Virus record (IMG/VR): IMGVR_UViG_3300029288_000008
Span: 1 to 64,000 of that record
Source: a virus
Lineage: Duplodnaviria > Caudoviricetes
Length of the DNA stretch: 64,000 nt
Strand: one strand, 5' to 3'
Part shown: piece after piece, positions 1-64,000 of the stretch
How the letters are laid out: each line of letters opens with the position of its first letter
Numbering within the stretch: the first letter of the stretch is position 1
Notes under the pieces: generated by a model
Databases searched by the model: none
Told to the model about the DNA's origin: nothing
The model's input: the letters and a program-made list of their open reading frames with translations, nothing else
Made by a program: the position numbers and the translations under genes

Positions 1-2
1 GT

Positions 3-233
3 TCGGGGGCAAAACCAGTTTTGACGCTAGACCAGGCCGATGAGGACTTTGTGCTCTGCAAGTTTATCGGCTATGCCAGCGCCGCAAGCGCCAATCGCAC
101 GTTTGTGAGCGCATCGGATTTCACCACGCCCGGCGCTTTGGTGGGGTGGATACAGATTGAAATTCAGGACGACGGCGACCGCATAGCCGACGGCGATTAT
201 TATATACCCATCTATGCCACGCCGACGGCATAA
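3..233 (+). CDS. 3' end of a gene entering from the left edge, probably tail/tail-fibre associated
   Basis: Frame open from the window edge to TAA 231-233; GC-rich; followed by RBS AAGGAG and the next gene; product is a guess from context. Confidence 0.35.
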   Translation, partial: SGAKPVLTLDQADEDFVLCKFIGYASAASANRTFVSASDFTTPGALVGWIQIEIQDDGDRIADGDYYIPIYATPTA

Positions 234-245
234 GGAGAAAACAAA

Positions 246-547
246 ATGGCAGTGACAGTAACCAGAACCACATCAAACGGCAACGCCACTATACCATCGC
301 CATCACCGCAGAGGCAGCGATTGCCGACGCCGTCGCAGCGGAGGCCAGCGAGCACATCTACCGCAACGAGGCGTGGATTCGTGAAATTTACGGCGGCGTG
401 GAATGGGCAACGCTCACCAACGCTCAGAAAATGCACGTCCTAGGGCTGTACACACAGCGCAACCTACGTAAACTAGGTTATAGCCGCTACTATGACACGC
501 AACAAAGCGCTATTGAGACGCTTGAGGCGCACTACGGGGAGGAATAA
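246..547 (+). pseudogene. about 100-aa hypothetical gene broken by a -1 frameshift near 288-291
   Basis: RBS plus ATG 246 gives MAVTVTRTTSNGNAT; the -1 frame from 290 reads YTIAITAEAAIADAVAAEASEHIYRNEAW...HYGEE to TAA 545-547, immediately before ATG 549. Confidence 0.6.
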
Positions 548-548
548 T

Positions 549-2399
549 ATGGATGTTATAAAAAATCAAGACTTTGAATTAGGAACTTGCAGAGACACAT
601 TTAACGGAACTGTATACAACGAAATAGAAGTTCCTCAAAATTGGATAGCTTGGTGGTCAGAATCAGATGGTTTTTATCGTCCCGAAATGAAAGTAATTTC
701 AAACATACCACCCTATACAAACCCAAAGAGAATCAACACAGGCAACAAATCTTTGATGTTCTTTGGATTCTACAAAAAGATTAAAGCAGGATTGTATCAA
801 CAGATTACAGTTCCAACGAACTCAAAAGTAACCGTTGCCGTCTATGCTCATTCGTGGTATTCAATGCGAGATGATCCGACTAAATCAGAATGGTTAGATA
901 ACGGTGTATGGAGAACCATCCAAGATGGCGCAGATGGGTTTAATCTATCTGTCGGTATAGATATATCCGGTAATACAGACCCATTCAGTAATGACATTAT
1001 CTGGAAAACTGAAAATTATTACAGTGGATTCAAAGAAATATCATTGGAAGTTGAAAATGTATCCGGTACTGTTACCTTATTCTTAAAAGGTGAAGCCGAT
1101 AATCCATTCAAACATTGCGATTGTTACTTTGACACTTCAGAAGTAAGCATAGAACCGATCTCGCAAAATTGCCACTGTCCAAGACTTGAGTATGAACGGA
1201 CATATCATCTATTAGCGCAGAACGCCCCCTTATGGGCATCAAAATTAGTTAACGGAATTGCCTATCCTGTACGTGGTACAATGGGGTATTCTCCAGACGA
1301 TGCGGGCATAGGCCCAAACTTTAGAAACGTTATTGCCTATTACCACAACAAAAACGCTTTCAACTATTCAGAATTAGAGTCATTTTTCAATGAATATTAT
1401 CCTGGCGTCAATCTTTCCCGTGTTAATCTATACGAAGAAGAACCCGATCCGATAGAACCGCCAACCGGAAGCATACCCCATCCAACCAACAACTACATTG
1501 GACTTCACGCCGGTGAACCATGGTCAAAGTGGAATTCATACATAACACAAGGCAAACCCAACGTCGCTAAATGTTTTTCACTTGGATTTGCACTCGATAC
1601 AAAACGGATGGCGTTACCAGGAACTTTAGTTGTATGGCGCAAGTTCTCGGATGATTATGTGGATTCAGTTCCACCGCTCTATGACAACGCTCTAAAACTA
1701 GTCAACTATTATGATGCCGAGATACAAACAGCGGCTAATAATATGGGACTATCCCGCGATGCTCTATTACAACAAATGGACGGCATTGTAATCGAATCAG
1801 TCAATGAGAAGATACCCACATTTAACGTGCCTCAATTACAAAACGTGGTAGAATTCGATAGAATCTTTTGTGAACTGGTAAAACAAAAGTTTAATGGACA
1901 CCTAAGACCGGGCATTTTAATCGCAGCGATAGGCAATCCCTATGAAACAGAAGTACAATATATGCTACCGGCTGTTAGAGCAGCAATAGCCAATAATGGC
2001 CTAATCGGCTATCATTCCTATTGGACCTCAAACGAAACCGACAACGGGCAATGGCTTGTTGAAAAATGGCCTTACCACGCCGGAAGATGGGCAGAATGGG
2101 ACAAAGTATTTAATGCGTCGGGTCTATATCCTGAGTACTACTTTGGAGAAGGTGGTATAGTCTACTCAACTGATGGGAACAACTTCAACAGCGGCAAAGG
2201 TTGGCGCTCCTGTGGAAACTTCGACAAATACCTAGAACAAATCAAAACATTCAACAACAAAATAATCGAATGGAACGCCACTCATAACGGAAGGTGCTAT
2301 GGTTTAACCGTATTCCACTACGGAAATTGGGGATGGGACAACTTCAAACTAGGGGACGGGGATGTAGACACCCTCACCAATTGGGCAAAAACAGTATAA
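549..2399 (+). CDS. carbohydrate-binding-like domain plus TIM-barrel glycoside hydrolase-like protein (candidate cell-envelope hydrolase)
   Basis: RBS GGAGG 538-542 favours ATG 549 over 492; N-terminal aromatic jelly-roll-like region; C-terminal IGLH, ESVNE, GYHSYW, GEGG pattern like clan GH-A acid/base and nucleophile Glu. Confidence 0.5.
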   Translation: MDVIKNQDFELGTCRDTFNGTVYNEIEVPQNWIAWWSESDGFYRPEMKVISNIPPYTNPKRINTGNKSLMFFGFYKKIKAGLYQQITVPTNSKVTVAVYAHSWYSMRDDPTKSEWLDNGVWRTIQDGADGFNLSVGIDISGNTDPFSNDIIWKTENYYSGFKEISLEVENVSGTVTLFLKGEADNPFKHCDCYFDTSEVSIEPISQNCHCPRLEYERTYHLLAQNAPLWASKLVNGIAYPVRGTMGYSPDDAGIGPNFRNVIAYYHNKNAFNYSELESFFNEYYPGVNLSRVNLYEEEPDPIEPPTGSIPHPTNNYIGLHAGEPWSKWNSYITQGKPNVAKCFSLGFALDTKRMALPGTLVVWRKFSDDYVDSVPPLYDNALKLVNYYDAEIQTAANNMGLSRDALLQQMDGIVIESVNEKIPTFNVPQLQNVVEFDRIFCELVKQKFNGHLRPGILIAAIGNPYETEVQYMLPAVRAAIANNGLIGYHSYWTSNETDNGQWLVEKWPYHAGRWAEWDKVFNASGLYPEYYFGEGGIVYSTDGNNFNSGKGWRSCGNFDKYLEQIKTFNNKIIEWNATHNGRCYGLTVFHYGNWGWDNFKLGDGDVDTLTNWAKTV

Positions 2400-2405
2400 C
2401 AACGA

Positions 2406-2438
2406 AAAAGCGACTAACTTAAATTGTTAGTCGCTTTT
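2406..2438. terminator. bidirectional intrinsic terminator
   Basis: AAAAGCGACTAAC-N7-GTTAGTCGCTTTT between convergent genes. Confidence 0.85.
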
Positions 2439-2454
2439 GTTTTAGATTTAGTGG

Positions 2455-2658
2455 TTAAACGTTAAGCTTAACTCCCATAACTTCTTCGTAGTGATTCTTA
2501 AGTTTGATGAAGTTTGATTCTTTAACAGATTCGCGTTTACCACTGTCGTCATTATGTCGCTTTGCCTTACCGGTAGTAGTTCTGTAATATGTCCATCCAT
2601 TCCAACTAAAAGAAGTTTTGTCATCGTGTCCATAAATAATTTGTGAATCGTAGTACAT
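2455..2658 (-). CDS. hypothetical protein
   Basis: RBS AAAGGAG; own promoter TTGACA(2725-2720)-16-TAGAAT(2703-2698). Confidence 0.7.
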   Translation of the reverse strand: MYYDSQIIYGHDDKTSFSWNGWTYYRTTTGKAKRHNDDSGKRESVKESNFIKLKNHYEEVMGVKLNV

Positions 2659-2866
2659 TGCCGTCTCCTTTGTTTGTGTTTATCCTTAACTATCTATATT
2701 CTATACCAACTTTTGATTTTGTCAATAGTTTTATAAAAACTGTAACTTTATGTTCTATATCCATAGAACGCAAATTGCCCCGACTGTGGATTCGGGGCAT
2801 TAAACAAAGGAGACATTAGCAAACAATTAAGTTTGCACAGTTATTGTACCACACAATATAAATTTG

Positions 2867-3085
2867 TCAAGTCCTTGCCCACTGTATAGCACGCTGTAAA
2901 ATCGCTTCGGTATCACTATCCACTTTCTTATGCTCTAACACGAATGAACACAAGTCCAGTATATGCCGTTTCCAATACGTCTCTTTTCTAGTACCACGCC
3001 TTGAGATAACATCACTCTGATTCTGTGTAATGTATCCCTTACCGATTAACAGTTGTTCTAATTTCGTGTATTCAAACTCTGACAT
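2867..3085 (-). CDS. hypothetical protein
   Basis: ATG 3085 (MSEFEYT) lies downstream of promoter TTGTCA-16-TATAAT(3131-3126); the longer track ORF extends through that promoter. Confidence 0.55.
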   Translation of the reverse strand: MSEFEYTKLEQLLIGKGYITQNQSDVISRRGTRKETYWKRHILDLCSFVLEHKKVDSDTEAILQRAIQWART

Positions 3086-3146
3086 TTTCAATATTATTTG
3101 TTGCCTTTCAATTGTGCTACACAATATTATACCACATCCTTCAATT

Positions 3147-3247
3147 TTGACAAGGCGAAAATATGTGGTATAATTCTCTCTATAATTATGATAAACCAAA
3201 TAAAACATCAAAACATCCAGCAATGGACTTTTGGTGTATTATTTTTG
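3147..3247 (+). ncRNA. dispersed small-RNA unit 1 (promoter, TATAATTATG, hairpin with CATCCAGCAA, U-run)
   Basis: TTGACA 3147, TATAAT 3169; TCCA-GCAA-TGGA hairpin; similar to six other units. Confidence 0.55.
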
Positions 3248-3255
3248 TGTGCGAT

Positions 3256-3283
3256 TTGACTGCAAAATATTTTGTGGTATAAT
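3256..3283 (+). promoter_or_regulatory. TTGACT-GCAA class promoter, probably leaderless for the C39 gene
   Basis: TTGACT-16-TATAAT with TGTGG extension; ATG 6 nt after the -10. Confidence 0.75.
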
Positions 3284-3289
3284 ACAGTT

Positions 3290-3898
3290 ATGAAAATTAC
3301 AGGTGAAGCACAAAACATTTTAGTAACAAAAAACGATAGTACAACCGTTGTTGTAAACGATGTGGTGTCAGTTGAGTATTTAGAAGAACTGGCAACCGGT
3401 GAAATTGTGGCATATTCCCAACGTGACGAAAGATGGAGGAGCGACATAATGGTAACTTCCACAATCGGCGGGATGGGATGCGCTATAACCGCTTGTGCAA
3501 TGTTGGGAAGTCAATACAACCCTGGTATAACTCCAAAGTCGCTTAATGCCTATTTGAAAGATAACGGTGGGTACACCTCCGATAATCGGGTATATTGGGC
3601 GAAAGTTACCGGATTAGTACCAGAACTGAAGTTTACCAACTACTACAAATGGCAAGACATTAAGGCCAATTTGCCCTTAGTGCTAGAAGAACTGGCAAAA
3701 CATCCCGTAATCCTTCAGGTTGACTTTAGACCAGGAGGTGAGCTTGATACCCACTTTGTATTAGCGTTATCTAGCGATGGGCAAGACATAGAGATAATTG
3801 ACCCATGGGACGGCGCAAAAACCAAACTGCTCCAAAGATATGCAAAAGAAGGTTGGAACTTAGAACGGGCGGTTTATGCGATGGTAGTTTATGATTAG
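3290..3898 (+). CDS. peptidase C39-like (C39_2) protein, candidate lysin
   Basis: YSQRD..W...TIG..GCAITACAM (Cys), HFVL (His), IIDPW (Asp). Confidence 0.8.
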   Translation: MKITGEAQNILVTKNDSTTVVVNDVVSVEYLEELATGEIVAYSQRDERWRSDIMVTSTIGGMGCAITACAMLGSQYNPGITPKSLNAYLKDNGGYTSDNRVYWAKVTGLVPELKFTNYYKWQDIKANLPLVLEELAKHPVILQVDFRPGGELDTHFVLALSSDGQDIEIIDPWDGAKTKLLQRYAKEGWNLERAVYAMVVYD

Positions 3899-3930
3899 AA
3901 AAAGACGGTAGAAAAATCTACCGTCTTTTT
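3899..3930. terminator. bidirectional terminator
   Basis: AAAAAGACGGTAGA-AAAA-TCTACCGTCTTTTT. Confidence 0.9.
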
Positions 3931-3932
3931 AG

Positions 3933-5339
3933 TTATTGTTCTGTTTCTTGCAACGATTCGCCTTCTAATGCTGCAATGAAACTTAAAAAGTGTTCTGACC
4001 ATCCGTTAACTTCAGCTGTCCACAATCCATCATAGTTAATCCCTCTTGAGTTTGCCGAAACGTCAACGATATAATTTCTCTTTCCAAACGGGTTTGGAGT
4101 TTGCTTTCCTGGCAAGTCGCAATCCTGACTATCTGAGAAGATAACGATTCGGTCAGGTTCACATCTTTCCCGTTCTTTGATGTATTCTAAACACTGTCGG
4201 GTAAAGATACCCCCGCCGCCTAATCTATCCCTAGAATAATCAATCGCTTCACCCAAAGCAAAACCTCGCCGTGGTTTTAACATTTCTGTTTTGTGAATTC
4301 TAGTCGAATCGTTACCGGCTGTAACATAAATCGCAATTCTTTCACACATTGAACTAGCCAACATTGCCATAGACTTTGCAACATCCAACCGGTTAAATTC
4401 GCTCTTTTCAGAAATTGCTCTGCACATAGAACCGGAAACATCAACAACAAAAACGGTATACCCTTTCAGTTTTGGAGACTGCTCTAATCCCCTCAACATT
4501 AACGTTTCAATTTCTCTCTCATATCTTGGAGCGTATTTAGCCGCTGCCATATAGTTGATCGGTAAAAGCCATTGCGGATTAACCTTGCCAAAATACTCAA
4601 CAACTAAATTTCTGTCAACCGCTGCTTCTTCAATGTTTCTAAGATTTCTCAAGAAAGCTAGTGCTCCAAGTTTACCCTCTCTCAAAAGTCTTTCCCAAGA
4701 GTTGCGCTTATCTTTGCTTTGCGATAATTCAACTTCCCAAGTATCCGGTGTTGCCAACTCACCATTAACTAACCGTCGCCATAAATCCTCTTGTGCTTTG
4801 TCTTTCGGTTTGGCATGCACCATAAACAGAACGTCTCTAAGTTTAATCTCATTGTCTCGATTATACTTAGCCAGTTGGTACTCATTGAAATTTCCAAAAG
4901 CTGACGCCAGCCCTAGCTTTACCTGCTTGGATAACGGCTGTTTACCGTCCTTCCAATAGATAGCCAAGAAATCGGTTAATTGATCTGCTCTTGTAATAAT
5001 CTGTGGTAACAGTTCACCAACATACTTCTTGTGTTCTGGAAGTCTAGCCATCACTCTAGCAATAAACAACGGTACGTGCCGCAATTTCTGATTTAGCCTT
5101 GCTTCAAGTGCGATTTGATAAACTGATTCTGGTTTAACCTGTGGAATCAGTGCTTCAATGTTGTTTGCATTATCAACACCGGATTCATACGCCAAATCTT
5201 CCCAAAGCAAGCAAGACATTACAGCGCGTCTTAAAAGCCCTTCTGCGCTTTGATTAGCGGCATATACACCCATACCACCTGCTAACCGATTTTCAGTATC
5301 TTTTCTATAATCCTTCGCTTTCGCGTTAACCTTAACCAT
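3933..5339 (-). CDS. rsr: TROVE domain protein (Ro60/Rsr orthologue) with vWA domain
   Basis: TROVE-like helical region (LRHVP, QLAKY, PDTWE, ALLRNLRN-like AFLRNLRN) and vWA MIDAS motif VDVSGSM; RBS AAGGAG 8 nt before ATG 5339; adjacent Y-RNA-like genes. Confidence 0.92.
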   Translation of the reverse strand: MVKVNAKAKDYRKDTENRLAGGMGVYAANQSAEGLLRRAVMSCLLWEDLAYESGVDNANNIEALIPQVKPESVYQIALEARLNQKLRHVPLFIARVMARLPEHKKYVGELLPQIITRADQLTDFLAIYWKDGKQPLSKQVKLGLASAFGNFNEYQLAKYNRDNEIKLRDVLFMVHAKPKDKAQEDLWRRLVNGELATPDTWEVELSQSKDKRNSWERLLREGKLGALAFLRNLRNIEEAAVDRNLVVEYFGKVNPQWLLPINYMAAAKYAPRYEREIETLMLRGLEQSPKLKGYTVFVVDVSGSMCRAISEKSEFNRLDVAKSMAMLASSMCERIAIYVTAGNDSTRIHKTEMLKPRRGFALGEAIDYSRDRLGGGGIFTRQCLEYIKERERCEPDRIVIFSDSQDCDLPGKQTPNPFGKRNYIVDVSANSRGINYDGLWTAEVNGWSEHFLSFIAALEGESLQETEQ

Positions 5340-5360
5340 TTTCAAGTCTCCTTTTGAAAT

Positions 5361-5392
5361 AAAAAAAAGACGGGTAAAGCACCCCCGTCTTT
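5361..5392 (-). terminator. intrinsic terminator between the RNA array and rsr
   Basis: Minus strand AGACGGG-N9-CCCGTCT followed by T8. Confidence 0.8.
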
Positions 5393-5396
5393 TGTG

Positions 5397-5469
5397 TCTA
5401 TAATGTTAGGCTCGAACTAACAACCTCTAGTTCCCAAAACTAGCGCTCTACCGTTTGAGCTAATCATAG
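5397..5469 (-). tRNA. tRNA-Pro(UGG), CCA not encoded
   Basis: Acceptor CTATGAT/ATTATAG, anticodon arm CTAGT-TTTGGGA-ACTAG, T arm GTTAG-TTCGAGC-CTAAC. Confidence 0.85.
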
Positions 5470-5473
5470 ATAA

Positions 5474-5570
5474 TTGGGGAATAATCGCAACGAGTCTTTT
5501 TTGGGCGGATACGGGATTTTATTCCCAATACCAGCAATATGTAATAAGTATCTCGTAACTACACCACCAA
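5474..5570 (-). ncRNA. Y-RNA-like gene 4 (degenerate tRNA-like domain)
   Basis: 5' TTGGTGGTGTAGTT...GATACTT and 3' CGATTATTCCCCAA stem shared with its neighbours; GGGA-ATAAAA-TCCC T-arm remnant. Confidence 0.75.
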
Positions 5571-5581
5571 AATAATTTCAC

Positions 5582-5708
5582 TTGGGGAATAATCGTTCAC
5601 AGCTATTTTAACGTTCTGCCGTTAAACTACATCGCGGATACCGCAACGATGGGATTTGAACCCATACCTTTTCATCCTGAGTGAAGTAACTGTAAACTAC
5701 ACCACCAA
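5582..5708 (-). ncRNA. yrlA: YrlA-like Y RNA 3 with full permuted tRNA domain and CAG anticodon-like loop
   Basis: Ro-binding stem; TTCA-CTCAGGA-TGAA; T arm ATGGG-TTCAAAT-CCCAT; loop-closed acceptor CGTTGCG/CGCGATG; D arm GTAGTTTAACGGCAGAAC. Confidence 0.85.
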
Positions 5709-5720
5709 AATTATAAGTGC

Positions 5721-5839
5721 ATATAGGAGAACAAGCGTTTAGAGTTATTTTAGGCGCTTTTCCGATTAAGCTACGCGCAGGATTTGAACCTGATCTCCCC
5801 ATTAACATTGGAAGTAACTCTAAACTACACCACCTATAT
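5721..5839 (-). ncRNA. yrlA: YrlA-like Y RNA 2 with GUU anticodon-like loop and no acceptor stem
   Basis: Terminal stem ATATAGG/CCTATAT; TTCCA-ATGTTAA-TGGGG; T arm CAGG-TTCAAAT-CCTG; D arm GTAGCTTAATCGGAAAAGC. Confidence 0.85.
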
Positions 5840-5861
5840 TTTCTTAATGTTCATTTAATAA

Positions 5862-5922
5862 GAGGAATAAGCGACTACAGCCTTTTTTCTTAGCCAGAAG
5901 TATCTGTAATCTTCACTACCTC
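5862..5922 (-). ncRNA. minimal Y RNA 1 (about 61 nt, Ro-binding stem plus one small hairpin)
   Basis: GAGGTAGTG...GATACTT...GCTTATTCCTC follows the same stem pattern as the other three. Confidence 0.7.
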
Positions 5923-5932
5923 ATTGTTTATA

Positions 5933-5960
5933 ATTGTACCACATATCAAAAATTTGTCAA
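5933..5960 (-). promoter_or_regulatory. promoter for the Y RNA/tRNA-Pro array
   Basis: TTGACA(5960-5955)-16-TACAAT(5938-5933) with TG extension. Confidence 0.8.
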
Positions 5961-5969
5961 GGGTACTAT

Positions 5970-7286
5970 CTAGCTAACTTCCTCAGTATCCACATAATTA
6001 TCATCCGCTTTCAAAATACCCTCTAAGATTTTGAATTCAAACGATTTGTGCTTATAGCACTTCATTAGCCCATTCGCTTTTTCTAGTCTCACTACCACGC
6101 CCTCTCGAATGTGGGTAGAGTCTAAAGTAGAGTTACCAACAACCAACTTATCGGAATAGCCCATTACAATTGCTTGTAAATCCTCTTGTTCTAAATCTTC
6201 TAACAGCCACAAGTCAAGTTGTGGTACAACCTCCAATCCTAATTCGCCGGCGCGCCGTTTAATTTGCGCCCAACTTAAATCTATCTCTTGCCCGTCCTCG
6301 TTAACCTGTGTAATACGATATACAAACATCCTGCGCTGTGGTACACCTACTTCATTCCAGCGACAACCGTAACGGTATACCATAACTTCCCCATACTGTT
6401 TTTTGATTTCTGGTAACTTGCTGGTACTCTGATGATTCATAATCGGTTTACCGTTGCTATCAAAACCGACAATCTCAGCATAGATAACCTCGCCCTTCTT
6501 AAGCAGTCCCCTTAAAGGTTCGGCGGTTTCTAATCTGTAATACTCAGAACTTTCCGGTTTCATAGTAGAATCAACAATTCTATTTCTACTACCAACAACA
6601 AACTCATAATTCTTTGTAACCGTTGGATACTTTGGAAGTGGTAACAGATTATACAGCTTTTGCCACCATTTCAACTGTTGTTGTCTTTCAACCTGTACAA
6701 AACCGATTCTCGTGGAAGTCCCATGCGTTTTTTCCGTAATAATAACCAAGTCGCCAGATTCAACTTTGTCTAAGTTGTATTGTAGCTGCTCAGTATCAAA
6801 GTGACGTGGTAGGTTATAATCGGCTTGTGTCCGCTTTGCCTTACCGGAATTGCCGCTATTGCGCTTCATTGCTCTAAGCGTAGCCGGGGTATAATACTTC
6901 TGACAAATATTATGTCCATTCAATTCATCAAATTCAGTACCCAATTCAAGTTTACTGAGATCATAACCGGTGTATTCAAAATCAGACAATGAGCAGTAAA
7001 ATCCTTCGCTTCTTTCGCCCCTGATCTTCTCAGCGGTTACACGGCCATTATCCGAGAAATAACCGGTCTTGGCTGTATCCTTGTTTAGTTCACTATGTCT
7101 ATACAGGTTGTGTGTACTCAAGAATTCATTCGACAACTGACCATCGCAGGGAAAGAAAACGCCAATGTCCCCGTCTTTCACATCGTTGCCAACAACAACT
7201 TGAATACCCTGCACATAACCAAGTTGTAATCTATCCGCATTCGGATGAGGCTTTATACTAAGTTTAACTACCTTTGCATTATACAT
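5970..7286 (-). CDS. RNA ligase, DRB0094 (Rnl5/DraRnl-like) family
   Basis: N-terminal OB-like PHPNADRL..G; motif I EKTHGTS; YAEIVG, EGVVVR and YKHKSFEF motifs. Confidence 0.85.
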   Translation of the reverse strand: MYNAKVVKLSIKPHPNADRLQLGYVQGIQVVVGNDVKDGDIGVFFPCDGQLSNEFLSTHNLYRHSELNKDTAKTGYFSDNGRVTAEKIRGERSEGFYCSLSDFEYTGYDLSKLELGTEFDELNGHNICQKYYTPATLRAMKRNSGNSGKAKRTQADYNLPRHFDTEQLQYNLDKVESGDLVIITEKTHGTSTRIGFVQVERQQQLKWWQKLYNLLPLPKYPTVTKNYEFVVGSRNRIVDSTMKPESSEYYRLETAEPLRGLLKKGEVIYAEIVGFDSNGKPIMNHQSTSKLPEIKKQYGEVMVYRYGCRWNEVGVPQRRMFVYRITQVNEDGQEIDLSWAQIKRRAGELGLEVVPQLDLWLLEDLEQEDLQAIVMGYSDKLVVGNSTLDSTHIREGVVVRLEKANGLMKCYKHKSFEFKILEGILKADDNYVDTEEVS

Positions 7287-7288
7287 TG

Positions 7289-7444
7289 TTAATTCTCCTT
7301 CTGTAAGTTTTTAATTTCATCATAAATCATAAGCAGGTCTTCAACTGCGATTAAACCTTCTATAAGAACAATGCCGTCTTGATATACAGCAAGATTCTTT
7401 AAGTTATACCTCTCTCTGATATTTTGAATGTCTTGTTCTTTCAT
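7289..7444 (-). CDS. small hypothetical protein (51 aa, not in the ORF track)
   Basis: ATG 7444 overlaps the upstream stop; TAA 7289-7291 precedes the ligase start. Confidence 0.5.
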   Translation of the reverse strand: MKEQDIQNIRERYNLKNLAVYQDGIVLIEGLIAVEDLLMIYDEIKNLQKEN

Positions 7445-7758
7445 TTTTCACCTTCCAGTTTAATAATATCCGGCTCATTGCTGAATTCGATGCAATACCA
7501 GCTATCATTGTTGTATTGCGCTGTATCGTAACCCAGGTCAACACACTGTTTAATCATTCTGTCGGTTTCTTCTGTCGCCTTCTCAGCACAGAAAATTATA
7601 CCAAATACTGAGAATAACGCAAGCAACAAAGATATGAAAAACTTAAACAGACTTTCGTGCTCTATTGCTGCTTTTAACGATAAAAACATAAACGTTGCAC
7701 ATAACGGAATCAACACTCCAAGAATTATCATAAACGTTGTATCTACCATCATAGCCAC
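7441..7758 (-). CDS. small membrane protein
   Basis: Two hydrophobic segments; packed in the operon. Confidence 0.6.
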   Translation of the reverse strand: MAMMVDTTFMIILGVLIPLCATFMFLSLKAAIEHESLFKFFISLLLALFSVFGIIFCAEKATEETDRMIKQCVDLGYDTAQYNNDSWYCIEFSNEPDIIKLEGEK

Positions 7759-7928
7759 CCCGCATAATTTAGCGCATAAATCAGTACAACCGCTGCTATA
7801 AGCGCAATGATTGTTTCAATAATAATATGAATTGTTTCCTTGTCTAGCAACGATTTAACTGCAAATAACAACGAAACAACTAACACGGCAGAGAAGATCA
7901 TAATTATCAGGTAACAAAACGTTTCCAT
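7749..7928 (-). CDS. small membrane protein
   Basis: ATG 7928 coupled to the upstream stop; two TM segments. Confidence 0.55.
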   Translation of the reverse strand: METFCYLIIMIFSAVLVVSLLFAVKSLLDKETIHIIIETIIALIAAVVLIYALNYAGWL

Positions 7929-8131
7929 TAGAATTCCTCTACATTTCCGCACTTTGTGCAAACGGCAAACGCCCTATATGAAGCAGGTGTCACAAAACCC
8001 TCATAATACATTCTGCTACCGCATTTTGGACAGGGCATACTTTCTGCAATCTCTGAATCAAGCGTTGCCCATCCGCTGTCCATTGTAACCGGTTTATAAC
8101 CGTCAAGCCCGTAAGCCTCTGTATCAAACAT
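7928..8131 (-). CDS. small zinc-ribbon protein
   Basis: CPKC...CTKC; RBS AAGGAG. Confidence 0.65.
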   Translation of the reverse strand: MFDTEAYGLDGYKPVTMDSGWATLDSEIAESMPCPKCGSRMYYEGFVTPASYRAFAVCTKCGNVEEF

Positions 8132-8143
8132 TTCAACTCTCCT

Positions 8144-8512
8144 TTAATCTCTACTATATTTATGATTTGCTTCGTAGTCTGCAAGCAAATCGTCATCATT
8201 TTCATACCACGGCAACACGGTAACAAGCTCGCCACGCGACCGATCATACACCACATACAACTTTACATTTCCGTTATCAGTTGGAACTTTAATTTTAGTC
8301 TGTGGATTGTCGCAACTTTCAACCGGTAAGTAAACCTTATGTAATGCCCTGGTATTAGACTGCTTCACCATCATTTCAGACTGTCCAGATTTAATCAGGT
8401 CAAGGATAGCAAAGTATACCTTGCTATTGCAAAATATACCATAGCGGTCTTTGATGGCCCATTTTGTATGCCACCGCTGCGATTGTGTTTTAGTCATTTG
8501 TTTCTTGCTCAT
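8144..8512 (-). CDS. hypothetical protein
   Basis: RBS GGAG; packed in the operon. Confidence 0.65.
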   Translation of the reverse strand: MSKKQMTKTQSQRWHTKWAIKDRYGIFCNSKVYFAILDLIKSGQSEMMVKQSNTRALHKVYLPVESCDNPQTKIKVPTDNGNVKLYVVYDRSRGELVTVLPWYENDDDLLADYEANHKYSRD

Positions 8513-8514
8513 TG

Positions 8515-9414
8515 TTAGCTCCTATATTTTTCTAGTATTGCTTCAATGTCTGAAACCAACTGATTAACCGCTTTTGGCTTTTCAATAACATTAGACAGAC
8601 TTCCATAATGTTGCTCTAAGCAATTCAAAAGCAGCTCTTTAATCGCTGCTTCATCCGGCTTGTATTTCAGTTTACTAGAATTATACAGCGGCTCTAATGC
8701 CATTTCCTTATCACTAAACCATTGTCTAACTTTTTCTTCTGTCCATTCGCCGTTCCTAATAGCTCTAAGCATATCACAATTACGGCGCAAGTCAATAGTA
8801 CTTTCGGTTAAAATCTGCTCTACTTCTAATACCAGTCTAACGGTATGATACGCAAACTTTAGATCATAGCCATACTTCAAAACAGATTCATACCGCTTCG
8901 ATTCTTCTGTCTTTCCGCTCATTTTTGAAAGTTGGCTGTATGCATATCCTCTAAACTTATGCCAGCTTCCCTTATGCAAGAACATATCCCGGCTATCTCT
9001 AACCATCTGTCCGATTGTAGTTATATGCAAAACACAATCATTAGGAGTATACAGACTGTCTATCATATTAGGATTGTTTTCCATAACCAATTGAAAGAAC
9101 TTTACAATGGAGTAAATGGTTAAATCATATTCTTGACCTTTACCGGCTCTTGCGTCATTATCCATAATATGATGCTCTTGATACTGTTCAAAGCGGTTTA
9201 TCTGTCTACCGAATCCGATAATCTCACCTCTTAGGTGTGGAAAAACATCGTCTTTTGGTGATATACAGAATCCGTATACATCCAAATCAGAGTTATCTTG
9301 AGATACACCATAAGCGATACTCCCCATCATTGTTTCATAATGGATATTATCCGGCAACCATTTAGGGGGTTTTGCCAGTCCTTTTTGTGTTAGTTTGTAT
9401 GTGATACTAGCCAT
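8515..9414 (-). CDS. Pol-beta superfamily nucleotidyltransferase (RlaP/Nuc-transf type)
   Basis: GSIAYG...SDLDVYG, NPNMID, KFAYH.VRL motifs. Confidence 0.8.
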   Translation of the reverse strand: MASITYKLTQKGLAKPPKWLPDNIHYETMMGSIAYGVSQDNSDLDVYGFCISPKDDVFPHLRGEIIGFGRQINRFEQYQEHHIMDNDARAGKGQEYDLTIYSIVKFFQLVMENNPNMIDSLYTPNDCVLHITTIGQMVRDSRDMFLHKGSWHKFRGYAYSQLSKMSGKTEESKRYESVLKYGYDLKFAYHTVRLVLEVEQILTESTIDLRRNCDMLRAIRNGEWTEEKVRQWFSDKEMALEPLYNSSKLKYKPDEAAIKELLLNCLEQHYGSLSNVIEKPKAVNQLVSDIEAILEKYRS

Positions 9415-10751
9415 TGTTTAGCCTCTTCTAAAGTATTGATTTTACCATCCAGCTGCAATTCAAAAGCAGCATTAAGAATCTCTCCAAATTGCTTTCCCGG
9501 TTTCATTCCAATTTCAATAAGGTGTCTACCCATCAAAATCGGCTGAGGCTTCTCATCCCTAACATTCAATTCAGAAGCCATCTTACCCATCTTTTCGATC
9601 TTCTCAAATGACTTTGACTTACGGTTTACATTATTTGTAATTCTACCTTTTGTATCTGCTTCCATAAGCAGCATCAAAAGTGACAATGGCACTTCAAGGT
9701 TGTTAGACAGTCTCCTAACTCCGCTGCTCGTCGTTGCATAACTCATGTGGTGTTTCACCATAGAGCATACAGCTTTTACAATATGTTTAGGAGCGTCAAT
9801 AGACTCTAAAAACCGTTGTGCAATTTCTTCACCTTCTCTTGCGTGTTGATGCGCTGACAGAACTTCTTTATCTGTCGTATTGGGTTTACCAACATCGTGT
9901 AATAATGCCGCTAAAACTAAAATCAAACGATGTTCGCTATTAAGATGTTCTCTCTCTGCAATTTGTGAAGCGTTGTCAACAACAAGTTTTGTATGTTGCC
10001 ACACACTACCTTCCGCGTGGTATTCTTTCGATTGTTCACAACCAACTAATGCAAACAATTCCGGGAACTTCTTTAACCATCCCGACCTGAACAAAAAAAC
10101 TAACCCTTTCGATGGTTTAACGCTTTTAACCGCCCACTTCTCAAACTCTACCCACAATCGTTCCTTTGCCAGTTCTTCAAATTCTGGTAAAAGCGAACGC
10201 GACAAATCACAGGTTTCTTTATCGGCTGTAAGGTTAAACCGTCCACAGAATTGCATACCACGCAATACCCTAAGAGGATCATCCGCAAAGTGTTCTGAGG
10301 TATGCCGTAATCTGCGATTAACAATGTCACCGATACCAGAATGCAAATCAACAATTTCACATTCTGGCAATTTCATCATAAGTGCATTAAAGGTAAAGTC
10401 CCTTCTAAGACTAGCCTCAAGGGGTGTCAACTTTGAATCGCTCTTTACAACAAATCCTTTATGTCCTTTCCCATCTTTGCTTTCAGTTCTAGGAAGCGAT
10501 ACATCCAAATCAATACCATTGACTTTTAACTTCAATACTCCGAAGCTCTTTCCAACCGCGTCTACTTCACCGAATACCGATAAAAACTCTATGAGCGATT
10601 CCACAGAATCAGGCCCAAAGACTTCTAAATCTAAATCTTTAGACTGCGCTTCTAGTACCGTATCGCGCACAAAACCGCCAACTGCAAAAACATCCCATCC
10701 CATCTTTTCTGCTTCTGTCGCTATCATTTTAGCTACTTCTATGTGTGTCAT
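9390..10751 (-). CDS. cca: class II CCA tRNA nucleotidyltransferase with HD domain
   Basis: VGGFVRD..L....DLD, RRDFTFNAL, DDPLRVLR; intact flexible loop RTESK.G.GHKGF; H...LHDVGKP. Confidence 0.93.
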   Translation of the reverse strand: MTHIEVAKMIATEAEKMGWDVFAVGGFVRDTVLEAQSKDLDLEVFGPDSVESLIEFLSVFGEVDAVGKSFGVLKLKVNGIDLDVSLPRTESKDGKGHKGFVVKSDSKLTPLEASLRRDFTFNALMMKLPECEIVDLHSGIGDIVNRRLRHTSEHFADDPLRVLRGMQFCGRFNLTADKETCDLSRSLLPEFEELAKERLWVEFEKWAVKSVKPSKGLVFLFRSGWLKKFPELFALVGCEQSKEYHAEGSVWQHTKLVVDNASQIAEREHLNSEHRLILVLAALLHDVGKPNTTDKEVLSAHQHAREGEEIAQRFLESIDAPKHIVKAVCSMVKHHMSYATTSSGVRRLSNNLEVPLSLLMLLMEADTKGRITNNVNRKSKSFEKIEKMGKMASELNVRDEKPQPILMGRHLIEIGMKPGKQFGEILNAAFELQLDGKINTLEEAKQWLVSHTN

Positions 10752-10782
10752 TTGTCTTCTCCTTTATCTCAGAACTGCTCTT

Positions 10783-10811
10783 ATTCTACTCTAAAACCGC
10801 TTTGTTGTCAA
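10783..10811 (-). promoter_or_regulatory. promoter of the cca-to-ligase operon
   Basis: TTGACA-17-TAGAAT upstream of RBS AAGGAG. Confidence 0.75.
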
Positions 10812-10817
10812 TACCCA

Positions 10818-11216
10818 AATGTACCTTTAGTGTACCTTTTTCCCTGAGAATGTACCTTTTTCCTACATCGGATGTACCTTTTACCCACTTTTTATGGCGA
10901 TTGTCAACCAAAAACACCCTGAAAATAGGGTAGAATTCCCCACTTTTTACCCAAAAATGTACGAAAGGTACATAAAGATGTACCTTTTACAATAAAAGGT
11001 ACATCCTCATTTTGGAAAAACTCCCCACTTTACCCTGTTTTTTGATATAAAATCCCCACTTTACCCTATAAAATACCCTATAATATAGTATCTATTCCCC
11101 ACTAGTGTACTAAATGTATTAAATGTACCTTTTATAGTCAAGAGTTTTTCATTTTTTTATATAAAAATGATTAGTAACATGGGCGAAAAAACCTACATTT
11201 CCTACATTAGGTACAT
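10818..11216. repeat. gene-free iteron-like region (ATGTACCTTT about x9, TCCCCACTTT x4)
   Basis: TGTACCTTT copies near 10820, 10831, 10851, 10873, 10979 and 11124 (+) and 10964, 10995, 11209 (-); CCCCAC near 10938, 11023, 11054, 11097. Confidence 0.75.
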
Positions 11217-11222
11217 CCAACG

Positions 11223-11253
11223 AAAAAGCCGATAGAGCATCTATCGGCTTTTT
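11223..11253. terminator. hairpin terminator
   Basis: AAAAAGCCGATAGA-GCA-TCTATCGGCTTTTT. Confidence 0.8.
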
Positions 11254-11350
11254 GACATCTTCTGTCAGTTGTAGTATAATACCAGCTATTATAATTATGG
11301 TTCACCAAAAAAAATCACTACATCCAGGAATGGAATGATGGTGATTTTTT
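11252..11350 (+). ncRNA. dispersed small-RNA unit 2
   Basis: TTGACA 11252-17-TATAAT 11275; TATAATTATG; hairpin with CATCCAGGAA and U-run abutting a convergent stop codon. Confidence 0.55.
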
Positions 11351-11703
11351 TATAGTTCTATGTCATACTCCCCAGGTTCTATTATTGGTTTCCAGTCTTT
11401 TACTTCTATCGGTCTTATACCGTATGCTTTACCGCGTTTGCAGGCTTCCCACATTGCCGTTATAATTCCACCTGGTTTAATGCCAACTGTAACCGCGATT
11501 GCCAACAAATCCCCATCAAACAATGGATACTTTTCTTTTGTGTTATCATTTAATAGATATAATGATCCTTTAGTTCCTTTTATGGTAAGAGTTGCGTAGA
11601 ATGGTATTAAATAATCATAATAATATTTTCGCCTTTCCCAACTATACTCACATCTAACCATTCTTCCGTTACTGTCAAACAGAACTTTTCCATCCCAATT
11701 CAT
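11350..11703 (-). CDS. hypothetical protein
   Basis: ATGA overlap with the upstream gene. Confidence 0.65.
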   Translation of the reverse strand: MNWDGKVLFDSNGRMVRCEYSWERRKYYYDYLIPFYATLTIKGTKGSLYLLNDNTKEKYPLFDGDLLAIAVTVGIKPGGIITAMWEACKRGKAYGIRPIEVKDWKPIIEPGEYDIEL

Positions 11704-12083
11704 TCTGCTATATACCTCTTTTCAACCATCACGGCCAGTTCGATTTCGATACCGTATCCAACTGTATTCCATCGTTTTGCTGTTTCGTAGTCAACTTCTG
11801 CAATGATGTTGTTGCGCTTCATCCAAGAGGATGTTGAACTATGACCACTACAATCAACAACAAGAAACAGTTCCCATTCCTCAGTTCCAACCGGTCTTAA
11901 ATAGTATTCATTGCCAAGTTCATTACAGCTTTCCATAGCAATAAAGCCATCATACCGACTTAAGTCACTAGGAACGGTATAGGCTGTATGTCCCTGTTGT
12001 CTAACCGCTATGGTACGCTCCATAACGCCTGGAGCATACTGAGACGCTATACCGATCATAAGAAGAACTAAGACATTAACCAT
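11700..12083 (-). CDS. secreted RlpA/double-psi beta-barrel-like protein (tentative)
   Basis: Hydrophobic N-terminus, G.ASQY, VVDC and AEVD pattern. Confidence 0.4.
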   Translation of the reverse strand: MVNVLVLLMIGIASQYAPGVMERTIAVRQQGHTAYTVPSDLSRYDGFIAMESCNELGNEYYLRPVGTEEWELFLVVDCSGHSSTSSWMKRNNIIAEVDYETAKRWNTVGYGIEIELAVMVEKRYIAE

Positions 12084-12504
12084 TTAACATTTCCTCAGAT
12101 AGCAGAACGAAGTCTTCTTTCATCCATGGCACAACAACAACCTTTTTTCCATATAGCTCTTTCATATCGCAAAGGTTGCAATTTATTGTCATAGGATAAT
12201 TTACAAGCTCATTGAATATTTTATAGTATTGTTCGCGACCTATGAGGATATATTTTGTTCTTTGAAATGTCGCTCTTGTAATCGCCGTATCTTGTGCAAA
12301 TAGAGCAGTTAAAAAGTCTTTACACCTGAATTCTGTGATTGTTGTTCTTTCCCCTTCGTAATACTGCTTTCCGTATTTTTTAACAATAAACATAATAACA
12401 CGATATAGCCACTTTGGAAGTTTCCTCTGTTTGAATTCATACACATCATTAACTTTTGCCGGCTGTGTTTCCGGTACATTTAACACAAAACGCATTCTAT
12501 CCAT
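12076..12504 (-). CDS. hypothetical protein
   Basis: RBS AAAGGAG favours ATG 12504. Confidence 0.6.
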   Translation of the reverse strand: MDRMRFVLNVPETQPAKVNDVYEFKQRKLPKWLYRVIMFIVKKYGKQYYEGERTTITEFRCKDFLTALFAQDTAITRATFQRTKYILIGREQYYKIFNELVNYPMTINCNLCDMKELYGKKVVVVPWMKEDFVLLSEEMLNG

Positions 12505-12528
12505 TTGTGTGTCTCCTTTGAAAGAAAG

Positions 12529-12623
12529 AAAATAATTCACCACTGGCAATTGCTTGCTTGGATGGTGAATTGATTTTACTATAATTATAACTTACATTAT
12601 ACCACAGACTTTTTTCGTGTCAA
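12529..12623 (-). ncRNA. dispersed small-RNA unit 3
   Basis: TTGACA-16-TATAAT, then TATAATTATAG; hairpin AATTCACCA/TGGTGAATT with CATCCAAGCAA and U-run. Confidence 0.55.
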
Positions 12624-12878
12624 GTCGTTAGAAGATTTTGATAAAGCATATTCTAAAATGTCTATATCGTTAGCTGAAGCGCAATTACTGACAACGATAA
12701 AAACATCGGCTAGTTCTAACGGGTCAATGTAACCGTGCTCATAATAAGCTGAGATTAGCTCATTAACTTCTTCTTGGAGCTTGTCAAAGAATTTGAAGTT
12801 GAGAGTTGATAGTGGAATAGAGGGGATAACTCCCCTCTTTTTTGTGTTTTGCCAGATCGTTTTTTGCCAGTCTTCCAT
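12597..12878 (-). CDS. MazG-like nucleotide pyrophosphohydrolase
   Basis: KLQEEVNEL...ELADV. Confidence 0.7.
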   Translation of the reverse strand: MEDWQKTIWQNTKKRGVIPSIPLSTLNFKFFDKLQEEVNELISAYYEHGYIDPLELADVFIVVSNCASANDIDILEYALSKSSNDLTRKKSVV

Positions 12879-13954
12879 TAACGTCTACCTAAGTGCATGG
12901 GCATCATAATATGCTTTAGTGTACTGTCGCCTGGTAGATATATACCGATAGGAGCCGTTGCCGTATTTAGCTTGATTACGACCTTATCACCGACTAATGA
13001 TAAACCATCCAATAAATATGTTCCATTTACTGCGAATTCTGCAATGTCTTTGCCGTTAAGTTGGAATTTTTCAATGGGTGTAGTATCTTCGCCAGTTTCG
13101 TTAGATTCTCCTGAGATTGTGATAATGTTGTTTTCAATTTTGAAATGGATGATGTTGGCAACGTCACGCGCAAAGATTAGAGAAGATTTGACGGCACGTG
13201 TCAATAATGTTTTTTCAATTTCAATTTCAGTTTCCCAAGATTGCGGAATGAGGCGGGCAACGTCTGGAAAGTTACCTGAAATAAGTTGTGAGATAAACTT
13301 GAAATCTTCGGTATAAAATGCAATTGAGTTTTGATTGATTGCCATTTTTGCTTTTCCGTTTTTCAATACTGACAACAGAATTTGCGCTGCTTCTTTTGGG
13401 ATAATGACTTCAAAGTCAGGTAAACCAAAAAGCAGTTCTGTATAGGTCGCTCTAAAACTATCGGCGCTAGTGATAATAAGTTTTCCGTTTGTTGACTTTA
13501 TCAGGATTCCATTTAAGACCGATTTTGACTTATCCTCAGACGTGCTAACTAAACATTTTTGCAGTGAATATGAAATTGTTTCGGCGTCAATATCTACAAT
13601 ATTGTGCGCTTGAATGTCTGTTAGCGGGAATTCGGCAACGTCCATTGTTTTGATAGTAGTTTTTCCAGGCTTGCGGTTTACGATGATCTTACCGTCTTCT
13701 TGTTTAATCTCAATTTCAGGAGCAGAGATTACAGACAGAAGTTCATTTAACGTTTTTGCTGGTACACAGAAGTTATATTCTTCTGTTGCGTTTAGATATA
13801 GCGTTAATGATTTTTCAATGTCGGTAGCCGTCAATTCAAGACGGCCATTCCGAGACTGAAAAGCAATGTTTTGCAAGATCGGCATTGAAGTTCTTGCTGG
13901 TACAATTCGGTAAAGTGTGCTAATTGCGCTCTTTAGTTTTTCTGTTTCAATCAT
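12878..13954 (-). CDS. dnaN: DNA polymerase III beta sliding clamp
   Basis: 358 aa; ATDIE, LNGIL, SADSFR, FPD..RLIP, NG.YLLD, terminal IMPM. Confidence 0.93.
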   Translation of the reverse strand: MIETEKLKSAISTLYRIVPARTSMPILQNIAFQSRNGRLELTATDIEKSLTLYLNATEEYNFCVPAKTLNELLSVISAPEIEIKQEDGKIIVNRKPGKTTIKTMDVAEFPLTDIQAHNIVDIDAETISYSLQKCLVSTSEDKSKSVLNGILIKSTNGKLIITSADSFRATYTELLFGLPDFEVIIPKEAAQILLSVLKNGKAKMAINQNSIAFYTEDFKFISQLISGNFPDVARLIPQSWETEIEIEKTLLTRAVKSSLIFARDVANIIHFKIENNIITISGESNETGEDTTPIEKFQLNGKDIAEFAVNGTYLLDGLSLVGDKVVIKLNTATAPIGIYLPGDSTLKHIMMPMHLGRR

Positions 13955-16615
13955 TTAGTTTGTCTCCTCAGTTAATTTTAATAGGTCAAAGAGAGTTGGC
14001 GCGAGTCGCTTCTGTTCGGCTTCGTTACAGTAGACAACACCATCATTGTAGTAGTCTGCATTCAGTTCACAACCGACTCCAATTCTGCCAAGTTGGATAG
14101 AGAGATAGGGAACGGTAAACAAACCGGCAAATGGGTCATAGACCGTATCGTTAAAGTTGCTATACAGTATAATCGAACGGCGCACGATGTCAAGCGGTAG
14201 GGGACAGACGTGATTCGTTACGCGCCGTCTTGTTTGATTTGAATTAAGACATTGCATAAATACCACATCATCCCAAACCATATCGTTGTGCGATACTGGC
14301 GGCTCTTGTAAGTATGATGCGCTTAGATTGCCCTTGAAGTCTAGCGCTTCCATTCTATCGGCGTGGGCGTCGTAATCATACCATTCTTTCGGGATTAGGA
14401 TGTTACCGTTCGATTGCCAAAAAGAATGGGCGTCAATTTGCCACTTTGCCCGGCTGTAAAATAATAGGTATTGTCCACATTCTGGACACTGATATTTTGT
14501 GTAGAGTTTTTCACCCTCGGCAAACTCAAAGTCTTTTTCGAGACTCGCGCCCTTATAGCCACAGTTGCCACATTCAAAGGTCTTTTCGCCCTGATTATAC
14601 TTGATTTTGATAATACGATCATCCGCATATTGTTGGGATTTATCGGTATTAGGTTTACGGAAAGTCAATAGATATTCTGGTAAACCGCTGCCCATCTTGG
14701 AGGCGTCTTTACTCATTTCAGAATATCCGAGACGGTATGTTGAGTTATTTTCTCTTACCACGTCGGTTACAATTGTCCTTCTACCCTCGTATACCCAACC
14801 GTGCTTGATAAAGTGCATTACCGTTTCGTCGGAGAATGGGAAGGTAGAGGTTAAGCCGTGGTCAACCTGGTATGAATAGAGAATGCGGTCTTTCACGTGT
14901 ATAACGGCTTTTCTACCTGGTTTTAATACTCGCAACAGTTCAGGAGTTAGGTAGTCCATTTGTTGCCAAAAACCAGAGGTTAACGGCTCTCTAAAATCGT
15001 TGTCATTAAAAGAAAAGTCATTAACTACTGTGGTGTATTCATAATGGTTATCAAATGGAATTGACGTTACGATTAGGTCAACTGAATTTTCTGGCATATT
15101 GCGAGTTTCTAATGTGTTGTCATTATTATATGCTTTATACAATGTAGAGGTCCTTTCGCGGCGTGGTACGCCTAATGTTTTTTGCATACTGTCTTCTAAT
15201 GCTTTTTTTGACAGTCCGTATTCTTGCACAATCCCCTGCATCTTTTTGGTTAGTTTGTTGTGCTTTTCCCATTTCTCTTTAAGAACGGATACAATCCCGT
15301 CTTCCGACTCTGAGTAAATGATGTGAAGGTCTACCGGATGCGATTGCATAAACCGATGTGTTCTGTGTACAGATTGAATAAAATCTTTGAACTTGTAAGA
15401 GACTCCTAAGAATATGTTGACGTGACTCCAATGTTGGAAATTACAACCTGACCCGGCAATAACCGGCTTTGTTGCCAGTATTCGGTATTTTCCATCCTGG
15501 AAGTCAACAATAGATTGTTCTCTCTTTTCCAAGTCCTGTGAACCGTATACTGTTTTTAGGTCGTATCCTCTTAAGGTGTGTTCAATCTCTTGACGCTCAT
15601 ATTCATAATCGTGCCATAAGAGAATGCCGTTATGGTTTCCGGTTTCAGGGTAGCTGTCTACAATTTCTTTCGCTTTTGCCATTCGGTCTAGCATTGTGCG
15701 ATGTTTGTCTTTATGCATATCGTTGACAGAACCGGAAGCCATAGAGAGCATTTTATACTGGCCGTGATTATCGGCTTCACTCCAAACTTGGGTATGATCT
15801 ACCGGTAGTCTATGCCAATATACATTCAGTTCTGGTAACTCATAGCCAACATCGGAGTAACCTAAATCGCTAGGCTTATATAGGAATAACGCCCAAGTTG
15901 ACACCCATAGCCAGAATTCTTCTTCATACTGTGGTAACAACTGTAAGTTACCGGCTTTGTTTACATCACGCCCGAAAAATCTGGTAAGTGCTTCTCCGTT
16001 AGTCATAACTCCAAGAATGTTTGCATAGTAGATTAGTTGCCGGTATTCATTGGGAGCAGGAGTAGCGGTACAAATGTATTTGTATGGAATGTTTTGTAAT
16101 AGTTCTTCAAATTGCGCATAAGTTTTAGTACCCAAGTTCCCAATGATTGAGGCTTCATCCAACGATACTAAACAGAAGTTATGCTTATCTGGGATGATGT
16201 CCCCGTCTCTTACCCGTTCATAGTTGGTTATGATGTAAGGGGACGTAGCCTCCTCTATTTCACTGTCAGTTGTGCAGTACTGATAATGTACTCCAATGTC
16301 GGCAGGATAAGCCCGGTTCGGTTCACCGGTTGAAGGATGGGTAAATTCCTGTCTAACGCCCAATGGGCAGATGGTAAGGGTTTTTTGACCGGTCTTTTCG
16401 TGTGCAATTTTAGCTAGGCTAGCTTGGATGATCGTTTTGCCTAATCCAAAACTCAAGGCTAATAACGCCCGTCCACACCTTAATGCAAAGCGCAAAGAAT
16501 CTTTTTGATGTTGTTTGAGAATGTTCGGTATTTCTACCGTATCGGGATTTATTCCAACGTCTTTTTGAACTTTGACCTTTCTTCTTAAGAATTCATCGTA
16601 TGATAATTTTTCCAA
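13955..16615 (-). CDS. SNF2-like helicase fused to an N4/N6 DNA methyltransferase with a Zn-ribbon insert
   Basis: GLGKT, LDEAS, TATPAPN, GCNFQ; MTase TSIPF ... HVCPL ... DPFAGL; CGNC...CPEC insert; TTG start after RBS AAGGAG. Confidence 0.85.
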   Translation of the reverse strand: MEKLSYDEFLRRKVKVQKDVGINPDTVEIPNILKQHQKDSLRFALRCGRALLALSFGLGKTIIQASLAKIAHEKTGQKTLTICPLGVRQEFTHPSTGEPNRAYPADIGVHYQYCTTDSEIEEATSPYIITNYERVRDGDIIPDKHNFCLVSLDEASIIGNLGTKTYAQFEELLQNIPYKYICTATPAPNEYRQLIYYANILGVMTNGEALTRFFGRDVNKAGNLQLLPQYEEEFWLWVSTWALFLYKPSDLGYSDVGYELPELNVYWHRLPVDHTQVWSEADNHGQYKMLSMASGSVNDMHKDKHRTMLDRMAKAKEIVDSYPETGNHNGILLWHDYEYERQEIEHTLRGYDLKTVYGSQDLEKREQSIVDFQDGKYRILATKPVIAGSGCNFQHWSHVNIFLGVSYKFKDFIQSVHRTHRFMQSHPVDLHIIYSESEDGIVSVLKEKWEKHNKLTKKMQGIVQEYGLSKKALEDSMQKTLGVPRRERTSTLYKAYNNDNTLETRNMPENSVDLIVTSIPFDNHYEYTTVVNDFSFNDNDFREPLTSGFWQQMDYLTPELLRVLKPGRKAVIHVKDRILYSYQVDHGLTSTFPFSDETVMHFIKHGWVYEGRRTIVTDVVRENNSTYRLGYSEMSKDASKMGSGLPEYLLTFRKPNTDKSQQYADDRIIKIKYNQGEKTFECGNCGYKGASLEKDFEFAEGEKLYTKYQCPECGQYLLFYSRAKWQIDAHSFWQSNGNILIPKEWYDYDAHADRMEALDFKGNLSASYLQEPPVSHNDMVWDDVVFMQCLNSNQTRRRVTNHVCPLPLDIVRRSIILYSNFNDTVYDPFAGLFTVPYLSIQLGRIGVGCELNADYYNDGVVYCNEAEQKRLAPTLFDLLKLTEETN

Positions 16616-16690
16616 GTTTATGCTCCTTTGTTGTGTATAAAAACCACCCGTTAATGGGTAACGGGTAGTATATCATAAATCAGTGTTTTG

Positions 16691-17296
16691 TCAAAACGCC
16701 GATGGGCAATACTCCATTACAATCTCTTTCATCATTTCGGCAAGTTCTCTAATTTCCGCTTGTGCAGATTTGTTGCAACGTAAGTTAAAGAAGTTCTGTA
16801 ATGATCTAAGGTTCATGGTCATTACAAGATTTGTAGTTGTTGCCAGTGGTAGAATCATTCTGGCGTCCTCTTTGGGCATGCCAAGTCTAATCAACTGTGT
16901 ATAAGCGTAATCTGAATTGTGTAAGACGGTATCGTATAAATGTTTTGCTTCCACACCATCAAATACGGTTTCAGGTGTTACAAAGTCCATAATGCTTGTT
17001 TGTTCGACATACCTTTGACTGAGAACTGAGAATGAAGCAATTCGATGGCGCGTTAGTTGTGCAAGACAAGCCCTAGATATACCGATAATTTCAAAGGTAA
17101 ATGAGACGTGTTCTAAAATGCTGGTATGTCCTTGCTTTACCCGTTTACTGATAAAATGCTCAGTATTGCTTCCGGTTTTATCAGTTGTGTTTGTGCAAGT
17201 TCTACCGGCATATTCTATCAGCTGCTCTTGTGTCAATACTTCCGGTATGATCGGCTGTGTTATTGCAATTAGTCTAACTCTCATTGTCTTGCTCAT
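16691..17296 (-). CDS. thyX: FAD-dependent thymidylate synthase
   Basis: GHTSILEH, RHRIASFSVLSQRY, AQAEIR. Confidence 0.95.
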   Translation of the reverse strand: MSKTMRVRLIAITQPIIPEVLTQEQLIEYAGRTCTNTTDKTGSNTEHFISKRVKQGHTSILEHVSFTFEIIGISRACLAQLTRHRIASFSVLSQRYVEQTSIMDFVTPETVFDGVEAKHLYDTVLHNSDYAYTQLIRLGMPKEDARMILPLATTTNLVMTMNLRSLQNFFNLRCNKSAQAEIRELAEMMKEIVMEYCPSAF

Positions 17297-17606
17297 TTTT
17301 TACATATTCAATTCTGTCTTCTATTGCGCTGATAACTTCATCAAAAGCATCTAATGCATCAAATACGGCTTCTTTTTCAACAACTATTTCAAGAGCGTTT
17401 TTAAGTCCTAATTCTTTACCGTATGCTTTTCCTTCCTCGTAACCATCATCAAAAGCGCTTTCTGATTCTTCTGTTAATTCTTCATAACCTTCGTTGTATA
17501 CAGACTGAAGAATGTTTTCAAATTGTTGACACAGTTCTTTAGCTTTTGCAAATTCTGGATAGTGCAAACTGTCACAGATAATTTTTAGAATGTCTTCATA
17601 ATCCAT
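17274..17606 (-). CDS. hypothetical acidic protein
   Basis: Packed between dcd and thyX. Confidence 0.6.
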   Translation of the reverse strand: MDYEDILKIICDSLHYPEFAKAKELCQQFENILQSVYNEGYEELTEESESAFDDGYEEGKAYGKELGLKNALEIVVEKEAVFDALDAFDEVISAIEDRIEYVKNEQDNES

Positions 17607-17608
17607 TC

Positions 17609-18199
17609 TTATACCCTCGCTAAAGTTACTTCTTCATTTTGATCTTGATACTTGCGCCCATCGTATGTAATCGAAGTTTCTTCACCTTCAAAGAACAGCG
17701 CTTGACAAATTCCTTCATTCGCATAAATCATAGCATCGGCGTCTGAGGCATTGCTAATTTCTATGGTAAGGTGTCCTCTCCAACCAGCCTCACCGGGCGT
17801 CATATTCACAATGATACCACAGCGGGCATAAGTTGACTTACCGATAAACAAAACTTCGATGTTGTTGGGAATTTTAATCCGTTCTAAGGATACTCCTAAG
17901 CCGTAGGTATGATGGGGAAGGATAAAGTATTCACCATAACCGTCAAAGTTAATATCAGCATTGTATAGAAACTTAGGATGAAATGATTTTGGGTTTAATA
18001 GTTGTCCGGGAACGTGTTTGAATACCTTGAATTCTTTCTTAGATAGCCGGATGTCGTAACCGAATCCACCCAGTCCATAAGAAACCATAGGTATATCATA
18101 GATACTTCCCTTTCCATCTGACCTTACCTGATTCTCAACAAACGGTGTAATCATACCGTTCTTAGCCTGCTCAATAATCCATTGCGCGTTCTTAATCAT
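17609..18199 (-). CDS. dcd: dCTP deaminase
   Basis: SYGL...GYDIRL, GKSTYARCG, GWRGHLTIEI, EGICQ, KYQ. Confidence 0.93.
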   Translation of the reverse strand: MIKNAQWIIEQAKNGMITPFVENQVRSDGKGSIYDIPMVSYGLGGFGYDIRLSKKEFKVFKHVPGQLLNPKSFHPKFLYNADINFDGYGEYFILPHHTYGLGVSLERIKIPNNIEVLFIGKSTYARCGIIVNMTPGEAGWRGHLTIEISNASDADAMIYANEGICQALFFEGEETSITYDGRKYQDQNEEVTLARV

Positions 18200-18368
18200 T
18201 TGTTTTCAATTCTCCTTTATACGTTTTGTTGTACCATTCAATCATAAGCTCAAACTCCTGTGGTGTTACTATGATTGACTTTGAAAAAGACCTATCGTAA
18301 TTACACCTTAGAATTATGTGAATGACAGAATCGGCGATAGGTGCTGTAGTGATTATACCACAGCCTGA

Positions 18369-20009
18369 TTATTCTTCAACAAAGTACAGTTCTGATTTGC
18401 TGCGAGTAAAGGCAACGTATTTAATGTTTAGCTCTTGTTGTAATGCTTCAGGATTGCCGGATTTTAACGCCATCGGATGTGGCATAAGTTCAGGATGTAG
18501 AATGAATACCCGTTCGGCTTCTGCCCCTTTCGACTTGTGTATACTACTAAACACAACACCCTGTTGACTATCGCTAAATACGTTGTCAATACGTTCCTTC
18601 AATTCTGAAATGGTGTTACAACCGTCCGATAAGGCGAATACGGTTTCTACGGAATCTTGAAGGTGTTGCGCCTTAGCTTCTTTATTCTGTGCTAAAAGTT
18701 TCCCGGTTTCTTCTTGCAGATATTCGGAAAGGGCATAACTAAGTTGCGCCAAATTTCCGATACTGTTTCTCTTTTCTGTTTTTTCGATAAGGTCAATCAA
18801 GCCCTTGCCAATATCCCGACCAAGAATAACCGCTTTAATACCGTTTCTAATCAGTTCAAAAGCCGGTGAAACTAAGGGGGCATTTGTACGACAAATAACC
18901 AAGTTGCCAACCTTAACTTTACTGAGAAGGTCACGTTCTTTAATCGTTTCAATAATTCCCTCTTTTGCTGTTTCGCTTGCTTCGATCTGAGGAACTAGAT
19001 TCTGGGCAAGTTCAATGTGCAGTTTTGGACAACGATATGAAATTGAGAGGGGAAGTGTTACCGCGTTCAATTTTTCGGTAAGATAAGGAATAGCGTTAGT
19101 GTCTGCTCCTCTGAACATATAGATACTTTGTTTCCTGTCCCCAACTGCCACTACCCGGCTATTTTCGTGAATAGAGCGTAAAACCATTTCGGTTTGTGAG
19201 GCGTTCAAATCTTGCGATTCATCCACAAAAAGCCAATCGAATTTCTGGCATTCAACTTTACCGATTGCACAGAAATAAATCATATCATCGTAATCTATAC
19301 GCCAGGTTTCAGAGTTGCTTTTCTCAAAAGCAATCTTTACCATTTGATAGATTTGTTGCCAGTCTCCATTTACTTCGATGTTGTAATTATCGGCAATCCA
19401 AGTTAAGTTGTCGTTTGTCGGCTCTAACAGCGTTGCTTTCAACATAGAGATAAGCCGGATAACCGCGCTCATATTAGTTTCAATGATGTTCTGAAAGTAG
19501 GGCGTCATATTTTCAAGTTCATCCTGAATAATCCAACGAACTTTACCGGCATCTACTTTAACTTTCGAGTATACCTTGCGGATGTTGGAAAAACCGAGAG
19601 AATGTAAAGTTGATACGTGAACGTGTTTAGGGGCGCGCTCTTTCAGTTCATCCGCTATCTTTTTGTTGAAAGCTAAGAAAGCAACTTCTGAATCTTTCGG
19701 AGTGAATTCAAGCGCCTTAATGATCGTGGTTGACTTACCAGAACCGGCTACGGCTTCAACTACCGCATTGCCCGTTCCGTTCTGTACAAAGTCAAAGATT
19801 GCCTGTTGATACCGGCTAGGAGTAAAAGCTTTTTCAACTTTGGGAGTTTCCAAAATTTCTTCAAGAAGTTCTTCTACATCGCTTTCAACAACTGGTAATG
19901 AGTTCATAGTGTGTTTACATCGCGGGTAATTTGAACAACCGTAGAACCGGCCATACTTACCTTTTCGCTCTACCATAATCCCATCGCATTTTGGGCAATT
20001 CGTTGACAT
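18369..20009 (-). CDS. UvrD/Rep-like SF1 helicase with N-terminal topoisomerase-type C4 zinc finger
   Basis: CPKCDG.MV.RKG..G.FYGCS.YP.C; AVAGSGKS, VDESQD, GD.KQSIY.FRGA, SIHKSKGAE, YVAFTR. Confidence 0.88.
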   Translation of the reverse strand: MSTNCPKCDGIMVERKGKYGRFYGCSNYPRCKHTMNSLPVVESDVEELLEEILETPKVEKAFTPSRYQQAIFDFVQNGTGNAVVEAVAGSGKSTTIIKALEFTPKDSEVAFLAFNKKIADELKERAPKHVHVSTLHSLGFSNIRKVYSKVKVDAGKVRWIIQDELENMTPYFQNIIETNMSAVIRLISMLKATLLEPTNDNLTWIADNYNIEVNGDWQQIYQMVKIAFEKSNSETWRIDYDDMIYFCAIGKVECQKFDWLFVDESQDLNASQTEMVLRSIHENSRVVAVGDRKQSIYMFRGADTNAIPYLTEKLNAVTLPLSISYRCPKLHIELAQNLVPQIEASETAKEGIIETIKERDLLSKVKVGNLVICRTNAPLVSPAFELIRNGIKAVILGRDIGKGLIDLIEKTEKRNSIGNLAQLSYALSEYLQEETGKLLAQNKEAKAQHLQDSVETVFALSDGCNTISELKERIDNVFSDSQQGVVFSSIHKSKGAEAERVFILHPELMPHPMALKSGNPEALQQELNIKYVAFTRSKSELYFVEE

Positions 20010-20124
20010 TGTAACATCTCCTTTGTTTATAAGATGTATTCATTATACAGTAAAAGACGTATTTTGTCAATAAGGAAAAGTCGGTGAACTTTAACTTTCA
20101 CCGACTTGTTGTTTGTACTGTTTC

Positions 20125-20538
20125 TTATTTCTCCTTAGTCCTCATAACTCCCCACATAAGTTCCTGGGGATTGTCAAAATTGTAAATATGGAATACCGTT
20201 CCGCCGATCCTGGAAAGTCTAACCGCATCTTCTCTGTTAACCGTCCAGGTGACGTTGTATCCCTGTTCTTTTGCTGCGATCATTACAGCGGTTAGGGAAT
20301 GATACGTGATATTCTTTGCATAAGTCGGTTTAACCGTTTGGTTATTTACCACTAATAAAAGTTCTGTGGACATTACACCACGACTTCGGCGGATGATAAC
20401 TTGGTACTGTTTACCTTCGCTACCAGGTACTAATACCGATTTAACCTTGCCATCGGTATCATACTGGCTCACTTTTGCAAAGTTAATAGCGGCCTTTGCT
20501 TTCTCTACTCTATCGGGCAAGTTTGTTTTATTGCACAT
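20125..20538 (-). CDS. hypothetical protein
   Basis: RBS AAAGGAG; own promoter TTGACA...TATAAT near 20575-20601. Confidence 0.65.
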   Translation of the reverse strand: MCNKTNLPDRVEKAKAAINFAKVSQYDTDGKVKSVLVPGSEGKQYQVIIRRSRGVMSTELLLVVNNQTVKPTYAKNITYHSLTAVMIAAKEQGYNVTWTVNREDAVRLSRIGGTVFHIYNFDNPQELMWGVMRTKEK

Positions 20539-20645
20539 AGTTAAATCTCCTTTGTCGCTTGTCTCTACCTCTTATTATAGTCAAAATGCGTATTCTGTCA
20601 ATAGGCAAAATACGCATTTTATAATTTTGGTAAGTCTTATCTTCT

Positions 20646-20948
20646 TTATTCGATGGTGTCTAATATCCGCTTTGCCGTCTCTTCTAGGTTCTGTGCAATC
20701 TCATAATGAGCAATGTCGTTATAGTCTAACACCTTGAGAATTGAACCGGTAGCTAATTGTGGATTGTCGAAAATACCGATCATAGCCTTTAGGGCGACTT
20801 CACAGAATGCGGATAGATTGCCGCCGCCTCTACCCGGTTTAATACCGTAGCGTTCTAATAACTCTACCGTCTCAGTAGAGAGGGACAGGGTAAATGATTT
20901 TAATTCGGTTTCTTCACGTCTTAAACTGTCAACTTTAGGATTAGTCAT
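20646..20948 (-). CDS. hypothetical protein, possible ribbon-helix-helix regulator
   Basis: FTLSLS.E..ELL...NLSAFCE pattern. Confidence 0.4.
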   Translation of the reverse strand: MTNPKVDSLRREETELKSFTLSLSTETVELLERYGIKPGRGGGNLSAFCEVALKAMIGIFDNPQLATGSILKVLDYNDIAHYEIAQNLEETAKRILDTIE

Positions 20949-21358
20949 TTTTTACCTCTAAATTTTAATATAAGTTCTGGATTCTCATAAATGTTGCCGA
21001 TTACGCTACACTGTCTATATGCCAAATATAGTTCTATACTGTTGTTTACATCAAAGCATCCTTCGTTAAACGCTACCATGCCTTTTGATGTGTATCCATC
21101 GTCTTCACTTTCGTATTCTACAATATCCCCTTCGTATATCTCTTTTCCTGTTGAGTCTTTTAGGCCGGTGTATTGCATAAGTTCAAATCTGTTTTGTTGT
21201 GTGTTAACGTCAAAATCATAAAAGTTATACGTTTCACCGCCGCCTAACATATATGATTCCTCAACAAGAATTCTACCACAATCGCTATCATAAAAACCAA
21301 CACTGGGTATCATTTTCTTTTCTTTTCTATCATACGCTCTAAACTTAATTTCACGCAT
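20945..21358 (-). CDS. YopX family protein
   Basis: MREIKFRA...MQYTGLKD..GKEIYEGDI...IGNIYENPEL. Confidence 0.9.
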   Translation of the reverse strand: MREIKFRAYDRKEKKMIPSVGFYDSDCGRILVEESYMLGGGETYNFYDFDVNTQQNRFELMQYTGLKDSTGKEIYEGDIVEYESEDDGYTSKGMVAFNEGCFDVNNSIELYLAYRQCSVIGNIYENPELILKFRGKK

Positions 21359-21361
21359 ATT

Positions 21362-22183
21362 TCAATTTCTCCATTCAATTATGTCTGTCAGTTTTGGAAA
21401 GTCAAAGTCTGGACTTTCATAAGTGTATTTTTCCTTCAATCCTTCAAGGGCTTTTTGTGCATTGTCGTATTGTTTCACTTCGTTTTTGTGTGTGCGTAAA
21501 TGGGCATTATATGCTCGCTCATTTTGCAATTCTTTTCCACACCAACAATGTAGAGCTTTTTTGACTTCTACCGGTTTCATAGGCTTTGTATCTTGTAAGG
21601 TTATGCCAAGGCTTTCTTCAAGCATTCTTTTTCTAGCCTGGTCATCTTGCCATTCTTTTTTGCGCCCAATCCAATAGATCATTCGCATATCAAATTGACC
21701 GATGGAACTTCCTAACTCAATTACTCCTGTATATACATCTGAAACAGCAACTAATACTAATGGCAATACTAGCCATTCTGCCAATACTTGTTGCCAACTG
21801 GTAAAGTTGTTAGGACGGGTAGAAGCTGCAATGAACATTGCCAGTGTAGTTGATAGCCAACTTACAATTAACCCTGTCCAATCCCAACCGGTAACATTAT
21901 CCCAATCTGCACGAAATCTTGTATTGTGTTTTATGTATCTACTGAAAATAAAAGTTGTATTACTAACACTGCCAACCTCGCCACCGAACGCCATAAAAAT
22001 TGCACTGATAATACTAACCCATATTCTATAATTGTCAGGTAAACTTTCAAACTGTGCAAATACCAATGCTTCAATACTCATTAGAAAAAGGCCAATCGCA
22101 CTGGCAATTACTGGAATTAAAATTGCAACTGTTTGAAAGTCCCACAACTTAGGCTTAGGTAGCCAGAATTCTTCTTTGTCCAT
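21362..22183 (-). CDS. multi-TM membrane protein with C-terminal C2H2 zinc finger
   Basis: About four hydrophobic helices; CWCGK...HLRTH. Confidence 0.65.
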   Translation of the reverse strand: MDKEEFWLPKPKLWDFQTVAILIPVIASAIGLFLMSIEALVFAQFESLPDNYRIWVSIISAIFMAFGGEVGSVSNTTFIFSRYIKHNTRFRADWDNVTGWDWTGLIVSWLSTTLAMFIAASTRPNNFTSWQQVLAEWLVLPLVLVAVSDVYTGVIELGSSIGQFDMRMIYWIGRKKEWQDDQARKRMLEESLGITLQDTKPMKPVEVKKALHCWCGKELQNERAYNAHLRTHKNEVKQYDNAQKALEGLKEKYTYESPDFDFPKLTDIIEWRN

Positions 22184-22331
22184 AATCTCTCCGTTTTACA
22201 GGTATCAATATACCACCCACGTCTTTTCACGCCTAGACACCTTCTAAAATGACTGCGTAATACTCATTGTCATTTGTACCACGGTTTTGCAATATTTTTA
22301 TACCATACTGGTAGTGTGTCTACCGCTGTAA

Positions 22332-22447
22332 ACCACTATATATAGTGGTATTCAAGCTATATTGCGCTATCATCGGTTTATGAAATGTTGTGTGTGATAC
22401 CACTAGATATAGTGTTGATACCGTCTATATACACTATATCTAGTGGT
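22332..22447. promoter_or_regulatory. three palindromic operator-like sites
   Basis: ACCACTATATATAGTGGT (22332-22349) and the exact inverted pair ACCACTAGATATAGTGT (22399-22415) / ACACTATATCTAGTGGT (22431-22447). Confidence 0.6.
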
Positions 22448-22452
22448 GTTGA

Positions 22453-23469
22453 CTACTGACCTTGTGAGAAGCACTTTACCACTTCTGTTAGTGGCATCGA
22501 AAGGATACTTGCAATTTCTGTTAGCGATTTTCCTTCTGACTGCAATTCAATCGCCTTTGCTTTATTCTCTTCTGCTAACAAAAACTGCTCTTCTGCTTCG
22601 GCTTGCTTTTGTTCTTTGAGCGCATATAACCACGCAAGTCTTTGATCTTGTGTCAAAGTTCCTTGCACAATAGACATTTCAAAATCGTCTGGAGTTTCAT
22701 CTTTTGTTGGTTTGCGATTTCCAATAGGATTTGCAATGTATCTTTCAATGCTATCCCACAGCGATCTTTCAAAGTTTTCTTGTGTGCTAATCGGAGTGAT
22801 TTTTGTCGGTAAAAGTTGAATTGTACGCAACCCTCTATCGGTCATCATATTCTTTTCGATGTTCTTTAGAACAAGCGCAATCGGAGTTGAACTTGCAGGA
22901 TTGCGTCGTAACCACAAACGCAAATTGCACACACTATCTACCGCTTTGGATACAGCAGGGATTTCTTTACCGGTAGCAGCATTGTTCAAATATTGATTTT
23001 TAAGGTGTGAAATCAAAATAACCAGAGGCACTTTAGTTTGCAGTCTGTGGATAAGTTCTGCCTCATAATTTCGTGCTTCCTTGTATTCTTCACCGGCTTT
23101 AATTTTTCCCATAGCGGCCCAACTGTCTCTAAAAAGGCTGTTGTGAGTTTGAACATAGTTTGCACAAGTCTCTGCAAAACCTGTCCACGTATCCCAAACC
23201 AAAACGTCATATTTATTTGCTTCAATACTGTCTATAATCTCAAGTCCTTTTTCGTGTCTTTCAATCGGCTTTAATCGTTTGTCACCGATAAAGTCAATGT
23301 ACTTTCCAAATTCAATACCATCTTCAATAATTCTTTGAACGGTAGAGCGGCCCTTTTGATCATCGTCAATAAACAGTGTTCTTTCTGGATTGCCCGCTTC
23401 CAAAGCAAAGCGGGTTTTTCCGACACCATGCTCTCCCGTTATCAATACAACACCTGTAAGTAAAGTCAT
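22453..23469 (-). CDS. AAA_24-like P-loop ATPase (Sak4-like recombination candidate) with C-terminal HTH
   Basis: ITGEHGVGKT, LVWDTW, LISH. Confidence 0.7.
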   Translation of the reverse strand: MTLLTGVVLITGEHGVGKTRFALEAGNPERTLFIDDDQKGRSTVQRIIEDGIEFGKYIDFIGDKRLKPIERHEKGLEIIDSIEANKYDVLVWDTWTGFAETCANYVQTHNSLFRDSWAAMGKIKAGEEYKEARNYEAELIHRLQTKVPLVILISHLKNQYLNNAATGKEIPAVSKAVDSVCNLRLWLRRNPASSTPIALVLKNIEKNMMTDRGLRTIQLLPTKITPISTQENFERSLWDSIERYIANPIGNRKPTKDETPDDFEMSIVQGTLTQDQRLAWLYALKEQKQAEAEEQFLLAEENKAKAIELQSEGKSLTEIASILSMPLTEVVKCFSQGQ

Positions 23470-23675
23470 TCTGTTTTGTCTCCTTTATATCTACTTATAA
23501 CTATATCTGGATTACAATTACAAAAACCTCCGGTGTATACATCACACCAATCATCGTGAAAAATGTCATACATACTTAATCCAACATCGCATTTTATCTT
23601 ACCAGTTTTTATCATATTTAACATCTTATTTTTGTAATTATGCTCAGTTGTTGAAGGATTTTTATAAGCAGTCAT
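23466..23675 (-). CDS. small hypothetical protein
   Basis: HDDWC.....C.C.PD motif; overlapping start/stop. Confidence 0.6.
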   Translation of the reverse strand: MTAYKNPSTTEHNYKNKMLNMIKTGKIKCDVGLSMYDIFHDDWCDVYTGGFCNCNPDIVISRYKGDKTE

Positions 23676-24631
23676 TATTCTTCATTCTCCTTTTGAACTG
23701 TAAAATTTCCATTACTAATAAAAATGTATTCACCATCGGCTAAACCGACATACTCTCTAGCGTTGCCAATTAAACCTTTACCGATTCCTTTACAGTGGTT
23801 AGCTGTTTCCAACGATGTCGCATAAACCAACAACTCTAATAACGTTGGGTGTCTGGGAACTCCTAAGCACTGTTTGGCATAATTATACAACGAATTCACT
23901 TTGCCGACTCCCCACCCTGGAATTGATACCATAGACAGACGTGCGTCTTGTACCGGTATCATAAGTTGTAACGGGTCATCTAATTCAGGTAAATCAGGGG
24001 GATAATAAACCGTGGGTACTATCCATTGAACGTTTTTCCGCTTGTATTTCAACAGTTGTGACTCTTGCAATTTTACCCATTCTAAAATATCGTTGTCAGT
24101 TGGTACGAATTCGACAAGAGCGCCCTTGTATTTGATTGCTGAGATTGCGCCCTGAAAACTACTCCAAGTCCATTCGGTTTTGTTGCCATTTAAGGTAAGC
24201 AAGTCGTTTCGTTTGTCGAAAATACCGGTTACTAGAATGATGCGCTGGTATTGTTTTTGTGATACCTGTGTCATTCTGGCAATGGCTTCATTCAATCTAC
24301 TACCCATAGAGGCCACAAAGTCAAGGCCAGACTTCCTTTGTACCAATATCGCGCCTGCAAATAGCCACTTGTGAATAACCGATTCTTGATTATTCATAAG
24401 TTCAATAACGTCCGGTAACGGCAATTCCAGTTCCTTAGAAATGTCCATTAGATTCTTACCGGCTTCTTGAAGTGCAATCGCCTTTTCATAATTTCCCAAT
24501 TCAGGGACAATCATAAAATCGGCACCGGTAATTTTCTCCAAGTTATTGAACGGTTTCCCATAATCCACTACCGATTGTGGTAGATTTGACGTTTCCCTAG
24601 ATTCTGAAATGTCGTAATAGATCATAATCAC
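23675..24631 (-). CDS. ERCC4-like nuclease with inserted HTH and C-terminal HhH
   Basis: GADF...VQRKS..DF..SM..RL, then IPGWG.GK. Confidence 0.65.
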   Translation of the reverse strand: MIMIYYDISESRETSNLPQSVVDYGKPFNNLEKITGADFMIVPELGNYEKAIALQEAGKNLMDISKELELPLPDVIELMNNQESVIHKWLFAGAILVQRKSGLDFVASMGSRLNEAIARMTQVSQKQYQRIILVTGIFDKRNDLLTLNGNKTEWTWSSFQGAISAIKYKGALVEFVPTDNDILEWVKLQESQLLKYKRKNVQWIVPTVYYPPDLPELDDPLQLMIPVQDARLSMVSIPGWGVGKVNSLYNYAKQCLGVPRHPTLLELLVYATSLETANHCKGIGKGLIGNAREYVGLADGEYIFISNGNFTVQKENEE

Positions 24632-24972
24632 TCCAATAATTCTGGATTCTCATAGATGTTGCCAACAACAATAGAAAATTCGTTATAATAATGTAATTCA
24701 CATTTATGGACGTTTAACCAAAAACAACCGTTTCTAAATTCAACAAACGATGTCAACTCAAATCCATAGTCGTAAATATCATTATGGTAATTTGAAGTTA
24801 TAATGTCGCCCTCGTATATTTCTTTCCCCGTTGAATCTTTCAAGCCGGTGTATTGCATAGGAATAATATCTGAACTGATAAACAGGCCATAGACGGTATA
24901 TAAATTACAAATACTTTCAAAGTCTACCATTCTCTTGTTGTCTACCCACGCTCTAAACTTAATTTCACGCAT
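24628..24972 (-). CDS. YopX family protein (paralogue)
   Basis: Same YopX motifs as 20945-21358. Confidence 0.9.
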   Translation of the reverse strand: MREIKFRAWVDNKRMVDFESICNLYTVYGLFISSDIIPMQYTGLKDSTGKEIYEGDIITSNYHNDIYDYGFELTSFVEFRNGCFWLNVHKCELHYYNEFSIVVGNIYENPELLE

Positions 24973-25253
24973 CGTTTTTATCTCCTTTGCTAGTGAATAA
25001 CACGTATTATACCACTATGTCTAAATAATGCAAAAAACCTTCAGCGTATGGAAGGTTTTTGTTTTTATGTGCTATATTTAATTTCTAAAGTTCTTCAAAC
25101 GTAGGAACGTTTTCTAAATCTGCAATGAGCAGTTCCAGTACTGCATTGTATTCAAGTTCGGTCAATTCGCTGTTTACAAATGCTTCAAAGATGTATTCTC
25201 TGATATTGTCCTGCAAGTCTAATACTTTTTCACTTACGCCATTAACCATAGTA

Positions 25254-25964
25254 CTATGCTCCTAAAATTGTCTTAACATCGGCTTCGGTAAGGTTTCCAA
25301 TTGACTTGGCAATAGTCGCAGCATCTTGTTTCAACCCGGCCAGCATCTTAACGGCGCTTACAACATCCTCAGAGAATGACGCTGCTGGTACAACCGGTGT
25401 AGATTCACCCTTACCAGACTTCGTTGCAAGATAATCAGCATATGCCTCTTCACGGCTGTTGTAAACGGCAACAACCTTTGCAGTATTATACTGCGGTTCA
25501 GGTTGTTTCTTTGTCGGCTGTTGTTTCACGTCCAAAACCTTAACGTACTTGCCCTGAAGCGCTTTCAAAGCTGCCGTCGCATCTGTCAACCCCGTAACAC
25601 TTAAAACAGACGGTTCAAAAATCGCTTCCCAATCCGAAAGAATTCTAGTATACTTACCGTCATCGCCTTTCTTATTCCAGGGAGCGGCTTTAACCTGAAT
25701 CCGGCGCGAATACGGCTTTTGCAGTTCTGGATTGAATTCTTGCGTATCTACCATCGCTGTCAACTCCAACATCTTAAACCCAGAGAATGCTTTCCACTCT
25801 TTCGGAGAAACTTCTCTAAAGCTACCGTTGTCGTAAACCTTAGCGACAGTCTTAGAGCTGAATCGGCCAATCTGGGAAAAAGAAGTAGCTTGCTCCAAAA
25901 GTTCTTCAGCATCTTCATACAACTCTGCAAAATCTTCAAAACCAAGTTCAAAATTATCAGTCAT
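25254..25964 (-). CDS. hypothetical protein, possible ssDNA-binding protein
   Basis: Heads the recombination operon; own TTGACA promoter; no decisive motif. Confidence 0.35.
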   Translation of the reverse strand: MTDNFELGFEDFAELYEDAEELLEQATSFSQIGRFSSKTVAKVYDNGSFREVSPKEWKAFSGFKMLELTAMVDTQEFNPELQKPYSRRIQVKAAPWNKKGDDGKYTRILSDWEAIFEPSVLSVTGLTDATAALKALQGKYVKVLDVKQQPTKKQPEPQYNTAKVVAVYNSREEAYADYLATKSGKGESTPVVPAASFSEDVVSAVKMLAGLKQDAATIAKSIGNLTEADVKTILGA

Positions 25965-26154
25965 ACTTTATTTATCTCCTTTAGATTTGTTTTTACTGAC
26001 AAAACATATTTTACCACACTACCTGTTTTTTGTCAACCGGCAACAAAAAGCGCCATACGTTATATACAACATTGCTAAATTGCCAAATTTGACAAACTTT
26101 ATTGAATATGGTATAATATCTAAGTTTGTTATCTTTTATATAGGAGTTATTAGA

Positions 26155-26427
26155 ATGGAGTCGCTAGTTGGATTAAAGGCCATAGATATTGTACAAAAGT
26201 TGGGGGAAAGTGGAAGTTTTCAAATCGGTAGTTACGGAAGACCGATCTGTACAGTTGTACCAGTTGTCACCGATTGTTACCAGTTGGTAAAACTGTTTTA
26301 CAGTATAGGAAGTGGATTAGATTGTAATGATTATACAGTGGTCAGAAAACCGCATAATCAAAGCGATCTGGCAAAGATTTATAGAGAGTTGGAAAAGGAG
26401 TTACAGAATGAGGGAGAAGCTGTTTAG
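26155..26427 (+). CDS. hypothetical protein, N-terminus loosely Phd/YefM-like
   Basis: RBS AGGAG before ATG 26155; GRPICTVVPV. Confidence 0.4.
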   Translation: MESLVGLKAIDIVQKLGESGSFQIGSYGRPICTVVPVVTDCYQLVKLFYSIGSGLDCNDYTVVRKPHNQSDLAKIYRELEKELQNEGEAV

Positions 26428-26749
26428 ATTTTTGGCATTTGTCTTTGTCCCTGTTGTAATTTGCTTGGGTGTTGTAATCTGGTACAAAGTAGCAGAGTTC
26501 AATAGCAATGTGTGGCAATCAAAAGCGATTATAGCGCAGATACAACCGGCGATCATTGAAGCAGAATCGCAAGCAGATATAAATAGAGCGGTTGCTTTCA
26601 GTGTCTATACCAATAGCGCTATAACTGCTTTTTCAGTTGGAATACCATACTTAGTAATCCTATTATTTGCTTTATACAAACTGATTGAATTTGGAGCAAA
26701 GAACTATGAGAAATTACGGATTAGAAGTAGCAATCCCGCAAGCGGTTAA
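26408..26749 (+). CDS. membrane protein
   Basis: Two TM segments; RBS AAGGAG. Confidence 0.6.
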   Translation: MREKLFRFLAFVFVPVVICLGVVIWYKVAEFNSNVWQSKAIIAQIQPAIIEAESQADINRAVAFSVYTNSAITAFSVGIPYLVILLFALYKLIEFGAKNYEKLRIRSSNPASG

Positions 26750-27311
26750 AGATGAGTTTGTATACCGCAGTCGGCAACAAGCATTTAATCATTTGCTTGG
26801 ATGGGGTATTGGATTGCTTTCTATTGCAATTACAGTTGATATAGCCATCTATTTGATAATGGATATGATTGCTTTTCCATTGCTTGAAATTCCTGCAATC
26901 GTTTTTGCACTCTATAAATTCTCAAAAGCATTGGTACAGTATACTAATGAAGATAGAGACATTCTAAACGGTCGCTACTTCTCTTATGATAGCATTATAG
27001 AAGAAGTGGATAGCAAAGAACCGGAAACAACGGATGAGATAACTACGATCATTCCACAAGCAAATGGGAAAGCGCATTTCAATTTGCATATAGGTATGAC
27101 TGCTACGCAATTGAAAAGCATTGCTAACACAATGCTAAGCACTGGCACATTAACTGTAAACTACATCGAAAGTCTAGGAATATCCCGACAGAATGCAGAG
27201 AAGTTAAGAAGCGAACTGGCAACATACCGGTTATTATCCTTTGATGATAAAGGCCGCGTCAAGCTCACTCAAGACGGTATAAAAGTTTGTAAACAGATTA
27301 TAAAAGGCTAG
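26706..27311 (+). CDS. membrane protein with C-terminal winged-helix-like domain
   Basis: Two TM segments; GISRQNAEKLR.EL pattern. Confidence 0.55.
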   Translation: MRNYGLEVAIPQAVKDEFVYRSRQQAFNHLLGWGIGLLSIAITVDIAIYLIMDMIAFPLLEIPAIVFALYKFSKALVQYTNEDRDILNGRYFSYDSIIEEVDSKEPETTDEITTIIPQANGKAHFNLHIGMTATQLKSIANTMLSTGTLTVNYIESLGISRQNAEKLRSELATYRLLSFDDKGRVKLTQDGIKVCKQIIKG

Positions 27312-27499
27312 ATTAGATTCTAGCCTTTTAATTTGTAACGATTACAAACTAGAAAAAGCATTGACAAGAAGCGGTTTTTGTAGTAGAATACTAACATCTG
27401 AGGTTTACCGAATTAGCCAGTATTGCTTAACTTGTTCCGCATAAAAACAGACGGCAAATCTGGCAAGATCAAACTAAAATTAGATAAGGAGACGTTAAT

Positions 27500-27700
27500 A
27501 TGAATACAGATTTCAAAAATGACAATGGTTGCAAGCATCAAATATTTAGTAAAGGTAATAAGTTTGTTAAAGATGGTAGGCTTCTTCAGATTTATGAGGT
27601 TTACCACGATGGTAAAAATTATCTTTATGATATTGATGGAAAGCTTATGACTGCAAGCCAGATTCTTGGAGAATACACACTACTCATTAAAATCGAATAA
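27500..27700 (+). CDS. hypothetical protein
   Basis: RBS AAGGAG; promoter TTGACA 27361, TAGAAT 27384. Confidence 0.6.
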   Translation: MNTDFKNDNGCKHQIFSKGNKFVKDGRLLQIYEVYHDGKNYLYDIDGKLMTASQILGEYTLLIKIE

Positions 27701-27816
27701 AACCACTCCCCCGCTCTCAGAACTGTCTAAAAAACAGCACATACACACAAAACACAACACTAAAATTATAGAAATTAGCCAACTTCGTAAAGTTTGAAGT
27801 TGGCTTTTTTCTTTGT

Positions 27817-27844
27817 TTGACTTTGCAATATTTTATGATATAAT
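27817..27844 (+). promoter_or_regulatory. TTGACT-GCAA class promoter (holin operon)
   Basis: TTGACTTTGCAA...TATAAT, spacer 16. Confidence 0.7.
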
Positions 27845-27880
27845 GAAGATAATAATAGTGTAAAATGCGCGAGGTGAATT

Positions 27881-28171
27881 ATGGATTTTAACATTGGGCC
27901 TATCGGTGTAGCAGCTTTAACGATGGCAATTACTCAGGGCGTTAAAGAGATTTTTGGAATTGACGGTAAAAAGAATCAACTGGTTGCCGTTATCGTTGGG
28001 ATTGTTTTAACATCGCTGTCTTATGGTATCTCTAATCAGTTGATACCGGCGGTAGCAGTTCCATATATTGAATGGGCAGTGGTAGCGCTCGGAGGCGGAT
28101 TATCTGCTATCGGTTTATTCGGACTGTTTACCAAAGAAACAGTAAAAGCACTTAAAAAACTTAGCGAATAA
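27881..28171 (+). CDS. putative holin
   Basis: 96 aa, three TM segments, basic C-terminus. Confidence 0.65.
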   Translation: MDFNIGPIGVAALTMAITQGVKEIFGIDGKKNQLVAVIVGIVLTSLSYGISNQLIPAVAVPYIEWAVVALGGGLSAIGLFGLFTKETVKALKKLSE

Positions 28172-28605
28172 TGGACTTTGAAAATATAGCCACCACCGTT
28201 AGTTTGATTATCAGCGCTTTATTAGGCGGTGGCGGCATCGTTGCTCTGATTAGATCGGCGAGTATTGTACGCAATAATAATAAACGCACCGACATTAAGG
28301 CACTTGAAAGCGCTCTTAAAACGATTCAAGACCGGTATCAGGAGCTTGTAAGTGACAATAACACCAATTTTAAGCAAACTCAAGACCGCTTGAAGTTTCT
28401 TGAAATAGAGTATGTGAAGCAGTCGCAACAAAACAATGAAAGTCTAAAAAGAATTGCAGAGTTAGAAATAGATTTGAAGAAAGCTAACGATAAAATTTCA
28501 GTGTTAGAATTAGAATTAAACAAGAAAAATCTTGACATAATGAAATTAGAGCAAGAGAACATTGAATTGAGAAAACAAAATAACCGAATTGGGCTTATGG
28601 CATAA
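28171..28605 (+). CDS. membrane-anchored coiled-coil protein (lysis cassette)
   Basis: N-terminal TM (LLGGGGIVAL) and heptad repeats. Confidence 0.6.
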   Translation: MDFENIATTVSLIISALLGGGGIVALIRSASIVRNNNKRTDIKALESALKTIQDRYQELVSDNNTNFKQTQDRLKFLEIEYVKQSQQNNESLKRIAELEIDLKKANDKISVLELELNKKNLDIMKLEQENIELRKQNNRIGLMA

Positions 28606-28877
28606 TGATAAAAAAGATAATCGTTTTTGTGGTCAGCATATTTTCGTTTATATGGATACATCGGTTTTTTAGATTTTTGGATAAGTACCCGGTTGGATGG
28701 AGTACCATTACATCACATACAGTTGGGATACTGCTATCGTTTCCATTTTTTGTTGCCTACATTTTGATCGGCGAAAAGCCTGAAAATGCTTATGCATTGA
28801 CATTTTTAGGAGCAGGTGCGGGAACTTCTTTCGGATGGATGTTAGAAGATGCTACGGGCGATTCTACTAGGATATAA
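28605..28877 (+). CDS. small membrane protein
   Basis: Three hydrophobic segments. Confidence 0.55.
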   Translation: MIKKIIVFVVSIFSFIWIHRFFRFLDKYPVGWSTITSHTVGILLSFPFFVAYILIGEKPENAYALTFLGAGAGTSFGWMLEDATGDSTRI

Positions 28878-29011
28878 TGGCGTGGTTATTCGGCTTGACG
28901 GTTCAAAAAGTGAAGAGTTACAGATAGTCATTCAAGACGACTTAACGGCGCTATCGTCATTCAGGGCAACGGTACAATTACACGAAGTTTTAGACTAAAG
29001 GAGAAAATACA

Positions 29012-29218
29012 ATGGAGCTAACACAAGAAACAAAAATTGCAATTATCAAAGCAAAAATCGAATCATACTCACAGCAGTTATACAGTCTTCAACTAGATTA
29101 CAAAGTTGCTAAATATCTTGAAAATTCCAATCAAGAAAAACAGATTGAAGAATCAGTAAAGAAAGTATTAAAGGCTATTGATCTTCTGAAAGAAGAAATA
29201 GATGCAATCTCAGAATAA
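29012..29218 (+). CDS. small helical hypothetical protein
   Basis: RBS AAGGAG. Confidence 0.65.
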   Translation: MELTQETKIAIIKAKIESYSQQLYSLQLDYKVAKYLENSNQEKQIEESVKKVLKAIDLLKEEIDAISE

Positions 29219-29351
29219 TGCAGACAAAGTTGAATCGGGTAAGAAGTGCCTAACCTGTCAATACTTCAACCTGAACTATTGCGAGTTATGTAATCACCTT
29301 ACAGAACAAAACGAGAAGTGCTTTCTGTATATGCCGGAATTCGATTACAAT

Positions 29352-29387
29352 AAAAAAGAACTAGACAACTGTGTCTAGTTCTTTTTT
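29352..29387. terminator. bidirectional terminator
   Basis: AAAAAAGAACTAGACA-ACTG-TGTCTAGTTCTTTTTT. Confidence 0.9.
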
Positions 29388-29629
29388 ATGCCTTATGGAT
29401 GCCGCTTTACTTTAGAGATACTTCATAATCTATAAAATCTATTTGGTGTAATCACTTCTTAGATTAGTAAGATTATGGGTGCTGCTATTTCTAGGGATGC
29501 TTCATAAGGTTTCTTGTTTCTCTTAACTGTTTATAGTATATACCAGAACTTATTTATTGTCAATAGATTTTAGTACAAATTTTGAAAAATATAAAAACTG
29601 TAACTCTATGTTCTATTTTGTTCTATAAC

Positions 29630-29723
29630 TTGACAAACAAAAATGATGTGGTACAATGACCACATCATAATTGTTGTAAACAGAATAATGCGTCTAATCC
29701 AGCAAGGATTGTGCATTATTTTT
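29630..29723 (+). ncRNA. dispersed small-RNA unit 4
   Basis: TTGACA-16-TACAAT, then CATAATTGTTG; hairpin AATAATGC/GCATTATT enclosing AATCC-AGCAA-GGATT. Confidence 0.55.
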
Positions 29724-29858
29724 GTTTTAGCTTTCTGAATTCGTAGTATTTGATAGCAGTTGTAATAGTCAAGTCAACAGCGATAGAGACAAATAATGCC
29801 CATATAGGAATTCCAAGTTGATTAGGCCACATACCGTATACCAGTAAACAAAATACTG

Positions 29859-30092
29859 TTAGCATTCGTCTTTGTCCTCTCCCAATACCTCTTGAAGATG
29901 CCAGTACAAAACCAACATTTCAGTTTTGTCTAGTTCGATCTCATTGTAACCAACGTCGTCAATACCGTCTTCTGTGTTCTCTTGAGTAATCAGTAACCAT
30001 ACACCGTCTTCTTTCTCTTTGGTTTCAAAGATGGTGTCCCAGGTTATACCATCTTCATAACTGTGTGAACTGTCTTTTCTAATCGTTTCCAT
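29859..30092 (-). CDS. hypothetical protein
   Basis: Coupled start/stop in the operon. Confidence 0.6.
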   Translation of the reverse strand: METIRKDSSHSYEDGITWDTIFETKEKEDGVWLLITQENTEDGIDDVGYNEIELDKTEMLVLYWHLQEVLGEDKDEC

Positions 30093-30391
30093 TATTGTGG
30101 ACGCCTTCTCAAAGTGTCTTTCCAGTATTCAATATAACCATAGTTATGATCGAATTGATAATCACCAAAGTCTACTACCCACTGATAATCTTCAACAAAT
30201 GGTTCTTGCTCATAAAAATGCCCATGGCCGTTTTTATCAATTGCCCAATAGTTTGCCCATTCTGGCGCATCGTTCCAATTCGGCTGTAATCCGGTTTCGG
30301 TTTCTTTCAATTCACATACAACGTTATTGACTACCGATACTCCAAACAACTCCTTAAATTCTTCTGTCGTAAGTTCAAACGTAACCTTCAT
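30092..30391 (-). CDS. hypothetical phage protein
   Basis: W..APEWANYWAID..G..HFYE..P motif. Confidence 0.65.
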   Translation of the reverse strand: MKVTFELTTEEFKELFGVSVVNNVVCELKETETGLQPNWNDAPEWANYWAIDKNGHGHFYEQEPFVEDYQWVVDFGDYQFDHNYGYIEYWKDTLRRRPQ

Positions 30392-30397
30392 TTTTTT

Positions 30398-30586
30398 CTA
30401 TTCTCCTTTTAATACTTCCCCTAAGAACTGATAAAGCGCAATGGCTTCTTCTTGAGTAAAAGCGATTATAGATTCTTGTTCACCTTCCTCTTTTTGATAC
30501 ATACCAAGAGGGACTTCTATACCATCGTTATAATATACTTTAGTGTAGCTTTTGAACTTTTCATCATACATCTCTAGCTTTTCCAT
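30398..30586 (-). CDS. hypothetical protein
   Basis: RBS AAAGGAG. Confidence 0.6.
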   Translation of the reverse strand: MEKLEMYDEKFKSYTKVYYNDGIEVPLGMYQKEEGEQESIIAFTQEEAIALYQFLGEVLKGE

Positions 30587-30604
30587 AACGTCTCCTTTAC
30601 TGAT

Positions 30605-30700
30605 AACAAAATACCACCATTAGCGATTGCTTGAATGTTGGCTTTTGTTTGTGAATAATAGGTATACCAGATATTATACCACGTTCTAAAACCGTGTCAA
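30605..30700 (-). ncRNA. dispersed small-RNA unit 5
   Basis: TTGACA-16-TATAAT; hairpin AACAAAA...ATTTTGTT with CATTCAAGCAA. Confidence 0.45.
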
Positions 30701-30999
30701 GGTTCAGGTTCAATGTTTATCGGTTGATAATACCACCCGTTCGATTCTGTAATGCTCCAAACGTTGTTGGGACATTCGACAATCGTATGGTATTTGTACC
30801 CCGTCATAACAAGAGCATCATAAACCGATCTAAGTTTATATTCACTATCGGCAACGATGGTATAGATACCGTTGATACGACTGATTGAAAAACCGTAATC
30901 AACTTTAAGTTGCCTACTTAACAAACCGCCGTATTGTTCTTCTCTGAACTTTCCTATAAGCGTTAATGGTTTCATATCGGCATTGTACCAGTATTGCAA
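30697..30999 (-). CDS. hypothetical protein
   Basis: Open ORF; start uncertain. Confidence 0.45.
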   Translation of the reverse strand: MQYWYNADMKPLTLIGKFREEQYGGLLSRQLKVDYGFSISRINGIYTIVADSEYKLRSVYDALVMTGYKYHTIVECPNNVWSITESNGWYYQPINIEPEP

Positions 31000-31048
31000 A
31001 ATATGTCAAGTGTGGTACAATTAAGTTTATACTAAAAGGAGTATGTAA

Positions 31049-31858
31049 ATGAAGACTATTACACATAAGATTGAAGTTAAAGACTGCGCTAAGTTTTTGA
31101 TGATGGGGGATGTGCATATCGGCTCGCCGGGTTGTGACGAAAGTTTGTTGCAAAGTGTTGTAAAACGATTACAGGAAAAAGACACATACTATTTCGATTT
31201 GGGGGATAGGTGCGAATTTATCAATACTCATGACCCTCGGTTTGATCTTTCTTCGTTACCAAAGTGGCTTGAAATTGCCGATCTTGCAGATATTCCTATG
31301 GCTCAAATGAAGCGGTTTGTAGGGTTTGTTAAACCGTCTGCCTCAAAGTGTTTGGGAGCGGTTGAAGGAAACCACGAAACGGCAATTAAGAAGCATACCG
31401 ATAGGGATGTATACAGTACAATCAATTCTATGCTTGGGCTTGATTCTAAGGTTTGTTTAGGAACATCGGCTATCGTTAAATTACAGTTTGTAATGTATGG
31501 AAAAGTAGAATGGGCGTTAGATGTGTTTATACATCACGGTTCAGGCGGCGGCGGTAGAAAGTCAGGGGGAGCATTAAACCGACTTGAAGAACTTCCAATG
31601 GCGATTCAAGCCGATGTTTATGCAATCGGACACACTCATAAGAAGATGGGAAAGCAACAAGAAAGACTTTACCTAAACAACAAAAACAAACTGACCCATA
31701 AACCGATTGTGCTTATCAATACTGGCGCATTCTCTAGGGGGTTTACTGATACTGATTTTGGTGGTTATGCGGAGCAATCGCTTCTTTATCCGCAAGGTGT
31801 TGGCCCTGTCGAAGTGTGGGTGTATCCGTTACAGAAAGAAATTAAAGTTGTGATGTAA
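31049..31858 (+). CDS. calcineurin-like metallophosphoesterase
   Basis: GDVH, LGD, GNHE, HHG, GHTH. Confidence 0.88.
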   Translation: MKTITHKIEVKDCAKFLMMGDVHIGSPGCDESLLQSVVKRLQEKDTYYFDLGDRCEFINTHDPRFDLSSLPKWLEIADLADIPMAQMKRFVGFVKPSASKCLGAVEGNHETAIKKHTDRDVYSTINSMLGLDSKVCLGTSAIVKLQFVMYGKVEWALDVFIHHGSGGGGRKSGGALNRLEELPMAIQADVYAIGHTHKKMGKQQERLYLNNKNKLTHKPIVLINTGAFSRGFTDTDFGGYAEQSLLYPQGVGPVEVWVYPLQKEIKVVM

Positions 31859-31895
31859 GTACAATAAAAGAGAGGGTAAATTTACCCTCTCTTTT

Positions 31896-32417
31896 TTATT
31901 TTACGTTCGGCATTAAGTCAAAAAACAAGTCTGCTCTATCTATTAAATTATAAAGATTGTCGCATACGAACACCTCTTTGCTTACTTGATTGCACTCCAT
32001 TCTTGTAATGCTATCAATTGCAGTTTGTTCCCATTGTGCCTTGCAAGACCACGTTTTTATGATCTTCGCTGTGGGCAATACCGTTTTGAATGTCGCCATT
32101 CTTGATTCTATGCTTGAAGTAAACCCAAGTTTAATTCTGTTTTCCTCAAGTTCTGGAATTATAGAAATAATATAAAACACTCCAATACCACTTTCGACAA
32201 TGACCATATTCTCGTTAGGAATAAATCCGTTTGCTCTGCGCAATTCTATAAGATATTCTGTATCCTCTTTCGATAAAGCTAAAGTCAGTTGACCTTTAGT
32301 TTCAAGCGTCCTAACCCTAGAGAATACAAATCCATTATGTAATGCGTATTTTCTAGCATTAGATTTATCCATTCCCATTAACTTGCTTATTTCTAATAAT
32401 GTTACAAAGTCATCCAT
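31896..32417 (-). CDS. HTH plus T5orf172/GIY-YIG-like protein
   Basis: GVFYI...RIKLGFTS.IESRM...E.F pattern. Confidence 0.65.
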   Translation of the reverse strand: MDDFVTLLEISKLMGMDKSNARKYALHNGFVFSRVRTLETKGQLTLALSKEDTEYLIELRRANGFIPNENMVIVESGIGVFYIISIIPELEENRIKLGFTSSIESRMATFKTVLPTAKIIKTWSCKAQWEQTAIDSITRMECNQVSKEVFVCDNLYNLIDRADLFFDLMPNVK

Positions 32418-32543
32418 TTAACTCTCCTTTTTATGCACAGTATTCTGTGTATGAATAAATAGTATACCACGCCTTGCAATTCCTGTCAAGTTTGCTTTTT
32501 ACCGTCTTGTGTGGTATAATAAAGAAGACAAGGATATTACAAA

Positions 32544-33050
32544 ATGATTACACAATTACATAACGAGAATTCAAAGCAGTATCAAGCTATCTGCGACTAT
32601 TGGAGATTAGGAGCGAGCAGAAGTCTTAATCAGTTGTTGAAACAGTATAAGGAAGCGGAAAGCGCACCGGCTAAAACCTATATGGTTTTGAAGCGCTGGT
32701 ATACTGATTTTGAATGGGAACGGCGAATTTCTGAGAATATCGCATTAGAACAAAAAGAACTGGAGGCACTTTACCAGGATGAACTGGTAAAGAATACCAA
32801 GCGCCGGTTTGATGTTTTAGACAGTATGTATGATCTGATTAAAGATATGACAGTTGATACTGAAGACATAAGCATATCTCAGGCGACAGGGGTGCTAAGA
32901 TCGTTCTTAGATAGCACCGGTAGGGTGTTTAATTTAGATGCGCCGCTAAAGGTTGCACAAACTGACCCAACAGGAAAGAAAGAATATAGACCAAATACAG
33001 ACTTGGCAAGTGTGTTAGAATTGTTGGATTTAGCTAAAGAGAAAAGTTGA
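32544..33050 (+). CDS. terS: putative terminase small subunit
   Basis: Directly upstream of and overlapping terL; Y..LG..RSL...W...F.W..R pattern. Confidence 0.6.
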   Translation: MITQLHNENSKQYQAICDYWRLGASRSLNQLLKQYKEAESAPAKTYMVLKRWYTDFEWERRISENIALEQKELEALYQDELVKNTKRRFDVLDSMYDLIKDMTVDTEDISISQATGVLRSFLDSTGRVFNLDAPLKVAQTDPTGKKEYRPNTDLASVLELLDLAKEKS

Positions 33051-34582
33051 TAGATTTAGACAGCATTACAGAAGAAAAGATAACTGAGATTTGGCCTAAA
33101 CTAACAGAACGCCAAAGAGAAGCCCTTGCAATGGAGTTATCAGAACCGGCAAGAAAAGAGAAGTGTGGATTATACGATAATTCGGCTTCATTTTCAAAAT
33201 GGGCAATGAGTTGGTTTTATGTCCCTGAGACCAAAAGCCCTATATTTCTCTATCCACATCAAAGAAAAGCTATTGACATTGCCACAGAACGAGACGCTAA
33301 TGGTTTGTTTAAGTATTCTCTTGTTCACTATGGCGATATAAAAAAATCTGGGAAAACAACGATAGCTGCTATGATCGCGCTTCGTTTTGCTTTCCTTAGA
33401 GAGTGGACTTCAATTAAGGTTGTTGGTCAGAAGTTAGATCAGGCTAAATCTAGGAGCTATTTTTATATCTGCCGTGCTTTAGACTTAAACCCACAATTCG
33501 CAAAGATGCAAAGCGAAGGAAAAATTATAGTAAACAATTACACCATAAGGTTTACTGAGAACAATTCTATGATTCAGGCTATACCGGCTTCACCCTCTAC
33601 TGAAGCGGGCGGAAATGACGACCTCATTATTTGGACTGAAATTGGAAGCGCAAAGACAGAAGCGGCGCAACAGTTATGGACCGAAATGGTTATACCACCA
33701 AGAAAGTATGGATACGGTATAAAGTGGACTGAGGGATACGCTGGACATATCGGGGAAAGTCCAATCCTTGAAGAAATTTATAACAACAACGTTAAACTAG
33801 AATATCAAATATCAGATAATCCAAAAATATATTCTAATGCAAGAACGTTTGTAATGTGGAATGATATTCCACAGTTAAAACGATTCCAAACCGACGAATA
33901 TTATAAGCAGCAATCAACCGAACTTTTACCGAGTGAATTTGATAGGGTTCACCGGAATCAGTGGGTATCAAGTCAAAGTTCTTTCATACCGTATCAGTGG
34001 TGGGAAAGCTGCGCAGAGAATTTACCAGAATTAACGCAAAACGAAATTATGATTTTGGGTGTTGACGCGGCAATATCAGGGGATAGTTTTGCAGTTGTTG
34101 GCGTTACCAAACATCCAAAAGATAAGGATAGATTAGCTGTTAGAACTTTGAAAATATGGAAACCGAAACCCGGACAATCTATCATTTTTTCCCATCCTGA
34201 CCCAAAGCAAAACGAGTTGTTACCAGATGGGTATATAACCGATCTGTGCAAGCGCTATAAGGTCAAGATGATAATGTATGACCCTTACCAACTGTATAAC
34301 TTGGCAACACAACACAATCTATCCAGAAAAAGTGCATTCTGGGAAGCGTTTAATCAGGGCGCACCTCGACTTGAGGCAGACGCTAACCTATATCATCTTA
34401 TCCGAGAAAACAAAATTGCCCATCCAAACTTTTTAGAGTTGAATGAGCAGGTTAAAAATGCAAATTCTCAAAGCGATGGGGAATCGAAAATGAGAATTGT
34501 CAAGCGGTCAGAAAGTCAAAAAATAGATAGTGTGGTAGCGCTTTCTATGGCATCTTTTATAGCTAAGAAGTTAAATTTGTGA
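33047..34582 (+). CDS. terL: terminase large subunit
   Basis: Walker A KKSGKTT; nuclease LGVDAA..GD, YDPYQ, KIDSVVALSMA. Confidence 0.88.
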   Translation: MIDLDSITEEKITEIWPKLTERQREALAMELSEPARKEKCGLYDNSASFSKWAMSWFYVPETKSPIFLYPHQRKAIDIATERDANGLFKYSLVHYGDIKKSGKTTIAAMIALRFAFLREWTSIKVVGQKLDQAKSRSYFYICRALDLNPQFAKMQSEGKIIVNNYTIRFTENNSMIQAIPASPSTEAGGNDDLIIWTEIGSAKTEAAQQLWTEMVIPPRKYGYGIKWTEGYAGHIGESPILEEIYNNNVKLEYQISDNPKIYSNARTFVMWNDIPQLKRFQTDEYYKQQSTELLPSEFDRVHRNQWVSSQSSFIPYQWWESCAENLPELTQNEIMILGVDAAISGDSFAVVGVTKHPKDKDRLAVRTLKIWKPKPGQSIIFSHPDPKQNELLPDGYITDLCKRYKVKMIMYDPYQLYNLATQHNLSRKSAFWEAFNQGAPRLEADANLYHLIRENKIAHPNFLELNEQVKNANSQSDGESKMRIVKRSESQKIDSVVALSMASFIAKKLNL

Positions 34583-34828
34583 TACGTTTTCATACCACCA
34601 CTTTTCTTGATTCTTTAGCCACCATTCCCAGGGTAAGTTTTTGTTTAGAGCAAGTTCGCACACTCTCTTTGACAGTTCCAAATCTGGCAATACATTAAAC
34701 AGAAACATATACCCATCCTTGGTTAAAATAGCCGGATGAAAGCCTGCTTCATTGTCATAGATTGAAGCGACAAAATTATTATCATCATACCCGTCTGTGG
34801 CTTCTTCTCGTGTTCTCCATTCAATCAT
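34571..34828 (-). CDS. hypothetical protein
   Basis: RBS AAGGAG; convergent with terL. Confidence 0.6.
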   Translation of the reverse strand: MIEWRTREEATDGYDDNNFVASIYDNEAGFHPAILTKDGYMFLFNVLPDLELSKRVCELALNKNLPWEWWLKNQEKWWYENVSQI

Positions 34829-35016
34829 AGATCACTCCTTCTCAGAACAATAACAATTGACTGTTTCCATACTTGCCGCTTGACCTAATGCCGCGCATTG
34901 GTTGACACACTTCTGAGAAATGTGCATTGTAGGGCGCATTAAGATATACCAGATACAAGCCGCTGTAATCAGTAAAGCTAAAATACCTAACGCTTTCTTA
35001 ATCATAATTCTCCTTA

Positions 35017-35050
35017 AAAAATAGGGGAATGAATTTTATTTCATTCCCCA
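35017..35050 (-). terminator. terminator of the tRNA operon
   Basis: GGGGAATGAA-ATAAAA-TTCATTCCCC followed by a T-run. Confidence 0.75.
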
Positions 35051-35101
35051 TCTAACAGGGTACTCTATCACTATTAAACTGTTCTGGCAAAATTGCCATT
35101 G

Positions 35102-35175
35102 TGGATTCGACAGGGGACGATCCTGTAACTTCTATTTTATGAGAATAGCTCTCTAACCAATTGAGATACGAATCC
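35102..35175 (-). tRNA. tRNA-CAU (Met or Ile2), atypical T loop
   Basis: GGATTCG/CGAATCC; CTATT-CTCATAA-AATAG; T loop ATCGTCC. Confidence 0.8.
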
Positions 35176-35179
35176 TTAG

Positions 35180-35252
35180 CGAACTCGGCAAGAATCGAAC
35201 TTGCAATAAGTCGGTTAACAGCCGACTGCTATAACCATTTAGCCACGAGTCC
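35180..35252 (-). tRNA. tRNA-Asn(GUU)
   Basis: GTCGG-CTGTTAA-CCGAC; discriminator G. Confidence 0.92.
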
Positions 35253-35256
35253 ATAG

Positions 35257-35341
35257 CGGAGATAGCAAGATTTGAACTTGCATTGCTTTTCAGCAAAACA
35301 CCTTTCGAGGGTGCTCCAATGCCATTTATGGTTATATCTCC
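35257..35341 (-). tRNA. tRNA-Ser(CGA)
   Basis: Loop CTCGAAA; long variable arm TTGCT-GAAA-AGCAA; discriminator G. Confidence 0.9.
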
Positions 35342-35346
35342 AAATC

Positions 35347-35424
35347 TGCTATCTATACGATTTGAACGTATGTTTCTTAGTTTAACCGGTCACTAAGTGT
35401 ACTATGCCACTATACTAAGATAGC
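35347..35424 (-). tRNA. tRNA-like gene with a 12-nt anticodon loop (identity undetermined)
   Basis: Intact acceptor GCTATCT/AGATAGC, D arm and T arm ATACG-TTCAAAT-CGTAT; anticodon arm CTTAG-TGACCGGTTAAA-CTAAG. Confidence 0.8.
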
Positions 35425-35427
35425 CAG

Positions 35428-35499
35428 TTGCGGGAATTGGAATTGAACCAATCTATCAAGTTTATGAGACTTGTGTGTAAACCACTACACTATCCCGCA
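35428..35499 (-). tRNA. tRNA-CAU (Met)
   Basis: TGCGGGA/TCCCGCA; CAAGT-CTCATAA-ACTTG. Confidence 0.85.
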
Positions 35500-35506
35500 A
35501 TAAAAG

Positions 35507-35577
35507 AGGCGCAAGTCAGAATCGAACCGACCTATTCACTTTTGCAGAGTGACACCTAACCACTTGGCTATTGCGCC
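35507..35577 (-). tRNA. tRNA-Cys(GCA)
   Basis: TCACT-CTGCAAA-AGTGA; U73. Confidence 0.92.
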
Positions 35578-35582
35578 ATTAG

Positions 35583-35655
35583 CAGGGACGGCTTGCTTTG
35601 AACAAGTACCTGCGGTTTTGGAGACCGCCGTTCTAGCCTGTTAAACTACATCCCT
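35583..35655 (-). tRNA. tRNA-Trp(CCA)
   Basis: GCGGT-CTCCAAA-ACCGC; G73. Confidence 0.9.
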
Positions 35656-35664
35656 ATAAAACTC

Positions 35665-35910
35665 CTTATTATTGTCGGAAGGTCCGATCGCCTATTCTTG
35701 TGATCTACCTAGCACATTTCGGCAACACATAGCGGCCCATATTCGGATGTAAATACCTAGTCCACAGTGCCGGGTTATTCTAGTATTTACAGCTTCCTTC
35801 CGTAACCCATTCTATCGTCAATGTGCCACGATTTTCGCGCGATCAAAGCCCTAGTCATCTAACACACACTAAACACCTGCTAGTGTCACGCATAGAACAG
35901 GTTATTTTAA
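35665..35910 (-). ncRNA. unassigned structured RNA between tRNA-Arg and tRNA-Trp
   Basis: About 46% GC, no ORF in the track, several complementary segments (see findings). Confidence 0.45.
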
Positions 35911-35918
35911 TGTACAAG

Positions 35919-35992
35919 TGCCCCCGGAAAGACTCAAACTTTCGACCTTGCGATTAGAAGTCGCTTGCTCTATTCAACTGAGCTACGAGGGC
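35919..35992 (-). tRNA. tRNA-Arg(UCU)
   Basis: GCCCTCG/CGGGGGC; GCGA-CTTCTAA-TCGC. Confidence 0.9.
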
Positions 35993-36120
35993 AAATCGTC
36001 ACAAACCACAATCCCAACATATGATTATGGTATACGGTTACTTCATTGCTACCGTTGTAGTTAAGATTAGCATAGTTTACCGCTGCTTTTTCTGTTATAA
36101 ATACTTTAGTGTATTTCATC
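35971..36120 (-). CDS. 49-aa ORF whose 3' end runs into tRNA-Arg
   Basis: RBS GGAGACGAGG, ATG 36120, MKYTKVFITEKAAVNY...SSVE, TAG inside the tRNA D arm. Confidence 0.4.
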
Positions 36121-36124
36121 CTCG

Positions 36125-36401
36125 TCTCCAAAAGTTGAAAGCACATTAAACTAAATCTATAAACTGAGACGGCTAGTTGGTTTTATCCTCACGTCTCAAG
36201 ATGTCTTTCCACTCGTCGCCATAAAGTTTAATGTGCTTTCGATTTTCAGATCACGCCCTGTCACCGGCGAAACCGATTTATATTCCGCATTGTATTAGCT
36301 GCGCGATACCCTTAAGGTTGTATCCACGTTTGTTAAGAAACTGTACTCACTTTCGTTTACACTGCCTTTATAAGTCGGTCTCATGTGCTTTGTTTCTTAA
36401 C
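36125..36401 (-). ncRNA. structured 5' leader RNA of the tRNA operon
   Basis: Begins at the predicted start site; 10-bp stem 36332-36341/36392-36401; perfect 16-bp stem 36137-36152/36225-36240. Confidence 0.55.
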
Positions 36402-36408
36402 TGTCTAT

Positions 36409-36437
36409 ATTCTACACCCATTCTAAAAAAATGTCAA
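36409..36437 (-). promoter_or_regulatory. promoter of the tRNA operon
   Basis: TTGACA(36437-36432)-17-TAGAAT(36414-36409). Confidence 0.8.
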
Positions 36438-36534
36438 GAGTTTTTCCAACGAGTTTTGGAAATTTGCTATTTTTGGTAAGTTTCGTCTTCTTAATTCGGC
36501 TTGATTATTCAAAACTTTATGCTATAATTAGCCT

Positions 36535-36789
36535 ATGTTGAAACGGATTATAAGAATGGTAAAAAATAAAGTTTGGAAAATTAAGTATAAACACTACCTT
36601 CATTCTAAGGAGTGGGCAGAGAGGCGATTTCTAGTATTATATCGGGATGGGTTTAGGTGTTCTATCTGTGGCGGCACAGAGGAACTAAACGTACACCACA
36701 AAACCTATCAAAATGTATTTCACGAACCGTTATCCGATCTTATAACGCTGTGTAGAAAATGTCATAAAAAGGAGCATAAAAAGAAGTGA
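36535..36789 (+). CDS. HNH endonuclease (probably leaderless)
   Basis: RDGFRCSICG...LNVHH.TY......DLITLCRKCH; TATAAT 6 nt before ATG. Confidence 0.88.
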   Translation: MLKRIIRMVKNKVWKIKYKHYLHSKEWAERRFLVLYRDGFRCSICGGTEELNVHHKTYQNVFHEPLSDLITLCRKCHKKEHKKK

Positions 36790-36980
36790 ACGTCTTAATA
36801 CATCATAATGATGAGGCTGGCGTGGTTTGGTATTCAGTGTGTAAAGAATCTGATCCTGGGTATTGGATAGATTCTTTTGATACCAAAAGAGAAGCAGAGA
36901 AGTTTTGTAGTGATAACGGTTATACAATCGTTGGGTTTTGGTGTTCTATAATCGGATGCAAACAACACAAGGGAGGCTAA
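36786..36980 (+). CDS. hypothetical protein
   Basis: GTGA overlap with the HNH stop. Confidence 0.55.
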   Translation: MNVLIHHNDEAGVVWYSVCKESDPGYWIDSFDTKREAEKFCSDNGYTIVGFWCSIIGCKQHKGG

Positions 36981-36984
36981 ATTA

Positions 36985-38421
36985 TTGGAAATCTTAAAAC
37001 AGATAGAATTGCAGGAACGTGGTGATGCTGAGGTATTATCAGAAATATTTGAGAATAAACTTGTTTTTGACCACGAAGAACGACAGTGGTATATCTTTGA
37101 AAACAACTTCTGGCGAACCGATCATACCAGTCACGTTTATAATTTAGTGGAAGCCGTTGCGAAGTGTTATGAGGCAGCAATCAAACAAGCTGAAATTGAC
37201 CCGGCTAACTCTAAATATAGATTGTATAAGGCGCGTATCAATAGCCTTAGAAATAGAGCCGGTATTAAAAATGCTTTGGAACTGGCTACCGCTAAACTCG
37301 CTCTAAAACAGAAATGGGATTCTAATCCGTTTCTATTGGCTGTAAAGAATGGTGTCATAGAATTAAAAACCGGTGAATTGAGAGAGGGTAAGCCATCGGA
37401 TTATATCCGCAAAGTCGCCGATGTGGAATGGAAGGGACTAGAAGAACCTTGCCCACGCTTTGAACTGTTTATGCAAGAAATGTTTCCAAGAAACCAAGAA
37501 ATTATTGACTTTCTCCAAAGGATGTTTGGGTACTCTATCAGTGGTTTATCGGTTGAACACATTATGCCCGTCTTTTTTGGAGCACAGGGTAGAAACGGTA
37601 AAGATGTGTTATTGTCTACCATCTGCTCGGTATTAGGGGATGATTTAGCCAGTCCCATTTCAAAAGAGGTTTTATTAAGTGGACTTAAATCACCCGGTGC
37701 GAGTGCTCCATTCCTGTATGAGTTACAGGGTAAGCGGTTGGTTTACTCCGATGAAACCAGCGAAGGTGCCGGATTTGATGAAAGCCAAGTTAAAATGCTA
37801 TCCGGTGGCGCTCCTTTCGTTGCCAAAAAGTTGTATATGCAACCAACGATCATACATCCTGAGTATCTTTTAGTTCTGATAACTAACAATCGCCCGGTGG
37901 TAAGCGCAGAAGATGATGCTATCTGGGAACGGCTGGTATTAGTACAGTTCACTGAAAGATTTGTAGACAATCCTATTTATGACAACGAACATCCTCAAGA
38001 CAAATACTTGAAGTATAAATTAGAAGAAGAAAAGAGCGGTATACTCGCTTGGTTAGTTAGAGGCTTTTTACAGTGGCAAGAAAAAGGTTTAGACATTCCC
38101 GACAGTGTAAAATACACCACAGACAATTACAGGACAGAACAAGATGCGGTAGGCCGTTTTATAGATACCGAATGTATCATAGACAATGATGAAAAGGTAT
38201 CGGCTTCAAATATCTTTAGATGTTATGAACAGTGGACACAAACCGATAGTGTTAAGAAATTAAATAGTAGAGAATTCGCCCGCAAATTGGAAGCGAAGGG
38301 CTTCCAGAAACGGCGCTATGCTGAAGGCTACTTCTATTTAGGGCTGAACATAAAACCGACAGTCGAAATGGAACTTGAGAAATACTTAGAAGAGATACAA
38401 CAACTAGAAGAACCCGCCTAA
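36985..38421 (+). CDS. P4/D5-like SF3 helicase (D5_N plus ATPase), no primase domain
   Basis: D.NPFLLAVKNGVIELKTG, GAQGRNGKD, YSDET, LSGG, TNNRP, DDAIWERL. Confidence 0.88.
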   Translation: MEILKQIELQERGDAEVLSEIFENKLVFDHEERQWYIFENNFWRTDHTSHVYNLVEAVAKCYEAAIKQAEIDPANSKYRLYKARINSLRNRAGIKNALELATAKLALKQKWDSNPFLLAVKNGVIELKTGELREGKPSDYIRKVADVEWKGLEEPCPRFELFMQEMFPRNQEIIDFLQRMFGYSISGLSVEHIMPVFFGAQGRNGKDVLLSTICSVLGDDLASPISKEVLLSGLKSPGASAPFLYELQGKRLVYSDETSEGAGFDESQVKMLSGGAPFVAKKLYMQPTIIHPEYLLVLITNNRPVVSAEDDAIWERLVLVQFTERFVDNPIYDNEHPQDKYLKYKLEEEKSGILAWLVRGFLQWQEKGLDIPDSVKYTTDNYRTEQDAVGRFIDTECIIDNDEKVSASNIFRCYEQWTQTDSVKKLNSREFARKLEAKGFQKRRYAEGYFYLGLNIKPTVEMELEKYLEEIQQLEEPA

Positions 38422-38449
38422 AGGGTTCTTTTTTTGTTGTCAGGATGTA

Positions 38450-38690
38450 TGAATGTACCATAATGTACCCATTTTCATAAACTCTCTATAATTTAATTTA
38501 GTATATTTTTTTATATATTTCATGGAAAAGGTACATTTCATACATTGGGTACATCTATATTAAGATTCTTATAATTTATATTTATTTTCTGTAAGAATAT
38601 TAAGTTGTATATTAAGATTATTAAGGCAACTGATAAGAAAATTAAGTGTACCTATTTTTGAAATGGTACACTATCATACATCTTATGTGA
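38450..38690. repeat. putative replication origin (TGTACC iterons around an AT-rich core)
   Basis: TGTACC near 38454, 38464, 38647; GGTACA near 38530, 38548, 38665; extremely AT-rich 38555-38645. Confidence 0.6.
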
Positions 38691-38761
38691 CTAGTCAACA
38701 ATAATTAAGCGGATTACATGGTGTAATCCGCTTAATTTTCTTGAGTATGGTATTTCAAAGA

Positions 38762-39064
38762 TTAAAGTATATCATACCAATATTGTAGTTTTTCTTTCGA
38801 CCGTTGGGATTTTTTAAGGTCAAGAGTTACATTGTTCTCCCAATCGTTTATTAACAGTTGCCTTACTTGTTGTTTGTATACATCTTCTGTTTTTGGCTGT
38901 TTTTCAAATCGTTTTGTGAATCTGTCTTTTTTGTCGTATGGGGTTGTTTCTAAAATGTAGTTGCGATATTCTAGCCAAGAGTTAAACGATTCTGGAAGAT
39001 CGTTGTTGTTGTAAATGTAACTATCTTTTGCGTACAGGGCAGCGGAATTAGCGTCTTTGAACAT
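38762..39064 (-). CDS. hypothetical protein, possibly the C-terminal fragment of a larger (IbrA/PAPS-reductase-like) gene
   Basis: No clear RBS; LP..F.SW.EYRNYIL...QQVRQLLINDWE resembles that family from memory only. Confidence 0.35.
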   Translation of the reverse strand: MFKDANSAALYAKDSYIYNNNDLPESFNSWLEYRNYILETTPYDKKDRFTKRFEKQPKTEDVYKQQVRQLLINDWENNVTLDLKKSQRSKEKLQYWYDIL

Positions 39065-39234
39065 ACTACAACTCTCAGTAATGGAGTTGTTGGAAAAGGT
39101 TGGACATACGAAGAATCGTTGATTGATGCAGTTGAAGGTTGCGAATATTGCGATTGGTTAATCGCCAGCGATTTAATTAAATAACATTCTTACATATAAA
39201 AGACCGGTGAAAATCCGGTCTTTTTTTTGTGTCT

Positions 39235-39262
39235 TTGACTGCAAGAAATATTGTGGTATAAT
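39235..39262 (+). promoter_or_regulatory. TTGACT-GCAA class promoter (portal)
   Basis: TTGACTGCAA...TGTGGTATAAT, spacer 16. Confidence 0.75.
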
Positions 39263-39296
39263 AAGGTAAACGCATATTTGCTTTATTAGGGGATAT

Positions 39297-41438
39297 ATGG
39301 AAAATAAAGTTGTAGAGTCGAGTGTACAAGTCAAAGATAGGAATTATTGGAATTCTACCATTTTTAGAATGGCGGCACAATACGATATAACGCCAACTTG
39401 GTGGACTCCTAGCAGGGATGCATTCTTTAGGGGATACTGGTATCAAGAGGACTTTCTGGCAAGTGCCATCTATGCCATTGCGAACCGTAACGCTGCCTTT
39501 GGTTGGCAATTAACCGGATTAGATGATGATGTAAAAAGAGCACAGCAGCTTTTGCAGTTTGCAGAATTTGGAGAGGGTTGGCAACAACTCATAATTAAAA
39601 CTTCTACCGACCTGCTAACACAGGATAACGGGGCATTTATAGAAGTTATCCGACCGGCCAGGGTAAGAATTGACGGTAAATCTTTACCAGCAGTTAAAGA
39701 GTATTATGAAAGCGATAATGCAGAATGGTTTGCATTCGATGGCGGCAAAAGAATAGCGGCAAAGGGCTACGATGTATATGATTCTCCATTAGACTTACCC
39801 ATTGGGATTGCTCATTTAGATTCTGGGCAATGTCAAAGAACTGGCGACCCTGAGACACCCGTTTTATATACCGATAGGAACGGAAAAAAACACGCCTTAA
39901 AATGGTGGCAAGTTTTAATGTTCAATGAGATGCCGTCACCGATTGAAAAAATGAATGGGGTTGGAATGTGTGCAGTATCGCGCCTGTTTAGGTCAAGCCA
40001 TATCATGCAATCCATATCTCTATACAATGATGAAAAGATAAGTGGGCGTTTTAACCGGGCTGTATTTCTGACAAATGTAGACCCGGATACAATCAATGAT
40101 GCCATTGCCCTTGCAGAGAATGACGCCGATAATAAAGGACTAATCCGATACAGCCAACCGATTGTAGCAGCAACGCTTGATCCGACTTCGCAAGTATCCC
40201 TAGAAACAATAAACCTTGCAGAAATACCCGACAACTTTAATTTCAATGATGTACAGAACTGGTATATTGCAAATCTAGCCCTAGCTTTGGGTGTTGATTA
40301 TGGTTTCCTTGCGCCGTTACCGGGTAAGGGTTTGGGAAGTGCTTCACAGTCTGAAACGATGGAAAGACAATCTAGGGGAAAGTCAAGCCGTCTGTTTATG
40401 GACATGATTTCTAATGCAGTAAACTTCAAGGGGATTTTACCAGAATCGGTACAGTTTGAATTTATCGAAAAGGATTCTGAAGAAGATGCTAGAATCGAAA
40501 AAGTAAGAATGGATAGGGCAAAGCGGTATCAGGTTTATGGGGAAATGGGATGGATAACACCAACCGTAGCACAACAAATGCTTGCCGATGAAGGGGACAT
40601 ACCAGAGGTTTATGTGGAACAGATGGGGCAAGAGGACACAACCCCCGTAACCACTACTGAAGGGGACGAAAACGTAGAGGCAACAGAAGAACAAGCTGAA
40701 GGAATAGAAGAAAGTGAGCAAGTCAAAGAAAGACAAAAACAACTATTCAAAAGACCGTCGTTGGTTAAACGTATTAAAAATGTTACGGCAAAAATTTTCA
40801 AGAAAAAACAAGTCGAAGCCCCGGAAGTAGATAACCAATCATTGCAAGAAGCTTTGGATAATTATTCTGAGGAACTAGAAACCCTTACCCTAAGAGCCAA
40901 TAATGGCGAGTTGACACAAGCCGAATTTGAGAATCAGCTATCAAATATGGTTACACTTTCTCTAATGGCTATCTATTCTCAAATGGTGGGGAAAGACCCC
41001 GAGGACTTTACAGAAGAAGAACAAGACCGATTGGATGAATACGTTAATGTAAACCTTGAAAGTGTAGGGCAATTAGCAGATGATATTTACTCGGATAAGT
41101 ACCAGGATACAGAAGATCGGGATGGAACGGCGATGTTGTTGGTAAGGATGGGTTTATGGGTAATGAATGCTTATGCTCTAGCTACATTGGGGATGTTGAA
41201 TAACCCATCAAATCAAGAAAATAAATTACGATGGAACTTAGGAACGGCGGAGCATTGTTCTACTTGTTTGGCTTTAGATGGTCAAATTCATACAGTTAGC
41301 GAGTGGAATGATAGCGGATTCTATCCAGGAAATACCAGTTTACTGCTATGCAATGGCTTTAACTGCGCATGCAGATTTTCGGACGTAAGTCCGAGTACGC
41401 CAAGTCAAGGAAGTTTTAATTCAGTTCCAACTAAATAA
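39297..41438 (+). CDS. portal protein fused to a MuF/SPP1 gp7-like head morphogenesis domain
   Basis: Portal-like N-terminal about 450 aa; acidic linker; C-terminal W......HC.TC..LDG...PG...C.G.NC.C. Confidence 0.7.
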   Translation: MENKVVESSVQVKDRNYWNSTIFRMAAQYDITPTWWTPSRDAFFRGYWYQEDFLASAIYAIANRNAAFGWQLTGLDDDVKRAQQLLQFAEFGEGWQQLIIKTSTDLLTQDNGAFIEVIRPARVRIDGKSLPAVKEYYESDNAEWFAFDGGKRIAAKGYDVYDSPLDLPIGIAHLDSGQCQRTGDPETPVLYTDRNGKKHALKWWQVLMFNEMPSPIEKMNGVGMCAVSRLFRSSHIMQSISLYNDEKISGRFNRAVFLTNVDPDTINDAIALAENDADNKGLIRYSQPIVAATLDPTSQVSLETINLAEIPDNFNFNDVQNWYIANLALALGVDYGFLAPLPGKGLGSASQSETMERQSRGKSSRLFMDMISNAVNFKGILPESVQFEFIEKDSEEDARIEKVRMDRAKRYQVYGEMGWITPTVAQQMLADEGDIPEVYVEQMGQEDTTPVTTTEGDENVEATEEQAEGIEESEQVKERQKQLFKRPSLVKRIKNVTAKIFKKKQVEAPEVDNQSLQEALDNYSEELETLTLRANNGELTQAEFENQLSNMVTLSLMAIYSQMVGKDPEDFTEEEQDRLDEYVNVNLESVGQLADDIYSDKYQDTEDRDGTAMLLVRMGLWVMNAYALATLGMLNNPSNQENKLRWNLGTAEHCSTCLALDGQIHTVSEWNDSGFYPGNTSLLLCNGFNCACRFSDVSPSTPSQGSFNSVPTK

Positions 41439-41453
41439 TTTTTACAATCAATT

Positions 41454-41699
41454 TTATCGTTTTGTGTTTTCCCATTCGCTGTAATCTTTACAGAATGCCT
41501 TAATGGTGTCTTGCACATAATCTATAAGTTCTACAAATGATTTGCCGTAAGGTGTATTAGCAAACAGAAAACTAAAACAATCGCTATACACCCCATAGTT
41601 TTCATTGTCGGTATATTCTATCTCTACCAATACCTTACGATCATACATCAAACTAGCATGACTTCCCCATCGTTGCTTTTTTGTTTTCCATTCAAACAT
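41454..41699 (-). CDS. hypothetical protein
   Basis: Convergent with portal. Confidence 0.55.
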   Translation of the reverse strand: MFEWKTKKQRWGSHASLMYDRKVLVEIEYTDNENYGVYSDCFSFLFANTPYGKSFVELIDYVQDTIKAFCKDYSEWENTKR

Positions 41700-41703
41700 A
41701 AGA

Positions 41704-41952
41704 TTACCTCATATACCAGATGTTAAAATCAATACAAAAGTTCCTAATTAAGTCTTCTACCGATTTCTTAACCGTTTCAATATCGGTTGAGCAGAGAGTG
41801 GTATCATTGAATCCGAATACATTATCAGACAACATACAGTAGATAAAAAAGAAGTCTCTCAACTGAATAATCTTAAATGCTAGTAGGTATTTACTAAAGT
41901 ATAAATAATGCTTGTTGTCCTCTTGCTCCCATCTAAAGTTCATCTTTGACAA
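41704..41952 (-). CDS. hypothetical protein
   Basis: RBS AAAGGAG. Confidence 0.6.
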   Translation of the reverse strand: MSKMNFRWEQEDNKHYLYFSKYLLAFKIIQLRDFFFIYCMLSDNVFGFNDTTLCSTDIETVKKSVEDLIRNFCIDFNIWYMR

Positions 41953-42042
41953 TCTCCTTTGTTTATGGTATAATGATGCTAATTATAATTATTGTTAAAT
42001 AATGCATCCAAGCAATCAAAGGCTTATGGTGCATTATTTTTT
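41946..42042 (+). ncRNA. dispersed small-RNA unit 6
   Basis: TTGACA-17-TATAAT, then TATAATTATTG; hairpin AATAATGCA/TGCATTATT with CATCCAAGCAA. Confidence 0.55.
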
Positions 42043-42047
42043 GTTTG

Positions 42048-42506
42048 CTAATCCCACCAGTTTTGCAGTTTCTCTTTCAGTGTATTGAATACGAATTCAA
42101 AGTCTTGTTGTTTAAGATCATCTGAGCGACGGTTTAACGATTGCCAGATTTTTAACGCTCTATCATTATCGGTTGAGTCTGGGAAGTGTAATCGAAACGG
42201 GTTAGTTGTACCACAGATATAACCGTGTTTTTCATACAGTAGATCATACCACTGTTTATTGTAATCATCATTCAGGTATCGCTTTAGCGCATCTAATGCG
42301 TCGCCGATTTCTATGGATAGGTCTTTTGCATCTATACATACGGTTAGTTTATCGTTTGCAAAAAACTCTTGCATATTGTGTAACTTAAACGATAAAATAT
42401 CGAGTAGATACCCATAATCAAAATCGGCATCATTCCATAAGATCGGTAGCCAGCGTATAATGTTTTTAAGGCGTCGTATTAGTGTTTTCATCGGTCGGTT
42501 CCTCAA
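42048..42506 (-). CDS. hypothetical phage protein
   Basis: RW.PILWND.DFDY.YLL..L..KL..M...WWD pattern. Confidence 0.7.
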   Translation of the reverse strand: MRNRPMKTLIRRLKNIIRWLPILWNDADFDYGYLLDILSFKLHNMQEFFANDKLTVCIDAKDLSIEIGDALDALKRYLNDDYNKQWYDLLYEKHGYICGTTNPFRLHFPDSTDNDRALKIWQSLNRRSDDLKQQDFEFVFNTLKEKLQNWWD

Positions 42507-42711
42507 TGATCATAAAGTGAGTAACCACATAATAATTACAGTCAGAAGTTTTTTCAATATTCTGTGGCAAAAAATAAAATCCGTCATATTCACAAATATC
42601 GAAATCTGTAATAACATCTGCGTGCGGCCCAACATAAAATTCAATAAAGCATAAAACCAATTCGTTTTTGTTTAATACCTTCTCTGCATTCTCTTCCGAT
42701 TCCCATTTCAT
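42466..42711 (-). CDS. hypothetical protein (DUF551-like VTHFM..P tail)
   Basis: RBS AAGGAG. Confidence 0.55.
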   Translation of the reverse strand: MKWESEENAEKVLNKNELVLCFIEFYVGPHADVITDFDICEYDGFYFLPQNIEKTSDCNYYVVTHFMIIEEPTDENTNTTP

Positions 42712-42732
42712 TGTAATATCTCCTTTTCAGAT

Positions 42733-42828
42733 ATAAAAATGCCCCATAGACCGTTTGAGGCTTGGAAGCATTTCTATATTTATAATAATGGTGGTTAGTA
42801 TTATACCACTAGAATGGCAATTCGTCAA
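42733..42828 (-). ncRNA. dispersed small-RNA unit 7
   Basis: TTGACG-17-TATAAT; hairpin AAATGC/GCATTT with CTTCCAAGCCT and U-run. Confidence 0.4.
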
Positions 42829-43135
42829 ATTGTTGTTTAAGTTCAAGTTGACGTTCTTTTAACAGTTCCTTCCAGACTCTACCAAAAGCTATTTTACGCC
42901 CAAGTCGGTAGTTGAAATTGTCAATTGTATTACAATGGGCAACTCCTACGAATTCTCTACCGTCTTCTAATACCAAACGGCAGATGGTCATACCACCCCT
43001 ACCTGACGGTACGAATGTTTTGAAATTGCGCTTGTAGCGGTAAAGCCGATCTGATGTATACAAATTGTCGGTATTGCGTTTGTTGTTTTGTTCAGGATAA
43101 CGCCAATGCTCGTAAATTACTCTAATGACCTTCAT
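42809..43135 (-). CDS. hypothetical phage protein
   Basis: GG.T...L......VGVA.C...DNFN..LGR.IA.GR; RBS favours ATG 43135. Confidence 0.65.
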   Translation of the reverse strand: MKVIRVIYEHWRYPEQNNKRNTDNLYTSDRLYRYKRNFKTFVPSGRGGMTICRLVLEDGREFVGVAHCNTIDNFNYRLGRKIAFGRVWKELLKERQLELKQQFDELPF

Positions 43136-43262
43136 TTCAAATTCTCCTTTTGTAATCAGATAAAAGCATTGTAGCACTATTGTAAAATCTGTCAATACCC
43201 AATTTTGATTTAATGTTGTTTTGTGGTATAATGTTTTTTACTCATTAAATTTTGGAGGTTAT

Positions 43263-45998
43263 ATGTCTAATCTTGTAGAAAGTTATTTGAATGAATTGGA
43301 TTGGAGAGTTAGAGAAAACAGTAATGCAAGCTTTTCGTATCAGGGGTTAAATCAACACGTTGCAACCAGCGTTGTGTCTAAGTATTGGCTGGATAATGTG
43401 TATAGTAAAGATGTGGCTAATGCTCATATAAATGGAGATATGCACATACACGATTTGGGAATGTTGACGGCTTATTGTTGCGGATGGGATTTATACGATT
43501 TGTTGTCTAGGGGTTTTGGTGGGGTTTATGGTAAAGTGCAAGCAAGTCCACCAAAGCACTTTAGCAGCGCATTAGGACAGTTGGTAAACTTTATGTATAC
43601 GATGGCAGGGGAATTAGCCGGTGCCGTCGCCGTCTCTAACTTTGATACGTTGCTTGCTCCATTCGTTAGATACGATGGATTAGACTATAAACAAGTTAAA
43701 CAGTTTATACAAGAGTTTGTGTATAATATGAACGCTCCTACCCGGCTCGGGTTCCAAAGCGTTTTTTCAAATCTCACTATGGACTTGACGCCTTCTCCTA
43801 ATTATGTTAATGAGTGTATAGTTATTGGGGGAGAGTTACAAAATCAAACCTATGGTGAATTTCAGTTTGAAATGGATTTAATCAATAAAGCGTTTTGTGA
43901 AGTGATGTTAGAGGGAGATGCTAAGGGCAGAGTTTTTACATTCCCAATTCCAACCTATAATTTACACAAGGAATTCGATTGGGAAAATCAAGAGCTATTG
44001 TGGAAAATGACCGGTAAGTATGGCGTGCCATATTTTGCAAATTTTATCAATAGCGATTTGAAACCAGAAGATACTAGAAGTATGTGTTGTTTTACCGGAA
44101 ACACAAAAATCATATATAGTTACAATGACACAAAATCAATTTCGACATTTCAAAAGTTAAGCACAAAAAACTATGATTTTGTGTATGTTCCGATTTATGG
44201 AAAATGGGAAAAGGCTAAAGTGATAAAGATTCCGTATAACGGAATGTTCTACAGAATTAGATTACGAAATGGAGTTGAGATAACAACTACAGACAATCAT
44301 ATAAACGTTACGAATAACGGAAACAAGGAATCAAAAGAGCTTTGCACAGACGATTATATTGAATTTAGTAATGGCAATATAGATTTTATCGGATATGGTT
44401 CTTATGATTTGGGTTTGTTTGTTGGATTATATTTAGCAGAAGGCTCGCACTTGGGAGATGATGCTATTCAACTTACAATCGGAGAAACAGAATTAGATAT
44501 AGTAGAATTTGTTTCTAATTTCGTTGGAAACAATTTTGCTACACATTGCTCTGTGTGTCCGGGAACGGGAAAATCATTAACAATAGCTATCAGTGATGTA
44601 GTTGTTAGAAAATTTATTGACAGCCTAGTTAGCGGGACGGCATTAACTAAAAAATTAGTTTTTTGGGACAAACTATCAAGGGATATGTTGCGCGGAATAT
44701 TTGACGGATGGTTTTGGGGAGATGGAAAGAAAAACGGAAGTGAAGCATATACTTGTTCAAAAGAGCTTGCAGAACAAATGTTGTTTATTGGAAGAATAAT
44801 TGGTAAACTGTTAAACATCAGAGAAACAAATAGGGTTACTTCATTTGGAGAAAAATCATACAACAGTACATTATATTCATTACACGTTTGTGTTAATAGC
44901 GATAATGGCGGAAGAATATACATATCGAAAAACAATAAGCTGTATGTAAAAATAGAATCAATAGACATTGTTCCTAACGCGAATAAAGTTGCTTTCTGTT
45001 TTGAAATGATGGGTGCAGAGCCGTATTTTGAACTTCCATCTGGACTTGTTACTCATAATTGCCGTCTTAGGCTTGACAGAAAACAGTTGACAAGAAGATC
45101 GGGCGGTTTGTTTGCCGCTTCTGCTTTGACCGGTTCTGTGGGCGTGGTTACTATAAACATTCCTAGAATAGCTTGTAAAGCGCAGTCAATAGAGGAATTT
45201 TATACTATGCTTTCAGAAGTTATGGAACTGGCAAAAGAATCATTAGAAGTTAAACGGGTATTGATTGAAGACTTAACCGGGAAAGGATTGTACCCTTATT
45301 CTACCCATTATTTAGATGGGGTTTACGCCGCTCATAAAAAGTATTGGTACAATCATTTTAGTACTATCGGTTTAGTGGGGATGAATGAGGCTTGCTTGAA
45401 TTTGCTTGGAGTTAGCATAGAATCTAATGTGGGTAAGGAGTTCTCAGAAGAAGTATTACGGTTTATGTTGGATAGGATAACCGAATACCAAAACGAGACT
45501 GGGAATTTATATAACCTCGAAGCGTCTCCTTGTGAATCGGCTACATTCAGAATGGCTAAATGTGATAAAAAATTATATCCTGATATTATCACGGCGGGTA
45601 CTAGTCAAACTCCATTCTATACTAACAGTACTCAATTGCCAGTTGATACCGGCTTTGATATTATTGACGTTTTAGATCATCAGAATTCATTGCAAAGGAT
45701 GTATACCGGGGGAACGGTTGTTCACCTGCTTTTAGGTGAATCGGTAAACAGTTGGGAAACCGTAAGAAATTTTGTTAAAATGGTGGCAACACAGTATGAA
45801 TTGCCATATTTTACCATAACACCTACTTTCAGCGTGTGCAAAAATCATGGGTATATAAATGGAGAGGTTTACGAGTGTCTACAGTGCAATGAAAAGACAG
45901 AAGTTTATAGTAGAGTAGTTGGCTATCTCAGACCGATAAGTAATTGGAACGATGCTAAACAGTTAGAATTTAAGGAGCGCAGTACCTACAAACTTTAG
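43263..45998 (+). CDS. nrdD: anaerobic (class III) ribonucleoside-triphosphate reductase, intein-containing, no ATP cone
   Basis: HIHDL, YCCGW, FTFPIPT, SMC|CRL, GSVGVVT, glycyl-radical YSRVVGYLRP; RBS GGAGG. Confidence 0.95.
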   Translation: MSNLVESYLNELDWRVRENSNASFSYQGLNQHVATSVVSKYWLDNVYSKDVANAHINGDMHIHDLGMLTAYCCGWDLYDLLSRGFGGVYGKVQASPPKHFSSALGQLVNFMYTMAGELAGAVAVSNFDTLLAPFVRYDGLDYKQVKQFIQEFVYNMNAPTRLGFQSVFSNLTMDLTPSPNYVNECIVIGGELQNQTYGEFQFEMDLINKAFCEVMLEGDAKGRVFTFPIPTYNLHKEFDWENQELLWKMTGKYGVPYFANFINSDLKPEDTRSMCCFTGNTKIIYSYNDTKSISTFQKLSTKNYDFVYVPIYGKWEKAKVIKIPYNGMFYRIRLRNGVEITTTDNHINVTNNGNKESKELCTDDYIEFSNGNIDFIGYGSYDLGLFVGLYLAEGSHLGDDAIQLTIGETELDIVEFVSNFVGNNFATHCSVCPGTGKSLTIAISDVVVRKFIDSLVSGTALTKKLVFWDKLSRDMLRGIFDGWFWGDGKKNGSEAYTCSKELAEQMLFIGRIIGKLLNIRETNRVTSFGEKSYNSTLYSLHVCVNSDNGGRIYISKNNKLYVKIESIDIVPNANKVAFCFEMMGAEPYFELPSGLVTHNCRLRLDRKQLTRRSGGLFAASALTGSVGVVTINIPRIACKAQSIEEFYTMLSEVMELAKESLEVKRVLIEDLTGKGLYPYSTHYLDGVYAAHKKYWYNHFSTIGLVGMNEACLNLLGVSIESNVGKEFSEEVLRFMLDRITEYQNETGNLYNLEASPCESATFRMAKCDKKLYPDIITAGTSQTPFYTNSTQLPVDTGFDIIDVLDHQNSLQRMYTGGTVVHLLLGESVNSWETVRNFVKMVATQYELPYFTITPTFSVCKNHGYINGEVYECLQCNEKTEVYSRVVGYLRPISNWNDAKQLEFKERSTYKL
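44088..45059 (+). mobile_element. intein (324 aa) with LAGLIDADG-type homing endonuclease
   Basis: Starts CFTGNT, ends LVTHN before Cys; GLYLAEGS and GWFWGDG motifs; splicing restores SMCCRLRLD. Confidence 0.93.
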
Positions 45999-46060
45999 GG
46001 TATTGACACAAATCGCAGTTGTGATAAAATACGTTTAGTTGATAGATAAAGGAGAATCCA

Positions 46061-46405
46061 GTGGGTATAAAAGAATTTTTTAGCGAGTTGTTTTCTACGA
46101 CAAAAGAAGAAATCATTACAGACCTTCAGGTTGAGCTTTATAAAAGAGCAGGACAGGTAATCAAGCTGTCAGAACAGGTAGAAGCGCAAAAAAATATTAT
46201 CAAATCTCTTGAAAACAAACACGGTTATTATGTTGGATTTAATGACAACAATCTTGAGTCTAGTCATATTTATGCAAACAGAGTTGGATTTTATGATGAT
46301 AAATATGTGTTTTATCTAGGCGAAAGAGTTGTAGCTATATTAAGTTCTGAGATTTATAAAGAGGTTATTTTTGTTGAAGATGAAAAGGAGAATGTAAATG
46401 AGTGA
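46061..46405 (+). CDS. hypothetical protein
   Basis: RBS AAGGAG with GTG start; own promoter. Confidence 0.6.
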   Translation: MGIKEFFSELFSTTKEEIITDLQVELYKRAGQVIKLSEQVEAQKNIIKSLENKHGYYVGFNDNNLESSHIYANRVGFYDDKYVFYLGERVVAILSSEIYKEVIFVEDEKENVNE

Positions 46406-46619
46406 CGGTGAGGGCGTTTTATATGGATGTTTACTTATTGTTGTTTTAATGCTTGTTATCGCTGTTTTATCGGCGATTCCTGTTTTGATTCTTTGGAACT
46501 GGTTAATGCCTGACTTGTTTGGACTTCAAACAATTAACCTTTGGCAAGCCATTGGGATTAGCGTTCTTTGTTCACTTCTGTTTAAGTCTAGCGTTCCAAG
46601 CAATTCAAGTAATAAGTAA
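46398..46619 (+). CDS. small membrane protein
   Basis: ILWNWLMP.LFGL..I..WQA.G. Confidence 0.7.
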   Translation: MSDGEGVLYGCLLIVVLMLVIAVLSAIPVLILWNWLMPDLFGLQTINLWQAIGISVLCSLLFKSSVPSNSSNK

Positions 46620-46838
46620 ACTGTAATCAGATCATATTCAAAAAGACCGGTGCTAAAATCCGGTCTACATTTTTATCTAAGGAGCGTTATAAATGAATTT
46701 GAAGTTTGTTATAGAAAATTGGTTTGAATGGGAGACGTGTAAAGTGAAAGAATTATGGGGATACTTTTTGAATATTCCGAGTGCGATTAGACACCATAGC
46801 CTTATGTGGCACATCAGTGAAATGTGGAGGATACTAAA

Positions 46839-47294
46839 ATGGCAATTGCGCTTTCACAAAAAAGAATGAATCCGATGGTTTATCTGGGAATGGCGATTAT
46901 CATTGCTATGATCGCCGTTACCTTCGCTTATGTCTTAAATCAAGAACACGCTAACACCAAACATAACGAAGCGGTAATGATTAGGACAAACATTAAGAAT
47001 AAAGTCTGTCTTGTTGAGAGACTCTATTACAGCCCGGTTAGAGGGACGGTTTTAGTTCTGTGTCAAATTGATAGTGTCAATTGGGGAGGGTTGCCCATTC
47101 GCTTTACTGAGGATTACGGTAAAAAGTTCTTAGGTAAAGATACATACGAATGTACTGCTTTTATCGGCAGTTGGAAATATTGGGATAATGTTATCAGGCG
47201 TGATACATACCTGAGTCCAGATGATTTTATCCGGTTCGCCGATGGTAAAGTGTTCTCTGAATTTATAAGGTGGTTTGAAGCTAACTACCGATAG
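46839..47294 (+). CDS. hypothetical protein with N-terminal TM segment
   Basis: RBS GGAGG favours ATG 46839. Confidence 0.6.
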   Translation: MAIALSQKRMNPMVYLGMAIIIAMIAVTFAYVLNQEHANTKHNEAVMIRTNIKNKVCLVERLYYSPVRGTVLVLCQIDSVNWGGLPIRFTEDYGKKFLGKDTYECTAFIGSWKYWDNVIRRDTYLSPDDFIRFADGKVFSEFIRWFEANYR

Positions 47295-47377
47295 ATAGAT
47301 ACAAAAACGATACAACGGATGGTTAAATACCATCCGTTTTTTGTTGCCTTAATTTGCAAGATAAATTTTATATAAAT

Positions 47378-47405
47378 TTGACTTTGCAATTTTTTGTGTT
47401 ATAAT
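47378..47405 (+). promoter_or_regulatory. TTGACT-GCAA class promoter (protease-capsid operon)
   Basis: TTGACTTTGCAA...TGTGTTATAAT, spacer 16. Confidence 0.75.
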
Positions 47406-47421
47406 AAAGAATATAAAGATT

Positions 47422-49968
47422 ATGCAAATTGCTCAAATTATGGAAAACCTAGAAGAAAATAGTAAGGTTGGTAAAAGAGTTAGAGGGGATAAGGTCGGTC
47501 TTATCCAAGAGGTTATTGACGCCCTACAGACGTTGTTAAATTGGGCAGTTTATGAGGATGAAAATAAAGCGGCGACTAGGGGAGACTTAGAAGCAGCGAG
47601 AGAGAGAATGAAACCAAAACCAACAGCTTCTAGTGGTAGCAGCGCTTCTTCTGGTGCTAATTGGAATGCTAGAGTTGGCGAAACGATTATCGGGAACTTG
47701 GGACGTGGTGAAGGTGGACGGTTTATCAGTGCTGCTAATATTACAGCTATGATGAATCAGTTAGAGAAAGAGAATATTTCACCGGATATGTTTACCGGTA
47801 TGCAAGATTTGTTAGCGGGCAAGGAAGTTAGCGCAGCTATTTTAGAACAGTTGAAAGCAGCGGGTTTAGCGACTGAGGACGGGAAAGCATCTTCTAAGAC
47901 TGTACAGATTATCACGGCAATGAAAACCGGTGATCCTGATAAACTAAAGGGTACACTGAAGGAAACCGGTAAAGCGCCTGGTAAAGGTAAGGTAAGCGGA
48001 AAAAAGCCAAAAGAAGCGCCGAAACCGACTAAAGATGAAGTTGCCGCAAAGAACATAGATGAAACCGGTGCTAAGTTGATTGAACAAAATAGAATGACAC
48101 AGAATCAATTAAATGCATTAAAGATGTTTGCTAATGGAGAAACAGTTGACAATACTTTGATGAAAGAATTGATTGAAGCCGGTATTGTTTTGGTTAATGA
48201 TGATGGGTACTTTGCTTTTACCGGAAGCGGTGAAAGGTTCTTTGGGGCATTAGAGAAAGCCGACTTGAGAAAGGCACTTGACGAATTAACCAAAGCTAGA
48301 CAAGAATATTTGGACAGTCAAGAAGAAGAGTCAAAAAATTTTGAGGATGATAGCAATAATTTTTGCTTCGGCTTTAAGGTTCTTCAAAATGGTTATATTC
48401 TCAGTTTGACAACTAATGCTTATGAGGACAGGGAACGGGAAACCTTTACTCTAAAATCCATTGAGGATTATGTCAGTAGAAATTTAGAGAATGATGAAAA
48501 AGGAACTTATCAGTTTTGGCATATACCCGGTAGCGATTTTGCAGACATTCTGTGGCAAGGTGTAGCTGGTAAGTTTTTGGTAGAGATCGGGAAGTTTAGA
48601 GAAGACGAAATTGGACAGGGATTTAGAAGGTTCTTTACCGATAATCCAGAGGGACACAAGGAATTAGCGCCGGTTGGATGGGGTACTAGTCACGGTTTTG
48701 TCTATAAGAAATACGATAGAGAAGATGGGGTTTATGAGTGGTTTGATAAACAGGAAACTACCGTTCTGCCATTACAGGAAGCGGCAAATATTTATACGTT
48801 AGCTGAATTTATGTTGGGTGAGAAGGCTATGGAATTAAGTGAAAAGCAAATTGAGGCAGTTAATAAAATTGGCGCGGAGGTTGGTATGCCATCATTGTTA
48901 GAAAAGATTTTGGGGATGGGCAAGAAGAGAACTGAAGCCCTAGATGGGGCTGGCATTTCTTCTAAACAAGCGGTTATGAAAACAGAAGACGGGAAAGATT
49001 ATCCGGCTAGTTGTTACGCTTATGTACCTGACCCTGAAGCAGTTGATACTTGGAAACTGAGAATGTGCGCAGTGGGTACTACTGAGATTACCAGAGAACA
49101 ATTAGGTGCTGCTGCCGCCGCTTTTAGTCCGGGTGGTTTTAGGGGAAATAAGGTAGAGTTACCAAGTGAAGATGTGGATAAGGTTAAGGCAAAGTTGAGA
49201 AGCGAATATTCAAAGTTGGATGTAGCTAGAGAGGATATGCCAGAAAGTATTAAATCGTTGGAGGTTGAAGTGAAGGATGTAAAAGTAAAGTTTGCAGAAG
49301 CGTCAAAGGCTTGTGCTACTGATTTGCGAAAGAAAATGGACGATGTTTTGTCAGAAATGGAAAAAGAAGATTCTGATAAGGTCGCTATGGTCAGACAATT
49401 AGCAGAATTAGTTGCGCAGGTTACAGAAGAGGAACTGAGAGTACAGCTGGAAGAGTTGGTTAATTCGATGTTGGAAATGCTGAAACCGACAGAAGAAGCG
49501 TCAACAGAAGAAGAAGTTGCCACAGAAGAAGCGCCGGTTGCAGAAGAAGAAAAAGCTGAAGTAGATGTTGAAGCAATTGCTAAGGCGTTAAAGTTAGACG
49601 AACTTTCAATTCTGTTAGAAACTCAAACTAAGGCGATTGCGGAAAGCGCAGAGAAGATCAAGGCTTTTGAAACTGTGGTTAATGCTATCCAAGAATTAGT
49701 TGAGAAGGATAAGGCGCTGTATGAAAAGTTGGAAGCATTAGAAAGTGAAGTTAAGGGACTGAGAGAGAAATCAGTCGAATTAGCAAAAGAAGATGAGGTT
49801 AAGGTTGCCGAAAAACAGGCTAGATATACTCCGTTTTGGGCAAGTAATTTTCAAGCATCGAAGGCGGCTGAGACTGTGTTAAGCAGCGCAGAAAAGAAAA
49901 AGTTAAGCGCCCCTGAAGTTCCTAGTGTTATTCAATCTATGAGTAAGAAAGTTTTTGGAGGTAAGTAA
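47422..49968 (+). CDS. multidomain prohead protease/scaffold protein
   Basis: Directly upstream of the capsid gene; protease-like D.E.E.F...WH...GTSHGF...E.TVLP...AAN region; acidic C-terminal coiled coil. Confidence 0.6.
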   Translation: MQIAQIMENLEENSKVGKRVRGDKVGLIQEVIDALQTLLNWAVYEDENKAATRGDLEAARERMKPKPTASSGSSASSGANWNARVGETIIGNLGRGEGGRFISAANITAMMNQLEKENISPDMFTGMQDLLAGKEVSAAILEQLKAAGLATEDGKASSKTVQIITAMKTGDPDKLKGTLKETGKAPGKGKVSGKKPKEAPKPTKDEVAAKNIDETGAKLIEQNRMTQNQLNALKMFANGETVDNTLMKELIEAGIVLVNDDGYFAFTGSGERFFGALEKADLRKALDELTKARQEYLDSQEEESKNFEDDSNNFCFGFKVLQNGYILSLTTNAYEDRERETFTLKSIEDYVSRNLENDEKGTYQFWHIPGSDFADILWQGVAGKFLVEIGKFREDEIGQGFRRFFTDNPEGHKELAPVGWGTSHGFVYKKYDREDGVYEWFDKQETTVLPLQEAANIYTLAEFMLGEKAMELSEKQIEAVNKIGAEVGMPSLLEKILGMGKKRTEALDGAGISSKQAVMKTEDGKDYPASCYAYVPDPEAVDTWKLRMCAVGTTEITREQLGAAAAAFSPGGFRGNKVELPSEDVDKVKAKLRSEYSKLDVAREDMPESIKSLEVEVKDVKVKFAEASKACATDLRKKMDDVLSEMEKEDSDKVAMVRQLAELVAQVTEEELRVQLEELVNSMLEMLKPTEEASTEEEVATEEAPVAEEEKAEVDVEAIAKALKLDELSILLETQTKAIAESAEKIKAFETVVNAIQELVEKDKALYEKLEALESEVKGLREKSVELAKEDEVKVAEKQARYTPFWASNFQASKAAETVLSSAEKKKLSAPEVPSVIQSMSKKVFGGK

Positions 49969-49970
49969 AA

Positions 49971-51404
49971 ATGAGTGAGTTAGAACAAGTACTTGCAAAG
50001 TACTTTGCAGAATCTTATGGTAAAAAGGCCCCAACGGGTACTCCTACCACAAATAATGTTCATGGGCCTGGTGGTATCTTTGGTGTTGCCGGTTTAGACC
50101 AACAGATTATTAGCGCTAGAGTTGCCCCGCGTGGTGTTGCGCAAATGTTGACTGTAAACCCAACGGTTTACACTGACCCAATGTACCCATACATTACCGG
50201 TATGGAATTTATTAACAGTACTCAACCGGTTGGTGTTTGTGATACTTGTGTAAGTGTAGAAACCGAAAGTTGTATTCAGACTGCGCCTTTAGGTAGAGTT
50301 TGTGTTGAATCTAAGGAACTGGAAGTTAATAGAACGTTCCAAAGAATTAACGCCGGCGAAATGGATTTGCAACTGGTTAATAGTATTCTTGGACAAGATG
50401 ATAGCTTTGTACCGACTCCTTCACAAGGAGAACAGGCTATCAATATGGCCATCGCTTGGGCAATGGTTGAAATTGGCGTTGGGATGCAGAACCTTTTAAC
50501 TCCGATGGTTTGGAATGGCAACCCTGGCAACAATACCGCCGGTGGCGGCTATAAAGAATTCATTGGACTTGATACTCTAATCGGCGTCAATAAAGTGGAT
50601 GCAATTACCGGTACCCGTTGTAATGCACTCGATTCTGACGTTAAGGAATTTAACTATCAAACTATCGGTTCTACTGACGCGGCTGGTAATTTCAATATCG
50701 TTAGATATATGAATATGGTTTCTGTGTATGTGAAGCATAATGCAGAAAGACAAGGTTTAATGCCGGTTCAGTGGGCGTGGGTGCTAAGACCTGAGGCGTG
50801 GCAAGAACTCTTGGAAGTTTGGCCGGTTGCTTACTATACTAATAGACAGTTGACTTTACCGGCCGGTAATACTACATTCTTAGATGGTGTAAGAACCGCA
50901 CAGCTTAGAGAAGAAATGAGAAACGGTATGTTTATTGATACCGCTGCCGGTAGATTCCCAGTTGTAACCGACGACGGTATCTTTGAACACGATTCTACTA
51001 ATGATGCCAACGTTCCTGCCGGTTCTTTCGCTTCTACATTCTACTTTGTACCGCTATCATATCTCGGAAGCCGTCCAGCTACCTATCTCGAATATCTCGA
51101 TTATCGTGGTGCTTTGCCAGAAATTCGATCATTGAATGAAACCGATTCATATTGGGTATCGGATAATGGTCGGTTTATGTGGACACAAGAACAATTTAAA
51201 TGGTGTTTCACAGTATCAGGAAAAATTGAACCAAGAATTATACTTCGTACTCCACAACTTGCGGGCAAAATCGAACACGTACTTTACACGCCTCTTCAAC
51301 ACCTTAGAAGTTTTGACGAAGATTCAGACTACTTTTATAAGCAAGGTACTCCTTCTCGTGATTATCCAAGCTTATGGAATGACTATAACTACCCTCGCCA
51401 GTAG
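49971..51404 (+). CDS. major capsid protein (inferred)
   Basis: 477 aa after the scaffold gene, followed by a terminator; no decisive motif. Confidence 0.65.
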   Translation: MSELEQVLAKYFAESYGKKAPTGTPTTNNVHGPGGIFGVAGLDQQIISARVAPRGVAQMLTVNPTVYTDPMYPYITGMEFINSTQPVGVCDTCVSVETESCIQTAPLGRVCVESKELEVNRTFQRINAGEMDLQLVNSILGQDDSFVPTPSQGEQAINMAIAWAMVEIGVGMQNLLTPMVWNGNPGNNTAGGGYKEFIGLDTLIGVNKVDAITGTRCNALDSDVKEFNYQTIGSTDAAGNFNIVRYMNMVSVYVKHNAERQGLMPVQWAWVLRPEAWQELLEVWPVAYYTNRQLTLPAGNTTFLDGVRTAQLREEMRNGMFIDTAAGRFPVVTDDGIFEHDSTNDANVPAGSFASTFYFVPLSYLGSRPATYLEYLDYRGALPEIRSLNETDSYWVSDNGRFMWTQEQFKWCFTVSGKIEPRIILRTPQLAGKIEHVLYTPLQHLRSFDEDSDYFYKQGTPSRDYPSLWNDYNYPRQ

Positions 51405-51422
51405 TCTATACATTCAATCAAT

Positions 51423-51457
51423 AAAAATAGAGTGGAATTTGTTTCCACTCTATTTTT
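51423..51457. terminator. bidirectional terminator
   Basis: AAAAATAGAGTGGAA-N5-TTCCACTCTATTTTT. Confidence 0.9.
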
Positions 51458-52364
51458 TGTTTCTGCAAATTGTATTTATGTAATACTTGGTTACTCCAAA
51501 CATCTTACCCAAAACTTCTCTATGATAACCAAGTGTTTTTAATCTTCTTATTTCGTCTTTGTCTGATTCTGTCAGTTTTCTAATGTGGCATTTCTTGACA
51601 TTTTCGCTTTGTGTAACATACTCAAGATTTGATAAGGTATTGTTTTGTCTGTTGCCATCTATGTGATTAACCACCAGATCGGATTTTCCAAAGAATGTTA
51701 ATGCAATCAATCTATGGATATATTGCCTATCTCTATGTGCATTCTCGATTAGGTTTACTTTTACATATCCATTAGGCTGTATCTGTGGTTTAAGTGCGTT
51801 ACCTGATTTTGTGCTCAGTATCCTTCCATAATCGCTGGCATAATAACAAGTATATCCTGGTATCAACTTCACGGTTTCACCTTCTAAAACTTCAAAATCA
51901 AATCTCTTTTCTGAATCTTTCTTGTCTGTTTTTAATATGTTGCGTATAGTTGTTTTTGATACACCCATCATTTTAGCTATTTTTCCATAGCCGTACCCAT
52001 TATTATGTAATTCGATTACAGTGTTTTTATCAGGTGGCTGTTTAGCTTTAGTTAATCCACTGATATGATAGGCGCAATGGATAGCGTTTTCAGATTGTGT
52101 CACCGCTTCTAAATTAGAAAGACGGTTATTTTGCTTATCACCATCTATGTGATTTATATTATAACCGTCTTTCAAATCAAGAAAAGCCATAGCAACAACT
52201 CTATGAATGAGCATTACATTATGATTTATGCAAACTCTACCGTATCCATCTTGTTTGTTATAGTTAATGTTTAATGTATCGCGTTTGTAGGCGCTGTAAA
52301 CTTCACCGTCGCTACTCACTACATACGCATTATCAAATCCCGGTATTGTTCTCCATTCAGTCAT
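51450..52364 (-). CDS. tandem NUMOD4-HNH homing endonuclease
   Basis: Two WRTIPG/Y.VS..G + IHR.VA..F + INH.DG.KQNN..SNLE units, each followed by an HTH; the -10 box overlaps the track start, so ATG 52364 is preferred. Confidence 0.85.
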   Translation of the reverse strand: MTEWRTIPGFDNAYVVSSDGEVYSAYKRDTLNINYNKQDGYGRVCINHNVMLIHRVVAMAFLDLKDGYNINHIDGDKQNNRLSNLEAVTQSENAIHCAYHISGLTKAKQPPDKNTVIELHNNGYGYGKIAKMMGVSKTTIRNILKTDKKDSEKRFDFEVLEGETVKLIPGYTCYYASDYGRILSTKSGNALKPQIQPNGYVKVNLIENAHRDRQYIHRLIALTFFGKSDLVVNHIDGNRQNNTLSNLEYVTQSENVKKCHIRKLTESDKDEIRRLKTLGYHREVLGKMFGVTKYYINTICRNKK

Positions 52365-52400
52365 ACCCAACATTATACCAGCAATTGGTAAATGTGCAAG

Positions 52401-52652
52401 TTATTGTTTATAACTAAACTCTTCAATCACTCTATCCTTGAATGGATAGAGAACTATATAAATCAATTTCGGTTTTGATTCAGGATAGCGATTATGAATT
52501 ATCCTAAGTGCTTTCAGTGCTTTCTTTTTGGTTTCATAGTATTTCGTACTGTGACAAAATCCATCTATCGGTTTATGTATGATTTTGTCTTTATGCCAAG
52601 TATACCCATTATTCAATGTAATTTTAATTAGCTTATTACGCTTCCCCATCAA
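52401..52652 (-). CDS. hypothetical protein
   Basis: Packed in the operon. Confidence 0.5.
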   Translation of the reverse strand: MMGKRNKLIKITLNNGYTWHKDKIIHKPIDGFCHSTKYYETKKKALKALRIIHNRYPESKPKLIYIVLYPFKDRVIEEFSYKQ

Positions 52653-53004
52653 ACCACCTCTTAATCGTTGCGATGGTCAAATCAACCTCATTGAAAAGCC
52701 GTTCTTGCTTTTCGTTGTCAAGGCAACTGAACTGAGTTCTAAAAACCTCTAAGCCGTCTTTCAGTCCCATTTCATCTATCATATCGGGAAACAGATCATT
52801 AGAGGTTCTCTTTGAGAGAATAGCATAACACCATTCTTTAACTCCCTCTAGTTCCTTGTTTTGCCATTCATTATACAGCCCGATCATACAGCGCTTCAGT
52901 TGATGATAATAGGCTGTAATCTTAGTACCATCTTCTAACCAACAGATACAATTCTGTTTACCCGTTGGGCGATACTCTTTATAATTCCAGGTTTTGTAAT
53001 TCAT
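52636..53004 (-). CDS. hypothetical protein
   Basis: Packed in the operon. Confidence 0.55.
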   Translation of the reverse strand: MNYKTWNYKEYRPTGKQNCICWLEDGTKITAYYHQLKRCMIGLYNEWQNKELEGVKEWCYAILSKRTSNDLFPDMIDEMGLKDGLEVFRTQFSCLDNEKQERLFNEVDLTIATIKRWFDGEA

Positions 53005-53005
53005 T

Positions 53006-53818
53006 TTAGTTTACCTTTATTCCTGTAATTTCTTCAAACACCGTTGCATCAAACCATTCCCATTCTACAAATTCTTTCTTTAGTTCTTCTGGGATTGACC
53101 TCCACCAAATCTCACAAGCCGTTTTATAATCGCGCTTTAACAATACCCCTTCTTGACATTCGTACTTTTTGTACTCTTCTTTCTCTTCTTCTGTCATATC
53201 GTCAAATGACAGCCAGTATGTTAATGGAAATTCGTAATTGTACAACAAACAGCGAATGTTTTCATACTTGTCGTCATTAAAGAAGTCTTCAAACTCAATA
53301 TCGGTTTGCTTGTTAAAAATGCGCATTTTTGGAGTATCGCTGCAAAACAATCCTGAATTCCAATTGCCTGAATTCCAATTGCCTGAATTCCTATCGCCTG
53401 AATTCCAATCGCCTGAATTCCAATCGCCTGAATTCCTATCGCCTGAATTCCAATCGCCTGAATTCCTATCGCCTGAATTAGCTAATCCGCTATTAGCTTT
53501 ACCCAAATTTACCACTTCAAGAACTTCATTCCAAGTTAATTCTCGAACAATTTCAATATCATCTGTAACGCTCTTATCATCACTGTCAAAAACTTCACCA
53601 CGTGCAACAACTTCACACACACGGTTTCTAATATCGAATGAATAATAATTAAAAACGTCTTTAGCCTTACGACAAAAATGAAAGCCAGATTCGCACAATT
53701 CAATCCTGCCATTATGCTTATAACGTTTTCCAACCTCATATTGAAAGTTGTTACGACACTGCAAATTTTCATCAAAACATTTGTATCCTGTAACCATTTC
53801 TATTCTCCTTTTCTCCAA
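53006..53818 (-). CDS. phage protein with NSG(D/N)(R/W) pentapeptide repeats
   Basis: GYKCFD..L.CR..FQYEVG...C..GFHFC N-terminal domain; repeats; F..ITGI C-terminus. Confidence 0.8.
   Translation of the reverse strand: MEKRRIEMVTGYKCFDENLQCRNNFQYEVGKRYKHNGRIELCESGFHFCRKAKDVFNYYSFDIRNRVCEVVARGEVFDSDDKSVTDDIEIVRELTWNEVLEVVNLGKANSGLANSGDRNSGDWNSGDRNSGDWNSGDWNSGDRNSGNWNSGNWNSGLFCSDTPKMRIFNKQTDIEFEDFFNDDKYENIRCLLYNYEFPLTYWLSFDDMTEEEKEEYKKYECQEGVLLKRDYKTACEIWWRSIPEELKKEFVEWEWFDATVFEEITGIKVN
53352..53479. repeat. 15-bp coding tandem repeat (8 full units plus a partial one)
   Basis: CCTGAATTC(C)(A/T)AT(T/C)G units encoding NSGDR/NSGDW/NSGNW. Confidence 0.95.
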
Positions 53819-54051
53819 TACTCTATCGAATTTTTCTTTTCAAAACCTAATCCTAAAAGCGTGCTTTCAGCATCTTCTAAGGTAAACCACATCGTTTGAT
53901 GTTCTAACATTTCACACGGCGCTTGCCCGTGTTTAATCACCGGTTGACGTTTGTTGTCAACATTATACGTTGTCTTTCCAACAAGATCGAAACCATTATA
54001 CCGATTATGCTCCCAATGGAGCAGATCATACAACTTGACCTGTTCTTCCAT
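53800..54051 (-). CDS. hypothetical protein
   Basis: RBS GGGGAG before ATG 54051; the upstream part of the track ORF overlaps another gene. Confidence 0.55.
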   Translation of the reverse strand: MEEQVKLYDLLHWEHNRYNGFDLVGKTTYNVDNKRQPVIKHGQAPCEMLEHQTMWFTLEDAESTLLGLGFEKKNSIEYWRKGE

Positions 54052-54355
54052 ATTTCTCCCCTGATTTACTAAACGTTTCATTAGTTGCCAACATTTCTTC
54101 CATATCTTCAAGATCAATATGGGATACACCGTGGTAATAATCTTCTTCTTTGGTAAACCCGTCCTCAATGATTGGGCAGTTTGGATTACGGCAAACTCCC
54201 CAAATTGAAGTATAGCGTTTGTCTTTTGTATCTTCAAACACCATAACAATTTCCCAATCATAACCGGCGCAACACAAGCCAGTATAAATATCGTCAACCT
54301 TAACCTCGCCAGTTGTTGTAATTTCACCATCTTCTTCTAAATGTACTTCAAGCAT
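54026..54355 (-). CDS. hypothetical protein
   Basis: RBS AAGGAG; own promoter. Confidence 0.6.
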   Translation of the reverse strand: MLEVHLEEDGEITTTGEVKVDDIYTGLCCAGYDWEIVMVFEDTKDKRYTSIWGVCRNPNCPIIEDGFTKEEDYYHGVSHIDLEDMEEMLATNETFSKSGEKYGRTGQVV

Positions 54356-54467
54356 AACGCAAAATCTCCTTATCAGATTTAACAACATTTTACACCCATT
54401 GGGCTATCCTGTCAATACCCAATTTCATAAAATTGACAAATTAGTTATTTGTGCTATAATTCTTGAA

Positions 54468-54836
54468 ATGGAAGTTACAAGAGAATACCTAATACAAAAC
54501 AAGAATCACATCTTTGTTTTTGGAGACAACCAAAAACGTATTGGAACCGGTGGGGCAGCGAAACTTAGAGATTTACCCAACACCTACGGTTTCATAACTA
54601 AGAAATATCCCTGTAATCATAATTGGTGTTTTTATGCTTCCAGTGAATACATACCGGTTTATGCTTTTGAAATTGTCCGCTTGATTGCAGAGATTGAAAG
54701 CAATCCCGACAAAATCTATCTAATCTCAAAGATCGGTAGTGGACTAGCTAACAAATTCAGAATCTTTGAAAACGTTATTGAACCTAGCATCAAAGCAGAT
54801 TTGTCCCAATATACTAACGTGGTGTTTTTATGGTAG
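54468..54836 (+). CDS. phage protein, macrodomain-like IFVFGDN family (probably leaderless)
   Basis: IFVFGDN....G.GGAA...TYG..TK...IGSGLA; promoter TTGACA...TATAAT 54455. Confidence 0.6.
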   Translation: MEVTREYLIQNKNHIFVFGDNQKRIGTGGAAKLRDLPNTYGFITKKYPCNHNWCFYASSEYIPVYAFEIVRLIAEIESNPDKIYLISKIGSGLANKFRIFENVIEPSIKADLSQYTNVVFLW

Positions 54837-55537
54837 ATATATCAGTTCTCTTAGTAACGTTCGGTAGACCCAAAGAAATCAGAAAGACGGTTTACGAACT
54901 TCTAAAGCATCAAAATTACCCACTGGAAAATTTACACTTTCATCTTGCGGATAATGATACCGAAAGGCGTTTAGGTATCAAAGATTACACTTCAATGATA
55001 CTTTCTGACTTTTCTTTTCTCAACTGGACATACTCAATTGAAACACGGCCAGGATGGGGATACAACGTTAATACGGTATTAAAACAGATAAACACGAATT
55101 ATATCTTTTTAATTGAGGATGACTATGTTGCACATCGTCCAGTAGATTTGGTGTCTGGGGTAGAGTTAATGGAAGCACAAGCCAACATCGGTTTAATTCG
55201 TTATGATGGGATAGCAGCGCATAACGGCTTAATCCTTCACCTTAGAGAGGCAACAACACCCAATGGAAAGAAGATAGATTATTGTCTCATAGACAAGAGC
55301 AGTCAACATCTTAATGTATACTCTAATCGCCCTCACCTTAGACACAGACGGTTTACCGATTGCTATGGATATTATATAGAAGGGAAAGCATTAGGAGTAA
55401 CAGAAGAAACGATGGCACATAATGTACTAGACAAGAAACAATGTCCAGATGTTGCCATCTTAGGAGACGGTATAGCGAATGCTTTTGAGCATATCGGCGC
55501 ATCATTTCAGGGTAGCGAATTCGACAAAAGGAGCTAA
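54830..55537 (+). CDS. glycosyltransferase family 2
   Basis: SVLLVTFGR, LADN, FLIEDD. Confidence 0.8.
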   Translation: MVDISVLLVTFGRPKEIRKTVYELLKHQNYPLENLHFHLADNDTERRLGIKDYTSMILSDFSFLNWTYSIETRPGWGYNVNTVLKQINTNYIFLIEDDYVAHRPVDLVSGVELMEAQANIGLIRYDGIAAHNGLILHLREATTPNGKKIDYCLIDKSSQHLNVYSNRPHLRHRRFTDCYGYYIEGKALGVTEETMAHNVLDKKQCPDVAILGDGIANAFEHIGASFQGSEFDKRS

Positions 55538-55540
55538 AAA

Positions 55541-55771
55541 ATGGATAAGAAAAATGATTTAATTTTAGAACTGAATAAATGTCTTGAAACAGCCGTTGGA
55601 ATTAAGTTTAAGTTGAGAGAGTTAGTAGAAGATAATAGAGAATCTGCGTCTGGGATTGACCCGATTGCAAAACTAGATGTGGCAATGATTAGAACAGAAG
55701 ATTTATATAAAACGTTAAAAGAAATTAACGAACTGTCAACAAGAATTATTTCATACTTTGGGGTAGAATAA
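55541..55771 (+). CDS. hypothetical protein
   Basis: RBS AAGGAG. Confidence 0.6.
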   Translation: MDKKNDLILELNKCLETAVGIKFKLRELVEDNRESASGIDPIAKLDVAMIRTEDLYKTLKEINELSTRIISYFGVE

Positions 55772-55775
55772 TCCT

Positions 55776-56018
55776 GTGGTTAGTACTCCTAACTATACCA
55801 AAGCGCAATTACTCAAACGAAGGTTGACAGTTGCCTTTCTGTTGTTGTTAAACTTACACCCGTTCAAAGCGGTATCTATGTTGTATACCGCTTTATGGTT
55901 TTATTTCAACGACGATAGAATCAAGAAAAGTCACGAAGTAGTTGTGTACGGAAACCATAAAAAATATACAACTGATGGAATTCTTATATTTGATGAAAAA
56001 GGAAAATCGGTAGAATAA
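55776..56018 (+). CDS. hypothetical protein
   Basis: GTG start; packed in the operon. Confidence 0.45.
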   Translation: MVSTPNYTKAQLLKRRLTVAFLLLLNLHPFKAVSMLYTALWFYFNDDRIKKSHEVVVYGNHKKYTTDGILIFDEKGKSVE

Positions 56019-56020
56019 AA

Positions 56021-56299
56021 ATGAATAAAGAACAACTTGAAGGATATTTATTGGCCTGTTGTGATTCGATTGATAGACTCATAGAAACAGGAAAACTAAA
56101 AGAGGATGATCTGGCCGGTAAACTTGCAGAGAATTTGAGAGAGTATATCAGACTTAACCAGCCGGCAGGTTGGCAGTGGTGGCATTATCAAACCTATCCT
56201 ATATATACAACAACATCAAGCTCAAAAATTTGTCAATACTGTGGAAAAACTATCGGTGAAAACGAATTACACTTTTGTAGCGGTTGCAACACATTATGA
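56021..56299 (+). CDS. hypothetical protein with zinc ribbon
   Basis: CQYCG...FCSGC. Confidence 0.55.
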   Translation: MNKEQLEGYLLACCDSIDRLIETGKLKEDDLAGKLAENLREYIRLNQPAGWQWWHYQTYPIYTTTSSSKICQYCGKTIGENELHFCSGCNTL

Positions 56300-57189
56300 A
56301 AGCAGTTGTAACCGGAGGCGCGGGGTTTATCGGTTCACACTTGTGTGAACAACTTATAAATGAGGGACATTCGGTTAAATGTGTTGATAATCTCCTTAGT
56401 GGAAAAGTTGACAATATCATGCATCTAATTGACAACCCGCTGTTTGAATTTAGCTATGCTGATATTAGAGACAACCTTAATTTAGCTGGTGTTGACGTTA
56501 TCTTTAACTTAGCAGCAAGTAAAAAGAACATCTGTTTAGACAACCCCAAAACAGACTTGGCTATAAACGGATGGGGAACTCTCAACTTATTACAACTTGC
56601 ACAGAAGTATGGCGTTAGAAAGTTTATTCACGCCTCTACCGGTAGTGTATACGGAAACGTTACACCACAAACTGAAACTTCACAAACTATACCAGTTAGT
56701 TACTATGGAGTTAGTAAACTAGCCGGTGAAAGTTATGTCAAGATGTTTGGTGTTGATTACTCAATCCTAAGGTATTTTCACGTTTATGGAAGCCGACAAG
56801 ATAGCACCGATAAACTAGGGGGAGTTATCGCTATTTTCATTAGAAGGATTTATCAAAACCTTCCCCTAATTGTGTATGGCGACGGCAATCAAACCCGTTG
56901 CTTTACCTACGTTAAAGATGTAGTTAAAGCAAATCTGGCAATGCTTAATAAAACAGAAAACAATCTATTTAATTGTGTGAGCAATCTACACATAACCTTA
57001 AATCAACTTATACAAATTCTTTTTGAAATTACCGGCAGAAAAGTACAAGTATTATATCGAGACTGGCAAATTGGCGATATAAAAGACTTTGCTCCAAGCA
57101 ATGATAGAATCAAAGAGTTAATTGACTTCACTCCATTTGAAACAGGATTACAGGAAACCATAGATGAAAGTCGCCGTTTATACTGCTAA
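56284..57189 (+). CDS. NAD-dependent nucleotide-sugar epimerase/dehydratase
   Basis: TGGAGFIG, ASTGSVYG, YGVSK (YxxxK), LRYFHVYG, RCFTYVKD; true start may be ATG 56296. Confidence 0.93.
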   Translation: MQHIMKAVVTGGAGFIGSHLCEQLINEGHSVKCVDNLLSGKVDNIMHLIDNPLFEFSYADIRDNLNLAGVDVIFNLAASKKNICLDNPKTDLAINGWGTLNLLQLAQKYGVRKFIHASTGSVYGNVTPQTETSQTIPVSYYGVSKLAGESYVKMFGVDYSILRYFHVYGSRQDSTDKLGGVIAIFIRRIYQNLPLIVYGDGNQTRCFTYVKDVVKANLAMLNKTENNLFNCVSNLHITLNQLIQILFEITGRKVQVLYRDWQIGDIKDFAPSNDRIKELIDFTPFETGLQETIDESRRLYC

Positions 57190-57805
57190 TTTTGGAGAAA
57201 GTGAAGTATATACACCCGTAGCTATAGAGATGGGTGTAGATTACTTCTATTTTACAGATAGGCCAGTATCGTTAGAGCACTGGATTGTCAAAACGGTTGA
57301 AAGACGTTTTGACAATCCCAGATTGGAATCACGGTATTATTTTGATAACTCAACAACTGTACTCCCAGATTATGATATAACCATAATGCACGGCGCTAAT
57401 GCGCAGTTGTTAATCAGTCCGCTGAGCCTTATAGATATGTTTATCAAATCAGACATAGCTGCATTTAACCATCCCCACAGAAATTGTATCTATAAGGAAG
57501 CCGAGGTTTGCAAAGGAGTTGGGAAAGATTCTGCCGATAAAATAGACAAACAAATCAAACGGTATAAAGCAGCGGCCTTTCCATCTAACTATGGACTACA
57601 CGCCTGTGGTTTAATTATTAGAAAAAACACAGAATCAGTACAAAACTTTGAATCATTATGGTGGCAAGAAGTATTGAACGGTTCATACCGTGACCAGCTA
57701 TCATTCGATTACATACGATGGAAAACTGGTATTTCAATTTCAGAAATACCGGGAAACATTTTTTCCAGTCCATACATTAGAATAAATTTACACAACAGGA
57801 AATGA
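57164..57805 (+). CDS. DUF616/TOD1-MUCI70-like glycosyltransferase-like protein
   Basis: VYTANFG, YFTD, HPHRNCIYKEA, WW......RDQLSF. Confidence 0.8.
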   Translation: MKVAVYTANFGESEVYTPVAIEMGVDYFYFTDRPVSLEHWIVKTVERRFDNPRLESRYYFDNSTTVLPDYDITIMHGANAQLLISPLSLIDMFIKSDIAAFNHPHRNCIYKEAEVCKGVGKDSADKIDKQIKRYKAAAFPSNYGLHACGLIIRKNTESVQNFESLWWQEVLNGSYRDQLSFDYIRWKTGISISEIPGNIFSSPYIRINLHNRK

Positions 57806-58344
57806 TTATGACAAGACCTTATTATTTAGATGTACCCGGTGCAGCATTAACCAAGAATGAACGGGAATTGATTGTAAAGCTATCTTCTGAATTTGAAGGA
57901 ACTCCATTATTTTTTGGAATTGGGGTAATGTGGGGAGGTTCTTTTCACTGTATGAGAGCCGGTAATCCTAATGCTGAAATCTATGGATTAGATATAGATT
58001 ACTACACTTACCGTATTCATAGAGAAGACTTGATTAAAGCCATATTCTTAAAGGGGAATAGCACAACTTACCAATTCGACAAACCGATAGATTTTTTATT
58101 TGTGGACGGCGCGCATGATTATAATACAGTAAAAGCTGATATAGCCAACTGGAAAGATCGGGTTAAAGTTGATGGCATTATTGCTTTTCACGATTTCAAA
58201 CCAAAACAAGTTGACGTTGACCTTTTCCCATCTATTGTTGGTGTAAATAAAGCGGTTATGGAATCAGAACTAACACAAGTTGGAAAAAGATTTATACAAA
58301 TAGAACAAGTAGATTCAATTATAGCATTTAGGAGAATAGAATAA
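57802..58344 (+). CDS. class I SAM methyltransferase (Methyltransf_24-like)
   Basis: GIGV..GGS, LFVDGAHDY, G.IAFHD. Confidence 0.85.
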   Translation: MIMTRPYYLDVPGAALTKNERELIVKLSSEFEGTPLFFGIGVMWGGSFHCMRAGNPNAEIYGLDIDYYTYRIHREDLIKAIFLKGNSTTYQFDKPIDFLFVDGAHDYNTVKADIANWKDRVKVDGIIAFHDFKPKQVDVDLFPSIVGVNKAVMESELTQVGKRFIQIEQVDSIIAFRRIE

Positions 58345-58913
58345 TGCCAACTGATGATGAAATTTATGGACGTTCTGCACTAAAAAACGGTGAACCCTGG
58401 ATAACACCAGAGAGTCTTAAACATTTAAGAACAATTATAAAACCACATTGGAACGTGTTTGAATGGGGCAGCGGCGGAAGTACTGCGTTTTGGTCAAGAA
58501 ACTGTAAATCAGTTATCAGTATTGAACACAATTCAGAGTGGATACAACGGACAACCGACATTGTGAATCGGTTAAACTGTCCGCATAACTATACAATCAT
58601 TTATGTAAAAGGTGACGGAACAACCGATCATACTAAAGCCTTTAGGGAATACGCTAATGCGATTCTTGAATATCCCGATAATAGTTTTGACTTGGTATTT
58701 ATAGACGGCGAGGCATCAAGCAGAGGGTGGTGTATAACCAATGCTTTGCCAAAACTAAAGAGCGGCGGTTGTCTGTTAGTTGACAACTCCAACTGGTTAA
58801 AAGAATCTCCATCGAATACAACCAATAGATTAGACTTCATTGAAAAAGGATTAAAATGGGTTGGTCAACCAGGAACTTTTGACTGGCATACATCCATCTT
58901 TACGAAAGAATAA
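58344..58913 (+). CDS. class I SAM methyltransferase
   Basis: VFEWGSGGST, SIEH...W, FDLVFIDG, GG.LLVDN. Confidence 0.85.
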   Translation: MPTDDEIYGRSALKNGEPWITPESLKHLRTIIKPHWNVFEWGSGGSTAFWSRNCKSVISIEHNSEWIQRTTDIVNRLNCPHNYTIIYVKGDGTTDHTKAFREYANAILEYPDNSFDLVFIDGEASSRGWCITNALPKLKSGGCLLVDNSNWLKESPSNTTNRLDFIEKGLKWVGQPGTFDWHTSIFTKE

Positions 58914-58920
58914 TTGTATA

Positions 58921-59583
58921 ATGATAACTTGCGTTATAGTCAACTTCAAAACAAAAAATTTAACTGAAAAATGTATAGAAACCTTCAGAAAATTTTATAG
59001 TCATCCGATCATCCTTATTGACAATAATTCTGCTGACGATTCTACCGAATTTTGCAAAAACGCCTTTACAAAATATAATGACATTACACTGTTGTTAAAC
59101 AACAAAAATATAGGACATGGGCCAGCTATGCATCAAGCAATTTTGCTTGCAACCACTCCGTATATTTTCACATTAGATAGCGACACAGAAACATTACAAG
59201 GAACGTTCTTAGAATCAATGTTGCTTGAATTCGACAAACAAGAAAATTTGTATGCAATCGGTTGGCGGCGTTATGTAAATTGTGATGGTGTATCTGGCGA
59301 CGAAAAGCAAAACAAAAATCTAACCCCTTACATCCATCCGTATGCAATGCTAATTGACCGCGCAAAATACCTAACTTTACCAAAATTTGAAGATCACGGC
59401 GCACCTTGTCGAAGCAATATGTATGCAGCTTTTAAAGCAAATTATACATTAAGTGATTTTAATTTGAAGCCGTACATAAAACATTGCATAGCAGGAACGC
59501 GCAGAATGTACAATGGTTATTGGCATCCTAAAGAAACCGATAAACCGTCAGAATGGAAAGAAAAGGCGACTTATCCAATTTAG
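58921..59583 (+). CDS. glycosyltransferase family 2
   Basis: CVIVNF, LIDNNS.D, NIGHG.A, LDSD. Confidence 0.85.
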   Translation: MITCVIVNFKTKNLTEKCIETFRKFYSHPIILIDNNSADDSTEFCKNAFTKYNDITLLLNNKNIGHGPAMHQAILLATTPYIFTLDSDTETLQGTFLESMLLEFDKQENLYAIGWRRYVNCDGVSGDEKQNKNLTPYIHPYAMLIDRAKYLTLPKFEDHGAPCRSNMYAAFKANYTLSDFNLKPYIKHCIAGTRRMYNGYWHPKETDKPSEWKEKATYPI

Positions 59584-59670
59584 AGAGCTTCCTACTGCAT
59601 TTTTCGATTGTTTTTGAAAAGTGGGTAATAACACTTAAAAACAACACGAAAACACTATACATTTTCCTAA

Positions 59671-59845
59671 AATTCCCCACAAAAACTCTATAAAGTGGGG
59701 AATTTTTCTTTGTGCAAAATAACTTTCATCAAACTGCGCCATCTGTTTATCTTAGTGCAAATGGGGAATATACCCTAGAGTTGCCCATAATTTATAGGTC
59801 AAAGTGGTGATTGCAAGGCGCATAATCGGTATAAAGTGGGGAATT
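59671..59845. repeat. AAAGTGGGGAAT motif cluster
   Basis: AATTCCCCAC 59671, AAAGTGGGGAATT 59692 and 59833, ATGGGGAAT 59761. Confidence 0.55.
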
Positions 59846-60048
59846 TGTCCACAATTTAATATTGCAACGATAGCAATTTACACAATGAGTATTACGCAGT
59901 CAAAAACAGCCAATGTTAAAGAGCATTTAGGCGTGAAATATACATAACACAAATACACCCGTGTATTTATACCTTGAAATCGCCCTGAATTGACACAAAT
60001 AGAATGTGTGGTATAATTGCAGCATTTAGAAAAGGAGTTATATAAATT

Positions 60049-60336
60049 ATGTTGAGAGTATGCACACGATGTAATCAAGAAAATGACCATGATGGAAGTT
60101 ATTGCCAATTTTGTGGCAACAGTATACTACTATCTGCAATTGATAATGACGATAGCATTATTTATTGGGTACAAACTCCATACGAACTTGGAGAATTTTT
60201 GGATGTTTATAAAGACAAAACAAAGTTGAGTTATCAACAATTATATGTGTTGTACAACAACCTTCGCGGAATTAAAATTAGAGCAACAATTATCGGTAAT
60301 AACTCATTAAAATTTGAGATTGTAGATAATGAATAA
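60049..60336 (+). CDS. hypothetical zinc-ribbon protein
   Basis: CTRC...CQFC; RBS AAGGAG; promoter TTGACA...TGTGGTATAAT. Confidence 0.6.
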   Translation: MLRVCTRCNQENDHDGSYCQFCGNSILLSAIDNDDSIIYWVQTPYELGEFLDVYKDKTKLSYQQLYVLYNNLRGIKIRATIIGNNSLKFEIVDNE

Positions 60337-60520
60337 CGCCATTTCGTTAGATGACATTAAAAGTAATAACGTGAATTATTGTCTGTACTGTGGACGGTTC
60401 ATCTATCCGAGTATTGATTCAGGATGGGAAGGATTTACCGCCGATGGTGTAACTACACAGAAGATTTGTGTGTTTTGTAATCTTGAAAGAAATCACGAAA
60501 TAATTGAGAAGGCACAATGA
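60329..60520 (+). CDS. hypothetical zinc-binding protein
   Basis: CLYC...CVFC. Confidence 0.55.
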   Translation: MNNAISLDDIKSNNVNYCLYCGRFIYPSIDSGWEGFTADGVTTQKICVFCNLERNHEIIEKAQ

Positions 60521-60735
60521 ACGAAAAACAAGAAACAGTAAACCACCCATCCCATTACAATCAAGTTCCGGGGATAGAGTGTATTGACGTTGTAAAGCAC
60601 TTTGACTTCATTATAGGAAGCTGCATAAAATATTTATGGCGTGCTGGACACAAATTCAACACAACAAAACTTGAAGATTTGAAAAAAGCCAAGTGGTATA
60701 TTGAATATGCTATCGCGCAAGAAGAAAAGCAATGA
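60517..60735 (+). CDS. DUF3310 (SaV-like) protein
   Basis: VNHPSHY...IECID...KYLWRAG.K...EDLKKA.WY. Confidence 0.88.
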   Translation: MNEKQETVNHPSHYNQVPGIECIDVVKHFDFIIGSCIKYLWRAGHKFNTTKLEDLKKAKWYIEYAIAQEEKQ

Positions 60736-60850
60736 ATGATGTATGGCTTGTCGCTTTTGAACTTGGTGTAATTGTGTACAGTTTAGCGCTAATGCGCTCT
60801 GTATTGAAAGACATAAACCAAACATTAAAACAGATACGGAACAAAATGCA

Positions 60851-61102
60851 ATGAAAAGAAGAATCGGTAAGTACATAATCAATACTGACCTGATAACGCA
60901 TATTTATAAAGAAGATGAAAGTATACATTATAGTACAAACTCATCGCAAACCACTTGGGTTACTACAAGAGACTTAAACGAACCAGAAACAATATTCATT
61001 TGCTTTGGAGAGTGCTTTTTGAGATTTTACAAAGGATATGATGACGGATACAACGAAGCCTTAGCCTTATACAACGAGTTTGACAATGAAACAAAATTAT
61101 AG
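60851..61102 (+). CDS. hypothetical protein
   Basis: Packed in the operon. Confidence 0.55.
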   Translation: MKRRIGKYIINTDLITHIYKEDESIHYSTNSSQTTWVTTRDLNEPETIFICFGECFLRFYKGYDDGYNEALALYNEFDNETKL

Positions 61103-61301
61103 ACTTTTCAACAGTTGTTTAACCTGCAAGTACTGTTTTCAAGAATTGGAATTTGTCTGTACATTTTATGAAAAGATGCCTTGCGAAAAAGTACCCAACA
61201 TTCTTACAGACATAGCAATCATTGAAAAATATTTGATGTGGGAAAACTCAAACAAAGTACAGTGCAATGGAATTTGTGATAACTATGAACATAGAAATTA
61301 A
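61080..61301 (+). CDS. Cys-rich hypothetical protein
   Basis: SCLTCKYC...C...GICD. Confidence 0.5.
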   Translation: MTMKQNYRLFNSCLTCKYCFQELEFVCTFYEKMPCEKVPNILTDIAIIEKYLMWENSNKVQCNGICDNYEHRN

Positions 61302-61521
61302 AGCTAATAAGATAATTTTTGATAACGATATTGAAATGAGTTATGATACACTATTAAACTCTATCCGGTATACATCCAATTGGCTTGCAACCCTCATAGA
61401 AGCTAAACAAGCATTTGATAAGACGGGAGTAACAGAACAACAGGTAGAGTTTATAGAATGCGCTTGTTCTAAAGATCGTGGGTGTATCAACAACGTTCTA
61501 AGGATGTTGGGACAATTATGA
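61267..61521 (+). CDS. hypothetical protein
   Basis: Packed in the operon. Confidence 0.5.
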   Translation: MEFVITMNIEIKANKIIFDNDIEMSYDTLLNSIRYTSNWLATLIEAKQAFDKTGVTEQQVEFIECACSKDRGCINNVLRMLGQL

Positions 61522-61751
61522 AAGATATGTATTCAAACAAATTAACTAGGTTTATTGGACACACATTCTATATGCTTGGAGCTTATTCAGGCGATTATAA
61601 CGAAACACCTTCTCAGGTTTTTGATAATATAAAGAAATACGGCATATTTTCACCGATTAGAAGTTATTATTATAATAGTGGCATACACTATTGGCTTAAT
61701 GGTGAAGATTCTTTTATGAATGTCATCAAAAGGATTTTCTCAACAAAATGA
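61518..61751 (+). CDS. hypothetical protein
   Basis: ATGA coupling at both ends. Confidence 0.5.
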   Translation: MKDMYSNKLTRFIGHTFYMLGAYSGDYNETPSQVFDNIKKYGIFSPIRSYYYNSGIHYWLNGEDSFMNVIKRIFSTK

Positions 61752-62617
61752 AACTTTTAATGCTTCCAAAATTATCAGACGTTGGAACTAATAACGGTAT
61801 AGGCCAGGTCATTCTCAATTATTGGAACTGGCTTCCAAAAGTCGGCATTGAACTAACCGATAATCCAGACGACAGTTATGATATATCCTCTAGCCATTTA
61901 GGCAAAATCGCTAATGCTGATTTGTGCTTTCTTCACGGTTTTTGGTTTGGTAAAGTTAGTAACCTAATGTCAGAACAAAATGCGCTCATTATAGAATCAA
62001 TTCGCAATGCTAAGGCGGTTATAGTACCTAGTGAGTATGTTGCCGAAACAGTGCGGAGAGATTTTAGAATCAATCCTTATATCATCGGTCACGGGGTCAA
62101 TATGTCAGAGTGGAAAGGCGCAAAACCGAAAGGCTATGTGCTATGGAATAAAAACCGCCCGTCCGATGTATGCAACCCTGAACCGGTTTATGAGTTGGCA
62201 AAACGCCATCCTAAAGTTAAATTCGTTACCACCTTCTATCCGATGGACAGAACACCTATTCCTGATAATGTACAGATAGTTGGAAAGGTATCCTTCGATC
62301 AAATGAAACAGCTTATCAAAGGCGCTTCTATCTATCTCTCAACCGCTAAGGAAACCTTCAATATCAGCGCCTTAGAGAACTTAGCCTGTGGCACTCCGAT
62401 TCTAGGATGGAATTGGGGAGGGACAGCCGATATAGTATGGAATAAAAAAGACGGTTATCTAGTTAATGTTGGCGACTATGACGCACTTTCAGACGGTTTA
62501 GAATGGTTACTAGAGAATAGACAACAACTAACAGCGGCTTGCAAAAACAAAGCAATGATGTATAATTGGCTTGACGTTGCAAAGAAAATTAGAGAGGTGT
62601 GTTATAATGTCTATTAA
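61748..62617 (+). CDS. glycosyltransferase family 4 (GT-B)
   Basis: IVPSEY, IGHGV, ETFNISALENLACGTPIL..WGG..D. Confidence 0.88.
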   Translation: MKLLMLPKLSDVGTNNGIGQVILNYWNWLPKVGIELTDNPDDSYDISSSHLGKIANADLCFLHGFWFGKVSNLMSEQNALIIESIRNAKAVIVPSEYVAETVRRDFRINPYIIGHGVNMSEWKGAKPKGYVLWNKNRPSDVCNPEPVYELAKRHPKVKFVTTFYPMDRTPIPDNVQIVGKVSFDQMKQLIKGASIYLSTAKETFNISALENLACGTPILGWNWGGTADIVWNKKDGYLVNVGDYDALSDGLEWLLENRQQLTAACKNKAMMYNWLDVAKKIREVCYNVY

Positions 62618-62930
62618 CGTAAAAGAAGCCCGCGAACTAGTCGCAAGATGTATTGAAACTTTAGATGATAACAAAACGGTAGAGGATGGGGATGTTGATA
62701 CCCTCTGCGCCATTATCAATCAAATGTGTGAACACATTGAAAATACTAAAGAGCATAAATTGCTTACAACAGAAGAACAAACCATTATCGAAATGTTAAC
62801 CGATGTGTGGAACTTATTTTTAGAACTTCCAGAGTTACACAGAAGTGATACAGTAGAATTTATGCAAGGTATTCACCTTTTACAGAACATCATTCTGGCT
62901 AGGATTCATTTAAGATATGGCAAAAGTTGA
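62607..62930 (+). CDS. hypothetical protein
   Basis: H.SD..EF..GIHLLQ.I..AR pattern. Confidence 0.55.
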   Translation: MSINVKEARELVARCIETLDDNKTVEDGDVDTLCAIINQMCEHIENTKEHKLLTTEEQTIIEMLTDVWNLFLELPELHRSDTVEFMQGIHLLQNIILARIHLRYGKS

Positions 62931-64000
62931 CATAATTATAACCTGCTATAATAAGGAAGCGACTATCGCTAGAGCGATAGAATCAGTCAAACGGCAAACG
63001 TTGACAGACTTCTTTTGTATCGTTGTGGATGATGGTAGCACTGATAATTCTTGGTCAGTTATCAACAAAGAGATAAATAAAGACAAGAGGTTTATTGCCA
63101 TCCAACTAAAAAACTGTGGTGTTGCTAATGCTAGAAACGTTGGAATTGGTTACGGCAATTCACCGTATATTACCTGTTTAGATGGGGATGATGGCCTTAT
63201 TGACAGATTTTTACAAACCTGTTACGACGCAATTAAAACCGATAGAAGTTTAGGAGTTGTCTATACAGAAGTATTACTAAACCATCCCGATGATAACTTT
63301 ACCATAGCCGATTGGACAAAACCAGATCATAATGCACAGTTTGAAGGAAAAAATCAAGTTCCCTGTTGCAATATGTTCAGACGTGACTTGTTTGATAGAG
63401 TGGGCGGGTATCGGCAACGTTACAGTCCAAAAGGAGCAGGTGCAGAAGATGCAGAATTATGGTTACGATTTTTCAAACTAGGATACAAAGCGAAAAAGGT
63501 AACAGAAGAACCGTTATTTATCTACAACGCTTTCGGCGGTTTAACTCAGGATGGAAACTATACCGAGGTCAACTGGATTAACTGGCATACTACAAAACCA
63601 TCCCCATCATTACAAAATCCTGAAAACGGTATTGTTCACATCGTCAATGAATACGACAGACCTGAAATCAGCGTTATCATACCGGTTATAGAAAAACACT
63701 TACACTATCTACAAGATGCCTTAGATTCATTAGAAGCGCAAACCTTTACCAACTGGGAATGTATTGTAGTTTTCGACATTGAAGATTCTATCATCAAAAC
63801 CATCAAAGAACTTGAATACTATGAGAAAGCCTATCCCTATGTAAAATTTTTGTACACATCTGGGGGATTAGGTGCAGGTTGTGCAAGAAATGCTGGTGTT
63901 GAATATTCAATAGGTGAGTACCTAGTATTTTTAGATGCAGATGATTATTTACAACCTAGATTTTTAGGATTATGTCTGTCTGCTCTCAAACACTTCAATG
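62917..64000 (+). CDS. double-domain glycosyltransferase family 2 (partial, runs off the window; not in the ORF track)
   Basis: Hand translation: MAKVDIIITCYN...VVDDGSTD...LDGDD...ED, then second domain ISVIIPV...ARNAG...FLDADD; no stop before the edge. Confidence 0.9.
   Translation, partial: MAKVDIIITCYNKEATIARAIESVKRQTLTDFFCIVVDDGSTDNSWSVINKEINKDKRFIAIQLKNCGVANARNVGIGYGNSPYITCLDGDDGLIDRFLQTCYDAIKTDRSLGVVYTEVLLNHPDDNFTIADWTKPDHNAQFEGKNQVPCCNMFRRDLFDRVGGYRQRYSPKGAGAEDAELWLRFFKLGYKAKKVTEEPLFIYNAFGGLTQDGNYTEVNWINWHTTKPSPSLQNPENGIVHIVNEYDRPEISVIIPVIEKHLHYLQDALDSLEAQTFTNWECIVVFDIEDSIIKTIKELEYYEKAYPYVKFLYTSGGLGAGCARNAGVEYSIGEYLVFLDADDYLQPRFLGLCLSALKHFN

What the first reader, a model, noticed from the sequence alone, without database searches (positions are those of the whole stretch)
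3147..42828. Family of seven dispersed promoter-hairpin-terminator small-RNA units
Seen at 3147(+), 11252(+), 12623(-), 29630(+), 30700(-), 41946(+) and 42828(-). Each has a near-consensus TTGAC(A/G)-16/17-TA(T/C)AAT promoter, a second -10-like hexamer starting 6-12 nt later (TATAAT in four units), and a 35-50-nt hairpin with a U-run. The hairpin carries CATCCA(A)GCAA or a variant (3214, 11321, 12564, 29696, 30637, 42005, 42768). Three units face convergent genes, one is followed by a separate promoter, and three precede same-strand genes, so they are not simple leaders. Established: lambda pR' uses a -10-like element at +1 to +6 for sigma-dependent pausing ahead of a terminator so that the Q antiterminator can load; phages also make decoy RNAs (anti-CRISPR repeat mimics, type III antitoxin mimics). 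Inference: either a genome-wide antitermination switch (read-through turns on downstream genes or sends antisense RNA into convergent operons) or a multicopy 60-75-nt decoy sRNA family. I do not recognise it as a named element.
Basis: partly seen in the sequence, partly recalled or inferred. Interest (0 to 1): 0.75.

Follow-up and report, generated by a model that had tools for sequence, protein, structure and literature searches.

The report
Phage promoter-pause-terminator boundary cassettes
An uncultured 85-kb phage carries nine copies of a 100-bp unit (a very strong host-type promoter, a second promoter-like box at the transcript start, then a stop hairpin), and these units sit in facing pairs around small swappable gene blocks, much like the known PeSL cassettes of T4-type phages but built differently.

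Summary
All seven units are real. Two more lie on the same 85.5-kb phage contig beyond the window, at C2:68534(+) and C2:71966(-). Sixteen homologous units occur in eleven related metagenomic phage contigs.

Each unit has:
- a consensus sigma-A promoter;
- an NATAAT box starting 5-9 nt after the -10 (18/22 units vs 8/135 other promoter-like sites);
- a long bulged hairpin with A-tract and U-tract flanks, whose basal helix covaries.

Predicted RNAs are about 60-67 nt. Rfam has no match.

Units fall into two conserved roles. "Head" units lie in front of a gene block, have weak U-tracts, and the upstream gene's stop codon lies inside their promoter. "Tail" units fire against the 3' end of the block and have strong U-tracts. 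In seven phages one head/tail pair brackets the same slot with different cargo. Variant genomes break exactly at unit edges.

My best reading (about 0.5) is cis-acting PeSL-like boundary cassettes that attenuate, insulate and serve as exchange junctions. The CATCCA(A)GCAA motif is lineage-specific; the box is what is conserved. A Q-like antitermination switch (no Q gene, no conserved promoter spacer) and a trans-acting sRNA family remain possible. No expression data exist.

The parts
3147..3248 (+). Unit u1 (solo). Promoter TTGACA-16-TGTGGTATAAT, box TATAATTAT at 3181-3189, hairpin about 3205-3240 with a UCCA-GCAA-UGGA apex, then U5. A second promoter follows at 3256. Its -35 overlaps the -35 of a divergent promoter (TTGTCA 3153-3148, TATAAT 3131-3126, minus strand).
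   Evidence: E 2.5e-8 when left out
11252..11352 (+). Unit u2 (tail type). Box TATAATTAT at 11290-11298. Hairpin flanked by A8 and U7, so it can terminate in both directions. It faces the stop of the minus-strand gene 11350-11703. A canonical terminator and an iteron-rich, origin-like region lie just upstream.
12527..12623 (-). Unit u3 (head type). The stop codon of upstream ORF 12597-12878 lies in the -10. Box at 12588-12580, GCAA-GCAA-UUGC apex, interrupted U-tract, then the RBS and ATG (12504) of cassette 1.
11350..12504 (-). Cassette 1: three ORFan genes (117, 127 and 142 aa) bracketed by u2 and u3.
29630..29726 (+). Unit u4 (tail type). TACAAT -10, box CATAATTGT at 29666-29674, AAUCC-AGCAA-GGAUU apex, U5. 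An inverted repeat ATGATGTGGT/ACCACATCAT spans the -10. A variant-genome breakpoint lies at 29627, 3 nt before the -35.
30603..30700 (-). Unit u5 (head type). The TGA stop of the upstream ORF (30697-30975) lies inside the TTGACA -35. The first box is degenerate (TATACC) but is followed by TATTAT. Weak U-tract, then the RBS and ATG (30586) of cassette 2.
29716..30586 (-). Cassette 2: four small ORFan genes (62, 99, 77 aa and a 49-aa hydrophobic peptide) bracketed by u4 and u5.
41946..42043 (+). Unit u6 (tail type). Box TATAATTAT at 41984-41992, hairpin GCAUCCAAGCAAUC...UAUGGUGC, U6. The promoter spacer holds, on the other strand, the RBS of the outward gene 41704-41943. A 242-nt insertion in variants lies at 41944/41945.
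   Evidence: E 1.5e-9 when left out
42730..42828 (-). Unit u7 (head type). The stop of the upstream gp49_66-like ORF (42809-43135) lies in the promoter spacer. Degenerate first box, hairpin GCUUCCAAGCC...AUGGGGC, U5, then the RBS and ATG (42711) of cassette 3. Both hairpin arms are nearly identical in the homologous head units of L053 and L054 and are largely retained in L030 and L035.
42048..42711 (-). Cassette 3: two ORFan genes (81 and 147 aa) bracketed by u6 and u7. The same slot in six related phages carries partly or wholly different cargo.
2765..2870 (-). Possible degenerate tenth member. Strong promoter (TTGACA-16-TGTGGTACAAT) followed by hairpin AAUGCCCCGAAUCCACAGUCGGGGCAAUU. It has no box and only a weak U-run, is followed by promoter 2725(-), and is not detected by the profile.
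   Evidence: by eye only

Best explanation
The units are cis-acting composite transcription-boundary cassettes of an uncultured phage that depends on the host's sigma-A polymerase.

Each unit joins three parts:
1. A near-consensus extended -10 promoter.
2. One or two -10-like hexamers (NATAAT, then TATNRT) at about +1 to +12. These are predicted to re-capture sigma and hold the polymerase close to the promoter.
3. A long, bulged hairpin flanked by an A-tract and a U-tract, which can stop transcription from either side.

"Head" units sit between an upstream gene and a block of small accessory genes. They stop or thin out incoming transcription, restart it, and let a fraction through a weak U-tract to express the block.

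"Tail" units sit at the far end of the block. The hairpin ends the block's mRNA, and a counter-promoter fires into the same hairpin from outside. That makes a dead-end RNA of about 60-67 nt and keeps a polymerase parked there. Read-through in either direction is blocked, for example into the origin-like region next to u2 or into neighbouring operons.

Because the units are homologous and lie exactly at block edges, they also act as junctions at which related phages exchange cargo, as PeSLs do.

Shown: the sequence family, its conservation, helix covariation, the head/tail contexts, the variable cargo, and breakpoints at unit edges. Inferred: promoter activity, pausing, termination strength, insulation, and any role in recombination.
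For: - Family membership. Nine copies, all on the phage contig, each recovered by leave-one-out profile search. Sixteen more occur in relatives sharing 64-88% identity in the 713-aa anchor protein.
- Box. NATAAT begins 5-9 nt after the -10 in 18/22 unit promoters against 8/135 other promoter-like sites in the same DNA (Fisher 5e-14). Its first base varies, ATAAT is fixed and the palindrome is not kept (ATAATCAT, ATAATAAT). This fits an asymmetric -10-like element rather than a dimer operator.
- Hairpin. The basal helix covaries: score 0.286 against 0.137 shuffled (0/500 shuffles as high), and at most 0.12 in slid controls.
- Head units. The upstream ORF's stop lies inside the promoter and an RBS follows directly after the hairpin. 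Their U-tracts are short or interrupted, whereas tail and solo units have U5-U7.
- Not ordinary terminators. The phage's ordinary terminators are short, perfect GC stems with U7-8, and the simple scan does not call the unit hairpins.
- Conserved slot, variable cargo. A convergent head/tail pair brackets the same slot in seven phages. Cargo is partly shared in the four closest and unrelated in the three others.
- Breakpoints at unit edges. Variant genomes in three runs from two studies join 29350 to 29627, 3 nt before u4's -35. The right side has 0 differences and the left side 32 differences in 257 nt. A 242-nt insertion lies at 41944/41945, the edge of u6, in X5 and in L053. In L053 an extra 80-aa ORF is inserted directly after the u7-type hairpin.
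- Units do not follow position. The tail units of L054 and L033 are closest to C2's u9, not u6.
- Cargo genes are ORFans.
- Published concept. Composite strong-promoter and stem-loop cassettes that flank ORFans and mediate shuffling are described in PMC2839356 and PMC4122927.
Against: - There are no transcript data. No RNA run is listed for this phage, so promoter firing, pausing, termination and insulation are all untested.
- Putting a strong promoter upstream of the hairpin is wasteful for a pure boundary. It would equally fit a regulated attenuator or an RNA product.
- Three solo units (u1, L030:9873, L051:13898) have no incoming same-strand transcription to stop and only another promoter downstream. 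That hints that the act of transcription, or the RNA itself, matters.
- Hairpin arms are conserved in sequence, not only in pairing, among the homologous head units. The arms of u7 are nearly identical in L053 and L054 and largely retained in L030 and L035. A plain terminator does not require that.
- The paired units are inverted, so recombination between them would invert the block, not excise it as in PeSL mini-circles.
- The breakpoint evidence rests on a few contigs and a handful of relatives.
Confidence: 0.5

Rival explanations
1. Factor-dependent antitermination switch. Polymerase pauses at the -10-like box, and a phage protein loads there or binds the nascent 5' arm of the hairpin. The polymerase becomes terminator-resistant. 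Head-unit cargo is then turned on and tail units send antisense transcription into the blocks. A factor-free variant is also possible: sigma retained after the pause keeps out termination-enhancing elongation factors. Transcripts started at the unit would then pass the weak hairpin while those arriving from upstream stop.
For: - The box has the position (+1 to about +9) and the base pattern (variable first base, fixed ATAAT) of sigma-dependent pause elements such as lambda pR' (the comparison is from established knowledge).
- The promoter lies upstream of the terminator in every unit.
- Head units have weak, tunable terminators.
- Antitermination coordinating several separate loci has been reported for the Bartonella gene transfer agent (bioRxiv 10.1101/2024.11.20.624540; title and abstract start seen, paper not read).
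Against: - No Q-family domain (PF06530, PF03589) and no clear phage sigma on the contig.
- No transcription factor was recognised among 30 proteins scanned against Pfam or PHROGs (one search rescanned nine of these).
- Promoter spacers are unconserved, so there is no QBE-like DNA site.
- Hairpin interiors are not conserved in relatives, so a sequence-specific RNA-binding antiterminator is unlikely.
- Read-through from tail units would be antisense to 1-14 kb of genes.
Confidence: 0.18
2. A multicopy family of free small RNAs of about 60-67 nt. They would act in trans as decoys or sponges for a host or phage RNA-binding protein, or act as cis-antisense RNAs against transcripts that read through the tail units. 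The outward genes next to u6 and u9 would be targets of that kind.
For: - Solo units (u1, L030:9873, L051:13898) are self-contained promoter-to-terminator transcription units with nothing to terminate or lead into.
- Predicted RNA length is fairly uniform, about 60-67 nt.
- Hairpin arms are conserved in sequence among the homologous head units.
- The phage encodes a Ro60/TROVE protein.
- Any minus-strand transcript crossing u6 would be fully complementary to the u6 RNA.
Against: - No seed-like region is conserved apart from the A/U-only 5' end. Hairpin interiors differ completely between related phages.
- There is no Rfam match, even at E<=5.
- The CATCCA(A)GCAA motif occupies different structural registers in different copies.
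- Head units are clearly leaders of downstream genes.
- No CRISPR array is available for a mimicry test, and there is no likeness to the phage's own mini-array repeat.
Confidence: 0.12
3. The hairpins are mainly RNA processing and stability elements. In this reading they are RNase III sites or 5'/3' protective stem-loops between cistrons, as in the early RNAs of Bacillus phage SP82 and coliphage T7. The adjacent promoters would be ordinary early promoters.
For: - The stems are long (about 16-20 bp), bulged and intercistronic, unlike this phage's compact terminators.
- Arm sequences are conserved.
- SP82 early mRNA has defined B. subtilis RNase III sites.
Against: - Every hairpin carries a U-run, and usually a matching A-run, as terminators do.
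- This reading explains neither the box nor the inward-facing and solo units.
- No cleavage data exist.
Confidence: 0.08
4. Tail units hide a second, opposite-strand promoter for the outward neighbouring gene. Its -35 would be TTGnnn, read from the CAA of the hairpin's 5' arm, and its -10 would lie in the A/T box. The two promoters would interlock and exclude each other. The conserved motifs would then be DNA signals read on the other strand.
For: - On the reverse strand, u6, u9, L053:7415, L032:9214, L030:13053, L033:13034 and L031:6411 show TTGnnn, 16-18 nt, then (T/C)AT(A/T)AT. That is seven of the eight tail units with an outward gene whose RBS lies in the forward promoter's spacer (read).
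- The tail units without an outward gene (u2, u4) lack this pattern.
Against: - The -35 matches are poor (3-4 of 6), and the consensus scan does not call them.
- L054:6039 lacks the TTG.
- The reverse complement of the conserved NATAAT is not a -10. Different parts of the A/T-rich box have to be used in different units.
- Head units show similar chance-level patterns.
- Read-through from the block can supply the outward genes.
Confidence: 0.1

Closest known systems
PeSLs (promoter-early stem-loops), the mobile regulatory cassettes of T4-type phages RB49, phi1, PST and nt-1 (Arbiol et al. 2010, PMC2839356; Comeau et al. 2014, PMC4122927)
   Same: - Dispersed units of about 100 bp that combine a consensus host-sigma early promoter with a stem-loop terminator or attenuator.
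- The stop codon of the upstream gene and the RBS of the downstream gene abut or overlap the unit.
- They flank small ORFan genes in variable regions.
- Related phages differ by insertions, deletions and replacements whose edges lie at the units.
   Different: - No sequence homology, and an unrelated, uncultured phage lineage with Gram-positive-type signals (TGn extended -10, AAAGGAG RBS).
- The stem-loop lies 20-35 nt downstream of the transcription start, so the unit terminates its own transcript. In PeSLs it lies upstream of, within or just after the promoter hexamers, before the start.
- A conserved -10-like box sits at the transcript start.
- The stems are long, bulged and AU-based rather than GGGG/CCCC.
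- The units occur as inverted head/tail pairs, not direct repeats, so no mini-circle is expected.
- Some units are solo or face gene ends.
Lambdoid late-gene control region pR'-tR' with Q antiterminator (lambda, 82, 21), and the short pR'-tR' transcript
   Same: A strong promoter, a -10-like hexamer at about +1 to +6 on the non-template strand, and an intrinsic terminator a short distance downstream that yields a short RNA unless the polymerase is modified.
   Different: - Nine copies instead of one, half of them aimed at gene ends.
- No Q-family gene and no conserved element between the -35 and -10.
- The terminator is much closer (about 60 nt, versus 194 nt in lambda).
- There is no long late operon downstream.
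Face-to-face promoter interference ("sitting duck" and collision models, e.g. coliphage 186 pR/pL) and bidirectional intrinsic terminators between convergent operons
   Same: A strong promoter is aimed at an oncoming transcription unit, and a shared hairpin with A- and U-tracts can stop both directions.
   Different: Here the counter-transcript is predicted to end after about 60 nt at the shared hairpin. The arrangement is a repeated, conserved module rather than a single developmental switch. The comparison is from my own knowledge and was not tested.
Earlier notes of this scan on other uncultured phages: hairpin-capped counter-promoters (e1-5797705) and promoter-palindrome cassettes (e1-5914807)
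   Same: Strong host-type promoters fire into the end of the neighbouring early gene block or into a shared palindrome. They recur in relatives and were judged PeSL-like boundary markers.
   Different: They come from other genomes and have different unit anatomy (the hairpin lies at the RNA 5' end, or is a GC-rich palindrome). These are unchecked AI notes, and I did not examine those sequences.

Membership tests
PeSL (promoter-early stem-loop) cassettes | Strong host sigma-70-type early promoter inside the repeat | tested here: met
   TTGACA, 16-17 nt, TATAAT, matching 11-12 of 12 positions, with a TGn extension in 8 of 9 units. Activity was not measured.
PeSL (promoter-early stem-loop) cassettes | Adjacent stable stem-loop acting as terminator or attenuator | tested here: met
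   All 25 units fold. The basal helix covaries and U-runs are present. Termination itself was not measured.
PeSL (promoter-early stem-loop) cassettes | Intergenic position flanking small ORFan genes in variable regions, with the upstream stop and downstream RBS at the unit | tested here: met
PeSL (promoter-early stem-loop) cassettes | Insertions, deletions and replacements between related phages have their edges at the units | tested here: met
   Joints at 29627 and at 41944/41945 and an edge at 42727. The L053 insertions lie at the u6 and u7 edges. Cargo is unrelated between homologous unit pairs. The sample is small.
PeSL (promoter-early stem-loop) cassettes | Stem-loop placed upstream of, between, overlapping, or just after the promoter hexamers but before the transcription start (five subclasses, PMC2839356) | tested here: not met
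   The main hairpin begins 20-35 nt after the predicted start. Only u4, u5, u7, u8 and L053:7415 also have a short inverted repeat around or before the -10.
PeSL (promoter-early stem-loop) cassettes | Direct-repeat arrangement that yields excised mini-circles | tested here: not met
   The four pairs on C2 and the six pairs in relatives are inverted (plus on the left, minus on the right). Circle formation cannot be tested here.
Lambdoid Q / pR'-tR' antitermination module | A -10-like pause-inducing element in the initially transcribed region | tested here: met
   The sequence is present and enriched: 18/22 against 8/135. Pausing itself cannot be tested here.
Lambdoid Q / pR'-tR' antitermination module | Q-family antiterminator gene in the same genome | tested here: not met
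   PF06530 gave only a sub-threshold hit on host contig C1. PF03589 gave none.
Lambdoid Q / pR'-tR' antitermination module | Conserved Q-binding DNA element between the -35 and -10 | tested here: not met
   Spacers share no motif across units.
Any Rfam family (sRNA, leader, riboswitch) | Covariance-model match at or near the gathering score | tested here: not met
   Only tRNAs reached the gathering score. In the E<=5 scan of 29500-43000 the only matches overlapping a unit were two at u4, OrzO-P (26.8 bits against 60) and SNORA51 (21.3 against 50), both chance level.
Type I toxin-antitoxin (3'-overlapping antisense RNA) | Small hydrophobic toxin ORF whose mRNA 3' end overlaps the convergent small RNA | tested here: not met
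   Only cassette 2 ends in a 49-aa hydrophobic ORF. The last genes of the other three blocks are soluble proteins of 75-147 aa.
RNA anti-CRISPR / CRISPR-repeat mimic | Hairpin resembles a host or phage CRISPR repeat | tested here: inconclusive
   No array with at least 3 repeats was found in the 94%-complete assembly. By eye there is no likeness to the phage mini-array repeat seen.

The most novel reading that the evidence does not exclude
The tandem -10-like hexamers at the transcript start act as a built-in composition switch. Polymerases that start at the unit keep sigma, or load an unrecognised phage factor there. They therefore treat the following weak, bulged hairpin differently from polymerases arriving from upstream. 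One 100-bp module would then both seal off the upstream operon and license its own transcript, and nine such gates would time the phage's accessory genes. This would be a multi-site, Q-independent, sigma-pause-coupled terminator bypass in a Gram-positive-type phage.
Probability: 0.18. Interest if true: 0.8.

Novelty: new variant of a known kind. Interest (0 to 1): 0.55.

Why it matters
Sigma-dependent promoter-proximal pausing has one classic use in phages, the loading of Q at a single late promoter. Here the same sequence signature is hard-wired into a repeated module that is conserved across a whole uncultured phage lineage and is always coupled to a nearby hairpin.

If the module works as proposed, it is a compact natural part of about 100 bp that insulates, attenuates and restarts transcription at gene-block borders. 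It would also mark where phages swap accessory genes. This would extend the PeSL idea beyond T4-type phages and to a different internal logic: promoter before terminator, inverted head/tail pairs, and counter-promoters.

The module is directly testable with reporter constructs and in vitro transcription, and it could be useful as a synthetic-biology insulator. If instead the 60-67-nt RNAs are the product, it would be a new multicopy phage sRNA family.

Tried and rejected
- **Rfam.** At gathering score and at E<=5, only tRNAs and chance-level matches.
- **IMG/VR exact-pattern scans.** The first gave 18 hits, all chance.
- **GenBank phages.** No near DNA match. Terminase gave only distant hits (at most 28% identity) and the 713-aa protein gave none. 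blastn of u6 matched only the promoter part in Lactococcus and Staphylococcus phages.
- **IMG/VR by terminase.** Nothing.
- **GTDB genomes by the 713-aa profile.** Only relatives at 26-37% identity.
- **RNAalifold on MAFFT alignments.** It returned no consensus three times (one search also held a stray sequence added by mistake). I therefore tested a hand-drawn helix with the count of structure pairs. The inner part of the hairpin could not be aligned consistently.
- **Reverse-strand promoter.** Considered in detail and mostly rejected; kept as a minor rival.
- **T4 MotA-box reading of TTGCTT.** Rejected because spacing to the box ranges from 17 to 27 nt.
- **Leaderless mini-ORF starting at the ATG in TATAATTATG.** Present in about 9 of 25 units, with no conserved frame or length; rejected.
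- **Palindromic operator ATAATTAT.** Rejected because relatives keep ATAAT but not the symmetry.
- **Type I toxin-antitoxin.** Only one cassette fits.
- **CRISPR mimic.** No arrays were found to compare.
- **Q-family and sigma searches.** Negative on the phage contig.
- **Sequencing runs.** No RNA holder is listed, and only DNA contigs could be laid.
- **Other motif copies.** A copy of the motif at 26793 (reverse strand) and the borderline profile hit at C1:709864 both lie in coding DNA and are chance.

Full report
**Where the window lies.** The window is the first 64 kb of contig C2 (85,549 bp, 38.9% GC) of a 17-contig, 1.25-Mb assembly whose main contig has 43% GC. C2 is a phage:
- It encodes terminase, primase, helicases, NrdD and a TROVE/Ro60 protein, and carries nine tRNAs.
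- It has 35 TTGAC-N17-19-TAnAAT sites, 0.41 per kb against 0.064 per kb on the main contig.

It comes from a landfill metagenome. Near-identical or related DNA occurs in leachate and wastewater runs. No cultured relative exists in GenBank phages.

**Checking the observation.** All seven units are at the stated places and strands and align. Each has these parts:
- TTGAC(A/G), 16-17 nt, then TA(T/C)AAT, usually with a TGn extension.
- 6-9 nt later, a box (T/C)ATAATTAT. It is degenerate in u5 and u7, which still carry a following TATTAT.
- 15-35 nt later, a hairpin with a U-run. Folding gave dG -13.6 to -19.2 kcal/mol and z -2.5 to -5.4.

Two more units lie beyond the window, at C2:68534(+) and C2:71966(-).

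I tested family membership with a leave-one-out nhmmer search that excluded the promoter. Every left-out unit came back as the best non-training hit in the whole assembly (E 1.5e-9 to 0.002; 0.5 for u7), and no other hit had E<0.01. So there are nine copies, all on the phage. A degenerate tenth may sit at 2870(-). Predicted transcripts are about 60-67 nt.

**Relatives.** The 713-aa protein next to u6 has many metagenomic homologues. I fetched eleven contigs with 55-90% identity. The profile found sixteen further units in them, giving a 25-sequence alignment (A5). Three things are conserved across the lineage:
- The promoter.
- The box. NATAAT starts 5-9 nt after the -10 in 18 of 22 unit promoters, against 8 of 135 other promoter-like sites in the same DNA (Fisher 5e-14, not corrected for relatedness).
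- The base of the hairpin, with its A-tract and U-tract (AAUAAUGC...GCAUUAUUUUU or AAAAAUGC...GCAUUUUUAUAU).

A hand-drawn helix on A5 pairs in 74% of cells. Its covariation score is 0.286 against 0.137 for shuffles (0 of 500 as high), and at most 0.12 when the partners are slid.

Hairpin interiors in relatives are unrelated in sequence. Within C2 the motif sits in different registers: UCCA pairs with UGGA under a GCAA loop in u1, whereas CAUC pairs with GGUG in u6.

In the box the first base varies (T, C or G), ATAAT is fixed, and the palindrome ATAATTAT is not kept (ATAATCAT, ATAATAAT). A second TATNRT hexamer usually follows. From established knowledge, this is the pattern expected of a non-template -10-like element read by sigma region 2, as at lambda pR'. 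It is not the pattern of a symmetric operator.

**Context.** The units fall into roles.
- **Head units** (u3, u5, u7, u8 and seven in relatives) have the stop codon of the upstream ORF inside their own promoter: TGA within TTGACA, TAA within TATAAT, or a stop in the spacer. An RBS and start codon follow 10-20 nt after the hairpin. Their U-tracts are short or interrupted.
- **Tail units** (u2, u4, u6, u9 and seven in relatives) face the 3' end of an opposite-strand gene. They have U5-U7 plus a matching A-tract, so the hairpin can stop both directions.
- **Solo units** (u1, L030:9873, L051:13898) are followed only by another promoter.

On C2 the units form four convergent pairs: 11252/12623, 29630/30700, 41946/42828 and 68534/71966. 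Each pair encloses 0.7-3.4 kb of small genes without family matches.

The phage's ordinary terminators are short perfect GC stems with U7-8. The simple terminator scan finds those but not the unit hairpins. The unit hairpins are therefore a distinct, probably leakier class.

**Comparative evidence for a boundary or junction role.**
- The same head/tail pair brackets the slot between the 713-aa gene side and the gp49_66-like/nrdD side in seven phages. The cargo differs: a 147-aa and a roughly 75-aa gene are shared only by the four closest phages, with extra genes inserted, and L030, L033 and L031 carry unrelated ORFs.
- DNA contigs from other samples join 29350 to 29627, 3 nt before u4's -35, in three runs from two studies. 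They are identical to the right of the joint and about 87% identical to the left.
- One variant carries 242 extra letters at 41944/41945, the upstream edge of u6, and contig L053 has an insertion of about that size at the same point. One variant breaks at 42727, the end of u7's hairpin. L053 has an extra 80-aa ORF inserted directly behind the u7-type hairpin.
- Units are better conserved than the neighbouring coding DNA (83-91% against 69% between C2 and L053).
- The tail units of L054 and L033 resemble C2's u9 more than u6, so units do not simply follow position.

**Comparison with what is known.** The closest described thing is the PeSL of T4-type phages. PeSLs are dispersed composite cassettes of a strong sigma-70-like promoter and a stem-loop terminator that flank ORFans and mediate modular shuffling (PMC2839356, PMC4122927).

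The present units meet the promoter, stem-loop, ORFan-flanking and breakpoint criteria. They differ in four ways:
- The stem-loop lies downstream of the start, so the unit stops its own transcript.
- They carry the -10-like box.
- The stems are long, bulged and AU-based.
- The units are arranged as inverted head/tail pairs.

They share the pause-element-plus-terminator layout of lambdoid pR'-tR'. However, there are nine of them, no Q-family gene, no conserved spacer element, and no phage sigma.

**Mechanism.** I commit, at about 0.5, to cis-acting boundary cassettes.
- Head units end incoming transcription, restart it and pass an attenuated fraction into the cargo.
- Tail units end the cargo mRNA and back this up with a counter-promoter. 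Its polymerase, held by the box, occupies the border and makes only a dead-end RNA of about 60 nt.
- Homology between units lets related phages swap cargo.

Everything about activity is inference.

The rivals are:
- a pause-coupled antitermination or sigma-retention switch (0.18);
- a free sRNA or cis-antisense family (0.12), for which the solo units and the conserved arm sequences are the best arguments;
- interlocked reverse promoters in tail units (0.10);
- RNase III or stability hairpins (0.08).

**What could not be done.** No RNA run is listed for this phage. No host CRISPR array was found. No factor could be named among the 30 proteins scanned.

**Earlier notes of this scan.** One note describes the same family from an overlapping window (e1-5924594). 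Others describe similar counter-promoter units in other uncultured phages (e1-5797705, e1-5914807). I used these only as leads.

Noticed in passing
window 10812-11220: Non-coding region packed with direct repeats (TGTACCTTTT several times; (T)CCCCACTTT(T)ACCC four times) between promoter 10811(-) and a canonical terminator at about 11224-11252. It looks like an iteron-type replication origin, and unit u2 starts right behind it.
   Followed up: no
window 2725(-), 10811(-), 27361(+), 36437(-), 46003(+); C2:67504(-), 67582(+), 68206(+); L030:8752, L030:9635, L033:99 and others: A second promoter class: TTGACA-17-TA(G/T)AAT followed by a conserved short leader, AnAGnnAGTTnAGnGATAAAGGAG, running straight into the RBS. 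It is shared with related phages.
   Followed up: no
window 3256(+), 27817(+), 39235(+), 47378(+); C2:72800(+); L030:1595, 9942, 17586; L032:6331; L033:6778: A third promoter class with a conserved spacer start and downstream tract (TTGACT(T)TGCAAT...TGnTATAATAAAG). It lies in front of the 713-aa gene and other large, probably structural, genes. This may be a site for a phage regulator.
   Followed up: no
window 29351-29626: A 276-bp AT-rich stretch with its own class-I-type promoter on the minus strand (TTGACA 29563, TATACT) and no convincing ORF, ending at the terminator near 29345-29390. It is absent from variant genomes in three runs, so it may be an indel of a non-coding RNA module. A 30-nt repeat (TATAAAAACTGTAAC(T/C)TTATGTTCTAT) also occurs at 2733-2760.
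   Followed up: partly
window 29716-29865 (-): A 49-aa strongly hydrophobic ORF with a basic tail (MLTVFCLLVYGMW...KYYEFRKLKQK) is the last gene of cassette 2. Its 3' end abuts the convergent unit u4. It may be a holin-like or toxin-like peptide.
   Followed up: no
window 30975-31009 (-): Promoter 31009(-) has its -10 only 6 nt before the ATG of the 92-aa ORF 30697-30975, so the mRNA is probably leaderless.
   Followed up: no
G000:C10:193-300 (locus L011): On another contig of the assembly there is a consensus promoter, CATAATATAATAAT starting 6 nt after the -10, and then a GC hairpin with a GAAA loop and U5. All of this lies upstream of a sigma-70-family gene (Sigma70_r4 hit at C10:693-839). 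The architecture matches the units, but there is no sequence homology.
   Followed up: partly
window 3126-3153 (-): A divergent strong promoter (TTGTCA-16-TGTGGTATAAT) whose -35 overlaps u1's -35 base for base. It leads to an 85-aa ORF (2867-3124) with no Pfam match.
   Followed up: partly
window 29643-29668, 30661-30680, 42784-42806; C2:68540-68555 (L009:4540-4555): Short inverted repeats pair the extended -10 region (GTGGT / GGTATA) with the bases just after it (ACCAC / TATACC), or lie within the spacer (CCACT..AGTGG in u8). These resemble the PeSL subclasses in which the stem-loop overlaps the promoter.
   Followed up: no
window 51450-52373 (-): A free-standing HNH homing endonuclease (NUMOD4 + HTH + HNH_3) lies among plus-strand genes.
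   Followed up: no
window 3933-5345 (-) and 35122-35232 (-): A TROVE/Ro60-like protein with a vWA domain. There is also a sub-threshold YrlA (Y RNA-like) Rfam match overlapping two tRNAs in the tRNA cluster. Related phages (L033, L034) also encode TROVE proteins.
   Followed up: no

What the first reader, a model, noticed from the sequence alone, without database searches (positions are those of the whole stretch)
5474..5922. Array of four Y RNAs displaying different anticodon-like loops (possible Ro-tethered decoy set)
Seen: four tandem RNAs share a Ro-binding-type stem (GGTGGTG..., ...TACTT, ...TTATTCCCC or similar) but differ in cargo. 5582-5708 is a complete circularly permuted tRNA opened between the D and anticodon arms; it keeps a canonical 7-nt loop CUCAGGA (CAG, Leu-like, 5675-5681) and a loop-closed acceptor stem. 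5721-5839 has loop AUGUUAA (GUU, Asn-like, 5802-5808) plus T and D arms but no acceptor stem. 5862-5922 is minimal, with UGGCUAA (weakly GCU-like). 5474-5570 is degenerate. Established: YrlA RNAs mimic tRNA through T and D arms; to my recollection the Ro stem usually takes the place of the anticodon arm. Inference: unchargeable RNAs that present anticodon loops could act as decoys or sensors for anticodon nucleases (GUU is a colicin E5-type target), or could recruit the ligase through Ro60.
Basis: partly seen in the sequence, partly recalled or inferred. Interest (0 to 1): 0.8.

Follow-up and report, generated by a model that had tools for sequence, protein, structure and literature searches.

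The report
Phage Y RNAs displaying tRNA anticodon arms
A phage encodes, just upstream of its Ro60 gene, four small Y RNAs, two of which are uncharged tRNA look-alikes that keep a complete anticodon arm; this proves common in phage Y RNAs, although the papers I could read say such RNAs lack an anticodon loop.

Summary
On the minus strand, one promoter-to-terminator unit (5960-5372) carries four Y-type RNAs and tRNA-Pro. It lies between an RNA ligase gene and a Ro60 (TROVE+vWA) gene, inside a phage RNA-repair block.

RNA 5582-5708 is a complete, circularly permuted tRNA. When its closed acceptor loop is opened and the Ro stem removed in silico, ARAGORN calls tRNA-Leu(CAG). RNA 5721-5839 keeps the anticodon arm (GUU), T arm and D arm but has no acceptor stem. 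The other two are reduced.

The hairpin sits where Chen et al. (2014) placed the "less conserved V arm" of YrlA. In 78 distinct phage and metagenome relatives it has tRNA anticodon-arm geometry:
- a 5-bp covarying stem and a 7-nt loop;
- U33 in 90%, purine 37 in 95%;
- G37 coupled to G36, as in real tRNAs;
- a 4-5 nt variable loop before the T arm.

The triplet is hypervariable (35 kinds) on a conserved scaffold. Rfam's YrlA model misses this class.

The function is untested. The best guess is a Ro60-tethered, non-chargeable tRNA surrogate that engages proteins reading the anticodon loop, such as host anticodon nucleases or repair enzymes.

This is a new variant of a known kind. Earlier notes of this scan describe similar arrays on other DNA.

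The parts
9390..10751 (-). CCA-adding enzyme gene (PolyA_pol head plus HD domain)
   Evidence: Pfam PF01743, PF01966 and PF13735
8515..9414 (-). RlaP-family nucleotidyltransferase gene (RNA-ligase-associated Pol-beta)
   Evidence: Pfam PF10127, E 8.6e-20. The family is described in preprint 10.64898/2025.12.29.696909.
5970..7286 (-). RNA ligase gene (N-terminal OB-fold plus nucleotidyltransferase)
   Evidence: Pfam PF09414, E 2.4e-12, and PF21189 OB-fold. No sequence match in the PDB.
5933..5960 (-). Promoter-like site (TTGACA, 16 nt, TG-TACAAT) just upstream of the first Y RNA
   Evidence: 11 of 12 consensus matches, the best site in the region. This is a consensus match only.
5862..5922 (-). 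Y RNA A: minimal form, a Ro-type stem plus AUACUU and one short hairpin
   Evidence: Fold -19.7 kcal/mol, z -2.9. The same minimal type occurs in arrays next to Ro60 homologues.
5721..5839 (-). Y RNA B: Ro stem, anticodon-like arm (loop AUGUUAA at 5808-5802), T arm and D arm, without an acceptor stem
   Evidence: Weak YrlA match at 17.9 bits, with the hairpin treated as an insertion. Fold, sequence.
5582..5708 (-). Y RNA C: complete circularly permuted tRNA mimic on a Ro stem, with loop CUCAGGA at 5681-5675 and an acceptor stem closed by a 3-nt loop
   Evidence: tRNA model 28.8 bits on the anticodon/T half. Fold z -3.8. ARAGORN calls tRNA-Leu(CAG) after re-permutation.
5474..5570 (-). Y RNA D: Ro stem and AUACUU motif, with one long hairpin instead of a tRNA body
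   Evidence: Fold, sequence.
5396..5469 (-). tRNA-Pro(UGG), last gene of the RNA unit
   Evidence: Rfam tRNA 63.1 bits; ARAGORN.
5372..5384 (-). Terminator-like hairpin followed by a T run, between tRNA-Pro and the Ro60 gene
   Evidence: This is a consensus match only.
3933..5345 (-). Ro60 / Rsr-like gene (TROVE plus vWA)
   Evidence: Pfam TROVE and VWA_2. 51% identity to the crAss001 TROVE protein. Matches the Thermus phage phiLo Ro60 structures 9L5Y and 9KOP, E 3e-15 over residues 26-461.

Best explanation
The locus is a phage operon of four YrlA-type Y RNAs plus tRNA-Pro. It is transcribed towards the Ro60 gene and embedded in an RNA-repair block (CCA-adding enzyme, RlaP, RNA ligase).

Shown:
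- Two of the RNAs are tRNA mimics in which the Ro-binding stem is inserted between tRNA positions 26 and 27.
- A full anticodon arm, variable loop, T arm and D arm therefore survive. In one RNA a loop-closed acceptor stem survives too.
- This architecture is family-wide in phage and environmental Y RNAs. I call it class A (a label of my own).
- Its scaffold is conserved, the loop frame is tRNA-like, and the triplet is hypervariable.

Inferred:
- Because the acceptor end is sealed or absent, these RNAs cannot be charged or enter translation.
- They still present an elbow and an anticodon loop.
- Bound to Ro60, they most likely act as surrogate tRNAs for proteins that read the anticodon loop.
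- The leading sub-hypothesis is that they compete with or soak up host anticodon nucleases during infection.
- The second is that they dock the neighbouring tRNA-repair enzymes next to Ro60.
For: Gene context: Ro60, RNA ligase, RlaP and CCA enzyme are co-oriented. The window is phage DNA, with terminase, primase, helicases and NrdD.

Architecture of the window RNAs.

Family level:
- 78 distinct arms show U33 in 70/78, R37 in 74/78 and A38 in 67/78.
- Pairs 30-40 and 31-39 covary.
- The variable loop is 4-5 nt.
- There are 35 different triplets.
- Loop length 7 gives 38 perfect 5-bp arms, against 3-11 for other loop lengths.
- Covariation is 0.539 against 0.168 shuffled, with slid controls at or below 0.122.

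Re-permutation: ARAGORN calls a tRNA in 63 of 66 re-permuted relatives with a long V region, but in only 2 of 25 with a short one.

Loop rules: G36 goes with G37 in 16/18 arms, against 5/60 otherwise. This mirrors real tRNAs of the same loci, at 64/111 against 20/426.

Ro60 linkage: 39 of 50 loci found by RNA pattern alone also hold a Ro60 gene. In loci found by Ro60 alone, 20 of 28 tRNA-like Y RNAs carry the arm.

Sealed acceptor ends: the acceptor hairpins are capped by tight tri- or tetraloops.

Loop display alone: minimal Y RNAs without T and D arms often carry a C-U-NNN-A-A loop after the same UUC stem start.

Literature: a competitive-inhibitor idea for YrlA is in print, and phage Ro60 binds phage Y-like RNAs and host PNPase.
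Against: - There are no expression, binding or cleavage data for any of these RNAs.
- Salmonella YrlA works without the arm. Other relatives replace it with a GNRA-capped hairpin on the D-arm side or have none, so an anticodon-like loop is not essential to Y RNA function in general.
- The triplet is uncorrelated with scaffold similarity. That fits neutral drift as well as diversification.
- A stoichiometric decoy would have to compete with very abundant tRNAs (my own reasoning).
- The statistics are not corrected for shared ancestry.
- Which helix stacks under the D stem, the hairpin or the Ro stem, is not known without a 3D structure.
Confidence: 0.55

Rival explanations
1. Structural relic. 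The arm is inherited from the tRNA ancestor of Y RNAs (the dimeric-tRNA origin model). It is kept only as a helix that stabilises the tRNA-like core, and the loop has no partner of its own.
For: - The origin model is in print.
- Relatives do without the arm or cap the equivalent helix with GNRA tetraloops.
- The triplet varies freely and independently of the scaffold.
- A34 and stop-reading triplets occur that real tRNAs avoid.
Against: - A helix needed only for stability would be expected to drift to a tetraloop. Instead the 7-nt length, U33, R37 and A38 are held at near-tRNA levels across deep divergence.
- The G36-G37 coupling has no obvious structural reason outside tRNA biology.
- Minimal Y RNAs keep the loop without any tRNA core to stabilise.
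- GCU and GUU recur on 6-7 different inner stems.
Confidence: 0.2
2. Precursors of working tRNAs. The permuted genes are opened at the acceptor loop by RNase P or Z and given CCA by the neighbouring enzyme. They then serve as two-piece or re-ligated tRNAs.
For: - ARAGORN accepts the re-permuted sequences.
- M. smegmatis YrlA is cut by RNase P and receives CCA.
- Wang et al. raise processing as a possibility.
- A CCA-adding enzyme and a ligase are encoded alongside.
Against: - The acceptor hairpins are sealed by 3-4 nt loops with no room for a leader, a discriminator and CCA.
- RNA B has no acceptor stem at all.
- GCU arms lack the long variable arm of bacterial tRNA-Ser (from established tRNA knowledge).
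- A32 occurs in 27% of arms, against 2% of real tRNAs.
- Triplets with A34 occur.
Confidence: 0.07
3. Generic effector tether. The tRNA-like body recruits PNPase or another host factor to Ro60, as in the Deinococcus and Thermus-phage complexes. The anticodon arm merely completes the fold.
For: - Ro60-Y RNA-PNPase complexes are known in Deinococcus and for Thermus phage phiLo.
- The T and D stems are the most conserved parts.
Against: - This does not explain several different Y RNAs per array with different triplets. No array in this data set repeats a triplet: 0 of 7, and likewise in this window, CcrColossus and Usaquen.
- It does not explain the tRNA-rule coupling at positions 36-37.
Confidence: 0.15

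Closest known systems
YrlA (Y RNA-like A; Rfam RF02553; Chen et al. 2014 PMC4201824; structure in Wang et al. 2018, bioRxiv 10.1101/312249)
   Same: - Encoded beside and co-oriented with Ro60.
- A 5' Ro-binding strand of the GNCGAA(N)G type, followed by YUAY.
- The T arm comes before the D arm, with a loop-closed acceptor-like stem between them.
- The Levitt-pair partner lies at the end of the variable region.
- Often several copies per locus.
- A 'V' stem-loop upstream of T was noted in many members.
   Different: - In the solved Salmonella RNA the Ro-proximal stem is the anticodon-stem equivalent and there is no anticodon loop.
- Here the nucleotides after YUAY form a self-contained 5-bp, 7-nt arm obeying tRNA loop rules, followed by a normal 4-5 nt variable loop. 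The Ro stem is thus an insertion at positions 26/27.
- The Rfam model scores the window RNAs at 17.9 bits or less and 15 relatives' loci below its cut-off of 69.
Circularly permuted tRNA genes (Cyanidioschyzon merolae type, as cited in Wang et al. 2018)
   Same: The acceptor stem is closed by a loop and the RNA's 5' and 3' ends pair with each other. The parts of a whole tRNA are present in rotated order.
   Different: - Those are precursors processed into real tRNAs.
- Here the end-pairing stem carries a Ro60-binding motif and the acceptor loop is a tight cap.
- One copy lacks the acceptor stem.
- No processing motif was found or tested.
[quoted passage not shown] 2018)
   Same: [quoted passage not shown]
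   Different: I could not read the original paper, so the detailed anatomy is unknown to me. The unpermuted crAss001-type RNAs lie 2 kb from an SPFH/band-7 gene and may be closer to it than the window's permuted RNAs.
Phage-encoded tRNAs and T4 Pnkp/Rnl1 tRNA repair as answers to host anticodon nucleases (my own knowledge of the field)
   Same: A phage-borne response centred on the tRNA anticodon loop, encoded with an RNA ligase.
   Different: Those systems replace or mend real tRNAs. The RNAs here cannot be charged, and they are tied to Ro60.

Membership tests
YrlA-type Y RNA (Rfam RF02553 / Chen et al. 2014) | Encoded within 4 kb of a Ro60/TROVE gene on the same strand | tested here: met
   The RNAs lie at 5474-5922 (-) and the Ro60 gene at 3933-5345 (-).
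YrlA-type Y RNA (Rfam RF02553 / Chen et al. 2014) | 5' motif GNCGAA(N)G thought to contact Ro60 | tested here: inconclusive
   The window has GGUGUAG (RNAs B, C, D) and GUGAAG (RNA A) at that place. Relatives at the same position have GGCGAAG or GGCGUAG. Binding was not tested.
YrlA-type Y RNA (Rfam RF02553 / Chen et al. 2014) | Conserved YUAY before the V region | tested here: met
   UUAC in RNAs B and C; AUAC in RNAs A and D. Near-invariant in the alignment of 61 relatives.
YrlA-type Y RNA (Rfam RF02553 / Chen et al. 2014) | T arm followed by a closed acceptor-like hairpin and a D arm with tRNA-invariant bases | tested here: met
   Fully met in RNA C. RNA B has T and D arms but no acceptor hairpin. 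RNAs A and D have none of these.
YrlA-type Y RNA (Rfam RF02553 / Chen et al. 2014) | Reaches the Rfam gathering score (69 bits) | tested here: not met
   The best hit is 17.9 bits, for RNA B. 15 loci with relatives give no YrlA hit at the gathering score. Cultured-phage relatives score 30-50 bits.
YrlA-type Y RNA (Rfam RF02553 / Chen et al. 2014) | Physically bound by Ro60 | not testable with these tools
   Needs RIP or EMSA.
Canonical tRNA (RF00005) | Cloverleaf in natural order, with acceptor stem formed by free 5' and 3' ends | tested here: not met
   RNA C scores 28.8 bits against a cut-off of 29, with a false acceptor pairing. It is recognised as a tRNA only after in-silico re-permutation.
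Canonical tRNA (RF00005) | Anticodon arm of 5 bp with a 7-nt loop, U33 and purine 37 | tested here: met
   Met in RNAs B and C and in 78 relatives.
Processed circularly permuted tRNA gene | Matured into a chargeable tRNA by opening of the acceptor loop | not testable with these tools
   The 3-nt cap in RNA C and the missing acceptor stem in RNA B argue against it.
Anticodon-nuclease decoy or inhibitor (functional class) | Binds, or is cleaved by, an anticodon nuclease and protects tRNA | not testable with these tools
   Only indirect evidence is available: tRNA-rule loops, sealed acceptors and the repair-gene context.

The most novel reading that the evidence does not exclude
Phage Ro60 particles carry a small, fast-evolving library of anticodon stem-loops on a constant Y RNA handle. 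Each loop is tuned to mimic the anticodon loop of one tRNA species, including its position-37 rule. The particle intercepts, inhibits or reports host nucleases that cut tRNA anticodon loops, and hands damage to the co-encoded ligase, RlaP and CCA enzymes. This would give bacterial and phage Y RNA tRNA-like domains a concrete job.
Probability: 0.25. Interest if true: 0.85.

Novelty: new variant of a known kind. Interest (0 to 1): 0.62.

Why it matters
What the tRNA-like domain of bacterial Y RNAs does has been open since 2014. The papers I could read treat this hairpin as a poorly conserved variable arm and state that YrlA has no anticodon loop.

A large phage and environmental class keeps a rule-abiding anticodon arm with a hypervariable triplet on a sealed, non-chargeable tRNA body. 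This narrows the search for partners to proteins that read anticodon loops. It also ties Ro60 particles to the phage-host conflict over tRNA.

The result has practical consequences:
- Rfam's YrlA model misses this class.
- tRNA finders mis-call parts of these RNAs as tRNA genes. Examples are the annotated 'tRNA-Gln' of Caulobacter phage CcrColossus and 17 ARAGORN calls in my loci.
- Cultured phages carry the same class (CcrColossus, Xanthomonas phage Usaquen), so the idea can be tested at the bench.

Tried and rejected
- Rfam at gathering thresholds finds only tRNAs in the window.
- blastn of the region against 50,697 phage records finds only the tRNA-Pro.
- YrlA searched over the whole assembly gives only sub-threshold hits on tRNA rows.
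- My first parser, which took the longest helix, mis-registered arms because positions 32-38 and 33-37 can formally pair. Its output was discarded in favour of a parse anchored on the T stem.
- A threshold of at least 4 of 5 pairs has a high shuffle background (mean 35 of 102). I therefore rely on the loop-length contrast among perfect arms, on covariation and on ARAGORN.
- phmmer of the ligase against the PDB gave nothing.
- I could not obtain Burroughs and Aravind 2016, Sim et al. 2020 or the supplement of Chen et al. 2014. An earlier description of the arm as anticodon-like therefore cannot be excluded.
- The reading as tandem-tRNA false positives was rejected. The hits have the Ro 5' and 3' strands, a closed acceptor hairpin and the T-before-D order.
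- The reading as chance was rejected.

Full report
**What is in the window.**

Everything lies on the minus strand. The gene order is CCA-adding enzyme (10751-9390), RlaP nucleotidyltransferase (9414-8515), several small ORFs and an RNA ligase (7286-5970). Then come a strong promoter-like site (5960-5933), four structured RNAs, tRNA-Pro(UGG) (5469-5396), a terminator-like hairpin (5384-5372) and a Ro60-type TROVE+vWA gene (5345-3933).

The Ro60 protein is 51% identical to the TROVE protein of Bacteroides phage crAss001. It also matches the solved Ro60 of Thermus phage phiLo. The window is phage DNA, with large terminase, primase, helicases, a sliding clamp and NrdD. It sits on contig 2 of a 1.25-Mb binned assembly.

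**Check of the observation.**

The four RNAs share three elements:
- a 5' strand GGUGGUGUAG (a variant in the first RNA);
- the motif (U/A)UACUU;
- a pyrimidine-rich 3' strand that pairs with the 5' end.

RNA C (5708-5582) reads, from 5' to 3':
- the Ro stem;
- a short stem with the 7-nt loop CUCAGGA;
- a 4-nt variable loop;
- a T arm with a UUCAAAU loop;
- an 8-bp hairpin closed by three nucleotides;
- U8-A9;
- a D arm with A14, G18G19 and A21;
- a 7-nt linker, then the Ro stem again.

Rfam's tRNA model scores its anticodon/T half at 28.8 bits, against a cut-off of 29.

As an objective test I cut the closed acceptor loop, removed the Ro stem and linker, and joined the halves in natural tRNA order inside a script. 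ARAGORN then calls tRNA-Leu(CAG).

RNA B (5839-5721) has a 5-bp stem with loop AUGUUAA, a T arm and a textbook D arm, but only 3-4 nt where the acceptor stem should be. It is the only one with even a weak YrlA hit (17.9 bits against 69), and there the hairpin is treated as an insertion. RNA A is a Ro stem plus one small hairpin. RNA D has the Ro stem and one long hairpin. The one qualification is that RNA A is only weakly anticodon-like, with G at position 33.

**Is the hairpin a known YrlA feature?**

Chen et al. 2014 describe four stem-loops in YrlA: V, T, AS and D. [quoted passage not shown] The window's hairpin follows UUAC directly, so by position it is that V stem-loop.

Wang et al. 2018 solved the Salmonella domain. 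In it the Ro-proximal stem is the anticodon-stem equivalent, and 'YrlA lacks the anticodon loop'.

**Relatives.**

I collected relatives in two independent ways:
- an RNA pattern scan of viral contigs, using the motif before the hairpin plus the T loop, with 6-34 free bases between;
- Ro60 protein homology in viral, metagenome and genome contigs, which does not depend on the RNA.

Of 50 loci with the arm that came from the RNA pattern alone, 39 also hold a Ro60 gene inside the fetched stretch.

In Ro60-anchored loci, arrays of two to five Y RNAs upstream of Ro60 are the rule, often with a real tRNA among them. The closest relatives (65-66% Ro60 identity) have a minimal Y RNA, a full one, a tRNA and a third Y RNA.

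**Geometry of the hairpin.**

The parse was anchored on the T stem. The main results are:
- A 7-nt loop gives 38 perfect 5-bp arms among 102 candidates, against 3-11 for loop lengths 4, 5, 6, 8, 9 and 10.
- In 78 distinct arms, U33 occurs in 70, a purine at 37 in 74, A38 in 67 and a pyrimidine at 32 in 57.
- Positions 34-36 have 1.6-1.9 bits of entropy, and 35 different triplets occur.
- Pairs 30-40 and 31-39 switch freely among C-G, G-C, A-U and U-A.
- The stretch between the arm and the T stem is mostly 5 nt and ends in C or U, the Levitt-pair position.
- On an alignment of 61 sequences the covariation score is 0.539, against 0.168 for shuffles (0 of 500 reach it) and at most 0.122 for slid partners.
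- In loci chosen by Ro60 alone, the distance from YUAY to the T stem is bimodal: 8-19 nt, or 21-22 nt (17 for the arm plus 4-5). Twenty of 28 tRNA-like Y RNAs carry the arm.
- After re-permutation, ARAGORN calls a tRNA in 63 of 66 RNAs with the long region and in 2 of 25 with the short one.

**The loops follow tRNA rules, not just a U-turn.**

G37 accompanies G36 in 16 of 18 arms, spread over seven different triplets. With other bases at 36 it occurs in only 5 of 60 (Fisher 1.5e-10, not corrected for ancestry). Real tRNAs from the same loci show the same coupling (64/111 against 20/426), with U33 at 96% and R37 at 98%. This matches the rule that G36 goes with m1G37 in real tRNAs, which I state from established tRNA knowledge.

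The arms are nevertheless not copies of real tRNAs:
- A32 is frequent (27% against 2%).
- Triplets with A34 and one stop-reading triplet occur.
- GCU makes up 15% of arms against 2% of real tRNAs.
- C36 is depleted.

GCU and GUU each recur on six or seven different inner stems. Scaffold similarity does not predict the triplet: 0 of 14 pairs with at least 90% identical flanks share one. No array repeats a triplet (also this window, CcrColossus and Usaquen).

**Where the Ro stem joins the tRNA body.**

- In the window's class the break is between positions 26 and 27.
- Several short-V relatives instead carry a hairpin after the D arm. It is either GNRA-capped or again a 5-bp, 7-nt arm with U33 and A37, so there the break is between positions 43 and 44.
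- In crAss001 and its kin, unannotated RNAs downstream of the TROVE gene are tRNAs in natural order. They have a free 7-bp acceptor stem, and a hairpin bearing both Ro-strand motifs is inserted between the D arm and the anticodon region.

These variants agree that the Ro handle is an insertion into a whole tRNA body. Which helix stacks under the D stem still needs a 3D structure.

**How it probably works.**

Shown: a conserved Ro60-linked handle, a sealed or missing acceptor end, an intact elbow, and an anticodon arm under tRNA-like constraint with a free triplet, all inside a tRNA-repair gene block.

Inferred: the RNAs cannot be charged, so they stay out of translation while still resembling tRNA to any protein that reads the elbow and anticodon loop. 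The most economical function is a Ro60-bound surrogate tRNA. It could be a competitor or trap for host anticodon nucleases, or a docking platform for the adjacent ligase, RlaP and CCA enzymes.

Hughes et al. 2020 proposed that Salmonella YrlA, which their anticodon nuclease does not cleave, may be a competitive inhibitor. The phage class supplies the anticodon loop that such a role would need.

Against this reading:
- Many Y RNAs do without the arm.
- Triplet variation could be neutral.
- There are no expression or binding data.

**Rivals.**

The rivals are a structural relic, precursors of working tRNAs, and a generic PNPase tether. They are weighed in the fields above. The tight acceptor caps, RNA B's missing acceptor stem and the non-natural triplets speak against the working-tRNA reading. 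The 36-37 coupling, and the loops on minimal Y RNAs, speak against a pure relic.

**Novelty and limits.**

Ro60-linked Y RNA arrays in phages and the tRNA mimicry of YrlA are known. In the papers I could read, I did not find the recognition that the 'V arm' of a large phage and environmental class is a rule-abiding anticodon arm with a hypervariable triplet.

Rfam's model does not reach this class. Annotation pipelines mis-call parts of such RNAs as tRNAs, as with the CcrColossus 'tRNA-Gln' and 17 ARAGORN calls.

Earlier notes of this scan describe similar handle-tagged anticodon-displaying arrays beside Ro60-like genes on other DNA. They are unchecked notes and I did not use them as evidence.

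Noticed in passing
L006:5693-5836 and L006:5948-6089 (Bacteroides phage crAss001, downstream of the TROVE gene Gp96); similar in L007 and L008: There are two unannotated tRNA-like RNAs in natural order, with free 7-bp acceptor stems. A hairpin carrying both Ro-strand motifs, plus the UUACUUC motif, is inserted between the D arm and the anticodon region. The first scores 46.6 bits with the tRNA model, with an 82-nt insertion. An SPFH/band-7 gene lies about 2 kb away, so these may relate to the published 'b7a-tRNA'.
   Followed up: partly
L190:1950-2950 (Caulobacter phage CcrColossus, upstream of the TROVE gene gp139): This is an array of at least five Y-type RNAs. The GenBank feature 'tRNA-Gln' (locus 2119-2186) is really the 5' part of a Y RNA with loop AUCUGGA. 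A second Y RNA displays GUU. Xanthomonas phage Usaquen (L191:2270-2870) has three Y RNAs, two of them with anticodon arms (CUC, GUU).
   Followed up: partly
L037, L066, L080, L106 (viral contigs); L009, L015, L019, L178: In Y RNAs with a short V region the extra hairpin sits after the D arm instead. In some it is a 5-bp, 7-nt anticodon-like arm (GCA, CAU, CAU, UCC). In others it is capped by a GAAA or GCAA tetraloop. The Ro stem then joins between tRNA positions 43 and 44.
   Followed up: partly
window 35347-35424 (-): ARAGORN calls a ninth tRNA here (Gly, acc), but Rfam's tRNA model does not list it at the gathering score.
   Followed up: no
window 9390-9414: The RlaP ORF and the CCA-enzyme ORF overlap by 25 bases, which suggests translational coupling within the repair block.
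   Followed up: no
window 1-64000 = contig 2 of the assembly: The window is phage DNA (terminase, primase, helicases, NrdD, nine tRNAs) binned with a 1.25-Mb genome in 17 contigs. The bin's host assignment for this contig should not be taken for granted.
   Followed up: no
loci L016-L189 in general: In native order, ARAGORN makes 17 tRNA calls that overlap Y RNAs of this class. Rfam also calls one of them (L172:886-950) a tRNA at 33.1 bits. tRNA counts of phage genomes that encode Ro60 may therefore be inflated.
   Followed up: partly
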